From an uncultured Pseudomonadota bacterium (GTDB lineage: Bacteria; CALINM01): a stretch of 64,000 bases of DNA. The position numbers and the translations under genes are program-made. The stretch lies in NCBI GenBank assembly GCA_964540515.1, contig CAZIMS010000001.1, positions 155,218-219,217 of the forward strand, written 5' to 3'. Shown here in pieces: positions 1 to 64,000 of the stretch. Position 1 is the stretch's first letter; the number at the start of each line of letters is the position of its first letter. The notes under the pieces are model-generated. The model was given only the letters and a program-made list of their open reading frames with translations, searched no databases and was not told the origin of the DNA.

Positions 1-345
1 CTTTGTTCAATATAGTCTGTAACTAAATCAGAAAGTTCATCGGCAAAAGGTAATCCTTCTATGGCCTCTTTTAAAGCCTTTTTTTCATCAACACTTACGT
101 ATTTCTTATTCATGTAGTTTAAATCGCCCGTTCTTGCCTCTAAAAAATCATGAAATAGAGAAATTAGTATAAGCCTCTCTCTATTTATATTGCCAATCTT
201 GTCTGCAAGAACATAGGCTATACAGACTGTTCTAAAGCTATGTTCTGCTACTGACTCATAGCCGCTACCAAGAAACTGAAAACCAGTTCTTGGCGTCCTT
301 TTTAACATCCCCACTTCAAAAAGAAAGTTTACAATATCAATCATT
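1..345 (-). CDS. HD-domain phosphohydrolase (YfbR-like), N-terminal part only; the gene runs off the window start
   Basis: Minus-strand reading from the ATG at ~344 gives MIDIVNFLFEVGMLKRTPRTGFQFLGSGYESVAEHSFRTVCIAYVLADKIG...LISLFHDFLEARTGD. This is the H...HD metal-binding signature of HD-superfamily hydrolases. The ORF is open to position 1. Confidence 0.6.
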
Positions 346-413
346 TTTTTCTAAACATTATAACACTTTTGTATTAAAATTAATAACAAAAATCAAGAAA
401 GGATTATCCCACC

Positions 414-2351
414 ATGCAAAGAGGAAACAGATTTCAAGATGCCCAACTAAAAGAAGAAACAAAAGATTATTTACAAAAGTTAGCCAAAAAATCGAGATTA
501 GACATATTGACTATGACCACCCTTGCCGGTTCTGGCCATCCTGGTGGGTCTATGTCATCACTTGAGATCTTTTTATCGCTTTATTATTTCCTAAACATAA
601 AACCAGAGAACATTAGTGATGAAAATAGAGACCGAATTATTATAAGCCACGGTCATACATCACCTGGAGTTTATGCAGTTTTAGGTAATCTTGGTTTTTT
701 TGATATAGAAGATGCAATAGCAGGTTTTCGTTTAGCGGGTAGTCCCTTTGAAGGGCACATAGAAAGACACATTCCTGGTATTGAATGGTCAACAGGTAAC
801 TTAGGACAGGGACTCTCGGCCGGTTGTGGTTTTGCTACGGAATCAAAGATAAAAAAGTTAGATAATCTTGTTTTTGTAGTCATGGGGGATGGGGAACAGC
901 AAAAGGGGCAACTATCAGAGGCAAGAAGATTTGCTAAAAAATACAATCTTAAGAATTTATACGCTATTGTTGATTACAATCGGTTACAGATATCAGGCTC
1001 AATAAATGATGTAATGCCTCAAAATATCAAAGAAAATTATATATCTGATGGATGGAAAGTTTTTGACTGTGACGGAAACAATATAGTTGAACTATATAAA
1101 ACGCTCCATATTATGTTACAAGAAGAAGGACCTGCTGTGCTAATCGCCCACACTGTGATGGGGAAAGGCATCTCCTTCATGGAAAACATTAAAGATTATC
1201 ATGGAAAGGCACTTACAAAAGATCAGTATGAAAAAGCTTTGTCAGAGCTTGGTTTTACCAATAAGCTCGATTACTATATAGAAAAGCGAAAAAACTTTAA
1301 TATATCAAGATGTCATTTTGAGACAAAAAATAAATACCCCATGCTCAAAGTCCCCACTGCAATAACCTATCCATCAGATAAGAAGATTGATAATCGATCT
1401 GCCTTTGGAGAGGCTCTTTTAGCAATTTCCAAGGAAAACATAAGAGATAATTACTTACCTGTAGCTATATTTGATTGTGACTTAGCCTCTTCTGTTAAGG
1501 TTGATGCCTTTGCTAAAATCTTTCCAGATAATTTCTTTCAAAGTGGCATCCAAGAACACAATACTGCTACAATATCAGGCAGTTTATCAACAACCGGCAT
1601 TCTATCAATCTTTACTGACTTTGGTGTTTTTGGAATAGACGAGGTATATAATCAGCAAAGACTAAACGATATAAACAATACTAATTTAAAAGTTGTCTGT
1701 ACCCACTTAGGAGTTGATGTGGGCGAAGACGGCAAAACTCATCAATGTATTGATTATATTGGTCTACTAAGAAATCTTTTCGGTTTTAAAGTTGTCCTTC
1801 CGTCAGATGCCAATCAAACCTATAAAGCTATACTATCTTGCTTTGCCGATAGCGGTAATTACTTTATAGGTATGGGCAGATCAGTAACACCAATAATTAC
1901 AAAAGAAGACGGAAGACCTTTTTTTGATGATAGCTATGAATTTACCTACGGCAAAGCAGATATAATAAGAGAAGGTAAAGATTTGGCTATATTGTCTTAT
2001 GGGGTAATGTTATATAGGGCTTTAAAAATAAGAGAGCTCTTGCAGGAACTTGAGATTAGTGCTATGATAATCAATATTTCTACTCCAAAGGAGTTGGACC
2101 TGTCAGCCATAAAAAAAGCATGTGAAACAGGCAGACTCGTAATATATGAAGATCATAATGTAAATACTGGTTTGGCTAACATAATAACCTCTTATCTTTT
2201 TGATAACAACATAAGTATCCCAACATTAAAATTGGGTGTAAATAATTATTGCTATTCAGGTACACCTGATGATGTTTTTAACTTAATTGGTCTCTCTCCT
2301 CAATCTGCTAAAGACAGTATTATTAATTTCTTTGGTTTTAATAAAAAATAA
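414..2351 (+). CDS. tkt: transketolase-family TPP enzyme (N- and C-terminal transketolase domains in one 645-aa chain)
   Basis: SGHPGGSMS (the transketolase GHPG TPP motif). GDGEQQKG (the GDG-x-N TPP-binding motif). The C-terminal half is a pyrimidine-binding/transketolase C domain. Confidence 0.75.
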   Translation: MQRGNRFQDAQLKEETKDYLQKLAKKSRLDILTMTTLAGSGHPGGSMSSLEIFLSLYYFLNIKPENISDENRDRIIISHGHTSPGVYAVLGNLGFFDIEDAIAGFRLAGSPFEGHIERHIPGIEWSTGNLGQGLSAGCGFATESKIKKLDNLVFVVMGDGEQQKGQLSEARRFAKKYNLKNLYAIVDYNRLQISGSINDVMPQNIKENYISDGWKVFDCDGNNIVELYKTLHIMLQEEGPAVLIAHTVMGKGISFMENIKDYHGKALTKDQYEKALSELGFTNKLDYYIEKRKNFNISRCHFETKNKYPMLKVPTAITYPSDKKIDNRSAFGEALLAISKENIRDNYLPVAIFDCDLASSVKVDAFAKIFPDNFFQSGIQEHNTATISGSLSTTGILSIFTDFGVFGIDEVYNQQRLNDINNTNLKVVCTHLGVDVGEDGKTHQCIDYIGLLRNLFGFKVVLPSDANQTYKAILSCFADSGNYFIGMGRSVTPIITKEDGRPFFDDSYEFTYGKADIIREGKDLAILSYGVMLYRALKIRELLQELEISAMIINISTPKELDLSAIKKACETGRLVIYEDHNVNTGLANIITSYLFDNNISIPTLKLGVNNYCYSGTPDDVFNLIGLSPQSAKDSIINFFGFNKK

Positions 2352-2361
2352 GGAGGGCTCT

Positions 2362-2592
2362 ATGGATTTAATCAAAGACGAAACTCTTGTAAAAAAACTC
2401 CTCGAAGAAAACGATGAGTTTAAAAGGCTTTATGTGGAACATTTAGAGCTTGAAGAAAAGATAGCAGAGATAGACAAAAAACATTTTCTTACAGCAGACG
2501 AAGAGGCAGAGAGAAAAAGGTTACAAAAGATAAAATTAGCAGGAAAAGATAGAATGTTTGAAATTATTAAACATTATCAGAGTAAAAATTAA
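2362..2592 (+). CDS. DUF465 (YdcH-like) small coiled-coil protein
   Basis: ATG at 2362 sits behind an AAGGAGGG Shine-Dalgarno. Product MDLIKDETLVKKLLEENDEFKRLYVEHLELEEKIAEIDKKHFLTADEEAERKRLQKIKLAGKDRMFEII matches the DUF465 pattern. The longer track ORF from 2287 overlaps the tkt 3' end and is an upstream artefact. Confidence 0.5.
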   Translation: MDLIKDETLVKKLLEENDEFKRLYVEHLELEEKIAEIDKKHFLTADEEAERKRLQKIKLAGKDRMFEIIKHYQSKN

Positions 2593-2614
2593 AATATAAA
2601 TAAAGAGGTATTAA

Positions 2615-4270
2615 ATGAAAAGTGATGATATAAAAAAGGGTATTGAGCGTGCCCCCCATAGAGCTTTACTCATGGCTTGTGGGCTACCACGCAATGAGAT
2701 GGATAAACCTTTTATCGGTATTGTAAGTAGCGCCACAGACCTCATTCCAGGTCACATAGGAATGCGTGATCTAGAGAGATTTATTGAAAAGGGCATACAC
2801 ACGGGAGGTGGTTATGCCTTCACTCTTACTGTACCAGGTATTTGTGATGGGATCGCCATGGGACATTCCGGAATGAGATATTCATTACCATCAAGGGAGT
2901 TAATAGCAGATATCATAGAATCTGTAGTCTCTGCCCATAAGTTGGATGGTCTAGTCTTTCTAACAAACTGCGACAAAATTACTCCTGGTATGATAATGGC
3001 TTCTTTAAGATTAAACATACCTGCTATCTTTGTTACTGCTGGGCCAATGCTTGCTGGACATTACAAAGGGGAAAGATTATCACTTGTAAGCGGAACCTTT
3101 GAGGCTGTAGGCAGGTATAAAAAGGGCGAGATTAATGATGAAGATTTGATTGGCTACGAATCTAATGCCTGCCCAGGTGCTGGCTCCTGTCAGGGTCTTT
3201 ATACTGCAAACACAATGGCTTGTTTGACTGAGACAATGGGGCTTTCTCTTCCTTATTGTGCTACAGCCTTAGCAGTATCAAGTAAAAAAAGACATATTGC
3301 CTTTGAAAGTGGCAAAAAGATTGTAGAACTTGTTAAAAACAATATTTGTCCTCGCGATATAGTTACAGAGAAAGCTATAAAAAATGCCGTTATGGTTGAC
3401 GTTGCACTTGGCGGCTCCACAAATACTGTTCTTCATTTAACGGCGATCTCAATAGAGGCAAAAAGACCTATTAAGATTGACCTCTTTGATGAGATTAGTA
3501 CAAAAACTCCACATATTGTTAGCATGATACCTGGGGGTAAGTACTATATGGAAGACCTTGATAGAGCAGGTGGTATTCCAGCTGTCCTTAAAAGGTTATC
3601 CAACAAACTCCTAAGTAATAAAACAGTCTCTGGTGAAGACATAAAAGATATAGCAAAAAAGGCCGAGATTTATGACGAAGATATAGTTAGACCTTTAAAT
3701 AAAGCCTATCATAGAGAAGGCGGATTAGCTATACTTAAAGGCAACTTGGCCCCCTTAGGCGCCGTTGTAAAACAATCTGCTATTTCAAAGGATATGTTAA
3801 AATTCAAAGGAAAGGCTCTTGTTTTTGAATGCGAAGAAGATGCGATGCAAGCAATTTTAACAGGAAAGGTTAAAAAGGGGCATGTAGTAGTTATAAGAAA
3901 CGAGGGACCAAAAGGAGGTCCTGGGATGAGAGAGATGTTATCTCCCACCGCTGCTCTAATAGGTATGGGGCTTGGTAGCTCGGCAGCATTAATTACGGAT
4001 GGTAGATTTTCTGGTGGTACTCAGGGTCCTTGTATTGGACATATATCACCAGAAGCAGTGGAGGGCGGTCTAATAGGGCTTCTTAAAGATAATGATGAGA
4101 TAATTATTGATATTCCAAACAAAAAATTAGAAGCACTTATTACTGAAAAAGAGATTGAAAAGAGGAAGAGAAGCTTTAAACCAGTTAGGAAAAAATTGTC
4201 TGGCTATTTAAAAAGATATAGCGAGTTTGTTACATCAGCCGCTTTTGGAGCGGTCTTAAGGGAGGATTAG
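2615..4270 (+). CDS. ilvD: dihydroxy-acid dehydratase
   Basis: 551 aa. Contains [17 protein letters not shown] (the Fe-S ligand region of IlvD/EDD family) and the C-terminal GRFSGGT...GHISPEA block. Confidence 0.9.
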
Positions 4271-6006
4271 TGAAGCTAACAGGTGCAGAGATTTTTGTTG
4301 AATCACTAAAAAAAGAAGGAGTATCACATATCTTTGGTTACCCTGGTGGTGTTGTACTTCCAATTTTTGATGCCCTATACAATCAAAAAGATATTAAGGT
4401 TATCCTACCCCGACATGAGCAGGGAGCCGTTCATATGGCCGATGGCTATGCAAGATCTACAGGAAAAGTAGGTGTTGCCCTTGCCACGTCAGGTCCTGGT
4501 GCTACTAATACTGTAACAGGGCTTGCGACAGCCTTTATGGACTCTATCCCTATAGTAGTATTTACTGGCCAAGTACCCACTCCAATGATAGGTGTTGATG
4601 CCTTTCAAGAAGCAGATATTGTTGGGATAACACGACCTTGCACAAAATACAACTATCTTGTAAAAAATGTTAGCGATTTAGCCTACACAATAAAAGAAGC
4701 CTTTTACATAGCTTTCAAAGGCAGACCTGGCCCTGTACTTGTTGATTTACCAAGGGATGTTATTGCCTCAAAGGCAGACTTTTTTTATCCACCAACCGTA
4801 TCTTTAAGAAGCTATAACCCAAACTATATTGGCAACAGATGGCAGATTAAAAAGGCTGCTGAAGCAATAAAAAAGGCAAAGCAGCCAATTATATATGCTG
4901 GTGGTGGATGTATTTTATCTAATGCCTCAAAGGAGCTAAGAGAGTTAGCAGAGCTTACAGATATACCTGTAACCTTAACACTCATGGGTTTAGGTGCCTT
5001 TCCAGGGGAGCACAACCTTTTTCTTGGCATGCTTGGTATGCATGGCACTTACACAGCCAATATGGCAATACACAACTCAGACTTAATAATAGCAATAGGT
5101 GCTCGCTTTGATGATAGAGTAACTGGTAGAGTAAAAGATTTCGCTCCTCATGCAAAAATAATTCATATAGATATAGACCCTACTTCCATTAGGAAAAGCG
5201 TCCATGTTGATATTCCAATAGTTGGAGATGTAAAGCTCGTCCTAGTAGACTTATTAAAAGAGTTAAAAGCAATAACTGAAACAAATGAAGTTATTGATGA
5301 GGCAAGAAAACAATGGAAAAAGCAGATAAATCAGTGGAAAAAAGACCATCCATTAAGTTATGAATACTCTGATGATGTTATAAAACCTCAGTTTGTCGTT
5401 GAAAAAATATATGAGCTAACAAAGGGAGAAGCAATTATCACTACTGAGGTAGGTCAAAATCAGATGTGGGCAGCTCAGTTTTATAAATTTAATAGCCCAA
5501 GACATTGGCTTAGCTCAGGTGGTCTCGGTACTATGGGTTATGGTTTTCCTGCTGCAATTGGTGCAAAGGTAGCAAACCCAGACAAACTTGTTATTACAAT
5601 AGCTGGTGATGGAAGTATCCAGATGAACATTCAAGAGTTAGCTACAGCTGTTGTTGAACAACTTGATGTTAAGGTAGCGATAATAAATAACTGCTGTTTA
5701 GGAATGGTAAGGCAGTGGCAAGAACTATTTTATGGTGAAAGATACTCATCATCTCTCCTTTGTGAAATACCTGATTTTGTTAAAGTTGCAGAAGCCTATG
5801 GTGCAGTTGGTTTAAGAGCAGTAAAACCATCAGAGGTAGAGCCTGTAATCAAAGAGGCCTTAAAGATTAAAAAACCAGTTTTTATGGATTTTAAGGTTGA
5901 TTTATACGAAAAGGTTTACCCAATGGTGCCTGCTGGGGCTGCCATAAACGAGATGATACTCCCAGAAAAAAAGGAGAAGAAAGAAAAGCTAAAAATTGTC
6001 AAATAA
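4270..6006 (+). CDS. ilvB: acetolactate synthase large (catalytic) subunit
   Basis: 578 aa. TPP/FAD enzyme with the GYPGG...[16 protein letters not shown]-terminus and the [15 protein letters not shown]...GDGS TPP-binding motif. Translationally coupled to ilvD. Confidence 0.9.
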
Positions 6007-6023
6007 AATTAGAAGGAGTTTTT

Positions 6024-6506
6024 ATGACCCATATACTTTCCTTATTGGTTGAGAATAAGTTCGGAGTTCTTTCCCGTGTAGCAGGACTTTTTAGCGGTAG
6101 GGGCTTTAATATAGAATCTATATCAATTGCTCCTACCTTAGACCCCTCTGTCTCACAGATGACCATAATAACTTCAGGAGATGATAGAGTTATAGAACAG
6201 ATAACAAAGCAGTTGAATAAAACAATAGACGTTATAAAAGTAAGTGACTTTAGTGATCAAGACTACATTTTAAGAGAGGTAGCATTAATTAAAGTCTCCG
6301 CACGTGGCGCAGATAGAGAAGAGGCTTTAAGGATTACAAATATATTTCGAGCAAAAATAATTGACTCATCTGCCACCACCTATACCATCGAAGTCACTGG
6401 TGACGAAAAAAAGATAGAAGCAATAGTTAATCTCCTTAGACCTTTAGGCATTAAGGAGCTTGTCAGGTCAGGTCCTATTGCAATCCTAAGAGAAGAAAAA
6501 AAGTAA
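6024..6506 (+). CDS. ilvN: acetolactate synthase small (regulatory) subunit, ACT domain
   Basis: 160 aa. HILSLLVENKFGVLSRVAGLFSGRGFNIESI ACT-domain signature typical of IlvH/IlvN. Sits immediately after ilvB. Confidence 0.85.
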   Translation: MTHILSLLVENKFGVLSRVAGLFSGRGFNIESISIAPTLDPSVSQMTIITSGDDRVIEQITKQLNKTIDVIKVSDFSDQDYILREVALIKVSARGADREEALRITNIFRAKIIDSSATTYTIEVTGDEKKIEAIVNLLRPLGIKELVRSGPIAILREEKK

Positions 6507-6522
6507 CTAGAACTAACAAATA

Positions 6523-6544
6523 AGAGGTATAATTTTATACCTCT
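6523..6544. terminator. bidirectional hairpin between convergent ilvN (+) and the acyl-CoA dehydrogenase (-)
   Basis: AGAGGTATA-attt-TATACCTCT, a perfect 9-bp stem with a 4-nt loop. The T-rich tract (TTATTTGTT) lies on the minus-strand side, so it fits best as the terminator of the minus-strand operon. Confidence 0.5.
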
Positions 6545-6562
6545 CTCTATCAATCAAAATTC

Positions 6563-7735
6563 TTAGGCACCAAAGGCATCTAAACCAGTTATATACCTTC
6601 CTATTATTAACTCATGTATATCATGTGTTCCTTCATAAGTGTAGACTGATTCTATGTTTAACATGTGCCTAATGGGTACATACTCATCGCTAATACCATT
6701 GGCACCGTGGATTTCCCTTGAAATTCTTGCACAATCTCTAGCAACCTTCACATTATTCATCTTAGCCATAGAAACCATGGCAAAGTTATAGGAACCTTTA
6801 TCTTTCTCTCTACCAACCTGTAGTGCAAGAAGCTCTCCTTTTACAATTTCTGTAAGCATACCAACAAGCTTATGCTGTACAAGCTGAAAACTACCAATGG
6901 GCTTATTAAACTGGATCCTTTCTTTTGAATAATTAAGCGCCGCATCATAGCAGGCCTTTGCAGCACCAATGGCCCCCCAAGATATACCGTATCTTGCCTC
7001 AGTAAGACAGCTTAAAGGAGATTTTAGGCCTCCTGCCAAGGGTAGAATATTATGCGCTGGTATCCTACAATCATTGAATATAAGCTCAGAGGTTACAGAG
7101 GCCCTTAAAGAAAACTTCCCATGCATCTCAGGTGCTTCAAACCCTGCTGTTCCTTTCTCTACTATAAAGCCTCTAATTGTTCCATCTTCTGTCTTTGCCC
7201 ATACAATCGCTAAATCAGCAATCGTTCCGTTTGTAATCCACATCTTTGCTCCGTTTAAAATATAACTATTACCATCTTTTATCGCCTTTGTTTTCATACT
7301 ACCAGGGTCCGATCCTGCATCAGGCTCTGTGAGCCCAAAGCAGCCTATAAGCTCACCCTTTGCCATTTTTGGCAGATATTTATTTTTTTGCTCTTCCGAG
7401 CCGTATTTCCAGATTGGAAACATACAGAGACTACCCTGGACAGAACAAAAACTTCTTATAGCACTATCACCTCTTTCCAACTCTTCCATAGCAAGGCCAT
7501 ACTCTACATTTGTGCCACCAGGACATCCATATCCTTCTAAATGCATACCCAAAAGACCCATATCACCAAAAGCAGATACAAGCTCTTTTGGGAAGGTGCA
7601 GTTTCTGTGATGTTCTGCTATTATAGGAATTATCTCTTCCTCAACAAATTTTCTTACTGTCTCTCTTAACATTTTTTCTTCTTTAGTCAAGAGATTGTCA
7701 AAATTCACAAAATCAACGCCTTTGTATTTTGCCAT
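6563..7735 (-). CDS. acyl-CoA dehydrogenase, glutaryl-CoA dehydrogenase-like
   Basis: 390 aa. Acyl-CoA dehydrogenase fold with the N-terminal helical, middle beta and C-terminal helical domains (YEGTHDIHELIIGR C-terminal motif). Size and context, downstream of a benzoyl-CoA lower pathway, fit GcdH. Confidence 0.7.
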   Translation of the reverse strand: MAKYKGVDFVNFDNLLTKEEKMLRETVRKFVEEEIIPIIAEHHRNCTFPKELVSAFGDMGLLGMHLEGYGCPGGTNVEYGLAMEELERGDSAIRSFCSVQGSLCMFPIWKYGSEEQKNKYLPKMAKGELIGCFGLTEPDAGSDPGSMKTKAIKDGNSYILNGAKMWITNGTIADLAIVWAKTEDGTIRGFIVEKGTAGFEAPEMHGKFSLRASVTSELIFNDCRIPAHNILPLAGGLKSPLSCLTEARYGISWGAIGAAKACYDAALNYSKERIQFNKPIGSFQLVQHKLVGMLTEIVKGELLALQVGREKDKGSYNFAMVSMAKMNNVKVARDCARISREIHGANGISDEYVPIRHMLNIESVYTYEGTHDIHELIIGRYITGLDAFGA

Positions 7736-7780
7736 AGGCTCTCCTCCCTTTATTAGGCTGAAATACCTTTTTTCTTATAA

Positions 7781-8494
7781 TTAGCCACCTAAATATGCCT
7801 TTTTTATCTTTTCATCATGAAGAAGATCTGAAGACTTCCCCCAATCTACAATCTCACCAACTTCTAAAACAAAACTGTAATGAGAAAGCTTTAAAGCAGC
7901 CCTCGCGTTTTGTTCTACCATGATAATACTCATTCCTTCCTCATTTAGATATTTTATTACTTTAAAAATCTCTCTAACAACCAAAGGTGCTAATCCCATA
8001 GAGGGTTCATCAAGTAAGAGTAAAGAAGGATCAGTCATAAGCGCCCTTCCTATAGCAAGCATCTGTTGTTGACCACCACTCATAGTGCCAGATATCTGCT
8101 TTTTTCTCTCCTTTAGAATAGGAAAAAGCTCATAAACTCTGTCTAATTTTTTATTAAGCTCCGATTTAGTAATCTTACTATAGTAGTTATAACTTCCTAA
8201 AAGGAGATTATCTTTAACTGTAAGATGTGTAAATAGCATCCTTCCTTCTGGTACAAGGCTAATACCAATCTTTACAATATCCTGAGTGCTTAATTTATCT
8301 ATCCTCTTGTTAAGAAAATAGATCTCTCCAGATTTGATAGGGACAAGATTCATAATGGCTTTGAGCAAAGTTGATTTCCCTGCTCCGTTTGCCCCTATGA
8401 TACTAACTATATGTTTCTCTTTAAGGTTTATATTTAAGTCTTTTACTGCGTGAATACCTCCGTAAAAGACATTAATATTTCTTACATCAAGCAT
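7781..8494 (-). CDS. livF: ABC transporter ATP-binding protein, LivF type
   Basis: Walker A GANGAGKST. ABC signature MSGGQQQMLAIGRAL. Walker B LLLDEPS. Confidence 0.85.
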   Translation of the reverse strand: MLDVRNINVFYGGIHAVKDLNINLKEKHIVSIIGANGAGKSTLLKAIMNLVPIKSGEIYFLNKRIDKLSTQDIVKIGISLVPEGRMLFTHLTVKDNLLLGSYNYYSKITKSELNKKLDRVYELFPILKERKKQISGTMSGGQQQMLAIGRALMTDPSLLLLDEPSMGLAPLVVREIFKVIKYLNEEGMSIIMVEQNARAALKLSHYSFVLEVGEIVDWGKSSDLLHDEKIKKAYLGG

Positions 8495-9267
8495 TAAAAA
8501 AGGTCCTCCTCCTCACCAAGATAGGCATCAATGACACTCTTATTACTCTTAATTTCAGTGGGTGTTCCTTCTGCCAGTTTCTCACCAAAATTTAAAACCA
8601 CTATATTATCTGATATATCCATTACAAGTGCCATATCATGTTCTACAAGTAGAACTGTAAGATTTTTTTCATCTCTCAACCTTTTAATAAAACCTGAAAG
8701 CTCTTTTGTCTCGGCATCATTAAGACCAGATGCAGGCTCATCAAACATAATAAGCCTTGGTTCCGTTGCTAATGCCCTTGCGATCTCTAAGATTCTTTGG
8801 GAGCCTATAGGAAGCTCACTGGCAAGATAATCCTTTTTATCGTACAAACCAACATATTCCAATATTTCTTCACTTGTTTTTCTTATATCCTTTTCTTCTT
8901 TAATCATAAAGGGAAGTCTTAGACCGCAGCTTAAAAAGCCTGATTTCGTCCTTACATACCTACCTACCATAACATTCTCAAGAACAGTCATGTGCCCATA
9001 TAGCTCCACATTCTGAAAGGTCCTTGAGATACCAAGCCTTGCAATCTTAAGTGAACCAAAATTGGTGATATCTTTTTGATTAAATTCAACCTTGCCTCTA
9101 TCTGGTTTATAGACACCGCTAACAACATTAAATAGTGTTGTTTTGCCAGCACCGTTGGGACCAATTACAGCCTTTATTTCTTGATTTTCCACATTAAAGC
9201 TTACATCCATCAGCGCAGTTATACCACCAAAGGTCTTCCATAGCCCTTCTATTTTAAGCATTTGCAA
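8494..9267 (-). CDS. livG: ABC transporter ATP-binding protein, LivG type
   Basis: Walker A GPNGAGKTT. LPIGSQRILEIARAL signature. C-terminal BCA_ABC_TP_C-like tail. Confidence 0.85.
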   Translation of the reverse strand: MQMLKIEGLWKTFGGITALMDVSFNVENQEIKAVIGPNGAGKTTLFNVVSGVYKPDRGKVEFNQKDITNFGSLKIARLGISRTFQNVELYGHMTVLENVMVGRYVRTKSGFLSCGLRLPFMIKEEKDIRKTSEEILEYVGLYDKKDYLASELPIGSQRILEIARALATEPRLIMFDEPASGLNDAETKELSGFIKRLRDEKNLTVLLVEHDMALVMDISDNIVVLNFGEKLAEGTPTEIKSNKSVIDAYLGEEEDLF

Positions 9268-10192
9268 TCCCTTTCTTTTTCAATTTCAGAATCAAGGTTG
9301 GTACGATACCCTTCCTAATGAAAAGTAAAGATAGTGTTAATATCAAACCATAAATTAAAACATCTAACTCTTCAAACTTTCTCAAAGCTTCAGGGAGTAT
9401 AGTAATGATAATAGCTCCTACGACAGCTCCAAAAAGATTTGATGCCCCACCAATAACTACCATTGTAAGTATTAATACGGAGTGGAATAATGAAAAAGTT
9501 GAAGGACTGATAAAAGTAATATAGTGGGCATAAAAACTCCCAGCGATTGATGCATAAATGGCACTTAATACAAAAATTTTTATTTTTAATGCCGATACAT
9601 CAATCCCCATAGCACTGCTACCTATCTCAGTGTCGTGAATAGCCCTCATTGCTCGACCAATTCTTGAATTGATTATGTTATAAGAAAAAATTATAAGTAC
9701 AAAAACAATAAACCAGATTAAATAAAAATGACCTATCTGACCTGTTAATTTATAGCCCATAAAGGAGACTTTAGGAATGTCACCAAAGCCAGAAGGACCT
9801 CCAGGTCCTAACTCATTAAGAATGATATAAATAATCTCACCAAAACCTAAAGTAGCTACCGCAAGGTAATGTCCTTTTAGTTTTAAAGCTGGAATGGCAA
9901 GCAAAACTGCCGCAAAAGCTGCAACCAGAGCTGCCAAAAAAGCTGAAAAAACGATAGGCATACCAAATTTCATAGCAATTATTGCAGAAACATAGGCACC
10001 AATACCATAAAAACCTGCCTGTCCTAAGGACACCTGACCTGCATAGCCCATTAATAGAGATAGTCCCATGGCAAGTAGTGCGTTAATACCAGCAAAAATT
10101 GCGATAGAAAGTGTATAGTTATCCCTTACGAATGCTGGGAAAATTATAATCAATGTAATAAATATAAGGTAGTTTATATGTCTTCTCATCAA
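9254..10192 (-). CDS. livM: ABC transporter permease, LivM type
   Basis: 312 aa polytopic membrane protein of the HAAT-family permease type. Overlaps its neighbours by 4-14 nt (translational coupling). Confidence 0.75.
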   Translation of the reverse strand: MMRRHINYLIFITLIIIFPAFVRDNYTLSIAIFAGINALLAMGLSLLMGYAGQVSLGQAGFYGIGAYVSAIIAMKFGMPIVFSAFLAALVAAFAAVLLAIPALKLKGHYLAVATLGFGEIIYIILNELGPGGPSGFGDIPKVSFMGYKLTGQIGHFYLIWFIVFVLIIFSYNIINSRIGRAMRAIHDTEIGSSAMGIDVSALKIKIFVLSAIYASIAGSFYAHYITFISPSTFSLFHSVLILTMVVIGGASNLFGAVVGAIIITILPEALRKFEELDVLIYGLILTLSLLFIRKGIVPTLILKLKKKGIANA

Positions 10193-11076
10193 AACTTCCT
10201 TACTGATAAGGTTGACTTACTACCAAAAATCCCTGCAGGTTTAAAGAATAATATGCCAAGAAGTATTAAAAGTGCTACAGCATCTTTAAAACCAGAATGA
10301 ATATACCCTGCAGTTAGAGATTCAAGAATACCTATTATAAAACCACCTACAACTGCTCCAATACCATTTCCAAGTCCGCCCATAATGGCAGCACAAAAGC
10401 CTTTCACTGCTAAGGCCGGACCTTTGTCATACTCCATAAGAGATATAGGTGTTATCGCAATGCCACCTATGGCACCTAAAATGGCACTCAGCACAAAAGA
10501 AAACATAATCATCCTACTTACATTTATCCCCACAAGCTTTGCAGCTGTTGGATTTACTGCACAGGCGCTCATTGCCTTCCCAATCATAGTTTTATTAAAA
10601 AATAAAAATATAAGGGCAATACAAGAAAGAGTAATACCCAAAACCCATAAAACCTGTTGTTGTATAACAGCTCCATACAACACAATTGGCTCCCCTTCAG
10701 TAAAAGGTGGATAATTATAAGGGTCCTTCCCAAATTTAAACATTAACAGTCCTCTAAAGACTATAGAAACAGCTACTGTAATCATTATCATAAGTAACAA
10801 ATCTGCGTTTTTAAGTGGCTTAATTGTTAATCTTTCCATAACTAAACCGATAAGCCCTACGATAAGCAAAGTCAGAATTAATGATAAAACAAAGGGTATC
10901 TGGAGGGATTGAGAGAAAAACCACATAATGAGGCCACCCATTACTACAAACTCGCCCTGGGCTAAATTAATAATTGAAGTGGCGTTATAAATTATGTTAA
11001 ATCCTAAACCTACAAGGGCATATATGGCACCAACAGTAATACCCGAAAGAAGAAATTGTAAAAGCATGGTAAGCAT
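10189..11076 (-). CDS. livH: ABC transporter permease, LivH type
   Basis: 295 aa. HAAT-family permease with N-terminal LLQFLLSGITVGAIYALVGLGF. Confidence 0.75.
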   Translation of the reverse strand: MLTMLLQFLLSGITVGAIYALVGLGFNIIYNATSIINLAQGEFVVMGGLIMWFFSQSLQIPFVLSLILTLLIVGLIGLVMERLTIKPLKNADLLLMIMITVAVSIVFRGLLMFKFGKDPYNYPPFTEGEPIVLYGAVIQQQVLWVLGITLSCIALIFLFFNKTMIGKAMSACAVNPTAAKLVGINVSRMIMFSFVLSAILGAIGGIAITPISLMEYDKGPALAVKGFCAAIMGGLGNGIGAVVGGFIIGILESLTAGYIHSGFKDAVALLILLGILFFKPAGIFGSKSTLSVRKF

Positions 11077-11131
11077 AAGTACCTCTTGATTATAATATTT
11101 TAAAGGGGCTGTATATACAGCCCCTTTAAAA

Positions 11132-12322
11132 CTAATCTTTTAAAATCTCCCAATCTGCATTTTTAACAACAACCATTTCAAAGGCAGTCATATCTAAACC
11201 ACAATGATCTTTTTCTGACATATTAAAGATTCCACCTGTACCTGGCCAGTTCTTAATATTTTTCTCAATATAATCTCTAATCTTTGCTTTATCTGGTCCT
11301 ACCTTTTTAAGGGCTTCAACTACCATCATAACAGCATCATAAGCATGCCCGCCGAAAGTCCCCGGCTCTGATTTAAAACGGGCCTTGTAGTCTTCTTCAT
11401 ACTTTTTAAGCAAAGCCTTCTGTGGATGTTTATCAGGCAGTTTATCCCAAACAACAAGTCTGCCAAGTGGAGCTATTACGCCTTCCGCAGCTTTACCAGC
11501 AAGCTCAATATTTTTCTTACTTCCCCAACCATGGCTTTGATACAAAGGTATCCCCAATTTTAAATCATGCCAGTTTTTTGTTACCACTACCTGACCTGGA
11601 CCTACTGACCAGTTAATTACTGCTTGGGCACCTGAAGCCTTAATCTTTGTAAGCTGTGTTGTCATATCACTATCTTTTGGGCCATATCTCTCATCGGCAA
11701 CTACCTCAATACCCCATTTTGGAGCTTCATCAAGCAAAGCCTTTCTGCCTGCATCTCCAAAGCCCGTAGAGATTGTGATTATGCCAACTTTTTTAATGCC
11801 CTTTTTCTTCATATAGTTATAGATTGCTTGAACTGCGCTCAAGTCATGTTGAGGAGTTTTAAATATCCAATACCTTTCTTCTATTGGATTTGTTATACCA
11901 TACCCCGCAGCACAGGATATAAGAGGAGTTTTGGCATTATTCATAATGGGAACTAGTGCCATAGACTCGCCTGTTGTTGATGGTCCTACAATAGCTAAAA
12001 CTTCATCTTTTTCTAATAGCTTTTTTGCTGCTAAAACAGCATCGGCTTCAACACTTTTTGAGTCTTCAATAATAATCTCCAACTTGTGTCCATTTATACC
12101 ACCTGCTGCATTGATTTGGTCCATTAACATTACTGCTGTATTCTTCTCAGGCTCACCTAAAAAGGAAGCAGCACCAGTAACAGCAAAGATAGCTCCAATC
12201 TTGTAGGGATCTTTAGCAATGCTTACTTTCGCTGTAAAAAAGAAAATTACTACTAAAATTAAAAGTTTTGCTAAAATACTACTTTTTCCCTTCATATTTC
12301 CCTCCTTTTTGTTTAATAACAA
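11132..12322 (-). CDS. Liv-type periplasmic substrate-binding protein; could bind amino acids or aromatic acids
   Basis: 396 aa with a signal peptide (ILAKLLILVVIFFFTAKVSIA). Periplasmic-binding-protein type I fold (GAIFAVTGAASFLGEP...). The true start may be the internal MKGKSS. Confidence 0.75.
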   Translation of the reverse strand: MLLNKKEGNMKGKSSILAKLLILVVIFFFTAKVSIAKDPYKIGAIFAVTGAASFLGEPEKNTAVMLMDQINAAGGINGHKLEIIIEDSKSVEADAVLAAKKLLEKDEVLAIVGPSTTGESMALVPIMNNAKTPLISCAAGYGITNPIEERYWIFKTPQHDLSAVQAIYNYMKKKGIKKVGIITISTGFGDAGRKALLDEAPKWGIEVVADERYGPKDSDMTTQLTKIKASGAQAVINWSVGPGQVVVTKNWHDLKLGIPLYQSHGWGSKKNIELAGKAAEGVIAPLGRLVVWDKLPDKHPQKALLKKYEEDYKARFKSEPGTFGGHAYDAVMMVVEALKKVGPDKAKIRDYIEKNIKNWPGTGGIFNMSEKDHCGLDMTAFEMVVVKNADWEILKD

Positions 12323-12354
12323 AATATTACTACAAAAAAAATTAAAATGCTATT

Positions 12355-12942
12355 TTATTTGGCTTCCTTAAAAAGATCTAAACCTAACTGAAATGCCTTT
12401 TTGTTTATCTCAACAGCCTTGCCTTTAACGTTTTTCTCAATTGTTTTTAAAACAGCGTTTTCTTCTAATGGTAGAAACTTTAAAGATGCTCCCAACAAAA
12501 CTACATTAAGAGCTCTCTTGTCTCCAGCTTTCACCGCCAGTTCTGTGCCATTAAAGGGATAAACCTTCCCAGCATTTTTCTTTATAATTTCATCAATATC
12601 CTCTGGATACTTTTCAGCTCCAATGGATACGGTAATACTACTAACTTTATAGGTATTATATATAACTATCCCATTTTCTTTGAGATAATGAATATATCTT
12701 GCTGTTTCTAAAGGCTCAAAACCTATGAGCAAATCAGCCTCACCTTCGCTAACTATGGGGGAGTATACCTTCTCACCAACTCTAACATGACTGATAACGC
12801 TTCCACCTCTCTGGGCCATACCATGAACCTCGCTCTGCTTAACATCAAAACCTTGATCTAACGCTGTTTCCGCAATAATTTTGCTTGTCAGTAGTACCCC
12901 TTGACCGCCTACACCAGCTATTATTATGTTTAAAACATTCAT
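12355..12942 (-). CDS. iorB: indolepyruvate:ferredoxin oxidoreductase beta subunit
   Basis: 195 aa. MNVLNIIIAGVGGQGVLLTSKII is the POR gamma-domain (pyruvate/ketoisovalerate oxidoreductase catalytic domain). Sits next to iorA. Confidence 0.8.
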   Translation of the reverse strand: MNVLNIIIAGVGGQGVLLTSKIIAETALDQGFDVKQSEVHGMAQRGGSVISHVRVGEKVYSPIVSEGEADLLIGFEPLETARYIHYLKENGIVIYNTYKVSSITVSIGAEKYPEDIDEIIKKNAGKVYPFNGTELAVKAGDKRALNVVLLGASLKFLPLEENAVLKTIEKNVKGKAVEINKKAFQLGLDLFKEAK

Positions 12943-14699
12943 TATTTACCCCCTTCAATTGCTGAAAATTTACACATCTGTTGACAAACGGTACAACCAT
13001 TACAAAGAAGCGGATCTATTTGAGTATACTTAGCGCCAGCTTTTTCAATAAAGCTTAGTGCTATACAGCCTACTTTTAAACACATCTTACAGGCTGTACA
13101 TTTCTCTTTATTTACACTAAGTGGTTTTTTAGAAACCTTGTATCTCAAAACACAGGGATCATTTGATATCAACACACTAGGGCCTTCTTTTTCCATCTCC
13201 TCCTTAAAGATCTTTTCCAACTCCTTCAAATTATATGTATCTATCTCAATTACCCTCTCAACACCTATGGCTTTACAGAGCTTTTCAATATCAAGCTTAA
13301 CTGTTGGTTCACCAGAGGCTGTTCTTCCAGTACCTGGATGCTCTTGCCCGCCTGTCATACCAGTTGTATCATTGTTCATAATAACAACTATTGCATCCCC
13401 TTGGTTATAAACCATGTCTATAAGACCAGTTATGCCAGAATGGATAAAGGTGGAATCACCAATAACAGCAACAGGTTTTTCTTTTATGTTTTGCATCTTT
13501 AGACCCACAGCCATCCCATGGGCACCAGAAACACTTGCACCCATACAGATGCAACTATGCATAGCTGTGTATGGGGGAAGGGCTCCAAGGGTATAACAAC
13601 CTATATCACCAGAAACAAAGGTTTTAAGTTTTGAAAGGACCGTGAAGAGCCCTCTATGGGAGCAACCCGGACAAAAGGTAGGAGGTCTTTTTGTAAGATT
13701 TGTTAGCGGTTCCTTTGATTTTGTTTTTTCACCAGAAATTACTTTGTAAACTAAAGTCTTTGTATATTCTCCACAAAGGGGAAACTTATTTTTTCCTATA
13801 TGAACTTTCACACCCATAGCCTTGATTGAATCCTCAAAGAAAGGGTCTAACTGTTCAACAACAACTAATTTTTTTACACTTTTAGCAAACTCTTTAATCT
13901 TTTTTTCTGGCAGTGGCCATGTCATACCTAATTTTAAAATAGATGCCTCTGGAAATGCTTCCTTCGCATATTGATATGAGATACCGCTTGTTATAATGCC
14001 TAAGGAAGATGCGCCCTTTTCCCAAATGTTTAGTTCCGTTTTTTCTGCAAAATCTTTTAGTTTCAGCAACCTTTCTTCAATAATAACATGCCTTTTTTGT
14101 GCGTTAACAGGAAGCATTACATATTTTAAAAAATCTCTTTGAAGTCCTTTGTCTTCTACTGTTTTTTCCTTTTCTAACTCAACAACCCCTTTGCAATGGG
14201 AAATTCTTGTAGTTGTTCTTAGTATAACAGGTGTATCAAACATCTCGCTTATTTCAAAACCAATCCTAACAAAATCTTTTGCCTCTTGAGAATCCGATGG
14301 TTCAAGACAAGGGATTTTTGCAAATCTTGCGTAATGACGGGTATCTTGCTCATTTTGAGAGCTATACATTCCAGGATCATCGGCAACCATTAGTATTAAT
14401 CCACCATTGACCCCTGTGTAGCTTACTGTCATTAAAGAATCGGCAGCTACGTTAACGCCAACATGTTTCATACATGCCATAGAGCGAACACCCGCAATAG
14501 ACCCACCAATAGCAACTTCTAAGGCAACCTTTTCATTAGGTGCCCACTCAGCATGGATCCCTTTACTCCTATACTCAGCAGCAAGTGTCTCTGTCACTTC
14601 GGTAGAGGGAGTACCAGGATAGGATGAAACAACCTTCCCTCCAGCCTCATAAAAACCTCTTGCTATTGCCTCATTTCCTGAAAGTATTGCCTTCATCAA
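12942..14699 (-). CDS. iorA: indolepyruvate:ferredoxin oxidoreductase alpha subunit (TPP plus two 4Fe-4S clusters)
   Basis: 585 aa. TPP-binding GDSTFIHSG region. C-terminal twin ferredoxin motifs CTACKMCLKVGC...CNGCTVCQQMCKFSA. Confidence 0.85.
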   Translation of the reverse strand: MMKAILSGNEAIARGFYEAGGKVVSSYPGTPSTEVTETLAAEYRSKGIHAEWAPNEKVALEVAIGGSIAGVRSMACMKHVGVNVAADSLMTVSYTGVNGGLILMVADDPGMYSSQNEQDTRHYARFAKIPCLEPSDSQEAKDFVRIGFEISEMFDTPVILRTTTRISHCKGVVELEKEKTVEDKGLQRDFLKYVMLPVNAQKRHVIIEERLLKLKDFAEKTELNIWEKGASSLGIITSGISYQYAKEAFPEASILKLGMTWPLPEKKIKEFAKSVKKLVVVEQLDPFFEDSIKAMGVKVHIGKNKFPLCGEYTKTLVYKVISGEKTKSKEPLTNLTKRPPTFCPGCSHRGLFTVLSKLKTFVSGDIGCYTLGALPPYTAMHSCICMGASVSGAHGMAVGLKMQNIKEKPVAVIGDSTFIHSGITGLIDMVYNQGDAIVVIMNNDTTGMTGGQEHPGTGRTASGEPTVKLDIEKLCKAIGVERVIEIDTYNLKELEKIFKEEMEKEGPSVLISNDPCVLRYKVSKKPLSVNKEKCTACKMCLKVGCIALSFIEKAGAKYTQIDPLLCNGCTVCQQMCKFSAIEGGK

Positions 14700-14775
14700 T
14701 CCTCCTCATTTTTAAAATATTACCAATTTATTTAACTTGGTTATGAAAAATCACTAACTACCTATCATCTTAATC

Positions 14776-16125
14776 TCATTCCTTAGGCCTATTATCTATT
14801 ACTCTTTTTGCCTTACCCTCACTTCTTGCTATTGTCTGAGGTGGCATAAGTATTATATAGCAATTAACTCCTATAATCTCTTTAATGTTTTTCTGGACTA
14901 CATTTTTTAGCTTTCTCATCTCATCGGTTTCTCCAGCAAACCTCTTTCCATCTTCTGAAAGCATTGTTTTACAATATTTTTCTGTAAACTCTGGAGTAAC
15001 CTCAACCTGAACGGTAATCTCATCAAGTCTACCCTTTCTATCAACAATAATCATATAATGAGGAGCTATTTCTTGAGATTTTAAGAGCACCGATTCAACC
15101 TGAGATGGAAATACATTTACGCCTCTAATTATTAACATATCATCACTTCTGCCTCTAACTCTATCCATTCTAACAAAAGTTCTACCACAGATACATTTTT
15201 CTGGGTTTAATTTTGTAATATCTTTAACTCTATAGCGAATAAGCGGGATGCCTTCTTTAGCAAGGGTTGTTAAAACAAGCTCTCCTTCTGCGCCATATGG
15301 CAAAGATTCTCCGGTATCGGGATCTATAATTTCAGGATAAAATAAATCTTCATTGATATGTAAACCACTCTGTGCCTCTTCACATTCATAGGAAACTCCA
15401 GGTCCTGTAATCTCACTTAAGCCATAAATATCTATTGCCTTAATATTTAAGTGTTTTTCTATGTCTTTTCTCATCGCATCTGTCCAAGGCTCGGCACCAA
15501 ATATACCAACCCTTAATTTTAATGATTGGGGGTTTATACACATCTTTTGCATCTCATCGTATATATAAAGAGCAAAAGAGGGGGTAGAACAAAGAACTGT
15601 GCTTCCAAAATCCTGCATAAGCATAATCTGCTTTTGAGTCTGTCCGCCAGATATGGGAATAACAGCTGCACCAATTTTTTCAGCTCCATAATGAGCCCCA
15701 AGTCCACCTGTAAAAAGTCCGTATCCGTAGGCATTCTGAACAATATCATACTTTGTAACCCCTGCTGCGCTCATAGTTCTTGCCATAGATTCTGCCCACA
15801 TCTCAATATCATATCTTGTATATCCTACCACTGTTGGCTTACCTGTAGTCCCAGAGGAGGCATGAATTCTTATTATATTAGAAAGTGGCTCTGCAAAAAG
15901 GTTGAAAGGATAGTTGTCTCTTAAATCTAACTTTGTGGTAAAAGGTAGTTTTACAATATCATCTATAGATTTTATATCAGAAGGTTTTATCCCTTTCTCA
16001 TCAAAGGCTTTCTTGTAAAAAGGAACTCTCTCATAAACCCTCTCACATACATGTCTTAATCTCTGAGACTGAACCTTTTTAAGCTCTTCTCTGTTCAATG
16101 TTTCAATATCACTCCAGATAGGCAT
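14776..16125 (-). CDS. paaK: phenylacetate-CoA ligase
   Basis: 449 aa. N-terminus [25 protein letters not shown] and internal [12 protein letters not shown]-binding motif are characteristic of the PaaK family. Confidence 0.85.
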
Positions 16126-16143
16126 TTTTCTTCCTCCTTCTAT

Positions 16144-17013
16144 TTAATCTTTTTTTGTATAGTCATAAAAGCCTTTACCTGCCTTCATCCCTAAATACCC
16201 CGCCTTCACCATCTTTCTCATAATATCAGGAGGATTAAAGCGTGGGTCCTTTGTATACTCGTAGAAAATATTCCCCACATAATAGGCTATCTCAACCCCA
16301 GTAAAATCCATTAATTTTAATGGTCCCATTGGCATGTTTGTGCCTAAAACCATTGCACTATCGATGTCTTCAGCCGATGCAACGCCAGCTTCATAAAGCC
16401 TTGCGGCATCAAGCATCATTGGAACAAGCAATCTATTGACTATAAAGCCTGGTGTGTCTTTACATAAAACACTTGTCTTACCAAGCTTATCGGAAAGTGC
16501 CCTTGCAAGTTTTATTGTCTCTTCGTCTGTCTGTAAGGCCGGTATTATTTCCACAAGTTTCATTACTGGTACAGGATTAAAAAAGTGCATACCTATAAAC
16601 TTATTGGGTCTTTTGCAAAAAGATGCCATCTCAGTAATTGAGAGAGAAGAGGTATTGCTTGCATAAACTACATAATCCTTTGTTACATTATCCAATCTCT
16701 GAAAAAGCTCCTTCTTGACCTCTATATTCTCAAAGACAGCTTCAATCACAAAATCTACATCGCCAAAGCCAGAGACATCGGTATAAAAGGAAATCCTCGT
16801 TAAGATAGTATCTCTCTCTTCAACTGTCATCTTGCCCTTATCAACAAGCCTCTTTATACCACCTTCTATAATATTTTTTCCTCTTTTTATGGCCTCCTCA
16901 TTAGCCTCTAAAACTTTAACTGTAAAGCCTGTCTGTGCGGAAACCTGAATTATCCCAGCACCCATTGATCCGCTGCCACAGACACCTATAACTTTGATAT
17001 CACTTAACTCCAT
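16144..17013 (-). CDS. 3-hydroxyacyl-CoA dehydrogenase (Hbd/Had-like)
   Basis: 289 aa. Rossmann motif VIGVCGSGSMGAGI. 3HCDH N- and C-domains. Confidence 0.8.
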   Translation of the reverse strand: MELSDIKVIGVCGSGSMGAGIIQVSAQTGFTVKVLEANEEAIKRGKNIIEGGIKRLVDKGKMTVEERDTILTRISFYTDVSGFGDVDFVIEAVFENIEVKKELFQRLDNVTKDYVVYASNTSSLSITEMASFCKRPNKFIGMHFFNPVPVMKLVEIIPALQTDEETIKLARALSDKLGKTSVLCKDTPGFIVNRLLVPMMLDAARLYEAGVASAEDIDSAMVLGTNMPMGPLKLMDFTGVEIAYYVGNIFYEYTKDPRFNPPDIMRKMVKAGYLGMKAGKGFYDYTKKD

Positions 17014-17032
17014 AAACTCCTCCTAAAAAATT

Positions 17033-17815
17033 TTATTTTCCTGTAAAATTTGGTTTTCTTTTCTCTATAAAGGCTTTTAGACCTTCTTTAGCATCGGCAG
17101 TTTTAAAGACCTCCACAAACCCACCTTTGTCAAGTTTAAGAGCTTCTTTAATCGGCAAATCAAAACCTACATTTAAACATCTTTTTATAATACCCATTGC
17201 TTTTGTAGCACCTTTAGTTAATTTTTTTGCAAACTTTATTGATTCTGCCATTAAATCTTGTGGTTCAAATAAAGCATCTACAAGACCAATATTTAAGGCT
17301 TCTTCTGGGCTAAGCATAGTTCTATTAATAAGCAAATCTAAAGCCTTAGGTCCCAACAATCTTCCTAATCTCTGAACTCCACCAGCTCCAGGAATTATAC
17401 CTAATGTAACCTCAGGTAGTCCAATTTTATGTTCTCCCTTTGCCATAAATCTATAATCACAGGCAAGTGCAAGCTCACAACCACCACCTAAGGCAAAACC
17501 ATTCATAGTGGCAATAACTATCTTTTCTAACTCACTGATTTTATGAAAGCTCTCTTGAAAAAATTCTGTTACTTCATGGGCATCCTTTTCTGTCATTGTG
17601 GCTATCATTTTAATATCAGCACCGGCTACAAAAAATTTCTCAATGGCACTTGTAATAATTATAACCTTTGCGCTTTCATCCTTTTTTAGCTCTTCAAAGG
17701 CACTATTAATCTCTCCTACAAAGTCTCTATTTATTGGATTTGTAGGCGGTCTATTCATTTTTATTACTGCTACGGCTTCATCTTTTTCAATTGTCAGAAA
17801 ACTATATACTCCCAT
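17033..17815 (-). CDS. enoyl-CoA hydratase (crotonase / dienoyl-CoA hydratase Dch-like)
   Basis: 260 aa. Crotonase fold ALGGGCELALACDYR with oxyanion-hole glycines and catalytic glutamate context. Confidence 0.8.
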   Translation of the reverse strand: MGVYSFLTIEKDEAVAVIKMNRPPTNPINRDFVGEINSAFEELKKDESAKVIIITSAIEKFFVAGADIKMIATMTEKDAHEVTEFFQESFHKISELEKIVIATMNGFALGGGCELALACDYRFMAKGEHKIGLPEVTLGIIPGAGGVQRLGRLLGPKALDLLINRTMLSPEEALNIGLVDALFEPQDLMAESIKFAKKLTKGATKAMGIIKRCLNVGFDLPIKEALKLDKGGFVEVFKTADAKEGLKAFIEKRKPNFTGK

Positions 17816-17885
17816 ATAACCTCCATAATATTTAAGTGAAAAGGTCAGAAACTAAAAAACTTATACCTTTTCCATAGCTAAAACA

Positions 17886-19460
17886 CTACTTCCTCATCTC
17901 ATTACCGTAGGTCTCTCTTAAAATTCTATGTAAGATTTTTCCTGCTCCACTTCTTGGCATCTCTTCATCTTTAATAAATATTACTTCTTTTGGTATCTTG
18001 AAACCTGCAATCTTACCCTTGCAATGCTCTATAATCTCTCTATCTGTTGCTGATTTGCCTTGATGTAATACAACTACTGCTGTAACCTGTTCACCCCACT
18101 TTTCATGGGGCACACCAATTACAGCCACATCTTTAACGGCAGGATGAGAGCCTACCGCATTCTCTACTTCCGAGGGATATACATTCTCTCCGCCAGTAAT
18201 AATCATATTTGCCTTTCTATCTACAAGATAGAAAAAGCCATCTTCGTCTTTATAAGCCATATCGCCAGCGCTGAAATACTCTCCTTTAAAAGCCTTTGCA
18301 GTCTTTTCAGGCTCATCCCAGTATCCAGAAAACATCATTGGTCCCTTTGAATAAAGCTCGCCAACCTCACCTATCCTTACCTCTTCTCCATTCTCATCAA
18401 GTAATCTAATCCTTCCAATACCTATAACCTCTCTTCCGATGGAGCCTAACTTTGATAGCTGCTCATGGGGTCTTAAGATGGTTACAATACCTGCTTCTGT
18501 AGAACCGTAGGCTTCATAAAGTTGTGAGTTTTTGAAAAACTCAAGAATTTGTAGCTTCGTATCCCTCCTTACTGGTGCAGAGGAACAGAGAAGCTTATTT
18601 ATACAGTCAACGTTATATCTTGCCTTTACAATGTCTGGTAGAGCAAGAATCATTATATAATGTGTTGGTACAAGAGATGTAAAAGTAATTCTTTCTTCTG
18701 AGATTGTTTTTAACAAATCTTCTGGATCAAAACTTTTCATAGGATAGACATAGCAGGTTGCCCCTAAGTAGGTAAAAGTAAAACCATAATAAACAGAGTT
18801 TATATGACATAGGGGCATTACTACCATACCTATATCTCTTTCATCAAACCCCTTCTCGTAGGCTGTTACTAAAAACTGAGCTACAAGTGACTCGTGTGTT
18901 TTTATAACTCCCTTTGGAAGACCTGTTGTGCCGCCTGTATACATTATTATCCAGATATCCTTACTATCAATTAAAACATCTGGCTCAAGGGAGCTTGCCT
19001 TCTCAATCAATCCTTCATAAAGATAGGTAGTTTCATCTTCACAATCACATTCACCTTCCTTGGTGCCAAACTTAATATATATCTTTACTTCAGGTATATC
19101 TCTGCTTAGGAGATTAACGGTATCTTTAAAATCTTCAGAATAGATAAGGGCTTTTGCTCCTGAATGGTTTATCACATATTTCATTTCTGGCGGAGCAAGC
19201 CTAAACATAATAGGCACTATAATAAAGCCACCCTTTGCTGAGGCTGCATAAATCTCCATCCACTCAATACAGTTATATGCTAGGACAGCTACTCTATCAC
19301 CCTTCTCAATACCCAGACCTTTAAGGGAGTTAGCAATTTTATTTGCCCTTTCGTTCCATTCTTTAAAGGTTATTTTTCTATTTTTGTCCAGTGTTGCTAT
19401 TTTATTTGGCCTTCTTTCTGCAAAAGTTTTGATAGTTTCGCCTATGGTTACCCAGCCCAT
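17886..19460 (-). CDS. AMP-forming acyl-CoA ligase; aromatic acid (benzoate-type) CoA ligase candidate
   Basis: 524 aa. ANL superfamily with YTGGTTGLPKGV (P-loop-like AMP motif) and C-terminal GAGKILHR. Confidence 0.75.
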   Translation of the reverse strand: MGWVTIGETIKTFAERRPNKIATLDKNRKITFKEWNERANKIANSLKGLGIEKGDRVAVLAYNCIEWMEIYAASAKGGFIIVPIMFRLAPPEMKYVINHSGAKALIYSEDFKDTVNLLSRDIPEVKIYIKFGTKEGECDCEDETTYLYEGLIEKASSLEPDVLIDSKDIWIIMYTGGTTGLPKGVIKTHESLVAQFLVTAYEKGFDERDIGMVVMPLCHINSVYYGFTFTYLGATCYVYPMKSFDPEDLLKTISEERITFTSLVPTHYIMILALPDIVKARYNVDCINKLLCSSAPVRRDTKLQILEFFKNSQLYEAYGSTEAGIVTILRPHEQLSKLGSIGREVIGIGRIRLLDENGEEVRIGEVGELYSKGPMMFSGYWDEPEKTAKAFKGEYFSAGDMAYKDEDGFFYLVDRKANMIITGGENVYPSEVENAVGSHPAVKDVAVIGVPHEKWGEQVTAVVVLHQGKSATDREIIEHCKGKIAGFKIPKEVIFIKDEEMPRSGAGKILHRILRETYGNEMRK

Positions 19461-19461
19461 G

Positions 19462-20673
19462 CTATTTCCTCCCCATTATAATCATATGGCTGAAATCTTT
19501 AATTCTATCTATCACCCTATTTCTATCATAGCCACTTTGGTCGTTATGATCAGACTCTATTATCAAGGAAGGAACTCCTAAGCTATCTCTTATAATTTTT
19601 GAAAGTTCAGGCTGAACAAGGGAGTAAGGCTTGCAGCTTTTATCGGAATGAAAAATAATGCCATCAACCTTATATTGCTTTATCAAGTCCTGCATAAGCT
19701 GCCATCTTCTTTCTATTTGTACATTTAGAAATCCTGAACCTAGATAGTATCCAAAGCTTCTTATAGGATTTTCTTCATCTACAACACCCATAAAACGTGG
19801 TCCCCAAGCCTGAGTATAGGTATCAATAACAAAAATTATTCCGTAATGCTCAAGCTCATCAAATAGCCTTAAATCAAACCAGATTGGGAGATTGTCCCAA
19901 AGAAGTCTTGCCTTCTCCTCTGCTACAGGAAAATCTTTATTTAGAATTCTCTCTTTAAGTTCATCCCTCAAAAACCTTAAATGTTCTATATATTGTTCTG
20001 TGCCTCGAAGGGAAACCATTGGAAACATATGGGTAAATATATCTCCAGCGTTCATTGGACAGGGCACATGTGCTCTTAGCTCTAATATCTCTGCCCACAA
20101 CCTTTTCCCTTCGTTGGATATCCTTACAATCTCTGAAAATTTATCTCTATTGAACTTATTGCCTGTTTTTCCCTCGACAAAATCAATCATTCTCTTAAGC
20201 TCTTCTTCCATATAGTCAAGGTGGTGTCCTTCAGACTCCATTTTTACTTGAGGGGCATCTATTACAAAGGTTGGCACACTATAAAGCTTTTCTACAGCCC
20301 TCCACCATGTCATAATCATAATACAGGAGTTTGTCGTTTCTACCTGAATTGTAGGGAGAGGCAACTCTCCTACTGGACCTTTTTTAGCTAAGAGTGACCC
20401 AATATTTACCCTTGCATAAGAGCAAATATCGTTGCTAAAGCCATCTTGTTCTGCTATTTGTGATAGCTCGGGGGTTATTTTCTGAGCACCACAGAGGGCT
20501 CCATAATTTTCTGGATAAAAAGGGAAAACATCCATTGCATAAAAGATCTCACAGGGCACCCCCACATTAAGCCAAGCTGTTGGTTTTCCATCCTTTGACC
20601 AGGCAAAATAGTCATCGTAATAATTTTTTATAAGTTTCTTTAAACTTTCTGTAGCCTTTAACCTTTTGCCCAT
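19462..20673 (-). CDS. 2-hydroxyacyl-CoA dehydratase / benzoyl-CoA reductase BcrB(HgdA)-family subunit
   Basis: 403 aa. N-terminal ...AWLNVGVPCEIFYAMDVFPFYPENYGA and conserved Cys pattern of the HgdAB/BcrBC [4Fe-4S] family. Confidence 0.65.
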   Translation of the reverse strand: MGKRLKATESLKKLIKNYYDDYFAWSKDGKPTAWLNVGVPCEIFYAMDVFPFYPENYGALCGAQKITPELSQIAEQDGFSNDICSYARVNIGSLLAKKGPVGELPLPTIQVETTNSCIMIMTWWRAVEKLYSVPTFVIDAPQVKMESEGHHLDYMEEELKRMIDFVEGKTGNKFNRDKFSEIVRISNEGKRLWAEILELRAHVPCPMNAGDIFTHMFPMVSLRGTEQYIEHLRFLRDELKERILNKDFPVAEEKARLLWDNLPIWFDLRLFDELEHYGIIFVIDTYTQAWGPRFMGVVDEENPIRSFGYYLGSGFLNVQIERRWQLMQDLIKQYKVDGIIFHSDKSCKPYSLVQPELSKIIRDSLGVPSLIIESDHNDQSGYDRNRVIDRIKDFSHMIIMGRK

Positions 20674-20713
20674 CTTAGCTCCTTAAGAAACTTCTTATCC
20701 CTTTGCCCATAGT

Positions 20714-21808
20714 CTAAACACCAATCCCAAAGACCTGTTCATAAAAAGCTTCCAGTCTTGTTTTCATCTGCTGATAATTAGAGAGCCTATGGTCACTTTC
20801 AATATAAAGGTGGGGTATCTTTTCTGCCTCAAGTCTCCTTTTAATAAAAGCATATTCTACCCCTTCGGAGTCACAGAATCTTGTTCTAAAAAATACTACT
20901 CCCTTGGCGTTGCTAGTTCTCACTTCCTTTATAAGCTCTTCTATTCTTCGCTCTGAAGGGTCCTTTACAGAGCAGGGTGGTTTCATTATGTATCTTATAG
21001 CTATATTTTCTATAAGCTCATAAATATTATCTCCCTTTTCCGATACTAGGTCCTTTGCATACCTTGTCCCACTTGCTATATCATCACTGACAACGTAAAA
21101 GCCAATCTCATCTAATAACTTAAAAAAGCTTAAACTATCAAGCTCAGTGGCAGAAAGGATAATATTCCCTTCATTATATCTGCCCTTACTATTAATATTC
21201 AAAGAAATCAAACTTTCGCAATCTTTAATAAAATCATCTATATCTTTCCATGTGGAGGAAAAAACAGTTTTGTAAAAATCTTCTGAGGTGCCCCTCAATT
21301 TTCCTTCTTTTCTGAAATTGTAGAGGTTTTGAAGGGCCTCCCTCTTTTTGTTAACCTTTATTATTGCCCCTTTCAATCCTTCATAGTTATAATCAACCTG
21401 TAGCTGTTCTTTTAATCTATTGAATACCTCCCTAAACTCTATAGCAAGATAATACTTTGCAGTATCTCTTACGACCTGTGAGTATCTTATATACTCGGTA
21501 AGCGGACTTAATTTTTCTGACTTCCATACCTCATAGACACCTCTTAGAGAATCGCAATATCTTGTAAATACGGCGGCTGATAAAAAACTTAGCTTCCCCT
21601 TTAGTGCCTGTTCAAGGATATTTTTGGCATAGGGGCAACAAAAACCTTGCAAAAACTCATTTGCCCTGATGGGCTCTTCTTCATCACTCATTACTCTAAC
21701 AGGATGTAAGCCCATAGCGTAGATAAACTCTTCTGGGAAATAGGTATCAAAATAACCAACTATCTTTTTGTTTGTCGCTAAATTATTCAAATATTCATAA
21801 TATGTCAT
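20714..21808 (-). CDS. 2-hydroxyacyl-CoA dehydratase / benzoyl-CoA reductase BcrC(HgdB)-family subunit
   Basis: 364 aa. N-terminal KKIVGYFDTYFPEEFIYAMGLHPVRVM and CDSLRG / CPYAKN Cys motifs of the HgdB/BcrC family. Confidence 0.65.
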   Translation of the reverse strand: MTYYEYLNNLATNKKIVGYFDTYFPEEFIYAMGLHPVRVMSDEEEPIRANEFLQGFCCPYAKNILEQALKGKLSFLSAAVFTRYCDSLRGVYEVWKSEKLSPLTEYIRYSQVVRDTAKYYLAIEFREVFNRLKEQLQVDYNYEGLKGAIIKVNKKREALQNLYNFRKEGKLRGTSEDFYKTVFSSTWKDIDDFIKDCESLISLNINSKGRYNEGNIILSATELDSLSFFKLLDEIGFYVVSDDIASGTRYAKDLVSEKGDNIYELIENIAIRYIMKPPCSVKDPSERRIEELIKEVRTSNAKGVVFFRTRFCDSEGVEYAFIKRRLEAEKIPHLYIESDHRLSNYQQMKTRLEAFYEQVFGIGV

Positions 21809-21841
21809 CTATTTACCTCTTTCCTTATCTACTTCAAAATC

Positions 21842-22327
21842 CTATTTCTCTACTACAGGCTCAAAGGCAAAATAGACCCTTGGGATCTCAACTGTCTCTC
21901 TACCAAAGTCTGCAGGAAAGGGTTCCACTTCAAAAACTTTAAGTCTAACTTTATCACCTGCCTGTAAATTACCAGGCTTACAATTTATGACTCTAACTAT
22001 AAAAGTAAAGGCCTTTGGCAACTCAACCATAGCAAGGACAAGTGGTGTTTCAAAACCAATGGGAACACCAATCTCCTCAACAACAGCCTCTACAACTGTC
22101 CCTTCAGTCGGTAAATCTACCCATTCTAAATCCTCCGATAAACATTCAGGACATATAACCCTAGGTGGATATGATAGCTTCCCACATTGTTTGCATTTGG
22201 TTGTTGTAAATCTATTCTGTCTCAAGTTATCAAAGAAAGGTTGAATCCTTGTAAACTCTTTACCCTGAGGTGGGTATAGATCCATTGTAACAGCATATTT
22301 TCCTTCTAACCTTGATATACCTCTCAT
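21842..22327 (-). CDS. DUF35 protein: Zn-ribbon plus OB-fold partner of SCP-x thiolases (BbsA-like)
   Basis: 161 aa. CKQCGKLSYPPRVICPECLS rubredoxin-like zinc ribbon followed by an OB-fold. Overlaps the thiolase start by 4 nt. Confidence 0.75.
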   Translation of the reverse strand: MRGISRLEGKYAVTMDLYPPQGKEFTRIQPFFDNLRQNRFTTTKCKQCGKLSYPPRVICPECLSEDLEWVDLPTEGTVVEAVVEEIGVPIGFETPLVLAMVELPKAFTFIVRVINCKPGNLQAGDKVRLKVFEVEPFPADFGRETVEIPRVYFAFEPVVEK

Positions 22328-23493
22328 ATCTCCCTCCCATAAACAAGCACTGTTTGCGCTGCTATCATACCGCTAAAGTTTTGAGTTAAACCAAACTGTG
22401 CGCCTTCTACATTTCTCATAGCCCTTCCTTGCAGCTGTTTCATAATCTCTATGGCTTGTCTAATACCTGTACCGCCAAAGGGATGACCACAGGAAAGGAG
22501 CCCACCATCTGTATTAACCGCAACCTTACCACCAAAATCAGATTGGCCTGTTTCAACAAAGGGGCCGCCTTCTCCCTTCTTACAAAATCCTAACTCTTCA
22601 TATTCAATGATCTCTGAGATAGTAAAACAATCATGTGTTTGCGCTACCTTTATATGGTCTGCTGTTATCCCTGCCTCTTTATATGCCTTTTGTGAGGCAA
22701 TTCTTAAGGCCTCCCAGCTTGTCCAGTCGACCTTATTTGCTGAAGCGTTATATTGTGTACATTGACCTGTCCCCATAATGTAGACAAGTGGCCTATCAGT
22801 TAGCTGCTTCGCTTTCTCTTCCGAGGCTAAAATCACAGCAGCTGTGCCATCAGTCAAAGGACAGCAATCAAATAGTTTCAATGGCTTTGCTACAACCTTT
22901 GCGCACATAGCGGTTTTTAAATCAATACATTCCCTAAACTGCCCTTTTGCATTATTAAGACCGTTTCGTCTATTTTTTACAGAGACCATCGCCATTTGCT
23001 CTTCTGTGGTGCCATATTTTTTCATATGAAGTTTTGCCACCATTGCTAATGCCGCTGGTGGTAATCCTAATCCATGGGCTCCATCAAAATCATGGTCAAC
23101 TGAACACAACTGACTATAAAAGGCTTCCCATTTTTGTGGGGTATTTAACTTCTCTCCCCCAGCAACCATAACTACATCAGCAACCCCCGCCTTGATTAAA
23201 CCATAGGCCATTATAATTGCGCTTGAGCCACTTGCACAAAGTAGCTCAACTCTTGCACAGACACTCCTTGTCTTTATACCTAAAGACTCAGCAACAAGTG
23301 GCGCTAAATGTGTCTGGGTAGCTAATCTTTCAGTGTAGGCTGATGCGACGATAAGCCCATCTACATCTTTATTTTTAACCATTGGGTTGTCTTCAAAACA
23401 GGCTTTACCTGCTTCTTGAAACATCTCTCTTAATGTTGCCTGTCTTACCCCCCACTGAGACATACCTCCTGCAATTATACATACTTTTCTCAT
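22324..23493 (-). CDS. SCP-x/nsLTP-type thiolase (BbsB-like)
   Basis: 389 aa. Thiolase fold with active-site Cys context CASGSSAI, C-terminal GHPFGGTG and no biosynthetic-thiolase signature. Confidence 0.8.
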   Translation of the reverse strand: MRKVCIIAGGMSQWGVRQATLREMFQEAGKACFEDNPMVKNKDVDGLIVASAYTERLATQTHLAPLVAESLGIKTRSVCARVELLCASGSSAIIMAYGLIKAGVADVVMVAGGEKLNTPQKWEAFYSQLCSVDHDFDGAHGLGLPPAALAMVAKLHMKKYGTTEEQMAMVSVKNRRNGLNNAKGQFRECIDLKTAMCAKVVAKPLKLFDCCPLTDGTAAVILASEEKAKQLTDRPLVYIMGTGQCTQYNASANKVDWTSWEALRIASQKAYKEAGITADHIKVAQTHDCFTISEIIEYEELGFCKKGEGGPFVETGQSDFGGKVAVNTDGGLLSCGHPFGGTGIRQAIEIMKQLQGRAMRNVEGAQFGLTQNFSGMIAAQTVLVYGREI

Positions 23494-23536
23494 TTATCCC
23501 CTCCTAACAAATTTCTCTCAGACAAGCTTTTTTCTA

Positions 23537-24484
23537 TCATTTATTTTTCCTCATAGCATTTCTTAATTCTATAGACTTTACAAGCTTTAGCAATGCTAAA
23601 TTGTAAGGCGTTTCAACTCCATATTGTTTACCAAGCTCAACAATGGCACCATTTAAATTATCAATTTCAGTTTTTCTTCCAGCCTCTAAATCCTGCAATG
23701 TTGATACTTTATTGTCCTTAACACCACTTAATGCTTTAAGGGCAAACTCACCAGGGTTATTAAATACATCAAAGGTAAATCCCTTAGCTCTAGCCACCTT
23801 TGCCATCTCTTCAGCTACTGTTTTAATAAAATCTTTAGCATCTTCACAGGCCAATGCTTCATTGCCAGTCATGCCTGTTACAGCTAAAAAGGCATTGCAG
23901 GCAACATTAGCAATAAGTTTTCTCCAAATAGGTATCTCTATGGGTTCTTTGCTAACATCTGTCTTGAAACCATATTTTGTAAGAAAATCTGCAAGTGCGT
24001 TCACATTGGGATCTTCTTTTGCATCAATTCTACCTACATATATATATCCCATACCTCCTACATATCTAATCTCATTTGGACCAAGTAGTTGTGCACTATG
24101 GGCAGTTACCCCACCAATTGTCCTATCGGCACCTACATGTTTAGCTATAATTTCAAGATTACCCAAGCCATTTTGGACAGATAGCAGGTATGTATCTGCT
24201 CCAATCATAGGCTTACTCATCAAAACAGCCGATTCGGTATGAAACCCCTTAACAGATATCTGAATAAAATCACAGATACCTACCTCTTCTGGATTACTCG
24301 TTATCTTTAACTTAACGTTATGTCTTGACCCATCAGGTAATATTATATTTAAACCTTCCTTTTGAATTAGTTCTACTCTTGTTTTATCTACTTCTACAAG
24401 CCATATATTGTCAGCTCCGTTTAATGTCATTACTGCACCAATAGTACCACCTAATGCTCCTGCCCCTACTATTGCATATTTCAT
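23537..24484 (-). CDS. ketopantoate reductase-family (PanE/ApbA) NAD(P)H 2-oxoacid reductase
   Basis: 315 aa. MKYAIVGAGALGGTIGA Rossmann motif plus ApbA C-terminal domain. Confidence 0.7.
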   Translation of the reverse strand: MKYAIVGAGALGGTIGAVMTLNGADNIWLVEVDKTRVELIQKEGLNIILPDGSRHNVKLKITSNPEEVGICDFIQISVKGFHTESAVLMSKPMIGADTYLLSVQNGLGNLEIIAKHVGADRTIGGVTAHSAQLLGPNEIRYVGGMGYIYVGRIDAKEDPNVNALADFLTKYGFKTDVSKEPIEIPIWRKLIANVACNAFLAVTGMTGNEALACEDAKDFIKTVAEEMAKVARAKGFTFDVFNNPGEFALKALSGVKDNKVSTLQDLEAGRKTEIDNLNGAIVELGKQYGVETPYNLALLKLVKSIELRNAMRKNK

Positions 24485-25308
24485 ACTTTTTTCCCTCCCT
24501 TTAATTTAAGTAGTCTCTTAGCATTCTCCCCCAAAATTTTCTTTACACAATCCTCACTTAAATTAAGCTTCTTAATCATATCAATGTTTTTCTTTACATT
24601 GCCGGTGCTTGGAAAATCACTACCAAATATCACCTTATCAGGAATCTTTTCTAATTCGGGAAAATATTTCAGAAGATTCTCAGGTGGAAGTCCAGAAATT
24701 TCAAGATAAATATTTTTATGAAGCTTAGACAAAAAGAAAGCTCTATCGTAAAAAAAACCTCTTCCACCATGAACAAGTAGTATCTTAAGTTCTGGAAAAT
24801 CAACAGCCACATCATCAAGAAAGATAGGGTCACCATATTTAATTCTTGCCCCTTTAAAAACAGAGCTTCCTGTATGCAACATTACGGGGATCTCTAGCTC
24901 CTGTGCAGTCTCGTAAAGGGGATACAAGAAACTTTCGTTAGGGTAAAAGTACTGGTAAGTAGGATAAAGCTTTAGAACTTTAAAACCCATTTTATAAAGT
25001 CTTCTTACTTCTTCCCTCAGATCTCTCACCATATAGGGGTTTATATTCCCACCTGGTATTAACCTTTTATGCTTTCTACAAATATCAATTACCTCTTCAT
25101 TATCAATAATACCTGTTGTTATAGGGCTTATCTCGGCAAGCCCAACAGCATAATCTACTCCCTGAGACTCTAAATACTCATCAATATCACCATTTATGAT
25201 ATCGAGAAAACTCATACCTTCCTTTTCCCATACCTTTTCGCAGAACTGATATATATCTCTATAAAGCTCATTTCTCCTTGCCAAGTGAAAATGAAAGTCT
25301 ATAACCAT
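24481..25308 (-). CDS. amidohydrolase_2 family TIM-barrel metal hydrolase/decarboxylase
   Basis: 275 aa. N-terminal IDFHFHL (the His-x-His metal ligands of amidohydrolase-2) and later LHTGSS / VHGG motifs. Confidence 0.6.
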   Translation of the reverse strand: MVIDFHFHLARRNELYRDIYQFCEKVWEKEGMSFLDIINGDIDEYLESQGVDYAVGLAEISPITTGIIDNEEVIDICRKHKRLIPGGNINPYMVRDLREEVRRLYKMGFKVLKLYPTYQYFYPNESFLYPLYETAQELEIPVMLHTGSSVFKGARIKYGDPIFLDDVAVDFPELKILLVHGGRGFFYDRAFFLSKLHKNIYLEISGLPPENLLKYFPELEKIPDKVIFGSDFPSTGNVKKNIDMIKKLNLSEDCVKKILGENAKRLLKLKGGKKV

Positions 25309-25385
25309 TATCTATCCTGTTTTAAAAATTTAATCTACCTTTGTCAGAGACCTTATTACAAAATCTACCCTGTCTCCAACAATCA

Positions 25386-26513
25386 TTATTTAGGTTTCGG
25401 TATTATCTCTTCCCACATTGCATCATCAGCTAAAGCACCTTTAGCAATCATCTGTCTAAACTTTATAAAATCAACAAGATCTTTCCCAGTGGTCTTTCTC
25501 GTAGAAAAGGCAGTAAAGCCAGGGAAGGCTTCGTAGTTCATGTTCAATCCCAGCCAGTATCTGCTTGGTGTTTTGAAGATATCCCAGAAATATCTCTTTT
25601 TGCTTCTAATACTATCGATGGATTTCATCAAACACTGGGGGAATAGATTTACAAACCGCCAAATAACCTCATCAACAGCTTTATCTAGAAGCTCAAAATC
25701 AGTGGTACACTCATTTAGCAATGCCTTAGCCTTATCTAATTCTTCACCTCTTTTATTCTCACCATAAACAATTTCTCCGTCTTTAACAAATTCTTCTGTT
25801 ATAACAAGTGGGTTTCTAACCCATTTTCCATCCTTTTTTAACACTGGAGTCACCTTTGAAATTAGTCCCTTAAATTTCATCTTATAGGCACTCCAAACTT
25901 CACAGGAAACACAGTTCCACATAGCATCTTCCATGGAAAGATACCAGGGGAGAAAATCTGTTGCGCCCCCATCTGGAGCAGAACCATGTTTTGGACCTGC
26001 CTGACCAAAGACAGCTAAATCTGAGGAGATGCTTATATCACAAGCCATTCCTATCTCCTGGCCACCAGCTACCCTCATACCATTCACCCTGCATATAACA
26101 GGCTTTTTACAATTAAGAATGCCATCTACCATTGCATTGAATAGATCCATGTACTCACCATACTCATTTGGACGCTTTGAGTAATAGAAGGCATACTCAA
26201 CTGTATTTCCACCAGTACAGAAGGCCTTATCCCCAGTACCAGTAAAAACTACAGCTACAACTGACCTGTCAGATGAGGCCTTTTGAAAACCTGCAATAAC
26301 ACCTTTTACCATCTCAGTAGTATAAGAATTATACTGGGCAGGATTATTTAATATTATCCATGCAACGTAAAGGTCTTCAATAACTTTGCCTTCGGGATCC
26401 CTCAGTGGCCTTTTTTCATAAATCGTACAAGGCGCCTCTTTACCAAAATATTCATCACCAAATAAAGCATGATTTTTTAATTCATTGTCTCTGGGAAGCC
26501 AGTCTAAACTCAT
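25386..26513 (-). CDS. oah: 6-oxocyclohex-1-ene-1-carbonyl-CoA hydrolase (ring-cleaving crotonase, BamA/Oah)
   Basis: 375 aa, a crotonase-superfamily protein of BamA size. Contains NPAQYNSYTTEMV and AGGQEIGMACD. These are the peptides encoded by the widely used bamA SP9 and ASP1 functional-marker primers. Confidence 0.75.
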   Translation of the reverse strand: MSLDWLPRDNELKNHALFGDEYFGKEAPCTIYEKRPLRDPEGKVIEDLYVAWIILNNPAQYNSYTTEMVKGVIAGFQKASSDRSVVAVVFTGTGDKAFCTGGNTVEYAFYYSKRPNEYGEYMDLFNAMVDGILNCKKPVICRVNGMRVAGGQEIGMACDISISSDLAVFGQAGPKHGSAPDGGATDFLPWYLSMEDAMWNCVSCEVWSAYKMKFKGLISKVTPVLKKDGKWVRNPLVITEEFVKDGEIVYGENKRGEELDKAKALLNECTTDFELLDKAVDEVIWRFVNLFPQCLMKSIDSIRSKKRYFWDIFKTPSRYWLGLNMNYEAFPGFTAFSTRKTTGKDLVDFIKFRQMIAKGALADDAMWEEIIPKPK

Positions 26514-26884
26514 GTTTCCCCCTCCTTTTATTTTTTGTATTTCTTAAAAATATTAGCTCTGTATTTTTAAACTAAAGTTTTATCATCAATTATACTTACA
26601 ATCTTTCAATTAATAAAAAAAATAATTTAAAAAAATGTTATATTAAATAAAATGTTTTACCTTTCAAGCAACGGTTATGCCAAATTGTTTTTTAATTTAT
26701 TATCAATAATATCAATGCATTAAATAATTTTTTTTATTTACAAACTTTGTTATTTTTTATAACGATAAATAATCACCATATTAAATGGTAAAAAATCACC
26801 AAGCCATTTTTTTAAAATTTAAAGGACCTATCAATTTATTCTCTTTCTATTGTTTTTTATAAGAAAGATTATTATATTTTAAGT
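26514..26884. promoter_or_regulatory. 371-bp AT-rich divergent control region (promoters for the minus-strand catabolic operon and for dnaJ)
   Basis: Longest non-coding stretch in the window, with very low GC. Contains two AATCACCA direct repeats (~26771 and ~26794) and a 15-bp repeat TAAGAAAGATTATTA (26860 and 26890) that reaches into the dnaJ start. Confidence 0.4.
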
Positions 26885-27973
26885 ATGGGTAAGAAAGATT
26901 ATTACAAGATACTGGGCATTTCAAAAGATGCTACTGTAGATGAAATAAAGACAGCATATCGTAAATTAGCAAGAAAGTATCACCCTGACGTAAACCCTGG
27001 AAACAAGGACGCAGAAGAGAAGTTTAAAGATATCAATGAGGCATACGAAGTCCTTTCAGATCCAGAAAAAAGGAAAAACTACGATATGATGGGTGATGCC
27101 TTTTTTAATCCTGCCTCAGAAGGTGGTTTTGGCTATACCTACTCAGGTAGAGATTTTTTTAGTGAGTTTTTTGGCTCCTCTTCCTTTGAGGATATCTTTT
27201 CAGATTTTTTTGGTTTTGGCTCTAAAAAGAAGGATAGGGTCGAAAAGGGCGAAGATATTGAAGCTGAAATTACTTTAACCTTTCAAGAAGCTTACGAAGG
27301 TATTGAGAAAATCTTTGAATTAAAGATTGATAACCCTTGCCATAAATGCAAAGGTTCAGGAATTGATGATAAAGAGGCAACTTTATGTTCAAACTGTAAT
27401 GGTAGAGGGATTAAATCAGAAAGAAAAGGAAATATTACCATTCAAAAGCCCTGTGAGAAATGTAAGGGACTCCGATATTCAAAAATTAAGACCTGTAATA
27501 ACTGCAATGGTGCTGGTCTAATTTATAACACAGAAAAATTAAAGATTAAGATTCCTCCTGGTGTTGATAATGGCTATAGAATGCGACTTCGCGGAAAAGG
27601 GAAGGCATCATCTTCGGGGATTAGAGGAGATTTATACATAACTATAAATGTATTGCCACATCCATTTTTTACACGAGAAGGTCTCGATCTTTATCTTAAG
27701 CTACCTATTTCTATTACTGAAGCCACCTTAGGTGCCAAGATTGATATACCAACACCAGAGGGCAAGAAGATTTATCTTACCGTCCCTCCCTTAATATCAA
27801 ATAATCAAAAACTGAGAGTTGCAGGAAAGGGGATGAAAGATGCTTCAGGAAGAGTTGGAGACCTATATTGTCAGATCTCCATAGAGATACCTGATAAATT
27901 GTCTAAAGAGGCAAAAGAACTCATTGAAAATCTTAATAAATATATCAAACCACCTAAGAGACCTTGGCAATAG
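26885..27973 (+). CDS. dnaJ: molecular chaperone DnaJ
   Basis: J-domain with HPD (YHPDVNP). G/F-rich linker. Four CxxCxGxG zinc-finger repeats ([30 protein letters not shown]). Confidence 0.9.
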
Positions 27974-30185
27974 AATCTCTCTTCTTATACTACCTATTGC
28001 TTTAATATCCTATGTTTTAGGGGTTATTTTATGGTATCAATCTCAAAATCACTACTTATTAGTTATTGGACTTATTATAATTCCCCTTGTTTTTTTCTTC
28101 AAAAAGTTATCTTTAATACTCTTAATCGTCATATTCTTTCTGTCCTTAGGCGCTTTAAGAATCTCCTATAGCTTCTTAACTAATAAATCTGAGATAAGGG
28201 GCTACGGAAAGGTTATTACCTTCCCTAAAAAAACTGACTATTATAATGAAGCGATAGTAAAGATAAAATCCGCAACTCGTCCCCTATACTCATACAAAAC
28301 CTTTAGATATGATAAAGATGTAACTCTAAAATTGCTTGACGAAATCTATTTTCACGGAAGGGAACAAGAAAGGCTCTTTTATAGAAATGATAATGATTAT
28401 CCTAAATTTTATCAAAACTATCTAACAAATAGCTCCTATGTAAAGGCAAACTTTGTTAAGAAGATTGATGAATCACCATTAATAACAAAATTATTCACCC
28501 TTAGGGAGCAGATTAAGGAAAGCTTTTCTGCTTCTAATAAGTCGGGTAAATCTTTCTTTTTAGAGGTACTATTTGGAGAAAAGGTCTTGCAGGAGAATAT
28601 AAGAGATATTTTTAATAAAAGCGGGACAGCACACCTTTTAAGTATCTCGGGGCTACACTTTAGCCTTACCATTTTTTTTGCCTATATATTTGTCTATGTC
28701 TTAAGTTTTTTGTATCCAAATATATTATTTAATATCCCAAGACAGCTTTTAACGATTTTTTTTGCCCTGCCGCTCCTTATCATTTATGGTTTTCTGTCTG
28801 GGATGTCTATTCCTGCCACAAGGGCCTTTTTAGTCTTTATCTTATTATTTTCTTTTCTTATACTTAATAAAAACCCTAACTATCTATCTCTTCTTTCTTT
28901 AATTGCCCTCCTTTTTTTGGTCTTTGAGCCTAATTATATTTTTTCTATATCTTTCCAGCTTTCCTTTACCAGTGTCTTTGCCCTTATTATCTTTAGAGAA
29001 AAAATTCAGACTTCGCTGATTAATAAGATAAGCAACAGATTAATTAGATATTTATTAGGTATCTTTACTGCTACCTGTTGCGTGAATCTTTTAATATTAC
29101 CTATTATCACAAATTTACAGGGGAAATTTTATTTAGCCACCTTTTTATCTAATATTTTTGCTATCCCCCTCTTTTCTTTTTTTATACTACCCTTTTTGTT
29201 TATATCTTTACCCTTCCAAGCCTTAGGGGAAGAGGTGTTCTCTTTTTCCTTAATGGTTCCTGAGCTGTCATACAGGGTCTTAGTGAAGGTATTGAATAAT
29301 CTTAATCTACTTATGGAAGATTTTTCTTTTAACTTCCATTTCGATATAAAAACTTCTTTAGTATATTATCTCTTCATAATATCAATTTTTTATCTGCCAA
29401 AATATTTAAAGCTCTTTGCTTTGTTTATCCCACTCTTCTTATTTTTTCCAACAAAGGATGCCCCAAAGAAAGATTTTTCAGCTGTCTTTCTTGATGTTCA
29501 TCAAGGCGATGCATCTATTATAAAATCAGAAAAGGGCGCTATAGTAATGATTGACTGTGGGGGTAATATGTATGATGAAACTATTTATAAAAGAGCCTAT
29601 GCTCCTTTCTTTAGGACCCACAAGATTAGGGAAATCTCAGCTATCATTATCTCTCATCATCACCCTGATCACACTAAGGCTCTTAAAGATATTATAGAAA
29701 ATATGAGAGTTAAAGTGATTTATCTTACAAAAGAGTCTTTAATGAACTTAGATATACCAGAGGGCGTAACAGTTAAACAGGTAGATTTAAAAGAAACAAT
29801 TACAATTGATGATTTAGAGATTGAGCTTATCCCTCCTAAATCTTTTGATAAAAAGGTTAACAACAACTCTCTATGGGCTGTTATTAAAAAGGGTAATAGA
29901 AAGTATATCTATACAGGCGACACGGAGGTTAAAGTTATTGATGAAATGATAAGCACTATTGTAATTAATAAAAGTGATATTATTTATCTTAAAGTTCCTC
30001 ATCATGGATCAAAATCTTCATTCTCCTCAGAGATGTATAAAAGATTTAATCCAAAAGTAGCTATAATCTCCCTTGGAAGTGATAATATCTGGAACCTGCC
30101 TTCAGCTGAGGTGATAAATTTTCTTAGAGATCAGAAGATTTTGACTTTAAGGACAGACATATTGGGGCAGATTACAATTAGATAG
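27924..30185 (+). CDS. comEC: DNA-internalisation competence protein ComEC/Rec2 (with a C-terminal MBL domain)
   Basis: 753 aa. Polytopic N-terminus and competence domain ([12 protein letters not shown]). C-terminal metallo-beta-lactamase HHHPDH. The annotated TTG start overlaps dnaJ by 50 nt, so the true start is uncertain. Confidence 0.75.
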
Positions 30186-30186
30186 C

Positions 30187-30750
30187 TTAAAAAAACATGC
30201 TACCCCACGTAGCAAATGCGGTTAATATCATTATTGCCCCTGATATCTTTTTAAAAGGTATCTTAGGTAACCATTTTTGGAGGTAACCCCCAGAAAAGGC
30301 AGCTAATACAGTAGCAACTATAAGGGCAATAAAACAGCCTGAAAAAACAGGTCCGAAGCTCTTAAATCTCGCTCCAAGGACAATAGAACATAGCTGAGTT
30401 TTATCTCCTAACTCACCAATTAATATAGTTGTAAAGGCTATTAAAAAACCATTCTTTCTGTTTTGTTTATTAACCTCTTCATCCTTTTTTCCTTTTTCGA
30501 GAAAAATATATAAACCAAAGGCAAAAAAAATTAGCCCTGAAATTAGCTTTATATAAAAAGGTGAGATTAGATGGGCAATCTTTTCACCAATAAAAACACC
30601 TGGTCCATTAAGCATACCAAAGGCAAGAGATGCCCCCAAAAGGATTGGAAGAGGCCCAAACTCCATAGCAAGTGCAAAGACAAGGAGTTGAGTCTTATCA
30701 CCCATCTCAGCTGTAAGGACCATCAAAAAGGAGGTAAGGAAGCTTTCCAA
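30187..30750 (-). CDS. UPF0016/GDT1 (TMEM165) family cation transporter
   Basis: 187 aa. Two E-x-G-D-K-T-Q-L repeats (AEMGDKTQL, GELGDKTQL). Confidence 0.7.
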   Translation of the reverse strand: MESFLTSFLMVLTAEMGDKTQLLVFALAMEFGPLPILLGASLAFGMLNGPGVFIGEKIAHLISPFYIKLISGLIFFAFGLYIFLEKGKKDEEVNKQNRKNGFLIAFTTILIGELGDKTQLCSIVLGARFKSFGPVFSGCFIALIVATVLAAFSGGYLQKWLPKIPFKKISGAIMILTAFATWGSMFF

Positions 30751-30753
30751 TTG

Positions 30754-31611
30754 TTAATCCTTAGTGCTAACAAGATAACCAGAAAATAGAATTAGTACTC
30801 CACCCAAAACTGTCTTTATTGTAATACTTTCTTGAAAAAAAATAAATCCCCACATTATTGTACCAAGTGGCTCAGTATAACCAATTATTGATGCTCTTAT
30901 ACCTTCAACCTTTTTTAAGGCATTAATGTATAATTTTGAAGCAACTACAGAATATATAAAGGCTATTAACCCTAAATAAAAAAAGTCTCTTACCTCTATA
31001 CTTATATCTATAAAAGGTGAAAGGGGTAGAAAAATTATGGCACTAAAAAGATTCTGATAAAAAAGCAAAAACTCTTCATTTAATCTCAGAAGAGTCTTCT
31101 TCGCAACAATAATTATTACCGCATAAAAAAAACCAGAAGCAAGCCCTAAAAGAGCTCCCTTTACGAAATTATCATCTACAACCTCCCTTGTATAAAAGAT
31201 TGCAATAAAGCCAATCATTGAAAGAACTAACCCTGTAAGTATCTTCTTTGTTATTCTTTCCTGTAAAAAAAGGGGGGCTAAAAGGGCAACAAAGACAGGT
31301 GCAGTGTAATGTGTCAATACTGCAACTGCACCTGTTGTATATTTTAATGCCCCTAAATAGGTAAGCATGTTAAGTAGAAAAAAAAAGGCCAAAAAGAGTA
31401 GATTAATATAGATCTTTTTCTCTATTAATAATCTACCCCTATACTTGTAAAAACAGTAGATACCCCAATACAAGGCAGCCCAAAGACAGGTAAAAAAGCT
31501 TATAGTAAAGGCGTTAATCTTTAAATTTCTTACTGGTATTAGCCAGGAACTCCATATTAGAAATGCCGCTGCTAACTGGCCATAATAAATTTTCTCCTTT
31601 ATCATTAACAA
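30754..31611 (-). CDS. EamA/DMT-family transporter
   Basis: 285 aa. Two 4-5 TM EamA repeats. Confidence 0.65.
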   Translation of the reverse strand: MLMIKEKIYYGQLAAAFLIWSSWLIPVRNLKINAFTISFFTCLWAALYWGIYCFYKYRGRLLIEKKIYINLLFLAFFFLLNMLTYLGALKYTTGAVAVLTHYTAPVFVALLAPLFLQERITKKILTGLVLSMIGFIAIFYTREVVDDNFVKGALLGLASGFFYAVIIIVAKKTLLRLNEEFLLFYQNLFSAIIFLPLSPFIDISIEVRDFFYLGLIAFIYSVVASKLYINALKKVEGIRASIIGYTEPLGTIMWGFIFFQESITIKTVLGGVLILFSGYLVSTKD

Positions 31612-31625
31612 AGTAACAAAAGGAC

Positions 31626-32423
31626 CTATTTATCTTTTTTCTGCATAAAGTGACTCAAAAAATCCACTGGTAATGGGAAAACTATAGTTGTATTGTTTTC
31701 TGAAGATATCTCTGTTATAGTTTGGAGATACCTTAACTGTAAAGTAACAGGATTTTTAGCAAGGATATCTGATGCTTCAGAAAGCATATTTGCTGCTTGA
31801 AGCTCACCTTCTGCGTTAATAATCTTTGCCCTTCTTTCTCTCTCTGCCTCTGCCTGACGAGCCATTGCCCTTTGCATCTCCTGAGGTAAATCAATCTGCT
31901 TAAGCTCTACATTCATAACCTTAACTCCCCAGTTCTCTGTTTGAACATCAAGAATCTTTTGAAGTTCCTCATTGATCCTCTCTCTCTCTGCTAAGAGCTT
32001 ATCTAACTCCACCTGACCACAGACGCTTCTTAATGTCGTCTGGGCAAGCTGTGAAGTTGCATAATGGTAGTTCTCTACATTCAAAATTGCCTTAATGGGC
32101 TCAACAACCCTAAAATATACAACTGCATTGACCTTTACTGATATGTTATCTTTTGTAATAACATCTTGAGAAGGAACATCAAGAGTAACTGTTCTTAGGC
32201 TAATCTTAACTATTTTATCAATACCAAGAGGTAGAAGAATAATTATACCAGGACCTTTCGCCCCTATACATCTACCAAGACGGAAAACAACACCCCTTTC
32301 ATATTCAGGAACTATCCTTAATATACTACCTAAAAAAGCTACCAAAAATATAAACAATACAAGATAAAAAATCATAGCTCCTCCTTTTATTATAGTTTTT
32401 AAATTAAGGGACCGATGCTGCAT
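31626..32423 (-). CDS. SPFH/band-7 (stomatin-like) membrane protein
   Basis: 265 aa. N-terminal TM helix, then SPFH domain ([17 protein letters not shown]...) and a C-terminal coiled coil rich in [12 protein letters not shown]. Confidence 0.8.
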
Positions 32424-32466
32424 TGTAATCTTAACTTTAATTAATTATAGAATATTTCTCTTTACT

Positions 32467-33645
32467 TTGTATAAAAAAATTATTAGTTTAAAACCTTATT
32501 TTATGAATAGAAGAGAATTATTCACCATATTATTATCAACAACACTTACTACTTCAGCCCTTTATGCACCTCAGCCCCTATCACCTGTTTTTATGAAGTA
32601 TTTTAATATTAGTAAGACTCAATCAGCTTTTATAATGTCTGCTGGCATTATACCTCTTAGTTTTGCACCAATTCTTTATGGATATATTTTAGAAAAGATA
32701 AATCCTATAAAACTCCTCACAACTGCTATATTTTTTTTATCTTTATCTGTTTTCCTTTTCCCCTTTTCAAAATCTTATGAACAACTTGTTATTCTTAGAC
32801 TTCTTCAAGGTATTTTTATTCCTGCATCACTTGTTTCTACTATGACATATCTATCAATCACCTCAGATAGCCTAAATATCCAAAAAAGACTGTCCACTTA
32901 TATAGCTTTCTCAATTTTAGGTGGTTTCTCCGGTAGGGTCTTGTCTGGATTTATCTCAACTTTTTTTGGTTGGCCCTACGTTTTTCTTCTCTTATCTATT
33001 AATCTTTTTATATGCTTTCTTTTTTTGCTAAAAATACCTCCTCTGAAATCTTTTGTAAGCTCTAGTAATATCGAGTTGAGATTGCTTTACAATATCCTCA
33101 AAAATAGAAAATACCTAAATATCTATCCCATACCATTTATTATTTTCTTCGTTTTTTTAGCTATACTCAACTATCTCCCCTTTAGATTGGTAGAAATAAA
33201 AGATAGTGTCAATGAGTTTATAATAGGTATTATGTATGCTGGCTATCTATTGGGAATTGTAATATCTTTAAAATCAGCAAGTATCATTGGACTATTTAAA
33301 TCAGAAAAAAGAGCTATTATCGTGGGGCTCTCTTTTTTTATAGTCCTTCTTTCACTCTTATTATCAAAGGATTTTTATATTATTTTTCCTGCAATTTTTT
33401 TACTTTGTGGCTCTCTCTTCTTAGTTCACTCTATAACATCTGGTTATGTTAACAAGCTAACTTCTGCAAACAAAGGTATGGTTAATGCGATTTACGTTTG
33501 CTTTTATTATGCAGGAGGGGCTATGGGCTCTTACTTGCCAGGTTTTATTTATGTAAATTATGGCTGGAATCTTTTTCTACTTTTTAATTTGAGTCTTATT
33601 GTAGTAGTTTTGTTAATTGCTATGGGCATAAAGCAGGTTAAATAA
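32467..33645 (+). CDS. MFS transporter
   Basis: 392 aa, 12 predicted TM segments, MFS fold. Confidence 0.65.
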   Translation: MYKKIISLKPYFMNRRELFTILLSTTLTTSALYAPQPLSPVFMKYFNISKTQSAFIMSAGIIPLSFAPILYGYILEKINPIKLLTTAIFFLSLSVFLFPFSKSYEQLVILRLLQGIFIPASLVSTMTYLSITSDSLNIQKRLSTYIAFSILGGFSGRVLSGFISTFFGWPYVFLLLSINLFICFLFLLKIPPLKSFVSSSNIELRLLYNILKNRKYLNIYPIPFIIFFVFLAILNYLPFRLVEIKDSVNEFIIGIMYAGYLLGIVISLKSASIIGLFKSEKRAIIVGLSFFIVLLSLLLSKDFYIIFPAIFLLCGSLFLVHSITSGYVNKLTSANKGMVNAIYVCFYYAGGAMGSYLPGFIYVNYGWNLFLLFNLSLIVVVLLIAMGIKQVK

Positions 33646-33670
33646 ATTTGCTATGCCCACAGCAATATTC

Positions 33671-35416
33671 TTATTTTGAAAATATTCTTTTTACGTATTT
33701 CCACCAAGTAAAGCTTAAAAAATAGGAAAAGGCGTAAGTTCCTATAGTTATTAAGATAAAGGCAATAAATATATTTTGGGGAGTATCATTTAGAGAAAAG
33801 GCAGGAACATAGGCAAAAAGAAATGGTGCAAGATAGAGGAATTTAGCAAATATAAATGATGCAAAGGCGGTCTTCCACATATTTGCCCCTGCAATGGTTG
33901 CTCCAGCAAAGGCGGCGACACAAACAGGTGGTGTTATATTAGAATCCTGAGATAACCAGTAGACTATCATATGGGCAGCTATGGGACTTACGCCAAAATG
34001 TGTTAGAGCTGGAACTGCAACAACAGCAGTTATTAAATATGCAGCAGTAACAGGTACTCCCATCCCTAGAATTAATGATGCTAATGCAATTAGAATTATT
34101 GATAAGAAAAGGCTGCCTCCAGCAAGCTTAACTACTATGTCAGCAAAGGTAACGACAAGCCCACTAAAGGTAAGAACTGAGATAATAATCCCAATCACAC
34201 CAATTGTTGCGCCAATAGTAAGACTGCTTTCTGTTCCTACTCGGGCCGCTTCAACAAACTGTTTCAATCCTATTCTTGTATCTTTTTTAAACCAACTAAT
34301 TACTATGCAACTGGCTATACCACATACAGCCGAAAAACCTGCAGAATAACCTAAAAGAAGAATCACTGTTATAACCACTAATGGCAAAATATAGTACCAC
34401 TCTCTTCTTAAAATTTGCCATACACTCTCTTTAGATTTTTCTCCAACTAAATTATTGTCCTTCGCGTAATAATGGACTAATATAAAAACGCTAAAAAAAT
34501 ACATAAGAGCAGGAAAAAGGGCTATTAACATAATCTTAGAGTAGGGGATGCCTGTTAGTTCAGCCATTATAAAGCCTCCAGCCCCCATAACTGGTGGCAT
34601 AAACATTCCACCTATAGAGGCTGCTGGCTCAACTGCTCCTGCTATATGTGGTTTAAACCCTGCCTTTTTCATTAAAGGTATAGTAAAGGTTCCTGTAGAC
34701 ACGGTATTAGCTATGGCACTACCCGAAATTGATCCAAATAGTGCGCTTGCCACAACGGCAACTTTACCAGGACCACCAATCTTATGCCCCACAGCAGCCA
34801 AAGGAAAGTCTATAAAAAACCTTTGAGCACCAGACCTCTCAAGAAAGGCACCGAACATTACAAAGAGCAAAACATAAGTAGCAAGAACATCGGCCATTAT
34901 ACCAAAGACACCATCGCTTTTATAGAAAATAGTGGTACACATTCCAAGTATTGTATCACCAGGATGGGCAAATAACTCGGGCATATGTTTCCCATAAATA
35001 CCAAAGGCAAGCATTCCGAGTCCTATAAAGACAAAAACGGTACCCACAACCCTTCGAGCAACCTCTATTCCTATCAAAACACCTATGAGTGCGATAATTT
35101 GATCCTGCATTGTCTCCGCACCAGTTCGATAGTTTATCACTGCAAAATTAAGTATCCAGTAACCTACAGTAAATGCTGTGGCTAAAATTAGAATATAATC
35201 TAGAACTCTAAATATAATATGTTTAGATTTGTAGAGTAAAAAAACTAAGATATAGCAAACAAATACATAAATTCCCCTATGATACTGTGTAGAGGCAGGT
35301 GAGATCAAAGCAGAATAAGAGTAAAAAAGCAGTAGCCCTATTGAGGCAATATTAAAAAAAAACTTCTCGAACTTATTTAGTTTATCATACATAATTTTAT
35401 CTCTCTCCTTACACAA
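33671..35416 (-). CDS. TRAP transporter fused 4TM/12TM permease
   Basis: 581 aa. Polytopic DctQ-DctM fusion typical of TAXI-type TRAP systems. Confidence 0.75.
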   Translation of the reverse strand: MCKERDKIMYDKLNKFEKFFFNIASIGLLLFYSYSALISPASTQYHRGIYVFVCYILVFLLYKSKHIIFRVLDYILILATAFTVGYWILNFAVINYRTGAETMQDQIIALIGVLIGIEVARRVVGTVFVFIGLGMLAFGIYGKHMPELFAHPGDTILGMCTTIFYKSDGVFGIMADVLATYVLLFVMFGAFLERSGAQRFFIDFPLAAVGHKIGGPGKVAVVASALFGSISGSAIANTVSTGTFTIPLMKKAGFKPHIAGAVEPAASIGGMFMPPVMGAGGFIMAELTGIPYSKIMLIALFPALMYFFSVFILVHYYAKDNNLVGEKSKESVWQILRREWYYILPLVVITVILLLGYSAGFSAVCGIASCIVISWFKKDTRIGLKQFVEAARVGTESSLTIGATIGVIGIIISVLTFSGLVVTFADIVVKLAGGSLFLSIILIALASLILGMGVPVTAAYLITAVVAVPALTHFGVSPIAAHMIVYWLSQDSNITPPVCVAAFAGATIAGANMWKTAFASFIFAKFLYLAPFLFAYVPAFSLNDTPQNIFIAFILITIGTYAFSYFLSFTWWKYVKRIFSK

Positions 35417-35473
35417 AAAAAGAGCGGATACTAAAATTATATCCGCTCTTTTGGGTTAAATAATTTTTCAAAA

Positions 35474-36430
35474 CTATTTTTTCTTAATAACTCCCATATC
35501 TCTCCAAAACTTTTCTGCACCTGGATGGAGAGGCGTGACTATACCTTTAACACCATCTTTAACAGACATTTCTTGAGCTGCTTTATGAACACTCACCATA
35601 TGCTCAAGGCCTTCTTTGCTGTATAGAACTTTTAATAAGTTATAGACTACATCATCTGGGACTTCTTTATTGGCAAAAAATACAACTGAATCAGAGTAAG
35701 TGATAACATCTTTTGTCTGACCATTGTAGGTATTGGCTGGAATAATCTCTTTTTCAAGATAGGGGTATTTTTTCAACATACCTGCAGATTCAGCATCTTT
35801 ATATACATCAACAAGGGTTATCTTATTCTGTAATGCTGCTTCAAGGATTGCTGCATTTGGAAAGCCTGCAAAAACCCAGAAAGCGTCTAATTGTTTATTT
35901 TTAAAGGCATCTGCTGCTTCTCTGTAGCCTAAAAACTCTTTCTTAATCTTATCCCACATGCCTGTCTCTCTGAAAAATAACTCTGCCGCTGCTGCTGCAC
36001 CTGAGCCAGGGTTACCTACTCCTACCTTTTTACCATCTAACTGTTTTACTGAAGTGATCCCACTATCTGCCCTAACTACTAACTGAGCAGGAGCGCTGTA
36101 GAAAAAACAAATCGCTAAAGTATTTTCATACTTATTTGTATCTCCTATTAAATTTCCATTTCTTGCATTAAATAGATCTCCTGAATTTGCAATACCAAAA
36201 TCTGCTTTGCCGGAGTTTACAAGCCTTATATTTTCTATAGCGCCACCTGAGGCACTTGCTAAAATATTAAGATCTGCTTTCTTTGATAAAGTAGATATAC
36301 CACTTGCAAAATACTGATAAACCCCTCCAGAAGGTCCTCCTGAAAATCTATAGGCTCGCGCTTCAGAGTTACTAAAGAAAATAAAAATAGAAAAAATTGT
36401 TACAAACAAAGTAAAAGCTTTTTTTAACAT
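35474..36430 (-). CDS. TRAP transporter solute receptor, TAXI family
   Basis: 318 aa with a signal peptide. TAXI motif GGPSGGVYQYFASGISTL. Confidence 0.8.
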   Translation of the reverse strand: MLKKAFTLFVTIFSIFIFFSNSEARAYRFSGGPSGGVYQYFASGISTLSKKADLNILASASGGAIENIRLVNSGKADFGIANSGDLFNARNGNLIGDTNKYENTLAICFFYSAPAQLVVRADSGITSVKQLDGKKVGVGNPGSGAAAAAELFFRETGMWDKIKKEFLGYREAADAFKNKQLDAFWVFAGFPNAAILEAALQNKITLVDVYKDAESAGMLKKYPYLEKEIIPANTYNGQTKDVITYSDSVVFFANKEVPDDVVYNLLKVLYSKEGLEHMVSVHKAAQEMSVKDGVKGIVTPLHPGAEKFWRDMGVIKKK

Positions 36431-36604
36431 ATAACCTCCTAAAATTTTTTTACTATATTATATTAATTATCTGTAAAAATTCAACTTTTTTTTTCAAACG
36501 TTGTTTTTAAAAAAAGAAAATAAATAAAGTAGTAGTTATTAAATCGCAGGAGGCGAGGAAAAATAAAAAATAGAGCCAGCCTTTCAAAAAGGTTTTTAAT
36601 TAAC

Positions 36605-37900
36605 TCACACACCTGAAACGGCTATCTCTGAAAAGAGGATTGAAGGACTACCTGTATTTCCATAAAATTTTAAGTCCCTACCCAATGCTAAAATATTGCT
36701 AAAAATATCTTTAATATTACCAGAGATAGTGCATCCTGAGAGGGATTTGGCAAACTCTCCTTTCCTCAATAAGTAACCCTCAAAGCCTACTGAAAACTCA
36801 CCTGTTACTGGATTAACAAGATGCATCCCTATGAGGCTAACTATAACTATTACCTCTTCTAACTCTTTTAACAAAGGCATTATATTATCTTTCTCAGCAG
36901 GTGATATATATATATTGGTATAGCTATTTTGTGGTGGTAGGGCAATTTTTCTCCTAACAGAGCCTCCATTTGATTTTTTTCCAAATTTAACTCCAAAAAA
37001 GTTATCATATAAAAGATCTACAACCACACCATCTCTCATCAAGCTTTTACTTGATGTTACAAATCCCTCTCCATCAAAAAAGTACTTATAGCTACCATAA
37101 GAGACCAAAGGATCTTCGTTGATATTAAGGAGTGGTGATAATTTCCCACCTTCATCAAAGAGACTTTTTTTCTTGAACAGGTTTTCAGCAACAAAGCTCT
37201 TTGAAAGGACCTCTAAAAAATCACAGGCCGACCGATTTTCCATTAACACAACATATCTTCCACTGTTAGGCGGACTTGAGTTAAGTAGTTTTACCCCTCT
37301 ATTATAGGCATTTAAAAAAATTGCATTCTCATCCAGCTCCTTTAGGTCATCCGATATGGCATAATCCCACTCAATCTTTTCATCTCCATCCTTAGATAAA
37401 ACAAGTACAACTCCCATAGAATATTTTTGATAAACTTGACTTGCCATGCCAACTCTTGAGTTATATAGATTTATCTCCACTTCTTCTCCGCTCACAGTAA
37501 CTCGTTCAATCTTTTTTATCTCTCTGTATTCTCTCTGACTCTCTAAGAGAGTCTTTACTTTATTATCTAAGCTTTCGCTCCCATAAGATTTTTCTTCTGT
37601 TCTAAACTCTTGGGTATCTTTTATTGTAGATAGAGGCAAAATATTTGCTTCATCTAAAAAGGAGCTTTCTAGGGAAAATTTTAGATTGTCAAATATTAAA
37701 TCCTCTTGATAGTTCTCACCGCTTAGGCAAACAAAACCTCTTCTTCCTTGCTCAAAAACTCTAATTGCTATATTTAAGGAAGATATATAGTCTTTTTTAT
37801 TTCCTTCATCACTTTTTTCAACAACTCTTATAATTTTTTTCTCCTGCCACACTTCAAAATCTTTGTATCTTTTTGAGACAATATCAATAATCTCTCTCAT
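36605..37900 (-). CDS. TldD/PmbA-family metalloprotease-like protein (single copy)
   Basis: 431 aa. PmbA_TldD fold with C-terminal GxxSVG...GNIKDIFSNI. Confidence 0.65.
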   Translation of the reverse strand: MREIIDIVSKRYKDFEVWQEKKIIRVVEKSDEGNKKDYISSLNIAIRVFEQGRRGFVCLSGENYQEDLIFDNLKFSLESSFLDEANILPLSTIKDTQEFRTEEKSYGSESLDNKVKTLLESQREYREIKKIERVTVSGEEVEINLYNSRVGMASQVYQKYSMGVVLVLSKDGDEKIEWDYAISDDLKELDENAIFLNAYNRGVKLLNSSPPNSGRYVVLMENRSACDFLEVLSKSFVAENLFKKKSLFDEGGKLSPLLNINEDPLVSYGSYKYFFDGEGFVTSSKSLMRDGVVVDLLYDNFFGVKFGKKSNGGSVRRKIALPPQNSYTNIYISPAEKDNIMPLLKELEEVIVIVSLIGMHLVNPVTGEFSVGFEGYLLRKGEFAKSLSGCTISGNIKDIFSNILALGRDLKFYGNTGSPSILFSEIAVSGV

Positions 37901-37948
37901 CTTACTATTTCATCCTTATTAATATCTTAAAATTCCTAAAAATAAAGA

Positions 37949-38398
37949 TCATAGCACCTTAATCACTGCAACTTCGTCACAATCAGGAAACTTTGAACAC
38001 TTGATACAGTCGGACCATATTTTATGTGGAAGCTCTTTCTTGTCTATCTCTTTAAAATCAAACTTTTTAAAAAAATCTACCTGATAGGTAAGGGCAAATA
38101 TCTTTTTTAAACCTAACTGTATAGCCTCATCAAGACAAGCCATAAGAAGTTGAGAGCCATATTTAAACCTTCTTTTATCCTCTCTTACCATTAGAGATCT
38201 AACTTCTGCAAGGTCTTCCCAGCATATATGTAAGGCAGATACGCCCACTAACTCATCTCCCTCGTAAAAGACAAAATAATCTCTGATATTATCATAAATC
38301 TCATTTAAAGACCTTGGTAATAGCTCTCCTTTTTTTGAGCCTTCCAACAAAAGCTGATGAATATTCTTGCCATCAGAAACTTTAGCCTTTCTTAACAA
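37949..38398 (-). CDS. GNAT N-acetyltransferase (short ArgA-like)
   Basis: 149 aa. GNAT core plus C-terminal Cys cluster CIKCSKFPDC. Confidence 0.55.
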   Translation of the reverse strand: MLRKAKVSDGKNIHQLLLEGSKKGELLPRSLNEIYDNIRDYFVFYEGDELVGVSALHICWEDLAEVRSLMVREDKRRFKYGSQLLMACLDEAIQLGLKKIFALTYQVDFFKKFDFKEIDKKELPHKIWSDCIKCSKFPDCDEVAVIKVL

Positions 38399-40053
38399 TT
38401 ACTTTCTCCTTTCCTAAGTAGCTCTAAGGCATAATCCCTTCCCTTAGACTTTATATCGCCACCCAGCATTCGGGTAATCTCATTAACCCTATCCTCACCT
38501 ACAACCTTTCTAATAGACACTTCTATTCTACCATTTATTTCTGTCTTTTCCACTGTAATATGATTATCTCCAAAGACCGCCACCTGTGGTAAATGGGTTA
38601 TACATAGCACCTGATGCCTTTTTGAGATCTCTTTTAGTTTTCTACCTATCATCTCTGCCGTTAAACCACCAACTCCACTATCAACCTCATCAAAGATCAA
38701 TGTTCTTTTTTTCTCTTTAGGGATTGTATTTTTTATGGCAAGCATAATTCTTGAAAGCTCACCTCCAGAGGCTATCTTATTAAGAGGCTTAATCTCTTCA
38801 CTCCTGTGGGCTGTAAAATAAAACTCTATTAATTCATCACCCTTTTCTGACATCTCTTCTGGATAACTTGTTGCTATTTTTTTTATGACAACCTGAAAGT
38901 CTGCCTTTTCCATACCTAAATCTTTTAACTCTTTAACAACTTGTTTCTCAAAGACTTCCTTTTTTTCGAGTCTAATCTTTGATAACTGATCCATTACTCT
39001 TTTAATCTCTTCTCTTAAATTGTTTAGCCTTTTTTCGATGTCCCCTTTATAAACATCCAAATTTTTAAGTCTTTCAAGTCTCTCTTTTAGTTCTACTGAG
39101 GTTTTCTTAATCTCTGATATGGAGTTACCATATTTCTTCTTTAATTTATAGATGATATTAAGCCTTTCTTCGATCTCCTCAAGAGGTAATGTCTCCTCGG
39201 AGACCTTTTCAATAAAGTTTTTTATCTCTAAAGAATAGCTTTTAATCTCTTCCCTTTTTGTCTCAAGCTCTCGGCCTAACTTTTCTATCTCCGTCCCTTC
39301 TAAAGGAAGATCAGAGACAAGCCTTTCTGATTTTGAGATATTATCATAGACTGAGCAATCTCCTTCATATAGGTACTGATAGGCAATTGATAAGTTTTTA
39401 ATAATCTTTTCTCTTAGCATAAGTATCTCTTTTTTTTGTTTTAAATGCTCCTCTTCCTTGTCATCATTAAGATTTGCATTTTCAATCTCTTCTATCTGAA
39501 AGGATAAAAAATCAATCTCTTTCTCTCTCTCTTTTACTTTAGATATTATCTCATCAAGCTCCCTTCTAATCTCTTTTGCTTTCTTTAGTAAATTAGACAA
39601 CTCTTCCCGCAACTTTTCAACATTACAATAAAGATCAAACATCTCAAGATGATATTCGGCATTATAAAGCTCTCTCTCTTCACTTTGGCCATAGATATGA
39701 AGAAGTTTCTCTAAAAGAGAGGTTAGCCTTGTCTGAGTGGTAAGGGAATCATTTATATAATTTCTGCTTTTCCCGTCTTTTTGAATAACCTTCTTTAAGA
39801 TTATTTGCTCTTCATCTACCTCTTCAAAATCTAAGAGCATCTCTTCTCTCTCAAATACTGCTTCAACAATAGCCTTCTCTTCTCCAGTTCTTACAAAATC
39901 AGCACCACCCCTGTAAAAAAAAATAAGAAGGGCATCTACTAAAAGGGACTTACCAGCTCCTGTCTCACCTGTAAGAACATTTAGCCCTTCCTCAAAGGTA
40001 ACCTCTGCAGAGTTGATTATGGCAAAGTTTTTTACCCTAAGCTGATAAAGCAT
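38392..40053 (-). CDS. recN: DNA repair protein RecN
   Basis: 553 aa. SMC-like: N-terminal Walker A GETGAGKS, long coiled coil, C-terminal signature and D-loop. Confidence 0.9.
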   Translation of the reverse strand: MLYQLRVKNFAIINSAEVTFEEGLNVLTGETGAGKSLLVDALLIFFYRGGADFVRTGEEKAIVEAVFEREEMLLDFEEVDEEQIILKKVIQKDGKSRNYINDSLTTQTRLTSLLEKLLHIYGQSEERELYNAEYHLEMFDLYCNVEKLREELSNLLKKAKEIRRELDEIISKVKEREKEIDFLSFQIEEIENANLNDDKEEEHLKQKKEILMLREKIIKNLSIAYQYLYEGDCSVYDNISKSERLVSDLPLEGTEIEKLGRELETKREEIKSYSLEIKNFIEKVSEETLPLEEIEERLNIIYKLKKKYGNSISEIKKTSVELKERLERLKNLDVYKGDIEKRLNNLREEIKRVMDQLSKIRLEKKEVFEKQVVKELKDLGMEKADFQVVIKKIATSYPEEMSEKGDELIEFYFTAHRSEEIKPLNKIASGGELSRIMLAIKNTIPKEKKRTLIFDEVDSGVGGLTAEMIGRKLKEISKRHQVLCITHLPQVAVFGDNHITVEKTEINGRIEVSIRKVVGEDRVNEITRMLGGDIKSKGRDYALELLRKGESNC

Positions 40054-40871
40054 TACCTAATACCCCAGTGAAGTTTTGTCCTTAATATCTCGAAATAGTT
40101 TTTTGTAGGTGCTTTAACAATAGAGGTAAAAATATTTGAATCTTTAATTATAACTTCATCTTTTTTCTTTAGTTTTATCCCTTCCTGACCATCAAGAGTA
40201 AGAAAAACATCTGCATCACTGTTAATAATAGTTTTTATCTCAGAATCACCTGATATGACAATAGGTCTATTCGTGAGTGTATGGGGACAGATAGGACAAA
40301 GTATCATACATTTCAGTTCAGGTGTTAAGATGGGGCCGCCCGCAGAAAGGCCATAGGCAGTAGAACCTGTTGGAGTAGAGATTATTAAACCATCTGCCCG
40401 AAGGGAATATAAAAACTCATCGTTAACAAAGGTATTTATCTCTATAATTCTTGCTAAATCGCCTTTATTTATCACACAGTCATTTAAGACAGTATCTTTT
40501 TTTAACTCCTTATCGTCTCTCAAGACCAACACATCGAGCATCATCCTTTTGGAGATCTCATAATTTCCTTTAAGATAGTAGTCTTCAAAGGCTTTAAAGG
40601 CCTCTTCAGGGGATAGTTCCGTCAAAAAACCAAGCCCCCCCATGTTAATTCCTACGATAGGAATATTGCTCCCCTTTATAGTTCTTGCCGTATGTATTAA
40701 TGTTCCATCTCCTCCTATAACTACAATAAAATCACTGCCAGAAACTTCTTCTATTGAAAAGAAATTATCAAAAATTTTTGATAAAAGGTTTCTTTCCTCC
40801 AACCATTTGCTAAATTTTCTCGCATATATACGAGCCTTCTCGCTTTTCTTAGGAATAATGGCAATCTTCAT
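40053..40871 (-). CDS. nadK: NAD kinase
   Basis: 272 aa. GGDGTLIHTAR motif. Translationally coupled to recN. Confidence 0.85.
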   Translation of the reverse strand: MKIAIIPKKSEKARIYARKFSKWLEERNLLSKIFDNFFSIEEVSGSDFIVVIGGDGTLIHTARTIKGSNIPIVGINMGGLGFLTELSPEEAFKAFEDYYLKGNYEISKRMMLDVLVLRDDKELKKDTVLNDCVINKGDLARIIEINTFVNDEFLYSLRADGLIISTPTGSTAYGLSAGGPILTPELKCMILCPICPHTLTNRPIVISGDSEIKTIINSDADVFLTLDGQEGIKLKKKDEVIIKDSNIFTSIVKAPTKNYFEILRTKLHWGIR

Positions 40872-40979
40872 AATGAAATTTGTAGCACAAAAAAAAATAA
40901 AAATGAAATAAAAAAATCTTGACTTAATTACTCATTTTTTTTAAAAGTATAACATAAAAATTTAGGAGAAAAATAATAG

Positions 40980-41435
40980 ATGAAACTTTCAACTAAGATA
41001 CGATATGGTGTACGAGCTGTTTTTGATTTAGCCTATCACTGTTCAGGTAGTACAGGACAGGTAAAAGATATAGCAGAAAGACAAGACATATCTCCACGTT
41101 ATCTCGAGCAGATCTTTCATAGATTAAAAAAGGCTGGCATTGTAAAAAGCGAAAGAGGTCCAAAGGGTGGTTATACCCTTTTAAAAAACCCCTATAATAT
41201 TACTATCGGTGATATATACAGAGCAACGGAAGGTCCCTTTGCCCTTGTAAGCTGCAAGAAGCCAAATTCTAAGTGCAAAAAGATAGAAGACTGTGTTGCT
41301 CAACCCATTTGGGACATGATCTCAAGAGATGTTGAGAGAATTTTTGACAGCGTTACAATAGCCAAGCTCTGTGAGATCGCAGAGAGCTTAAAAATACCAC
41401 GCGAGATAGAAAAAAAATATATGTATTTTATTTAA
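40980..41435 (+). CDS. Rrf2-family transcriptional regulator (three-Cys, probably Fe-S sensing)
   Basis: 151 aa. N-terminal wHTH MKLSTKIRYGVRAVFDLA. Cys ligand cluster C-x7-C-x5-C (VSCKKPNSKCKKIEDC). Confidence 0.8.
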   Translation: MKLSTKIRYGVRAVFDLAYHCSGSTGQVKDIAERQDISPRYLEQIFHRLKKAGIVKSERGPKGGYTLLKNPYNITIGDIYRATEGPFALVSCKKPNSKCKKIEDCVAQPIWDMISRDVERIFDSVTIAKLCEIAESLKIPREIEKKYMYFI

Positions 41436-42276
41436 AGACTTTTAAAACCGCTGAGAAGTCAAGCTCCTCCTCTTTATTTTTATAAGTTAAACCAAATAAC
41501 TCTTTTGTCACGCTACCCAAGAATAGAGGTGATTTAAGCTCTCTCGCAAGGTCTTGCAAATAATGTAAATCTTTATAAATCAAGGCACTGGAAAAATGAG
41601 GAGAGAAATCTTCTTTAATTAGTTTTTCCTTCTTAGCGTTTAAAACCATTGAGTTACCAGCCCCTTTAAGAAGTATCTCTATTAAAAGCTCTCTATTTAT
41701 TCCTGCCTTATCCCCTATGTTTATGGCCTCAGATATGGAAGCCATAAAAACCCCTAATAGAAGGTTGTTTATAAGTTTTATCTTTGATGCAAGACCTTCT
41801 TCCTTTACATAAAATATGTTGCTTCCTAAAATTTTGAGATAGGGCAAAGCATTATTATAGGCACCTTCTTCACCACTAACTATAATAGTTAGATTTCCTG
41901 TTGAGGCTGGTACAACACTTCCCAGTACTGGTGCTTCTAAATAATAGCCACCTTTTTCTTTTATGCTCTTATGAAAATCCAGTACTTTTACGTTATGATT
42001 AGTTGATGTGTCGATTATAATCTTGCCTTGAATATCTGAAGAGAGAAGACCATCTTCCATTTTTAAGACATTCTCTACAGCATTACTATCAAAGAGATTT
42101 AAAAATACTATCTCATTTTGGTCTACTAAACTTTTTACCTTATCAATATAGGGGGCATTTACACTTTTAGCCTTCTCTCTCGTTCTATTCCATATATTAA
42201 TATCAACCCCTTCTGACATCAACCTTGTTATCATTGCCCTACCTAAATTACCCAGCCCTATAAATCCTGCTTTCAT
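41428..42276 (-). CDS. NAD(P)-dependent oxidoreductase, 3-hydroxyisobutyrate/6-phosphogluconate dehydrogenase family
   Basis: 282 aa. MKAGFIGLGNLGRAM Rossmann motif. NAD_binding_2 and NAD_binding_11 domains. Confidence 0.7.
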   Translation of the reverse strand: MKAGFIGLGNLGRAMITRLMSEGVDINIWNRTREKAKSVNAPYIDKVKSLVDQNEIVFLNLFDSNAVENVLKMEDGLLSSDIQGKIIIDTSTNHNVKVLDFHKSIKEKGGYYLEAPVLGSVVPASTGNLTIIVSGEEGAYNNALPYLKILGSNIFYVKEEGLASKIKLINNLLLGVFMASISEAINIGDKAGINRELLIEILLKGAGNSMVLNAKKEKLIKEDFSPHFSSALIYKDLHYLQDLARELKSPLFLGSVTKELFGLTYKNKEEELDFSAVLKVFK

Positions 42277-42349
42277 TTGTACCTCCCTAAAGATATAATA
42301 GAAAATAGTTTATTTCATTAATATTAGAAAGTTAAGTTAAAATATTCCC

Positions 42350-45226
42350 ATGAAATACAAATTTTTTTTGTTTTTTTCTATATTTTTTCTAATCCTACCA
42401 ATCAATAGTTTTGCCTTTAAGATTGTAGATCCCTCAGATAATTATAAAGTTATAGAGACAGATAATTTTAACTTTTATTACCCACCAAGACTTAAAAGCA
42501 CTGCCTATTATTTTGCTAACCTTTCAGAATCTATTGAGAAAGAGCTAACAAAAACATTAAAACTAAAAAATTATGAAAAAACCCATGTGGTACTTCTTGA
42601 CTATAGTGATAATTTAGATGGTCTATCGACAAACCTGCCTTACAACAGGATTTATCTAAATCTAACCCAACCAGATATCTTTTCCACTGTTGGTGAGTTT
42701 AATAATTATCTGCTTAATTTGTTTGTCCATGAGTACTTACATATACTTCTTTTGGATGCCCAAAAGGGATTTTCTGAAACAACAAGATCTATCTTTGGCA
42801 AACCAGCTATACCCTTTGAAAATCCAACGGCCCTCCCTTTCTTCCTTGTAATAGCTCCGCCTAATATTTTTTTGCCTCCTTGGTATCATGAGGGTTTTTC
42901 AACTTTTGGTGAGACCTACTTCACAGGCAAGGGTAGGGGAAACTTCTCCCTAATAGATTCCTATTTTAGAGCCTCAATTAAGGATAATAAACTATTAAAA
43001 ATAGACGAGATAAATGGAGATATAGGCAGATATCCCTATGGCCATGCCCCCTACTGGTGGGGACAAAAGGTCTTTGAGTATATAGAGAAAAAATATGGTA
43101 TTGAAAAGATTGGAGAGCTCATAGAAGACCACTCAAGCAGGTTCCCCTATTTTATAAACGCTGTTCCCCTTAGAAAATTTAATAAAAACTATTTGGAAAT
43201 CTATAATAGTGCAATAACTGAAGAGCTAGATAGACAAAAAAGAAATATTGATATACTAACCTCTTCCTCTCTAACAGTCTTTGAGCCTCTTTCATTGAAC
43301 TATGAAAGTATAAACTCCTTTGCCTTCTCGGGAGATAATAAACTACTTGCTATTGATGCCTTCGATCCTCACTCAGGCAATAGGCTTGTAGTCTACAAAT
43401 TACCAAACTATGAAAAGGTTCTTGACATAAAAAAACAACCCTCCTGTGGTAGCCTTATTTTTTCTAAAGATAGTAAAAAGATATATTTTACCCAGCTTAT
43501 ATTCAAAGATATCACAAAGAGACAGCAAGACATATTTGAGCTTAATTTAGAAGATAAAAATATAAAAAAACTAACAACTAACTTGCGTGTAAAAGATCTT
43601 TCTTACGATGAGCATAATGATGTATTTATAGGTATACAAAGAGAAAGCATAGTAGAAAATTTGGTTATCTTAGATAAAAATTTCTCTGTAGAAAAGCTTA
43701 CAGATTATAAAGAGAGCTATCTTTTGTCCCATCCAAGTCTCTCAAGGGATAACGAAAAGATTGTCTATATAAAAAAAGAGCTCAAAGGCACCTACTTTAT
43801 TACCCTCTATAACAGAAAAAACAAAAACATCGTTGAGATATATAAAAGCAATGAACAGTTAGCATTTCCTTTTTTCTCGGAGGATAGTAAAAAAATCCTA
43901 TTTGTAACGGATAGAAGTGGTGTCTTTAATTTGGCAGAGATTGATCTTGATAAAGGAGATGTAAATATCTTAACAAACCATTTTTATGGTATATTAAAAC
44001 CCATTTATAAAGAAGACTTTTTATATTTTCTTTATCCTAAAAGTAGTGGTTATGGTTTGGGAAGAACCAAAAAAGCATCTATCTACCCCCAAACTCCTGC
44101 TGTAATCAACAAAATTAGTTACCCTAATAGATTAGAGATTAAAGAGTCAAATAAAGAGTTTATAGAAAAAAGCTATAGCCCTACTGAAACACTTATGCCA
44201 AGATTTTTTCTCCCCAATATCTTTTCAGACCATGAAGGAACTGTTCTTGGCATCTTTACAGCTAATCAAGACGTATTAGGAAAACATACCTATTTTTTAG
44301 AGATCGCCTATGGTCTTTTGAGCTTTGATTTATATTATAAGCTTTCCTATGTAAATGAGTCATATAAACCCTCTATTAAGCTTTTGAGTTATTCCCAGCC
44401 AGTCTTATATTATAATTTCTATAGAATTGCTGATTTTTGGGAAAGAGAAAGTGCTCTTGACTTATTCTTCGACTTTAAGTTGCCCCTTCCTAAGTCTCCA
44501 AAGCTAAAATTAGGTCTACATTTAGAAGATAAATCCCCTCTCTCAGAACTTTATAACAGCTCTTTCTTTGGAATACCTATATTTAAAGGACAAAAAAACT
44601 ATCTCTATCTAACTTTTTCCTATGGTAGACTTACAAAGGCACCTCTTTCTTTAGGGTTAGAGTCAGGTTACAAATTAGAGTTAACCTATAATAAATACCT
44701 TGACTTATTAGGTTCTGACATTAAAGGTTATGAGTTATTATTATCTCTAGATAAATACTTTCAGATAGGTGAGATAGTTAACCACAGAACTTTCTATCTT
44801 GATTTTAATGTTGGCTACTCTAAAGAGACTAAGACAGCCCAAAACGCCTTTTCTCTTGGTGGTATACCTTCAATCACAAACCCATTTTATCTAAGAGGTT
44901 ATCCACACAACTTTCTTACAGGATCATATATATCAACTTTAACATTTGAATATAAAAATCCCCTATCATATATATTCAGAGGTCCTGACACAAAACCTAT
45001 CTTCCTTGAGAAGTTATATAATGTTATCTTTACTGACATGGGAAATGTTTGGAGTGACCATAGCTCTTTTAAATTTAATGAGATTAGGCAAAGTATCGGC
45101 TTGGAGATTAGAGCCGATGCTACAATAGGATACTGGGCAAAGATAACCCCTATATTAGGCATTGCTCGAGGACTTAACAAAGATGGGGCAACACAGTTAT
45201 ATTTTAATATAATATCAAACTTTTAG
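42350..45226 (+). CDS. secreted multidomain protein: HExxH zincin-like domain + PD40/TolB-like beta-propeller + C-terminal Omp85/TpsB-like beta-barrel
   Basis: 958 aa. Signal peptide MKYKFFLFFSIFFLILPINSFA. VHEYLHILL HExxH with downstream HEGFS. Central alternating beta-strand repeats (VYKLPNYEKVLDIK..., KIVYIKKELKG..., KILFVTDRSG...). C-terminal ~350 aa of amphipathic beta-strands ending in ...LYFNIISNF (OMP-type terminal Phe). Confidence 0.5.
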   Translation: MKYKFFLFFSIFFLILPINSFAFKIVDPSDNYKVIETDNFNFYYPPRLKSTAYYFANLSESIEKELTKTLKLKNYEKTHVVLLDYSDNLDGLSTNLPYNRIYLNLTQPDIFSTVGEFNNYLLNLFVHEYLHILLLDAQKGFSETTRSIFGKPAIPFENPTALPFFLVIAPPNIFLPPWYHEGFSTFGETYFTGKGRGNFSLIDSYFRASIKDNKLLKIDEINGDIGRYPYGHAPYWWGQKVFEYIEKKYGIEKIGELIEDHSSRFPYFINAVPLRKFNKNYLEIYNSAITEELDRQKRNIDILTSSSLTVFEPLSLNYESINSFAFSGDNKLLAIDAFDPHSGNRLVVYKLPNYEKVLDIKKQPSCGSLIFSKDSKKIYFTQLIFKDITKRQQDIFELNLEDKNIKKLTTNLRVKDLSYDEHNDVFIGIQRESIVENLVILDKNFSVEKLTDYKESYLLSHPSLSRDNEKIVYIKKELKGTYFITLYNRKNKNIVEIYKSNEQLAFPFFSEDSKKILFVTDRSGVFNLAEIDLDKGDVNILTNHFYGILKPIYKEDFLYFLYPKSSGYGLGRTKKASIYPQTPAVINKISYPNRLEIKESNKEFIEKSYSPTETLMPRFFLPNIFSDHEGTVLGIFTANQDVLGKHTYFLEIAYGLLSFDLYYKLSYVNESYKPSIKLLSYSQPVLYYNFYRIADFWERESALDLFFDFKLPLPKSPKLKLGLHLEDKSPLSELYNSSFFGIPIFKGQKNYLYLTFSYGRLTKAPLSLGLESGYKLELTYNKYLDLLGSDIKGYELLLSLDKYFQIGEIVNHRTFYLDFNVGYSKETKTAQNAFSLGGIPSITNPFYLRGYPHNFLTGSYISTLTFEYKNPLSYIFRGPDTKPIFLEKLYNVIFTDMGNVWSDHSSFKFNEIRQSIGLEIRADATIGYWAKITPILGIARGLNKDGATQLYFNIISNF

Positions 45227-45235
45227 GATGGTTAT

Positions 45236-46183
45236 ATGAATATACTTGTAGTAGGTCTTGGGGCTATAGGTACCGTTTTTGCCACATTTCTTAAATCAGC
45301 AGGTCATAGTGTATATGGGTTGACAAAAGAAAAATACCTGAAGATATTAAAAAAGGGGTTAACTGTTACAGGAATATTTGGTGATAGGAAGGTTTTACTC
45401 GATGACGTAGTAGAAAGTCCTCAAGCTCTTTCAAATATAAACTTTGACCTTATTATTATCGCTGTAAAATCCTTTGATACAGAGAAAGCCATAAGTGATA
45501 TAAAAGGACTAATGGCAAAGGATAGCTTCCTCTTGACTGCTCAAAACGGTTATGGTAATTACGAAACCGCTGGAAGAATATTAGGCTTTGATAAAGTAAT
45601 ACTTGGAAGAGTAATCTTTGGCTCCCGACTTATTGAGCATGGTTCAGCTGAAGTTACTGTAATTGCTGATGATGTAATTATTGGAAACCCCCACAGACTG
45701 ATAGACGAGGGAATCTTGAAAAACATTGCCCAGATGATTAATGAAGCTGGCATCCCCACTTCATATTCCGATAGGGTCTATCAGATATTGTGGGATAAAA
45801 TACTTTATAACTGTGCCTTAAACCCCTTAGGAGCCCTTTTAAGGTGCAACTACGGCAAGTTAGCAGAGGATGAAAATGCAAGAAAAGTAATGAATAAGAT
45901 CATTGAAGAGATCTTTTACGTAACCAAAGCCAACAATATAGAACTAAACTGGCAAAATAAGGATGATTATATTAAACACTTTTATGAAAAACTAATACCA
46001 CCAACAAGAGAGCACTTCCCTTCTATGTATTATGATATAATCTCAAACAAAAGAACTGAGATTGATGCTTTAAACGGTGCTATTGTCAAACTTGCCAACG
46101 TAAAGAATATACTTGCTCCAACAAATGAAGATATAACACTATTAATTAAGGCTATAGAAAAAATAAAAAAGGAAGAGAGATGA
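45236..46183 (+). CDS. panE: 2-dehydropantoate 2-reductase (ketopantoate reductase)
   Basis: 315 aa. MNILVVGLGAIGTVFA Rossmann motif and ApbA C-terminal domain. Second PanE-family gene in the window. Confidence 0.7.
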   Translation: MNILVVGLGAIGTVFATFLKSAGHSVYGLTKEKYLKILKKGLTVTGIFGDRKVLLDDVVESPQALSNINFDLIIIAVKSFDTEKAISDIKGLMAKDSFLLTAQNGYGNYETAGRILGFDKVILGRVIFGSRLIEHGSAEVTVIADDVIIGNPHRLIDEGILKNIAQMINEAGIPTSYSDRVYQILWDKILYNCALNPLGALLRCNYGKLAEDENARKVMNKIIEEIFYVTKANNIELNWQNKDDYIKHFYEKLIPPTREHFPSMYYDIISNKRTEIDALNGAIVKLANVKNILAPTNEDITLLIKAIEKIKKEER

Positions 46184-48822
46184 GAATGAACTGGTATACA
46201 AAAGAGATAGAAGAGATTTATCAAACCTTAAATAGCACTTCTTACGGTCTATCCTATGCAGAGGCCAAAAGGCGTCTTGAAGAGGATGGTTTAAACGAGC
46301 TAAAGGCAAAGAAGAGAAAGACGCCTCTAATAATGATCTTAAACCAGTTTAAAGATCTACTAATAATTATTCTTATTATTTCTGCAATCATAGCTGGCAC
46401 CTTAGGAAAGCCCATAGACTCTCTTGCTATACTTGCCATCGTAGTTCTTAACGCAATAATAGGTTTTCTTCAGGAATATAAAGCAGAACGGGCAATTGAA
46501 GCACTAAAAAAGCTTTCTACACCCTTTACCACCGTAATAAGAGAAGGAAAAGCAACAACAATCCCTGCTAATGAGCTTGTGACAGGAGATATTGTACTAC
46601 TCGAAGCAGGGCAGATAGTACCTGCCGATATAAGATTAATTGAATCAGCGAACCTTAAGATTGATGAATCTATATTAACAGGAGAGTCAGTACCTGTTGA
46701 AAAAGATATAAGAAAGCTATCGGAGATAGATCTACCTCTTGGAGACAGAAAAAATATGGTCTATCAAGGTACGATAATCACCTATGGCAGAGGAAAAGGG
46801 ATAGTTGTTGCCACAGCAATGAATACAGAGATGGGTAAGATAGCCTCTCTTTTACAAGAAGATATTGACACAAAAACACCTCTTCAGCAAAGACTTAATG
46901 TTTTCAGTAAAAAATTAGCTGTTGTAATACTTATAATCTCTGCCATAGTCTTTTTAGCAGGCATAATAAGGGGTGAAGAGATTGTTTTTATGCTTCTTAC
47001 GGCTATAAGCTTAGCTGTTGCTGCGATACCAGAGGCTCTGCCTGCAGTAATCACCATTACCCTTGCTCTTGGTGCAAAAAAATTAGTAAAACAAAAGGCT
47101 TTGATAAGAAAACTACCTGCTGTAGAGACCTTAGGTTCTATTACCTATATATGTTCTGATAAGACAGGTACCCTTACTTTAAATAAGATGACGGTAGAAG
47201 AAATCTACACTAATAACAAAATCTTCCTTACCAATGAAATAGAGCCTTCTTTTGCGCAAAGGGATTTAAAAAATTTTTTTATAGCAATGGCTCTCTGCAA
47301 TGATACAAATAAAAACAGTGAGAATAAGATAATAGGAGACCCTACGGAGACAGCCATCTATGAGTTGGCTGAAAAGAAGGGCTTTTCAAAGGATGATTTT
47401 GAAAAAATTCTACCAAGAGTTTATGAAATTCCCTTTGACTCTGATAGAAAAACCATGACAACTATCCACGAAGATAAAGAAGGTCTATTTAACGGAAAGA
47501 CTGTAGCGATTACCAAGGGAGCAATTGAGGTCATACTTTCTAAGGCAAAAAACATCTTGATAGACAATGAACTAAGAATTATAGATCAAGAGGCTATACA
47601 CCGAACTATAGAAAAGATGGCAGGAGATGGATTAAGGATTCTTGCTTTTGGGATTAAGCTTTTTGATAGTTTTCCTGATGACACCTCCCCCGAGTACATA
47701 GAAAAGGATCTCACTATACTTGGTTTAATTGGACTTTTAGATCCACCACGAGATGAGGCAAAAACAGCCGTATCTTTGTGTAAAAAGGCAGGTATAACTC
47801 CTGTCATGATAACAGGCGATCATCCCATCACTGCAATGGTTATATCAAAAAGATTAGGAATTTTGTCGGAGACAGACAAAGATACAAAGTGTGTAATTAC
47901 TGGTAGAGAGTTAGAGAGACTACCATTAGAGGAGTTTGAAGAGCGAGTTGAAAAGATAAGGGTCTACGCAAGGGTTGCGCCTGAACAGAAGCTAAAGATT
48001 GTAAAAGCATTAAAAGATAAAGGGCAATATGTGGCTATGACTGGAGACGGAGTAAATGACGCGCCAGCCTTAAAATATGCAGATATTGGTGTTGCAATGG
48101 GGATAACTGGAACGGATGTGTCAAAAGAATCTGCCTCAATGATACTTCTTGATGATAACTTTGCTACCATTGTAAAGGCAGTTAAAGAAGGAAGAAGGAT
48201 TTTTGATAACATACTTAAGTTCATCGTCTATTCCATGACCTCTAACGCAGGAACATTATGGGCAATATTTCTTGCCCCCTTTTTTGGATTGCCTCTTCCA
48301 TTACTCCCTATACAGATTTTGTGGATGAACCTCCTTACCGATAGCCTGCCTGGTCTTTCTTTAACGGCAGAAGTCCCTGAACCCAATATTATGGAAAGAC
48401 CACCGAGAGACCCTAAGGAGGGTATTTTCTCTCAGGGAAGGGGCCTTTTTATCTTAAAATATGGGTTATTAATAGGGATATCAACTCTTTTATTTATGTA
48501 CTTCGCTAAAATAAATGATTTAAAATGGCAGACAATGATTTTTACTGCCCTTGTAATTGGCAGGATGTCTGTTGTTATTAGCGTAAGGTCTTTTATTGAC
48601 TCCGTTTTTAAAATCGGTTTCTTTTCAAATAAGGCTTTAATATTGTCCATCTTGTTAACTATTACATTACAACTCTTAATTGTTTATGTACCTGCCTTTA
48701 ATCATATATTTCACACCGAGCCCTTAAGCTTAAAAGAGCTTAAGTATACTCTTGCTTTAGCATCTATAGTCTTTATTGCTACAGAGCTTGAAAAATTAAT
48801 AAAAAAGGGAAAAAAAAGATAA
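46180..48822 (+). CDS. P-type cation-transporting ATPase (type IIA Ca2+-ATPase-like)
   Basis: 880 aa. DKTGTLT phosphorylation motif. TGDGVNDAPAL hinge. TGES actuator motif. 10 TM segments. Confidence 0.85.
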   Translation: MRMNWYTKEIEEIYQTLNSTSYGLSYAEAKRRLEEDGLNELKAKKRKTPLIMILNQFKDLLIIILIISAIIAGTLGKPIDSLAILAIVVLNAIIGFLQEYKAERAIEALKKLSTPFTTVIREGKATTIPANELVTGDIVLLEAGQIVPADIRLIESANLKIDESILTGESVPVEKDIRKLSEIDLPLGDRKNMVYQGTIITYGRGKGIVVATAMNTEMGKIASLLQEDIDTKTPLQQRLNVFSKKLAVVILIISAIVFLAGIIRGEEIVFMLLTAISLAVAAIPEALPAVITITLALGAKKLVKQKALIRKLPAVETLGSITYICSDKTGTLTLNKMTVEEIYTNNKIFLTNEIEPSFAQRDLKNFFIAMALCNDTNKNSENKIIGDPTETAIYELAEKKGFSKDDFEKILPRVYEIPFDSDRKTMTTIHEDKEGLFNGKTVAITKGAIEVILSKAKNILIDNELRIIDQEAIHRTIEKMAGDGLRILAFGIKLFDSFPDDTSPEYIEKDLTILGLIGLLDPPRDEAKTAVSLCKKAGITPVMITGDHPITAMVISKRLGILSETDKDTKCVITGRELERLPLEEFEERVEKIRVYARVAPEQKLKIVKALKDKGQYVAMTGDGVNDAPALKYADIGVAMGITGTDVSKESASMILLDDNFATIVKAVKEGRRIFDNILKFIVYSMTSNAGTLWAIFLAPFFGLPLPLLPIQILWMNLLTDSLPGLSLTAEVPEPNIMERPPRDPKEGIFSQGRGLFILKYGLLIGISTLLFMYFAKINDLKWQTMIFTALVIGRMSVVISVRSFIDSVFKIGFFSNKALILSILLTITLQLLIVYVPAFNHIFHTEPLSLKELKYTLALASIVFIATELEKLIKKGKKR

Positions 48823-48834
48823 AAAATTTAAGGC

Positions 48835-48861
48835 TTGCAGTTGATTTTTTTATGATATAAT
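48835..48861 (+). promoter_or_regulatory. sigma70-type promoter with extended -10 (TTGCAG-15nt-TGaTATAAT) for the trp operon
   Basis: TTGCAG at 48835-48840 and TGATATAAT at 48853-48861. It sits 27 nt upstream of the trpE Shine-Dalgarno sequence. Confidence 0.4.
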
Positions 48862-48887
48862 CTCTCAATTAATTACAGGGGGCTTAT

Positions 48888-50327
48888 ACGAAGTTTAAAG
48901 ATTTCATATCACTTAAAGATAACTATAAGATTAAGGTTAGCGTCAAAGAGTCATTAGCTGACCTTGATACCCCCCTTTCGTGCTATAAAAAAATCTCCCA
49001 AAAATACAAAAATAGTCCCTGTTTTTTACTTGAAAGTGTCGAGAGTAAAGACAGACTGGGAAGGTACTCAATTATTGGCTTTAACTCTTTTCTCACCTTT
49101 AAAAGTCTGGGAAAAAGGGTTATATTAGAGGGCCTTATCTCCGATGATTTTATATCTACCAACCCCTTTGAAGATTTGAGAAGCATTCTTAAATCCTTTT
49201 CTTTAACAGATGTTCCTCTTAATATACGTTTCCCTGGTGGTGCTGTAGGCTACATAGGATATGACACTATAAGATTTTTTGAGAAAATACCTGATATAAA
49301 ACCTAAAAATCTTGGTATCTACGATATGTTTTTTATCTTTCCTGAAAACCTTATAATCTTTGATAATTTTACCCATAAGATGTACATAATTGTTTTATCC
49401 CCCTATGAAACTAAAAATGAATCAGATTCAGACATCCTAAGACTTCTGAGAAGCCCTATGAGACAAAGAGGGTCTTCTAAGTTTTCCTTTGAGGAGCTAA
49501 AAAGTAACTTTACAAAGGAGCTTTTTCAGGAAAAGGTATCTAAAGCAAAAGAGTATATATGCAATGGAGATATTATTCAGGTAGTTTTATCTCAAAGATT
49601 TAATGTAAAAGCAGAGGTGAACTCTTTAGATTTATACAGAGCCTTAAGAGTTATAAACCCTTCGCCATATATGTTTTATCTTGATTTTAATGACTACTCT
49701 CTCATAGGCTCTTCTCCTGAGATATTGGTTAGATTAGAAAACGGCATTGTTGAAGTTAGGCCTATAGCGGGCACAAGAAAGAGAGGAGAAACAGAGGAAG
49801 AAGACAAAAGATTAGAAGAAGAGCTTATATCGGACACAAAAGAGATAGCGGAACATATAATGCTTGTTGATTTAGGCAGAAACGATGTAGGGAGGATAGC
49901 CAAGATTGGTACAGTTACTGTACCAGACTTAATGACAATAGAACGTTACTCCCATGTTATGCATATAGTTTCATCCGTCAAAGGTGTTATTAAAGAGGGG
50001 GTTGATGCCTTTGATGTCTTTAAAGCTACCTTTCCAGCAGGTACAGTAACTGGAGCCCCAAAGATTCGTGCAATGGAGATAATTGAAGAGTTAGAGCCTG
50101 AAAAAAGAGAGTTTTATGCTGGAGGAGTTGGCTATTTTGGTTATAACGGTAATATGGATTTTTGTATCACCATAAGGACTATGTTAAAAAAGAGAGACAA
50201 CATATATATACAGGCAGGTGCCGGTGTTGTTGCTGACTCAGTACCAGAAAATGAGTATTACGAAACAATAAATAAGGCTAAGGCTCTTTTCAAATCCTTA
50301 ACAGATTTAAAACAGATTATTGAGTAG
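48888..50327 (+). CDS. trpE: anthranilate synthase component I; the SD-spaced start position holds ACG
   Basis: The frame is open from 48873. Product ..[49 protein letters not shown] is a full TrpE N-terminus. The track ORF (49176, TTG) omits ~96 residues. The upstream region has no in-frame ATG/GTG/TTG. AGGGGG at 48877-48882 is spaced for a start at 48888, where the codon is ACG. Confidence 0.7.
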
Positions 50328-50336
50328 AGGATTTAT

Positions 50337-50930
50337 ATGTTAATAATGATTGATAATTATGACTCTTTTACCTATAACCTCGTTCAGTACTTCGGTGAGT
50401 TAGGAGTAGAGGTCGTAGTATTTAGAAACGATGAGATAACTACTAAAGAGATAGAGGGCTTAAAACCAAAGGAGATAGTTATCTCACCAGGCCCATGTAG
50501 TCCTAAAGAGGCAGGTATATCTGTTGAGGTCATTAAACATTTTGCTGGCCGCGTACCTCTACTTGGTGTATGCTTAGGACATCAATCCATAGGCTATGCC
50601 TTTGGGGGTGAGATTATTAAAGCTAAATGCCTTATGCACGGTAAGACATCCCTTATCTTTCATGATGGTAAAAGTATCTTTAAAAAGGTAGAAAACCCCT
50701 TTGAAGCAACAAGATATCACTCTTTAGCCGTAAAAAAAGAGACTCTTATAGGAGATTTTGAGATATCGGCATGGACAGTTGATGGAGAGATTATGGGACT
50801 TCGTCATAAAAAACTTTTCATAGAGGGTGTTCAGTTTCATCCTGAATCTATTCTTACAAGAGAGGGGAAAAAGATACTAAAAAATTTCTTAGACCTTTCA
50901 AAAAAATTCTGGGAGGAGAAAGGTGATTAA
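50337..50930 (+). CDS. trpG: anthranilate synthase component II (glutamine amidotransferase)
   Basis: 197 aa. Class-I GATase with GVCLGHQ and the catalytic His-Glu near the C-terminus. Confidence 0.85.
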
Positions 50931-51978
50931 AGAGGCTATACACAAAGTGGTTGATAAAATAGACTTAGAAGAAATAGAAATGATTGAAGTAATGAACGAG
51001 ATTATGACTGGTGATGCCACTCCAGCACAGATTGGGGCTTTCATCACAGCATTAAGGATGAAAGGAGAGACTGTAGACGAGATAGTTGGTGCTGCTAAGG
51101 TGATGAGAGAGAAGGCGCTCAAAATACCTGTTGATGATGTAGAAGTAGACCTTGATAGAGACGACATAAATATTGATAGGGAAACTATCCTTGATACCTG
51201 CGGTACTGGAGGGGATGGCACTTTAACTTTCAATGTATCAACAGCAACTGCCTTTGTAGTAGCTTCTGCAGGTATTAGGGTTGCAAAACACGGCAATAGA
51301 TCTGTCTCAAGCATCTGCGGAAGTGCCGATGTTTTAAAAGAGCTTGGCGTAAACATTGAAGCAAGTCCAGAAGTTGTTGCAAGATGCATCAAAAAGGTAG
51401 GTATCGGCTTTCTTTTTGCCCCAACCTTTCATGGTGCCATGAAAAATGCCATTGGCCCAAGAAGAGAGATTGGGATAAGAACAATTTTTAATATCTTAGG
51501 ACCTCTTACAAACCCAGCAGGTGCTAAATACCAGCTCTTAGGTGTATACAGAGAAGAGCTCTGTGATATTCTTGCCCATGTACTATTTAGACTTGGTGCA
51601 AAAAGGGCAATGGTAGTACATGGCCTTGATGGTATGGATGAGATCACTGTTACTAAAGATACAAAAGTTTCTGAAGTATTTGATGGGAAGATAAAAAGTT
51701 ATTATATTAATCCAACCCACTTTAGTCTACCAATTTATGATTTTAAAGAGTTAAAGGGAGGTTCTGCGGAAGATAACGCAAGAATCATAAAAGATATCTT
51801 CGAAGGTAAGGAAAAAGGGGCAAAAAGGGCTATTGTCTTAATGAATGCTGGTGCTGCTTTATACATATCAGGCAGAGCAAAGACTATCAAAGAAGGAATA
51901 ACTATAGCTGAAGAACTTATAGACTCAAAAAAAGTTTTACAAACTCTTGAAAATTTAGTAAGGGAAAGCAATCAATGA
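50923..51978 (+). CDS. trpD: anthranilate phosphoribosyltransferase
   Basis: 351 aa. DTCGTGGDG motif. Overlaps trpG by 8 nt. Confidence 0.9.
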
Positions 51979-52754
51979 GTTTTCTTACGGATATTGTAGG
52001 AGAAAAAAGGTTTTTCTTAAAGGAAAAAAAAATCAAGATTCCCCTTTTAGAGCTTAAAAAAAGAGGTTTTGCAGAGAAAAGAGAGTTCTATGAGATATTT
52101 AAAGAAAGGTCTCTTAACAAAACAAGAATTATAGCCGAAGTCAAAAAGGCTTCCCCCTTAAAAGGTCTTTTGAGAGAAGATTTTGACCCCCTAAAGATTG
52201 CAAAAATTTATGAAAATAATGGGGCCTGCGCTATCTCAGTTATCACGGAGGAAAAATTTTTTCAAGGGTCTCTTAACTTTTTAAAAGAAATAAGAAAATC
52301 TGTTAATCTTCCCCTTCTAAGAAAGGATTTTATTATTGATGAATATGAGATATTTGAAGCAAAAGTATATGGTGCCGATGCCATACTTTTTATAGCAGAG
52401 ATACTTGAGAGAGGACAAATTAAAGACTATCTTGAGTTAGCAAAGGAGCTAAAAATAGATGTGCTCTTAGAAGTGCACTCTCTTAAAGCCTACGATAAGG
52501 TCTCAGACTTAACTGGCTATCTCTTAGGTATAAACAATAGGGATCTTAATACTTTAAAGATTGATGTTAATTATGCTCTAGAGATCATTAAGTTTCTACC
52601 AAAAGAGTTGCCGGTGATAGTAGAAAGTGGTATTGATAATAGAGAAATCATTGAAAGATATTTGCAGGTAGGTGCATGTGGTTTTCTTATAGGCACTTCT
52701 CTAATCAAGGCAGATGATATAGGAAAAAAACTTAGAGAACTTCTTGTTCTATGA
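51975..52754 (+). CDS. trpC: indole-3-glycerol-phosphate synthase
   Basis: 259 aa. [12 protein letters not shown] and LLIVA-like TIM-barrel motifs. Confidence 0.85.
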
Positions 52755-53362
52755 TTAGGGTAAAGGTCTGTGGTATAACAAATTTAAAAGATGCCTTGCT
52801 TGTCTCTGAGTTAGGGGCTTCTGCAGTTGGCTTTATATTTTACAAAGGCAGCAAGAGATATATTGAGCCAGTAAGGGCAAAAAAGATTATAGAAGATTTG
52901 CCACCTTTTATTGTAAAGGTAGGCGTATTTGTTAATGAAAAAGAAGAAGATGTGCTTAAAATTATAGAAAACTGCAATATAGATAGAGTACAAATTTTAG
53001 ATGATAACTTTAAAACTTATGAAAAAATCCCCCCAGAGAGGGTAATAAGAGCTATTAGAGTAAAAGATGTATCTGATATCGACATTGCTAATAATAGTCC
53101 CTATTTTCCTCTTCTTGATAAGTATTCCGAGAAGTACTACGGAGGGACAGGAGAAGCCTTTGATTGGCAGCTGTTGAACAAAATGAACAGAAAGTATATA
53201 CTTGCAGGAGGAATAAACATTAATAATTTGGCAACTGCTTTAAGCTATAAACCCTATGGGATTGATGTCTCTTCTGGGATTGAAAAAGAACCCGGATTAA
53301 AGGATGCCGATAAGGTGCATAGGTTTTTTAATCTTCTTAGCGAGCTAATAAGAGTTGTCTAA
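52751..53362 (+). CDS. trpF: phosphoribosylanthranilate isomerase
   Basis: 203 aa. [11 protein letters not shown]-terminus and LAGGIN motif. Confidence 0.8.
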   Translation: MIRVKVCGITNLKDALLVSELGASAVGFIFYKGSKRYIEPVRAKKIIEDLPPFIVKVGVFVNEKEEDVLKIIENCNIDRVQILDDNFKTYEKIPPERVIRAIRVKDVSDIDIANNSPYFPLLDKYSEKYYGGTGEAFDWQLLNKMNRKYILAGGININNLATALSYKPYGIDVSSGIEKEPGLKDADKVHRFFNLLSELIRVV

Positions 53363-53385
53363 ACTGAATTTTTAAGGAGTTTATT

Positions 53386-54567
53386 TTGAAATACCTACCG
53401 GACGAGAGAGGATATTTTGGTAAATTTGGAGGACGTTTTGTTCCTGAGACCCTAATGCCAGCTATATATGAGTTGGAGAAGGCTTTTTACTCCATTATAA
53501 GAGATAAAAAATTTCAGAAAGAGTTTAGATATTATCTTTCTCAGTTTGTTGGCAGACCAACTCCACTATACTTTGCAAGGCGATTATCACAAAGATTAGG
53601 TGTTAAAATCTACTTAAAAAGGGAAGATCTTTGTCATACAGGTGCCCATAAGATTAATAATGCCTTAGGCCAATGTCTACTTGCCCAAAAAATGGGAAAA
53701 GAAAGGATTATAGCAGAAACTGGAGCAGGTCAACACGGAGTTGCTACTGCTACCGCCTCAGCTCTTTTAGGACTAAAATGTAGAATTTATATGGGCGAAG
53801 AAGATACAAAAAGGCAGGCCCTAAATGTTTTTAGGATGAGGCTTTTAGGAGCTGAAGTATGTCCTGTCTATTCTGGCAGTAAAACACTAAAAGATGCAAT
53901 TAATGAAGCCTTAAGAGACTGGGTTACTAATGTTTCCAATACCCATTATATCATTGGAACTGTCTTTGGACCTCACCCCTATCCAGAGATGGTAAGAGAG
54001 TTTCAATCAGTAATAGGCATTGAAACTTCCAGACAGATAAAAAAATGTGAGGGGAGACTCCCTGATTATATCGTTGCCTGTGTTGGTGGTGGTAGTAACG
54101 CTATGGGGATATTTTATCCATTCTTAAAGGAAAAATCCGTAAAGCTTATCGGCGTTGAAGCAGGTGGTCTTGGTGTTGAGACAGGAAAACATGCAGCAAG
54201 ATTTAGTGGCGGTAGTATAGGGATATTTCAAGGAACCAAAAGCTATCTTTTACAAGATGAGAATGGACAGATTTTAACGACCCACTCAGTATCGGCAGGC
54301 TTAGATTATGCCAGTGTGGGTCCTGAACATTCACATCTTTTTGAGACCGGAAGAGCAGAATATACCTATGCAACAGATGAAGAGGCCCTTTTTGCTTTTA
54401 AGCTCCTCTCTGATACGGAAGGTATTATACCAGCCTTAGAAAGTAGCCATGCTATTGCATATGTTGTTAAAAATGCAACCAACTTAAAAGATAAGCTTGT
54501 AGTTGTAAACCTCTCAGGAAGAGGTGATAAAGACGTATCCTATGTAAGTGAGCTATTAAATGAATAA
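53386..54567 (+). CDS. trpB: tryptophan synthase beta chain
   Basis: 393 aa. PLP lysine region [21 protein letters not shown]. Confidence 0.9.
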
Positions 54568-55363
54568 CATTGAAATTGTTTTTAAAAATTTAGCAAAAAT
54601 CAAAAAAAAGGCCTTCATTCCATATATAACTGCAGGAGACTATGGTTTAGAAAGGACCTATGAGGCATTAAAATTTTTTTCTGATGAAGGGGCAGACATA
54701 ATTGAGTTAGGTGTTCCTTTTTCAGATCCTATGGCAGATGGAGAGGTTATCCAAAGGGCAATGGAAAGGGCTCTCTTGGCAAAAACAAGTTTAAGAGATG
54801 TCTTATCATTAGTAAAAAGGTTTAAAGAAAACTACTCAACACCGATTATACTTATGGGTTATTATAACCCCTTTTACAAGTATGGTCTTGAAAATTTTGC
54901 TAAAGATGCTTCCTCATCTGGCGTAGATGGTATCTTAACAGTAGATTTGCCACCTGAAGAGGCAAGAGAGTTTGTCTCAACTCTAAAAAAACACAAGATT
55001 CTTCCTATCTTCTTGGCAACTCCTACGAGCGATATAAAAAGACTTATAAAAATTAAAAATTTTGCGAAGGGCTTCATCTATTTCGTCTCAGTTACAGGAG
55101 TTACAGGGGAAAGAGCTGATTTGTCTGATCAATTATCCAATAACCTATCTCTTGTAAAAAAAACCATAGGTTTACCAGTAGTTTTAGGGTTCGGTATCTC
55201 ATCTCCTGATATTATTAAGAAGTTCTACAAATTTGCTGATGGCTTTGTTGTAGGAAGTGCTTTAGTAAAAAGATGGGAAAATTATAACGCAACTGGTGAT
55301 TTTACAGATTTTAGTAATTTTTTCAAATCAATGGTTGAGAGTTGTTACGCTAAAATACCTTAA
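54560..55363 (+). CDS. trpA: tryptophan synthase alpha chain
   Basis: 267 aa. [14 protein letters not shown] motif. Confidence 0.9.
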
Positions 55364-55365
55364 GA

Positions 55366-55385
55366 TCAGTTTTATTTTAAACTGA
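55366..55385 (+). terminator. weak hairpin after trpA (7-bp stem TCAGTTT/AAACTGA, 6-nt loop), no U-tract
   Basis: Sequence TCAGTTTtattttAAACTGA lies immediately 3' of the trpA stop. It is AT-rich and has no downstream T run. Confidence 0.25.
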
Positions 55386-55425
55386 GATATACCTACTCCT
55401 CTCAACTTATTAATTAGGGGGTTTT

Positions 55426-56196
55426 ATGCAAATAGAGGTCTTAGGCTGTTTTGGTGGAGTTGACCCCAAGCACAATCCTGTCACATTAATGCTTGACGAG
55501 AAGATATTATTAGATGCAGGATCTGTTGTGTCTATCCTACCTTTAGAAAGGCAGAAAAAGATTAACTCAATATTACTTACTCATTCTCATCTAGACCATA
55601 TTAAGGACCTATGTTTCTTGGCAGATAATTTTGTAATGATGGGGAAAGGTCCTATAAATGTTTATGGCACTAAAGAAGTGCTTGATATGCTTAAGAAAAA
55701 TGTCATGAATAATAAGATCTGGCCAGATTTTTTTGAGATAAAGGGAAAAAAAGGCAAAACTGTGCTTACATTAAACCCTATAGAAAAGGGTGATGTTGTA
55801 ACTATCAATGGTAAATATACGGTAGAAGCATTGCAGACAAATCATTCTGTCTCCTCTTCAGGCTACTTAATAGGATGTGGAGATAAATATATCGCCTATA
55901 CTGGAGATACTGGACCATGCCCAGCTCTATGGAAAAGACTTAACGATGTAAAAAATTTGAAGGCTCTATTTATAGAAACATCTTTTCCAAGCCAAAATAA
56001 AGAATTGGCTTTAATTACAGGACATTTAACACCATCACTTTTAATGAGCGAGCTTGAGAATTTTAACAACAAAAAGACAAAAATATATATTTTTCACATT
56101 AAACCCCCCTTTCTTGAACAGATAAAAGCAGAGTTCTGCCAGTTACAAAATAAAAGTATTTATATATTAGATGATGGACATAAAATTAGAATATAA
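55426..56196 (+). CDS. MBL-fold hydrolase with a class-II cyclic-nucleotide phosphodiesterase signature
   Basis: 256 aa. HSHLDHIKDL matches the PDEase_II H-x-H-L-D-H-[LIVM] signature. Confidence 0.6.
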   Translation: MQIEVLGCFGGVDPKHNPVTLMLDEKILLDAGSVVSILPLERQKKINSILLTHSHLDHIKDLCFLADNFVMMGKGPINVYGTKEVLDMLKKNVMNNKIWPDFFEIKGKKGKTVLTLNPIEKGDVVTINGKYTVEALQTNHSVSSSGYLIGCGDKYIAYTGDTGPCPALWKRLNDVKNLKALFIETSFPSQNKELALITGHLTPSLLMSELENFNNKKTKIYIFHIKPPFLEQIKAEFCQLQNKSIYILDDGHKIRI

Positions 56197-56210
56197 TAAC
56201 TTTACAAGCT

Positions 56211-57476
56211 ATGAAAAGTGATGTCTTTAGCTATCTTTATGGTTTAGAAAAGTACGGTATTCTTTTAGGTTTAGAAAATATAGAGATATTATTATCTCTT
56301 CTTGGTAACCCTGAAAAAAAGATTAAAACTATTCACATAGTGGGCACCAATGGAAAAGGTTCAACGGCATCTTTTCTTTCTAATATCCTTTTATCAGCAG
56401 GATATAAGGTTGGTGTCTACACATCTCCTCATCTTATAAAATTCAACGAACGAATTAAAATAAACAAAAGATTTATCTCAGATAAAGATATAGAACGCAT
56501 CGCCTTTGATATAAAAGGAAGAATTGAAAAATCTCCTCACAAAGATAGACCCTATACTTTCTTTGAGGTAACTACAGCCCTTGCCTTTCAGTATTTTTAT
56601 GATAAAGGAGTTGATATAGCGGTTATTGAGGCTGGTTTAGGGGGCAGGCTTGATGCAACAAATGTACTAAATCCTCTTGTTACAATAATTACAAATGTTG
56701 GATTGGAACATAAAGAATTTTTAGGTGATACCCTTGAAAAAATAGCCTTTGAGAAAGGCTCTGTTATCAAAAAGGATGTGCCTGCAGTAACAGCCGTTAC
56801 AGAAGAGAGTCCCTTAGAAGTTATAACTACCATAGCCAGAGATAGACAGGCACCTCTTTATGTTTTAGGTAGAGATTTTAATTATCGTAGAAAGAGTCTT
56901 TTTGATTATGATTACAGAGGTATTAAAAATAACTATAGTAACCTTAAACTTAAAAATCTTGTAGGTATTAACCAGTTTATGAACTCTACTTTAGCCCTTG
57001 CCTCAGTTGAGTTATTAAAAACAAAGGGTTTTAAAATCTCAACGGATGCTGTAAGGGAGGGTATAGCAAATGCTAAATGGGAGGGGCGCTTTGAGATTAT
57101 AAAAAAAAGGCCTCTATTTATAATCGATGGTGCCCACAATCCTCACGGCATCAAGGCCTTGATAGATAATTTGAAAAACTTTTATCCTAACAAGAAGTTT
57201 AATTTTATTTTAAATATATTAAAAGATAAAGATATTAATGAGATGATAGACAGTATCAAGCCCTACTCTCAATACATATATCTTACTCCAAACAAAAACG
57301 AAAGGTCCTATTCTGCTGATGAGTTAAGAAAAGGTTTTTCAAAAAGAGAGAATTTTTTTGTTTTTGATGATATACCCTCTGCAATTCAAAAAGCCCTTTC
57401 AGAAAATACGCCTACTGTCTTTACAGGCTCTTTATATGGGATTGGAGAAGCAAAGGAATACCTCTCAAAATGTTAA
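56211..57476 (+). CDS. folC: bifunctional folylpolyglutamate synthase / dihydrofolate synthase
   Basis: 421 aa. Mur-ligase P-loop VGTNGKGST and the FolC central and C-terminal domains. Confidence 0.8.
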   Translation: MKSDVFSYLYGLEKYGILLGLENIEILLSLLGNPEKKIKTIHIVGTNGKGSTASFLSNILLSAGYKVGVYTSPHLIKFNERIKINKRFISDKDIERIAFDIKGRIEKSPHKDRPYTFFEVTTALAFQYFYDKGVDIAVIEAGLGGRLDATNVLNPLVTIITNVGLEHKEFLGDTLEKIAFEKGSVIKKDVPAVTAVTEESPLEVITTIARDRQAPLYVLGRDFNYRRKSLFDYDYRGIKNNYSNLKLKNLVGINQFMNSTLALASVELLKTKGFKISTDAVREGIANAKWEGRFEIIKKRPLFIIDGAHNPHGIKALIDNLKNFYPNKKFNFILNILKDKDINEMIDSIKPYSQYIYLTPNKNERSYSADELRKGFSKRENFFVFDDIPSAIQKALSENTPTVFTGSLYGIGEAKEYLSKC

Positions 57477-59401
57477 AAAAAATCATTATCTTCTTGTTTT
57501 TACAAGTTCTATTTTTATCTAATATAACATATGCAAAAGAGATAGAGATTACTGCCGAAGAATTTATTGTAGATAATGACCAAGGCTATTATGTTGCTAA
57601 GGGAAATGTTGTTTCATACTTTGAAGGCTATACCATATTTTCAGATAGTATACTTTATGATAAAAAAACTGAGATGATATATATTGATGGCAATTTTAAG
57701 CTAATCAATGATTTCCTCGGTTTGTTTGATGGCCTTAAGTACGATCTAAAAAAAAAAGAAGGATACATTAATAAAGGTGACCTTTTCTATTTCTCTCAAG
57801 ATAAAAAGAAGCAAAAATTTATTAGCGGCGAGAATATAGTTATCTTCGATAAACATAATTTTTTTCTCTCAAAAGGCACTATTAGTAGCTGTGAGGGTGA
57901 GCATAAACCATGGTATATAAAAGCTAATGATATTGATATTACTTTAGGAGATTACCTTACAGCAAAAAATGTTACTCTCTATGGTGCAAATATCCCTCTT
58001 GTCTATTCCCCCTATTTTCTTGTTCCTATAAAAAAAGAAAAGGAATCAGGCTTTTTATTTCCCACCTTTGGTTACTCTGGAAAAAACGGTTTTATGATGG
58101 AACTGCCATATTATTTCTTTCTCCATGAAAGCTACGATGATACCCTAAGCCTTAAAGTAAGAAGTGAAAACACTATTGGTTTTGATAATGAGTTTCGCTA
58201 CAGACTTTCAAAAAATGAAGAGGGTTTATTTAACATCTCTTTATATAACAATTTTCATCAAGAAAAAGACTACTTTTTTATAAACTTTAAGCATAGCAAG
58301 AATAACTCACTTAAGGCTGACTTAAGTCTTATTAATAGGCCTGATTTTTTTTATGATTATAGTAATGACACATATCTAAAAAGTCTTCCCTATTTAAGGA
58401 GCTTAGCCTTTTATGAGACTGTATCTTATAGAGCCCTTTACTCTCTTGACTTTTTAAATCTCTACGACATTAATCTTCAAGAGAGAGATTTTACATCCTT
58501 TACGCTCAACAGAGTCTCCTTCCCTATCTCATTTAATAACATCTTTTATAACATTGATGCTTCTCTAAGTTATTTAAATAAGGGAAGTGATGATTTTGCA
58601 AGAATTTTTATCTCGCCCTATGGGATGTATAGCTTCTCAAGAGATACCTATGACTTGTCATTAAAACTATATGGTGATATCACTTATTATAAAGAACTTT
58701 TTAAAGAAGAGGAGAAAAGAGCATTCTTTATAATTAATCCAGAGGCACAAATACACATGTCCTATCTCATTGATAATATATATATAGCAAGAAACAGCCT
58801 AAAAATTACATCTTTCTTGCCTTTTATAAAGATCGACAACATAAGTTTCATAAACGATAGAAGGGATTTCTTTAATAAATCAAAGAGGGTTGAGTTAAGT
58901 TTAGAAGAAGACTTTATAAAACAAGATGATGGTAAGCTATTATACAATTTTAAGATTAGTCAGGATTATTTTTTAGATGATGATTATCAAAGTGAGAGAT
59001 TTTCTGATCTTAAGATACAACTAAGAACTTTCTTATCAAATCTTACATTAACTCTTATAGGAGATTATAATCATAAAAGAGGCGACCTAACAAGTCTTTT
59101 TTTCTACAGCGATTACAAATCAGAGATACTTAATTTCAATCTAAACTATAACAAAAGTTTTAACATATCTGAGTTTGCAAATATGTCCATATCAAAAAAG
59201 TTTAAGGATACCCTTAATATTGGATTATTAGGCAGGTTTGATATAAAAGAAAATATTTTAAAAGAGACAGGCCTTATTCTCGATTATTTAAAAAACTGCT
59301 ATAGTATTAAATTAGATTTTAGAAATAGAAAAGAACCTTCCGATTTTGTCTTCTTTTTATACATAAATCTTTATGGGCTTGGCGAGATTAAGTTCGAATG
59401 A
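57470..59401 (+). CDS. lptD: LPS-assembly outer-membrane protein LptD (OstA family)
   Basis: 643 aa. Signal peptide. N-terminal OstA/LptA-like beta-jellyroll (AKGNVVSYFEGYTIFSDSILYDKKTEMIYIDGNFKL). Long C-terminal beta-barrel rich in Y/F/N strands. Start overlaps folC by 7 nt. Confidence 0.6.
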   Translation: MLKKIIIFLFLQVLFLSNITYAKEIEITAEEFIVDNDQGYYVAKGNVVSYFEGYTIFSDSILYDKKTEMIYIDGNFKLINDFLGLFDGLKYDLKKKEGYINKGDLFYFSQDKKKQKFISGENIVIFDKHNFFLSKGTISSCEGEHKPWYIKANDIDITLGDYLTAKNVTLYGANIPLVYSPYFLVPIKKEKESGFLFPTFGYSGKNGFMMELPYYFFLHESYDDTLSLKVRSENTIGFDNEFRYRLSKNEEGLFNISLYNNFHQEKDYFFINFKHSKNNSLKADLSLINRPDFFYDYSNDTYLKSLPYLRSLAFYETVSYRALYSLDFLNLYDINLQERDFTSFTLNRVSFPISFNNIFYNIDASLSYLNKGSDDFARIFISPYGMYSFSRDTYDLSLKLYGDITYYKELFKEEEKRAFFIINPEAQIHMSYLIDNIYIARNSLKITSFLPFIKIDNISFINDRRDFFNKSKRVELSLEEDFIKQDDGKLLYNFKISQDYFLDDDYQSERFSDLKIQLRTFLSNLTLTLIGDYNHKRGDLTSLFFYSDYKSEILNFNLNYNKSFNISEFANMSISKKFKDTLNIGLLGRFDIKENILKETGLILDYLKNCYSIKLDFRNRKEPSDFVFFLYINLYGLGEIKFE

Positions 59402-59949
59402 GTAAATATAAATTTTTAAAAAGTATTCATATCTTTAAAGACTACAAAGCTTTTAGCTTGCCCGAGTTTGCCTTCGCAGGCAGGTCTAATGTTGGCAAAT
59501 CATCACTAATAAATGCTCTTGTAAACTCAAAAATTGCCCATACCAGCAAGACTCCTGGTAAGACAAAGTCTATAAACTTTTTTCTCATTGAAGATAGATA
59601 TGTCCTTGCTGACCTGCCGGGATATGGCTATGCCAAGGTGTCAAAAGAAGAGATATTTAAATGGAAAGAGCTTGTAGAGAGCTATATTACCTATTCAGAA
59701 AAATTAAGAATGGTTTTTATTGTTATTGATATACAGAGAGGTCCAGAGGAAGAAGAGATTAAATTAATGGATTGGTTAAACCATATAAAGAAACCATATA
59801 GAGTAATCTTTTCTAAAATAGATAGACTCTCAAAAAATGAGTTGAGACATAAAATGATTAATTATGAGAGTTTAAAACCAATATATTTTTCCTCCTTAAA
59901 TAAATTTGGTAAGAGAGAAATTATTAAAATCATTGAGGAGGTATTATAA
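59398..59949 (+). CDS. engB: ribosome-biogenesis GTPase EngB/YsxC
   Basis: 183 aa. G1 GRSNVGKSS. G3 DLPGYG. G4 SKID. Confidence 0.85.
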   Translation: MSKYKFLKSIHIFKDYKAFSLPEFAFAGRSNVGKSSLINALVNSKIAHTSKTPGKTKSINFFLIEDRYVLADLPGYGYAKVSKEEIFKWKELVESYITYSEKLRMVFIVIDIQRGPEEEEIKLMDWLNHIKKPYRVIFSKIDRLSKNELRHKMINYESLKPIYFSSLNKFGKREIIKIIEEVL

Positions 59950-60689
59950 TGCGTCTTTACAACATTACCATGACAGAATTAAAAAGAAACATCAAAAAAC
60001 ATCCGATTGTTATAGTACCTTTAGGCTCTTTAGAAGAACATGGCCCCCATCTACCTCTTGGGACAGACACTATCCAAGTTGAAGAAATTTTACGTATAGT
60101 AGAAAAGGAGACAAATGTTTTTATTGCACCAGCTATCAATTATGGTGTTTGTAGAAGCACAGAACAACACATAGGAACTGTAGGTATATCTCCTACAACA
60201 TTAAGATTATTAACTAAGGATTTGCTTGGAGCTCTAATGAATCAAGGTTTTAAAGCAATTTTTTTTATCTCTGGCCATGCAGGGAAGCTCCATAGCTTCT
60301 CTGTCATAGAGGCCTGCGAAGAGTTCCTAAAAGACAATCATAATGTAAGGATCTTTTACTTCTCAGAGCTAGAGTTAATAAGTAATGATGTATTTAGTTT
60401 TATTGAAACAAGTTATGATTCTCACGCAGGAGAGATAGAGACATCAAGGATGCTCTATATCAACCCCTCTCTTGTGAAAGGCGATTTTAAAAAACTTGCA
60501 CCTGACAGACCTAACTTCCCACAAGGAGAGATCTTAAAAGATAAGGTAGGGCATTGGAAAAGCGGTATCTGGGGCGACCCCACAAAGGCTGAAAAAGGTA
60601 AGGGAGAAAAAAGCCTTTACCTCTCTGCAAAAAAGATAATAGAAATAATAAATACGATTCAAAAAGAAATAAAGGAGAAGCATCCCTAA
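59949..60689 (+). CDS. creatininase-family amidohydrolase
   Basis: 246 aa. VPLGSLEEHGPHLPLGTD metal-binding motif of the creatininase fold. Confidence 0.7.
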   Translation: MRLYNITMTELKRNIKKHPIVIVPLGSLEEHGPHLPLGTDTIQVEEILRIVEKETNVFIAPAINYGVCRSTEQHIGTVGISPTTLRLLTKDLLGALMNQGFKAIFFISGHAGKLHSFSVIEACEEFLKDNHNVRIFYFSELELISNDVFSFIETSYDSHAGEIETSRMLYINPSLVKGDFKKLAPDRPNFPQGEILKDKVGHWKSGIWGDPTKAEKGKGEKSLYLSAKKIIEIINTIQKEIKEKHP

Positions 60690-60854
60690 TTTCGTGATGG
60701 AAAACAATAAAGGATTACCTTATTCTTTATTTAACCAAACAAATAGCACAGGAGATGAGCCCTGAAGGAGATTAAAACCTTGGTACAGGATAGAAAATGT
60801 GGACACTAATTGTAATAATACAAATAAGTAGGTTCCAAATGGAGAGATTACCCT

Positions 60855-61256
60855 ATGGCAAGTACACAAAAGATTTTGGGTGTAAGCAGTAAAACTTATA
60901 ATTGAGGGAAGGATTGTGAATCCATCAACTCCCAGAAATTTATTAATGAATAAATAATACCACTTGAACAGTTTGGGATAAGAGCATCAATGAGAATAAA
61001 AGGTAACTGTTATGACAATGCCCCTATGGAGAGTTTTTGGGGGATCCTTAAGCAAGGAACTTGTATATCACCGAAAATATAGAAGCAAAAAAAGAGGCGA
61101 TGGAAGATATAAGAGAGTATATAGAGATATTTTATAATCGTCAAAGGAAACGGGCAAAACTTGATTATTTATCACCAGTTGCTTATGAAAAGAAATATTA
61201 TGAAAAAAAGAAGGTAACATGACCCAATTCGTGTCCACTATCGACATCGGTGGTCA
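60855..61256 (+). mobile_element. IS3-family insertion-sequence scar: frameshifted, internally deleted OrfB fragments plus the right terminal inverted repeat
   Basis: Reads ..QKILGVSSKTY.. (OrfB N-terminal HTH-like piece), then ..LEQFGIRASMRIKGNCYDNAPMESFWGILKQ, then a +1 frameshift, then ELVYHRKYRSKKEAMEDIREYIEIFYNRQRKRAKLDYLSPVAYEKKYY* (classic C-terminus of the IS3 integrase-core domain). The DDE core between the two pieces is missing. About 30 nt after the stop the sequence ends ...CGTGTCCACTATCGACATCGGTGGTCA; on the other strand that is TGACCACC.., an IS3-type TG...CA terminus. Coordinates are +/-2. Confidence 0.65.
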
Positions 61257-61298
61257 AAAAAAACCACACTGTTAAATTTTTGTAAAGATAAGAAAATA

Positions 61299-62612
61299 GT
61301 GATAATATATATAAAAAGACTTTTCGACAATTCTGGATTTTTAAGGTATCTTAAAAATACCTCCTGGCTATTAGTAGAAAAAGCCCTACGACTTGTCGTT
61401 GGGTTGTTTATAGGAGTGTGGGTAGCACGTTATTTAGGACCAGCACAGTTTGGGCTTTTGAACTATGCACAGGCATTTGTGGCGCTTTTTAGTGCTATAG
61501 CGACACTTGAGCTCGATGGAATAGTGATAAGGGAGATAGCGAAGGATGAAAGTAAGAAGGGTGAGCTTATAGGAACAGCCTTTTGGTTAAAGGTCATGGG
61601 AGCTATTGCTACATTCATTATTTTGGCAATAGTTATAAATTTCACTTCTAATGATAATTTTACGAATCTACTAATTTTTATAATTGCAAGTTCAACTATA
61701 TTCCAGTCCTTAAATGTAATAGATATGTATTTTCAGGCAAAGGTGTTGGTGAAATACATTGCTTTGGCTAATTCCATAAGCCTACTTATATCCAGCATAG
61801 TAAAAGTAATATTAATCTTAGCCAAAGCTCCTTTAATTTATTTTGCTGTATCGGTGCTATTTGATAGCTTAATTTTAGCATTGGGGTATATTTATTTTTA
61901 CTTTAAGAATATGGGGTTTTTTCTAAAGAATCTGCATTTTAAGAAAGACTCTGCTACAGCCCTACTTAGGGATTCTTGGCCTCTTGTTTTGAGTGGTATA
62001 GTAATTATGATTTATATGCGCATAGATCAGGTTATGATTCAGAACATGCTTGGAAGCGAAGCTACAGGCATATACTCTGCAGCGGTAAGAATTAGTGAAG
62101 CATGGTATTTTATACCAATGGTTATTACTTCGTCACTTTTCCCTGCAATAATCAATTCTAAAAAACATAGTGAGAATCTTTACTAAACAAGGCTTCAACG
62201 TCTATTTGATTTGATGGTATGGTTATCAATATCAATTGCATTGCTAACAACCTTATTGAGTGATTGGATTGTAAACTTACTCTATGGAAAAGCTTATTAT
62301 GAATCTTCAGTCGTGCTAGTCATTCACATATGGGCAGGGGTATTTGTCAGCTTAGGAGTGTCGAGTAGTGGTTGGTTGCTGAGTGAAAATTTGACACGCA
62401 TTTCCTTTTGGAGGGCTTTTTATGGAATGATTTTTAATGTTTTTTTAAACTATATTTTAATACCAAAAATTGGAGCAAAAGGCGCTGCCTTATCAACTTT
62501 AATTAGTTACTTTGTCGCCGCATTCTTTTTTGATTTTTTTAATAGAAAAACAAAACCGATTTTTTATATGAAGTTAAATACATTGAATTTTAGGAGAACT
62601 TTATTCTTATGA
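61299..62612 (+). pseudogene. Wzx/MOP-superfamily oligosaccharide flippase interrupted by an in-frame TAA (62184-62186)
   Basis: Track ORFs 61299..62186 and 62211..62612 are in the same reading frame. They are separated only by one TAA (...HSENLY*TRLQRLFDLMVWLS...). Together they make a 437-aa polytopic polysaccharide-biosynthesis flippase. Confidence 0.6.
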
Positions 62613-62772
62613 TCAGAAATATTTCAGAAAATTCTATTTCTGTTCCTGACCATTCGGTTTTTTCTAATAAATATGAGTTTAGGTTAATTGACGTAATTAA
62701 ATTTGAAATTAAAAGCTTTATAGGCAGGTTTTTTTTAATAAGTTTAAACCTAAAGTTTCAAATAAATTTGGT

Positions 62773-63282
62773 TTGAAATTGCTTAACTTAGTATGCGGGG
62801 ATAGGTATTTTAATGGGTATGTAAATGCAGATTTTTTTACATTTAATATCAAATTTTGGAAAAGGAAAACTAAGAAAATTGATTGGATGTTAGATTTAAG
62901 ATATCCACTTAAATGTTCTGACAATTATTGGGATGGTATTTTTTGTGAACATACATTAGAACATCTAACACCTGTACATGCTTTTAACCTATTAAGGGAA
63001 TTATTTAGAGTTTTAAAACCAGGATGCTTTCTGAGGATTACAGTTCCTGACCTTGAGAAATATATTGCCTACTACTGCAAAAAGAATATACATGAAAATT
63101 TTAAAAAATGCTCTACTGGCGCTGAGGCTATCAGATCGCTAACTCAAAATTGGGGACATCGTTCTGTCTGGTATTACCAACTTTTATCAATGTTTTTATC
63201 GAAAATAGGATTTGTTGATGTTAAAAGAGTTGCTTATGGTGAGGGTAGAGATGAAAATTTGCTTTTGGATTTTAAAGATTGA
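62773..63282 (+). CDS. class I SAM-dependent methyltransferase (glycan-modification type)
   Basis: 169 aa. LNLVCGDRYFNGYVNAD matches the LNLGCG-x-G-x-N-x-D motif I. Later LKPGCFLRITVPD is a motif-II/III-like region. Confidence 0.5.
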   Translation: MKLLNLVCGDRYFNGYVNADFFTFNIKFWKRKTKKIDWMLDLRYPLKCSDNYWDGIFCEHTLEHLTPVHAFNLLRELFRVLKPGCFLRITVPDLEKYIAYYCKKNIHENFKKCSTGAEAIRSLTQNWGHRSVWYYQLLSMFLSKIGFVDVKRVAYGEGRDENLLLDFKD

Positions 63283-63378
63283 GAGTGGGAAACTCTATAT
63301 ATAGAAGCAAGAAAGCCAACTATTTAGGAATGCTTTTATTTTTCATATAAACCGAATTAAAATAAATAGGATTTTATT

Positions 63379-64000
63379 ATGATCACAAAGATATTAAAGA
63401 AGTTTATTACTTCGAATATTAAAGAGCAAATAAGAAATTTTAAAATATTGGCTGTTGATTACGGACAATATAAAACTATTAAGCTTTGGAAATGTATAGA
63501 TAAACATGGGAACGAAATTCCTTGGTATACTTATCCTGCAATTGAGTTTCTAAATACATTTAATTTTCAAGAAAAAATAGTTTTTGAATTTGGTAGCGGT
63601 AATTCATCTGTTTATTGGGCAAAGAGAGCAAAAAAGGTTATTTCTGTTGAACATGATTTAGAGTGGTTTAATAAGATTAAAAATTCTTCTCTTAGCAACC
63701 AAAGTATAATTTATAAACAAGACAATGAAGAGTACGAGAATTCTATTTTAGAATTTAATGCAAAATTTGATGTTATAATAATTGATGGAATTCGTAGATT
63801 TCAATGTGCAAAAGCAATTGAAAACAGTGTTAACAAAGAATCGGAAGAAGGATTCATGATAATCTTAGATAATTCTGATTGGTATCATAAAACAGCGAAA
63901 TATATAAGAGAGAAAATGGATCCGATTCAGGTTGATTTTCATGGTTTTAGTCCTATAAATAACTATACATTGTCAACTTCTATATTTTTTTCAAGAAATT
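63379..64000 (+). CDS. methyltransferase-like protein, 3' end outside the window
   Basis: ATG at 63379. The frame is open to the window end. FEFGSGNSSVYWAKRAKKVISVEHD resembles a Rossmann SAM motif. VIIIDG is a motif-II-like acidic end. Confidence 0.35.
   Translation, partial: MITKILKKFITSNIKEQIRNFKILAVDYGQYKTIKLWKCIDKHGNEIPWYTYPAIEFLNTFNFQEKIVFEFGSGNSSVYWAKRAKKVISVEHDLEWFNKIKNSSLSNQSIIYKQDNEEYENSILEFNAKFDVIIIDGIRRFQCAKAIENSVNKESEEGFMIILDNSDWYHKTAKYIREKMDPIQVDFHGFSPINNYTLSTSIFFSRN

Follow-up and report, generated by a model that had tools for sequence, protein, structure and literature searches.

The 64,000-nt stretch of DNA analyzed here (the window) carries, between positions 6563 and 26513, 19 co-directional minus-strand genes (Table 1). 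Their intergenic spacing ranges from -14 to +77 nt, coding sequence fills 97% of the interval, and a GGAGG-type ribosome site stands directly 5' of nearly every gene. An earlier note on this sequence had described the same consecutive array, with correct coordinates and with Pfam family names that were all confirmed, but had counted 17 genes although its own list named 19. Its picture of one co-directional catabolic array including uptake genes was borne out.

Table 1. Features of the array and its flanks, in the direction of transcription.
Feature	Position	Strand	Size	Family or property
AT-rich divergent intergenic region, BamA to dnaJ	26514..26884	-	371 nt	18.3% GC
Sigma-54 type -24/-12 promoter element, TGGCATAACCGTTGCT	26667..26682	-		~155 nt upstream of BamA ATG
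BamA/Oah, 6-oxocyclohex-1-ene-1-carbonyl-CoA hydrolase	25386..26513	-	375 aa	TIGR03200 equivalog
Amidohydrolase_2 metal hydrolase	24481..25308	-	275 aa	PF04909, 111.7 bits
PanE/ApbA-family reductase	23537..24484	-	315 aa	PF02558 + PF08546
SCP-x/archaeal-type thiolase	22324..23493	-	389 aa	Thiolase_N + Thiolase_C_1
DUF35 thiolase partner (zinc ribbon + OB fold)	21842..22327	-	161 aa	PF12172 + PF01796
HGD-D beta subunit, HadC/HgdB-like	20714..21808	-	364 aa	PF06050, 232.9 bits
HGD-D alpha subunit, HadB/HgdA-like	19462..20673	-	403 aa	PF06050, 238.4 bits
AMP-forming acyl-CoA ligase, FadD/feruloyl-CoA-synthetase type	17886..19460	-	524 aa	PF00501 + PF13193
Crotonase, short-chain enoyl-CoA hydratase type	17033..17815	-	260 aa	ECH_1, 209 bits
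3-Hydroxyacyl-CoA dehydrogenase, Hbd type	16144..17013	-	289 aa	3HCDH_N + 3HCDH
PaaK-family arylacetate-CoA ligase	14776..16125	-	449 aa	TIGR02155
IorA, indolepyruvate (arylpyruvate):ferredoxin oxidoreductase alpha subunit	12942..14699	-	585 aa	TIGR03336
IorB, beta subunit	12355..12942	-	195 aa	TIGR03334, NF005325
Peripla_BP_6 solute-binding protein	11132..12322	-	396 aa (listed)	PF13458
Intercistronic hairpin, binding-protein gene to first permease gene	11098..11131	-	15-bp stem	-26.3 kcal/mol, z -7.2
LivH-type ABC permease	10189..11076	-	295 aa	PF02653
LivM-type ABC permease	9254..10192	-	312 aa	PF02653
LivG-type ABC ATPase	8494..9267	-	257 aa	PF00005 + PF12399
LivF-type ABC ATPase	7781..8494	-	237 aa	PF00005
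Acyl-CoA dehydrogenase, generic short/medium-chain type	6563..7735	-	390 aa	Three ACAD domains
Terminal hairpin after last gene	6522..6545	-	10-bp stem	-19.6 kcal/mol, z -5.5

Control region and operon structure

The upstream region, already noted as AT-rich, contrasts in GC content with the whole window (35%) and acts as the control region of the array. Its promoter element is the sole match to TGG[CT]A[CT]-N5-T[TC]GC[AT] in the 64 kb; a looser scan for TGGCAC-N5-TTGC with up to two mismatches showed no enrichment (39 matches vs 31 expected). The same motif precedes the first gene of four orthologous clusters (L003, L005, L011, and L013); ahead of the cluster, L005 and L031 carry genes for a kinase and a sigma-54 response regulator. 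The hairpin previously placed past the last gene is real, albeit with a poor U tail, and the intercistronic hairpin, which like the promoter element had escaped the earlier note, is stronger; all four motif-bearing clusters have a hairpin of different sequence at the equivalent position. Beyond the terminal hairpin, the convergent ilvN ends at position 6506. The window had been said to hold no regulator, yet an Rrf2 gene is present at 40980-41435, not adjacent to the array. Given the layout, the ribosome sites, the unique and conserved sigma-54 motif, and the hairpins, the interval is a 19-gene single-promoter operon for anaerobic aromatic-acid breakdown, whose sigma-54-dependent transcription would join four modules.

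Uptake, arylpyruvate node, and benzoyl-CoA end

Similarity points to the Liv-type ABC importer as the uptake module. Its binding protein resembles aromatic-acid binders rather than LivJ/K, scoring 72.9 bits against the LivJ/K model (cut-off 477) and having as nearest solved structures the aromatic-acid binding proteins of Rhodopseudomonas palustris, including CouP. No ribosome site precedes its TTG start, and the true start probably lies further downstream than listed. In the second module, the IorA and IorB calls proved genuine, passing curated equivalog cut-offs (IorA, 705.9 bits, cut-off 650.9; IorB, 213.4 bits to TIGR03334, cut-off 205.8, and 242 bits to NF005325, cut-off 230), while PaaK came very near its model at 610.9 bits, slightly under the 646.3 cut-off. 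IorAB would interconvert arylpyruvate and arylacetyl-CoA, and PaaK would activate arylacetate. In three lineages the PaaK gene sits right beside the HgdBA-like pair; in Actinomycetes ~7.5 kb separate them.

At the benzoyl-CoA end, BamA/Oah is an authentic family member (573.7 bits, cut-off 464.45), as the earlier note had it, and together with the amidohydrolase may act in ring opening of reduced benzoyl-CoA. The amidohydrolase had no NCBIfam match, and among solved structures its closest relative, at 53.6 bits, was BB4693, itself uncharacterised; it is possibly akin to BamU/ThnN, an amidohydrolase of unknown function in bam and thn clusters (PMC12016498).

The complete lower benzoyl-CoA pathway that had been read from these genes does not hold, with neither Had nor Dch encoded in the 64-kb window and a generic acyl-CoA dehydrogenase. 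Judged by the refuting condition that the earlier note had named, the hydrolase stands, family models placing it in the Oah family, but the hydratase and dehydrogenase do not, as they fall outside the Dch and Had families. The crotonase scored best against short-chain enoyl-CoA hydratase models (PRK05809, 230 bits), and the Dch model TIGR03189 was absent among its 25 best families. As a Had candidate, the dehydrogenase was rejected, being of 3HCDH/Hbd type (PRK05808, 350.6 bits), whereas known Had belongs to the Zn-alcohol-dehydrogenase family (TIGR03201). The acyl-CoA dehydrogenase scored 287.6 bits against AcrC, acryloyl-CoA reductase (cut-off 640), and lower, 245.9 bits, against the Desulfococcus glutaryl-CoA dehydrogenase model (cut-off 470). 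These three enzymes are of generic types, as is the thiolase, and the crotonase, Hbd, and thiolase may just as well act on 3-hydroxypimeloyl-CoA or crotonyl-CoA. The claim that the window holds no complete ring reductase stood, because it contains neither an AOR/BamB-type nor a BcrAD-type ATPase gene. The same model missed a step from phenylacetyl-CoA to benzoyl-CoA and gave no role to the PanE/ligase/HgdBA/thiolase-DUF35 block, the part conserved across phyla.

A core conserved in distant lineages

A core of PanE-like reductase, CoA ligase, the HgdBA-like pair, crotonase, Hbd, thiolase/DUF35, PaaK, and IorAB is found again in four distant lineages, usually with no BamA. The order in Campylobacterota/Hippea is PanE, ligase, thiolase, DUF35, HgdB, HgdA, crotonase, Hbd, PaaK, IorA, IorB; Actinomycetes have PanE, ligase, HgdB, and HgdA plus a crotonase. 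The Thermodesulfobacteriota cluster, flanked by housekeeping genes, comprises a sigma-54 promoter, HgdB, HgdA, one HgdC-type activase (TIGR00241, 274 bits), crotonase, thiolase, Hbd, PaaK, and LivKHMGF, with BamA, Had, and Dch all absent, and brings together transporter, ligase, dehydratase, hydratase, dehydrogenase, and thiolase in one self-contained set. In close relatives, whose proteins are 84-90% identical to those of the window, a Dch-like hydratase, Had (495 bits, cut-off 339), a BzdQ-type ATPase pair, a small Cys-rich protein, and an aldehyde oxidoreductase are encoded directly upstream of BamA. Because the relatives keep Had and the Dch-like hydratase at the place where the window has dnaJ, the window holds a shortened version of their cluster, which, in order to function, needs other parts of the genome to supply the activator, ring reductase, Dch, and Had.

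The PanE-like reductase (215.7 bits to subfamily TIGR00745) is 47-52% identical to PanE orthologues beside the ligase and HgdBA genes of Actinomycetes and Campylobacterota/Hippea, but just 30% identical to the PanE2 flanking the relatives' cluster, which is taken to be a housekeeping enzyme. To our knowledge, all characterised PanE/ApbA enzymes reduce 2-oxo acids to D-2-hydroxy acids; 2-hydroxyacyl-CoA dehydratases need this D configuration. The thiolase scored 374 bits against PRK06064 and 176 against BbsB, and is 65-69% identical to the Campylobacterota/Hippea cluster copy; the DUF35 gene has a 4-nt overlap with the thiolase gene, and its product matched BbsA weakly. The ligase scored 460.8 bits against PRK06187 and, among solved relatives, 273 against FadD5, 258 against feruloyl-CoA synthetase, and 153 against benzoate-CoA ligase.

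Dehydratase or ring reductase

We tentatively propose, with slightly less than even confidence, that the core converts arylpyruvate to benzoyl-CoA and acetyl-CoA. The PanE-like enzyme would reduce arylpyruvate to (R)-aryllactate, the FadD-type ligase would yield aryllactyl-CoA, and the HgdBA-like iron-sulfur pair, of radical 2-hydroxyacyl-CoA dehydratase type and with the alpha subunit as proposed catalytic subunit, would remove water to give cinnamoyl-CoA. The crotonase would then re-add water at C3, the Hbd-type dehydrogenase would form benzoylacetyl-CoA, and the thiolase/DUF35 pair would cleave it. An aromatic substrate is suggested solely by the neighboring genes: IorAB passed their cut-offs, PaaK came close to its own, the binding protein is nearest to R. 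palustris aromatic-acid binders, and the ligase is nearer feruloyl-CoA synthetase than benzoate-CoA ligase. The window encodes no ATP-dependent activator of the dehydratase, which therefore cannot work from window genes alone. Entry from phenylacetate would be costly, requiring two AMP-forming activations.

In the main rival reading, which we consider less likely, the HgdBA-like pair would form the catalytic half of an ATP-driven aryl-CoA reductase of a new kind. Both Actinomycetes and the nearest relatives have a two-gene ATPase module linked to the pair, the architecture of class I reductases, whereas known dehydratases use one homodimeric activator; one module member is a true BzdQ (TIGR03192, 437 bits, cut-off 380; 64% identical to Aromatoleum BzdQ), with no BzdNO genes near the module. 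The relatives' cluster has the Dch-like hydratase, Had, and Oah yet no other ring-reductase candidate; its AOR is a genuine aldehyde oxidoreductase, scoring 371 bits against the Pyrococcus enzyme and 200 against BamB. However, the pair is closer to 2-hydroxyisocaproyl-CoA dehydratase than to benzoyl-CoA reductases. The alpha subunit, which keeps the three cluster cysteines, favored HadB (172 bits) over BzdO (114) and MbdO (107), as did its family profile (228 vs 163 and 142). At the BzdO active-site residues His131, Leu302, and Glu381-Gly382 (PMC11971306) it has Ile, Trp, and Lys-Pro; these positions are HadB-like, since HadB carries Trp and Lys-Leu at the latter two and a small aliphatic residue at the first. 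The beta subunit scored 118 bits against HadC and 114 against BzdN, and lacks two of the six double-cubane cysteines, with Asp21 and Ala245 in place of BzdN Cys36 and Cys263. Moreover, orthologues of the HgdBA-adjacent PanE span three phyla and are separate from PanE2, and the D-2-hydroxy acid product expected from its family would fit a dehydratase.

For the aryllactate route, a precedent exists in Desulfococcus multivorans, which lacks padB and padEFGHI and whose cluster formed specifically on phenylacetate and phenylpyruvate contains IorA3B3, a "putative phenylpyruvate reductase," a "predicted R-phenyllactate dehydratase" with activator, two AMP ligases, a thiolase, a hydratase/dehydrogenase, and Hbd5 (PMC5109826). 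Conversion of phenylpyruvate via cinnamoyl-CoA to benzoyl-CoA has been hypothesized (PMC13416013). If true, a route from phenylpyruvate/phenyllactate to benzoyl-CoA would explain the degradation of phenylalanine and phenylacetate by some strict anaerobes.

Results

Nineteen consecutive minus-strand open reading frames (ORFs) in the window gene listing fill the array, bearing out the co-directional arrangement described in the earlier note in all but its count of 17 genes; that note's own list also names 19. The genes are separated by gaps of -14 to +77 nt, with a coding share of 97%, a GC skew below zero along the whole array, and a GGAGG-like ribosome site just 5' of almost every gene. Because the binding-protein gene has no such site, its TTG start was probably called too early. 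Housekeeping genes on the opposite strand flank the array at both ends. The placement of dnaJ next to BamA was observed in three independent assemblies (a 383-kb contig and two Logan contigs; the samples SRR7473445 and SRR8371833 show this arrangement) and is therefore not an assembly artefact. Families were assigned with Pfam, which confirmed every gene family named previously, and functions with NCBIfam equivalog cut-offs. Neither tRNA genes nor Rfam families were found within the window. The TRAP/TAXI-type genes located 7 kb from the operon probably constitute a second uptake system. The window had also been said to hold no regulator, which is not strictly true, since an Rrf2-family protein is encoded at a distance of 14 kb from the operon; nothing indicates that the two are connected.

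Features of the window and of the compared loci, with their coordinates
Feature	Locus	Coordinates	Strand	Remarks
ilvD-ilvB-ilvN	window	2615-6506	opposite to array	housekeeping flank
Terminal hairpin	window	6522-6545	-	-19.6 kcal/mol, z -5.5, poor U tail
Array	window	6563-26513	-	
Hairpin 3' of binding-protein gene	window	11098-11131	-	perfect 15-bp palindrome, -26.3 kcal/mol, z -7.2
Upstream region	window	26514-26884		18.3% GC
Sigma-54 type -24/-12 element TGGCATAACCGTTGCT	window	26682-26667	-	sole match in 64 kb to TGG[CT]A[CT]-N5-T[TC]GC[AT]
dnaJ-comEC	window	from 26885	opposite to array	housekeeping flank
comEC ORF	window	27924-30185		listed from TTG; overlaps dnaJ end by 50 nt; start probably called too early
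Fused DctM-type TRAP membrane protein (581 aa) and NMT1_3 (TAXI-type) binding protein	window	33671-36430	-	
Rrf2-family regulator	window	40980-41435		
958-aa ORF	window	42350-45226	+	no Pfam match at E <= 1e-5
Second PanE	window	45236-46183		60% identical to PanE flanking the relatives' supercluster
P-type cation ATPase	window	46180-48822		
trpE-G-D-C-F-B-A	window	49176-55363	+	complete operon
Terminator 3' of Had, sigma-54 element, BamA	L003	3843-4112		strong intrinsic terminator
Four-gene ATPase module	L021	1211-3383		close relative
Four-gene ATPase module	L022	1321-3485		close relative
Four-gene ATPase module	L031	9212-11376		close relative
Four-gene ATPase module	L023	628-3038		
AOR-like gene 3' of IorB	L016	9731-12064		Campylobacterota/Hippea
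AOR-like gene 3' of IorB	L019	16516-18696		Campylobacterota/Hippea
AOR-like gene 3' of IorB	L025	16522-18549		Campylobacterota/Hippea

The AT-rich region upstream of the array carries a sigma-54 type element, and the orthologous clusters of four compared loci (L003, L005, L011, and L013) have the same element ahead of their first gene. Scanning the window with a looser sigma-54 pattern (two mismatches allowed) revealed no enrichment, nor did a sigma-70 scan (48 matches vs 60.6 expected). In L003, a strong terminator separates Had from the element and BamA; therefore, BamA begins a transcription unit separate from that of the Had-side genes even where the two are neighbors. Upstream of the L005 and L031 clusters are genes for a kinase and a sigma-54 response regulator; tblastn with the relatives' proteins found neither a sigma-54 activator nor a kinase in the window. 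Sigma-54 two-component control by BamVW is known in Geobacter. A hairpin occurs 3' of the binding-protein gene at the same spot in four related, distant operons, and because these hairpins are unrelated in sequence, it is the structure that is conserved rather than the sequence. Hairpins in this position are typical for ABC operons that need surplus binding protein, and the one in the window may split the transcript or act in its attenuation or processing. The co-directional layout and the unique, conserved sigma-54 motif are consistent with a single operon, within which this strong internal hairpin is also present.

Comparison with curated models showed that BamA/Oah, the ring hydrolase, matches TIGR03200 from end to end of the model (positions 1-360 of 360) with 573.7 bits, the cut-off being 464.45. 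IorA (705.9 against 650.9 bits) and IorB (213.4 against 205.8 bits, and 242.3 against 230 with a second model) likewise exceed their cut-offs. PaaK scored 610.9 bits over its full length with TIGR02155, just under the cut-off of 646.3, and 574.9 bits with the haloarchaeal PaaK model (cut-off 700). The best model for the crotonase is a short-chain enoyl-CoA hydratase (230 bits), and the dienoyl-CoA hydratase (Dch) model TIGR03189, with a cut-off of 292.5 bits, does not appear in its top 25 families, which reach down to 121.6 bits; the Dch-like gene of the close relatives also remains below that cut-off, at 138.9 bits. The dehydrogenase is of the 3HCDH/Hbd type, a different fold from the Zn-dependent medium-chain alcohol dehydrogenase family of Had (TIGR03201), and tblastn with a relative's true Had detected none in the window. 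Searches with the relatives' activase, Dch-like, AOR, and ferredoxin-like proteins were similarly negative across the window. The acyl-CoA dehydrogenase scored 287.6 bits with AcrC, 265.6 with Staphylococcus FadE, and 245.9 with Desulfococcus glutaryl-CoA dehydrogenase, the last below the 470 bits set for that identity. The ligase is of the FadD type (feruloyl-CoA synthetase 258 bits vs benzoate-CoA ligase 153). The binding protein is far from LivJ/K (72.9 bits against a cut-off of 477), and its nearest solved structures are Rhodopseudomonas palustris aromatic-acid binders, with matches of 111-148 bits to 3SG0, 4DQD, 3UK0, and CouP (4JB0/3TX6). We take 4DQD to hold phenylpyruvate and 3SG0 benzoylformate.

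The interpretation in the earlier note was thus upheld in part: the array is one of aromatic catabolism, BamA is genuine, IorAB and PaaK are present, and the reductase is missing, as had been noted, with no AOR-family or BamB-type gene that could represent a class II reductase and no BcrAD_BadFG ATPase homologue of a class I enzyme anywhere in the 64 kb. The part that did not hold is the complete lower benzoyl-CoA pathway, which lacks Had and Dch in the window.

In the close relatives (L021, L022, and L031; 84-90% identical proteins), approximately 11 extra co-directional genes stand in front of BamA. These encode a second PanE, two BcrAD_BadFG ATPases, the second of which is a true BzdQ (436.6 bits, cut-off 380.2, with 64% identity to that of Aromatoleum), a 93-aa Cys-rich protein with a ~70-aa protein, a GNAT acetyltransferase, an aldehyde:ferredoxin oxidoreductase (AOR) with a small Fe-S protein, a classical thiolase with an SDR, a Dch-like crotonase, and Had (495 bits, cut-off 339). 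The AOR was considered as a BamB-type class II reductase and rejected, as it scored 371 bits with Pyrococcus AOR and 200 with BamB. The window has an ortholog of the second PanE, behind which come a P-type cation ATPase and the trp operon rather than BcrAD-type ATPase or Had genes, and this ortholog marks a synteny break ~19 kb from BamA. Since the lineage's Had and BzdQ homologue clusters include no member from the window's contig, that contig lacks both. By these gene comparisons, the window carries a shortened, rearranged version of a larger supercluster.

Relatives of the alpha subunit of the HgdBA-like pair at >=55% identity form a discrete clade of ~44 protein clusters, beyond which identity drops sharply to <=42%. 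A comparison of 30 loci revealed a conserved, dehydratase-centred core that the interpretation in the earlier note had overlooked. In Campylobacterota/Hippea, the gene order is PanE, ligase, thiolase, DUF35, HgdB, HgdA, crotonase (Crot), Hbd, PaaK, IorA, IorB, and an AOR-like gene. The latter, directly 3' of IorB, encodes ~680-780 aa and is matched by the aldehyde ferredoxin oxidoreductase model in its N-terminal part only. Actinomycetes have two ATPases, the 93-aa protein, a small protein, a two-component system, a crotonase, PanE, ligase, HgdB, and HgdA, with PaaK, Hbd, and an aminotransferase in the vicinity. In Thermodesulfobacteriota, a sigma-54 promoter is followed by HgdB, HgdA, a single HgdC-type activase (274 bits), Crot, thiolase, Hbd, PaaK, and LivKHMGF; this cluster is bounded by housekeeping genes and, by its gene content, is self-contained, with transporter, ligase, dehydratase plus activase, hydratase, dehydrogenase, and thiolase. 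Among the neighborhoods compared, BamA, Had, and Dch are restricted to the window's own lineage. The PanE adjoining the pair has orthologs at 47-52% identity in three phyla and shares 25-30% identity with the second PanE flanking the relatives' cluster. Next to the pair, L011 and L013 have a single activase, while L021, L022, L031, and L023 have a two-gene activator within a four-gene module (ATPase, BzdQ-type ATPase, 93-aa Cys-rich protein, and ~70-86-aa CxxC protein). Each of the four genes in the window's relatives has its ortholog in Actinomycetes (42, 57, 43, and 42% identity), and no BzdNO genes lie near the module. Third-tier homologues (38-42% identity) occur in generic contexts, as an HGD-D pair plus one activase or ligase.

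Both subunits of the pair match PF06050, as in the heterodimers of the 2-hydroxyacyl-CoA dehydratase (HAD) type. As the three ligands expected for an open-site [4Fe-4S] cluster, the alpha subunit has Cys84, Cys117, and Cys347, which correspond in alignments to the cluster cysteines in HadB and BzdO and do not vary within the clade. The Trp and Glu common to all family members are also kept. The alpha subunit scored 172 bits with HadB, 114 with BzdO, and 107 with MbdO, and the clade profile 228, 163, and 142 bits, respectively. At the positions of BzdO His131, Leu302, and Glu381-Gly382 (PMC11971306), it has Ile, Trp, and Lys-Pro and is HadB-like. Scores with the NCBIfam models for HadB (213 bits against a cut-off of 750) and HadC (149 against 700) lie far below the cut-offs, as do those with the class I reductase catalytic models (BzdN 121 against 454, BzdO 120 against 449, BcrC 107 against 421, and BcrB 116 against 487 bits); hence, the pair is not BzdNO or BcrBC. 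An ATP-dependent activator of the HgdC/HadI type was not found in the window. As discriminators between reductase and dehydratase, BzdO His131 and the six cysteines of the BzdN double-cubane cluster (PMC11971306) were tried and given less weight, because the 3-methylbenzoyl-CoA reductase MbdN/MbdO lacks them too; they mark the Bzd type alone, and their absence from the window pair therefore cannot exclude a reductase.

Discussion

Our tentative reading, to which we give somewhat less than an even chance on these sequence comparisons, is that the HgdBA-like pair is a dehydratase. Characterised members of the PanE family convert 2-oxo acids to D-2-hydroxy acids, and the PanE-like reductase beside the pair would therefore supply the type of substrate that such dehydratases need. 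The reactions would follow one another in the sequence in which the genes PanE, ligase, HgdBA, Crot, Hbd are arranged in two lineages. Under the dehydratase reading, an aromatic 2-oxo or 2-hydroxy acid would be imported, as the similarity of the binding protein suggests; the PanE-like enzyme would convert arylpyruvate to (R)-aryllactate, the FadD-type ligase would activate it, and the radical enzyme would dehydrate aryllactyl-CoA to cinnamoyl-CoA. Hydration, oxidation, and cleavage of the latter would then form benzoyl-CoA together with acetyl-CoA, and Hbd-type and thiolase proteins have been implicated in this conversion in Desulfococcus multivorans (PMC5109826). From their families, IorAB and PaaK would join arylacetate to the arylpyruvate node, and BamA would act on the reduced ring, for which it would need the reductase, Dch, and Had that are absent from the window. 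The same chemistry was put forward purely as a hypothesis in a 2026 paper (PMC13416013).

The nearest described system, by its gene content, is Dmul_24730-24900 of D. multivorans, which encodes IorAB, a ~319-aa "phenylpyruvate reductase", the alpha subunit and activator of an "R-phenyllactate dehydratase", two AMP-forming ligases, an uptake system, a two-component regulator, a thiolase, a hydratase/dehydrogenase, and Hbd (PMC5109826). By proteogenomics, the formation of these proteins was found to be specific to phenylacetate and phenylpyruvate as substrates, and the organism has neither padB nor padEFGHI; the dehydratase genes were read merely as "phenyllactate to phenylpyruvate", leaving the route to benzoyl-CoA open (PMC5109826). 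Unlike the window, D. multivorans has a TRAP rather than an ABC transporter and a fused hydratase/dehydrogenase, and its BamA and amidohydrolase lie outside this unit. The clostridial systems HadBC/HadI, FldBC/FldI, and HgdAB/HgdC share the two-subunit HGD-D pair, HadB being the best solved relative. They have a single activator, as do the Thermodesulfobacteriota relatives, whereas the window's nearest relatives and the Actinomycetes have a heterodimeric BzdPQ-like pair. An AMP-forming ligase stands in the window in place of the clostridial CoA-transferase, and the dehydratase product would be hydrated and oxidised rather than reduced. The bzd cluster of Aromatoleum and the bam cluster of Geobacter metallireducens have the BamA/Oah equivalog in common with the window, and Had and BzdQ equivalogs with its relatives; compared with both, the window lacks the reductase, Dch, Had, ETF, and benzoate-CoA ligase. 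The bam and thn clusters include BamU/ThnN, an amidohydrolase of unknown function (PMC12016498), and the array also has an amidohydrolase, possibly of this kind. The last three proposed steps (hydratase, Hbd-type dehydrogenase, and thiolase) are the same as those of cinnamoyl-CoA/3-phenylpropanoid beta-oxidation in Aromatoleum aromaticum EbN1, R. palustris, and D. multivorans (PMC5109826). Entry differs, since those systems use an acyl-CoA dehydrogenase on phenylpropionyl-CoA or direct cinnamate activation, whereas alpha-dehydration of aryllactyl-CoA is proposed here. The binding protein belongs to the same Peripla_BP_6 family as that of the CouPSTU-type importers of R. palustris, and the permease/ATPase layout is likewise Liv-type. 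On its sequence, the locus is a variant of known anaerobic aromatic clusters, not a separate category.

The pair could instead be the catalytic half of a new class I-like ATP-driven aryl-CoA ring reductase, acting with the BzdPQ-like ATPase pair and the small Cys-rich ferredoxin-like protein, which we consider rather unlikely. The ligase would then make benzoyl-CoA or an analogue, BamA with Dch/Had encoded elsewhere would open the ring, and Hbd, the thiolases, the crotonase, and the acyl-CoA dehydrogenase would complete the lower pathway, a model near that of the earlier note, with the "missing" reductase partly present. What speaks for a reductase is the gene content of the relatives, whose cluster combines the first ATPase, true BzdQ, the 93-aa Cys-rich protein, the Dch-like hydratase, Had, and Oah with the HgdBA-like pair and includes no BzdNO, BamB-type enzyme, or other ring reductase; the ATPase module recurs in orthologous form in Actinomycetes, again beside PanE, ligase, and HgdBA. 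The known class I types are mutually ~24-26% identical, so another divergent type is conceivable (PMC11971306), and the absence of His131 and the double-cubane cysteines is shared by MbdO/MbdN. However, the alpha subunit and the family profile are clearly nearer to HadB than to either reductase type, the ligase falls outside the benzoate-CoA ligase family, and a ring reductase would leave the always-adjacent PanE-type 2-oxo-acid reductase without a role and PaaK and IorAB unconnected to benzoyl-CoA. Moreover, Oah, Had, and Dch are not near the Thermodesulfobacteriota or Campylobacterota/Hippea clusters, and that of Thermodesulfobacteriota is a self-contained operon in which one HgdC-type activase is encoded.

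The dehydratase would also fit a Stickland-like fermentation as in Clostridium sporogenes, in which IorAB forms the oxidative branch (arylpyruvate to arylacetyl-CoA), PanE, ligase, dehydratase, and the acyl-CoA dehydrogenase as enoyl-CoA reductase form the reductive branch to arylpropionate, and BamA is a passenger or relic. We regard this as improbable, because Crot, Hbd, and thiolase are kept right beside the dehydratase in all four lineages, pointing to enoyl-CoA oxidation, and the cluster contains no ETF genes and no CoA-transferase, even though the acyl-CoA dehydrogenase has the clostridial acryloyl-CoA reductase AcrC as its best model, the dehydratase is HadB-like, and the Lactococcus 2-oxo-acid reductase is a PanE-type enzyme. 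AMP-forming ligases conserve no energy in the reverse direction, and Thermodesulfobacteriota and Campylobacterota/Hippea, the lineages of the related genomes, are mostly respiring anaerobes rather than fermenters. Little probability likewise attaches to a generic fatty-acid or branched-chain 2-oxo-acid operon (for example, 2-oxoisocaproate via 2-hydroxyisocaproyl-CoA to isobutyryl-CoA and acetyl-CoA) whose aromatic labels, PaaK, IOR, and BamA, overstate its specificity. The equivalog scores of BamA and IorAB, nearly reached by PaaK, argue against such an operon, together with a binding protein nearest to aromatic-acid binders rather than LivJ/K and the induction of the D. multivorans counterpart by phenylacetate and phenylpyruvate; the generic types of Crot, Hbd, thiolase, and acyl-CoA dehydrogenase, the Liv-family transporter, and the activity of the best solved dehydratase relative on 2-hydroxyisocaproyl-CoA would be consistent with it.

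BamA is in wide use as a marker gene for anaerobic aromatic degraders. Because the BamA-positive locus in the window is without Had, Dch, or any reductase, BamA alone can overstate aromatic-degrading capacity. It is possible, although doubtful, that the HgdBA-like clade represents a new branch of the reductase/dehydratase radical enzymes with a BzdPQ-type heterodimeric ATPase and a small Cys-rich protein of its own, either a third type of ATP-dependent aryl-CoA ring reductase or a dehydratase with a recruited reductase-type ATPase module that, acting with the PanE-like reductase, ligase, hydratase, dehydrogenase, and thiolase, would supply an anaerobic route from phenylpyruvate/phenylacetate to benzoyl-CoA in Pad-less organisms. 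The presence in the relatives of a true BzdQ-type ATPase with a HadB-like pair and no BzdNO blurs the distinction between a dehydratase activator and a reductase ATPase module. Sulfate reducers including D. multivorans and Desulfobacula toluolica use phenylalanine, phenylpyruvate, and phenylacetate for growth without having Pad enzymes, and their step to benzoyl-CoA has been called unclear (PMC5109826). The portable set of PanE-type reductase, ligase, radical dehydratase, hydratase, dehydrogenase, and thiolase, with IorAB/PaaK, found across four phyla provides an enzyme-by-enzyme hypothesis for such a Pad-less route.
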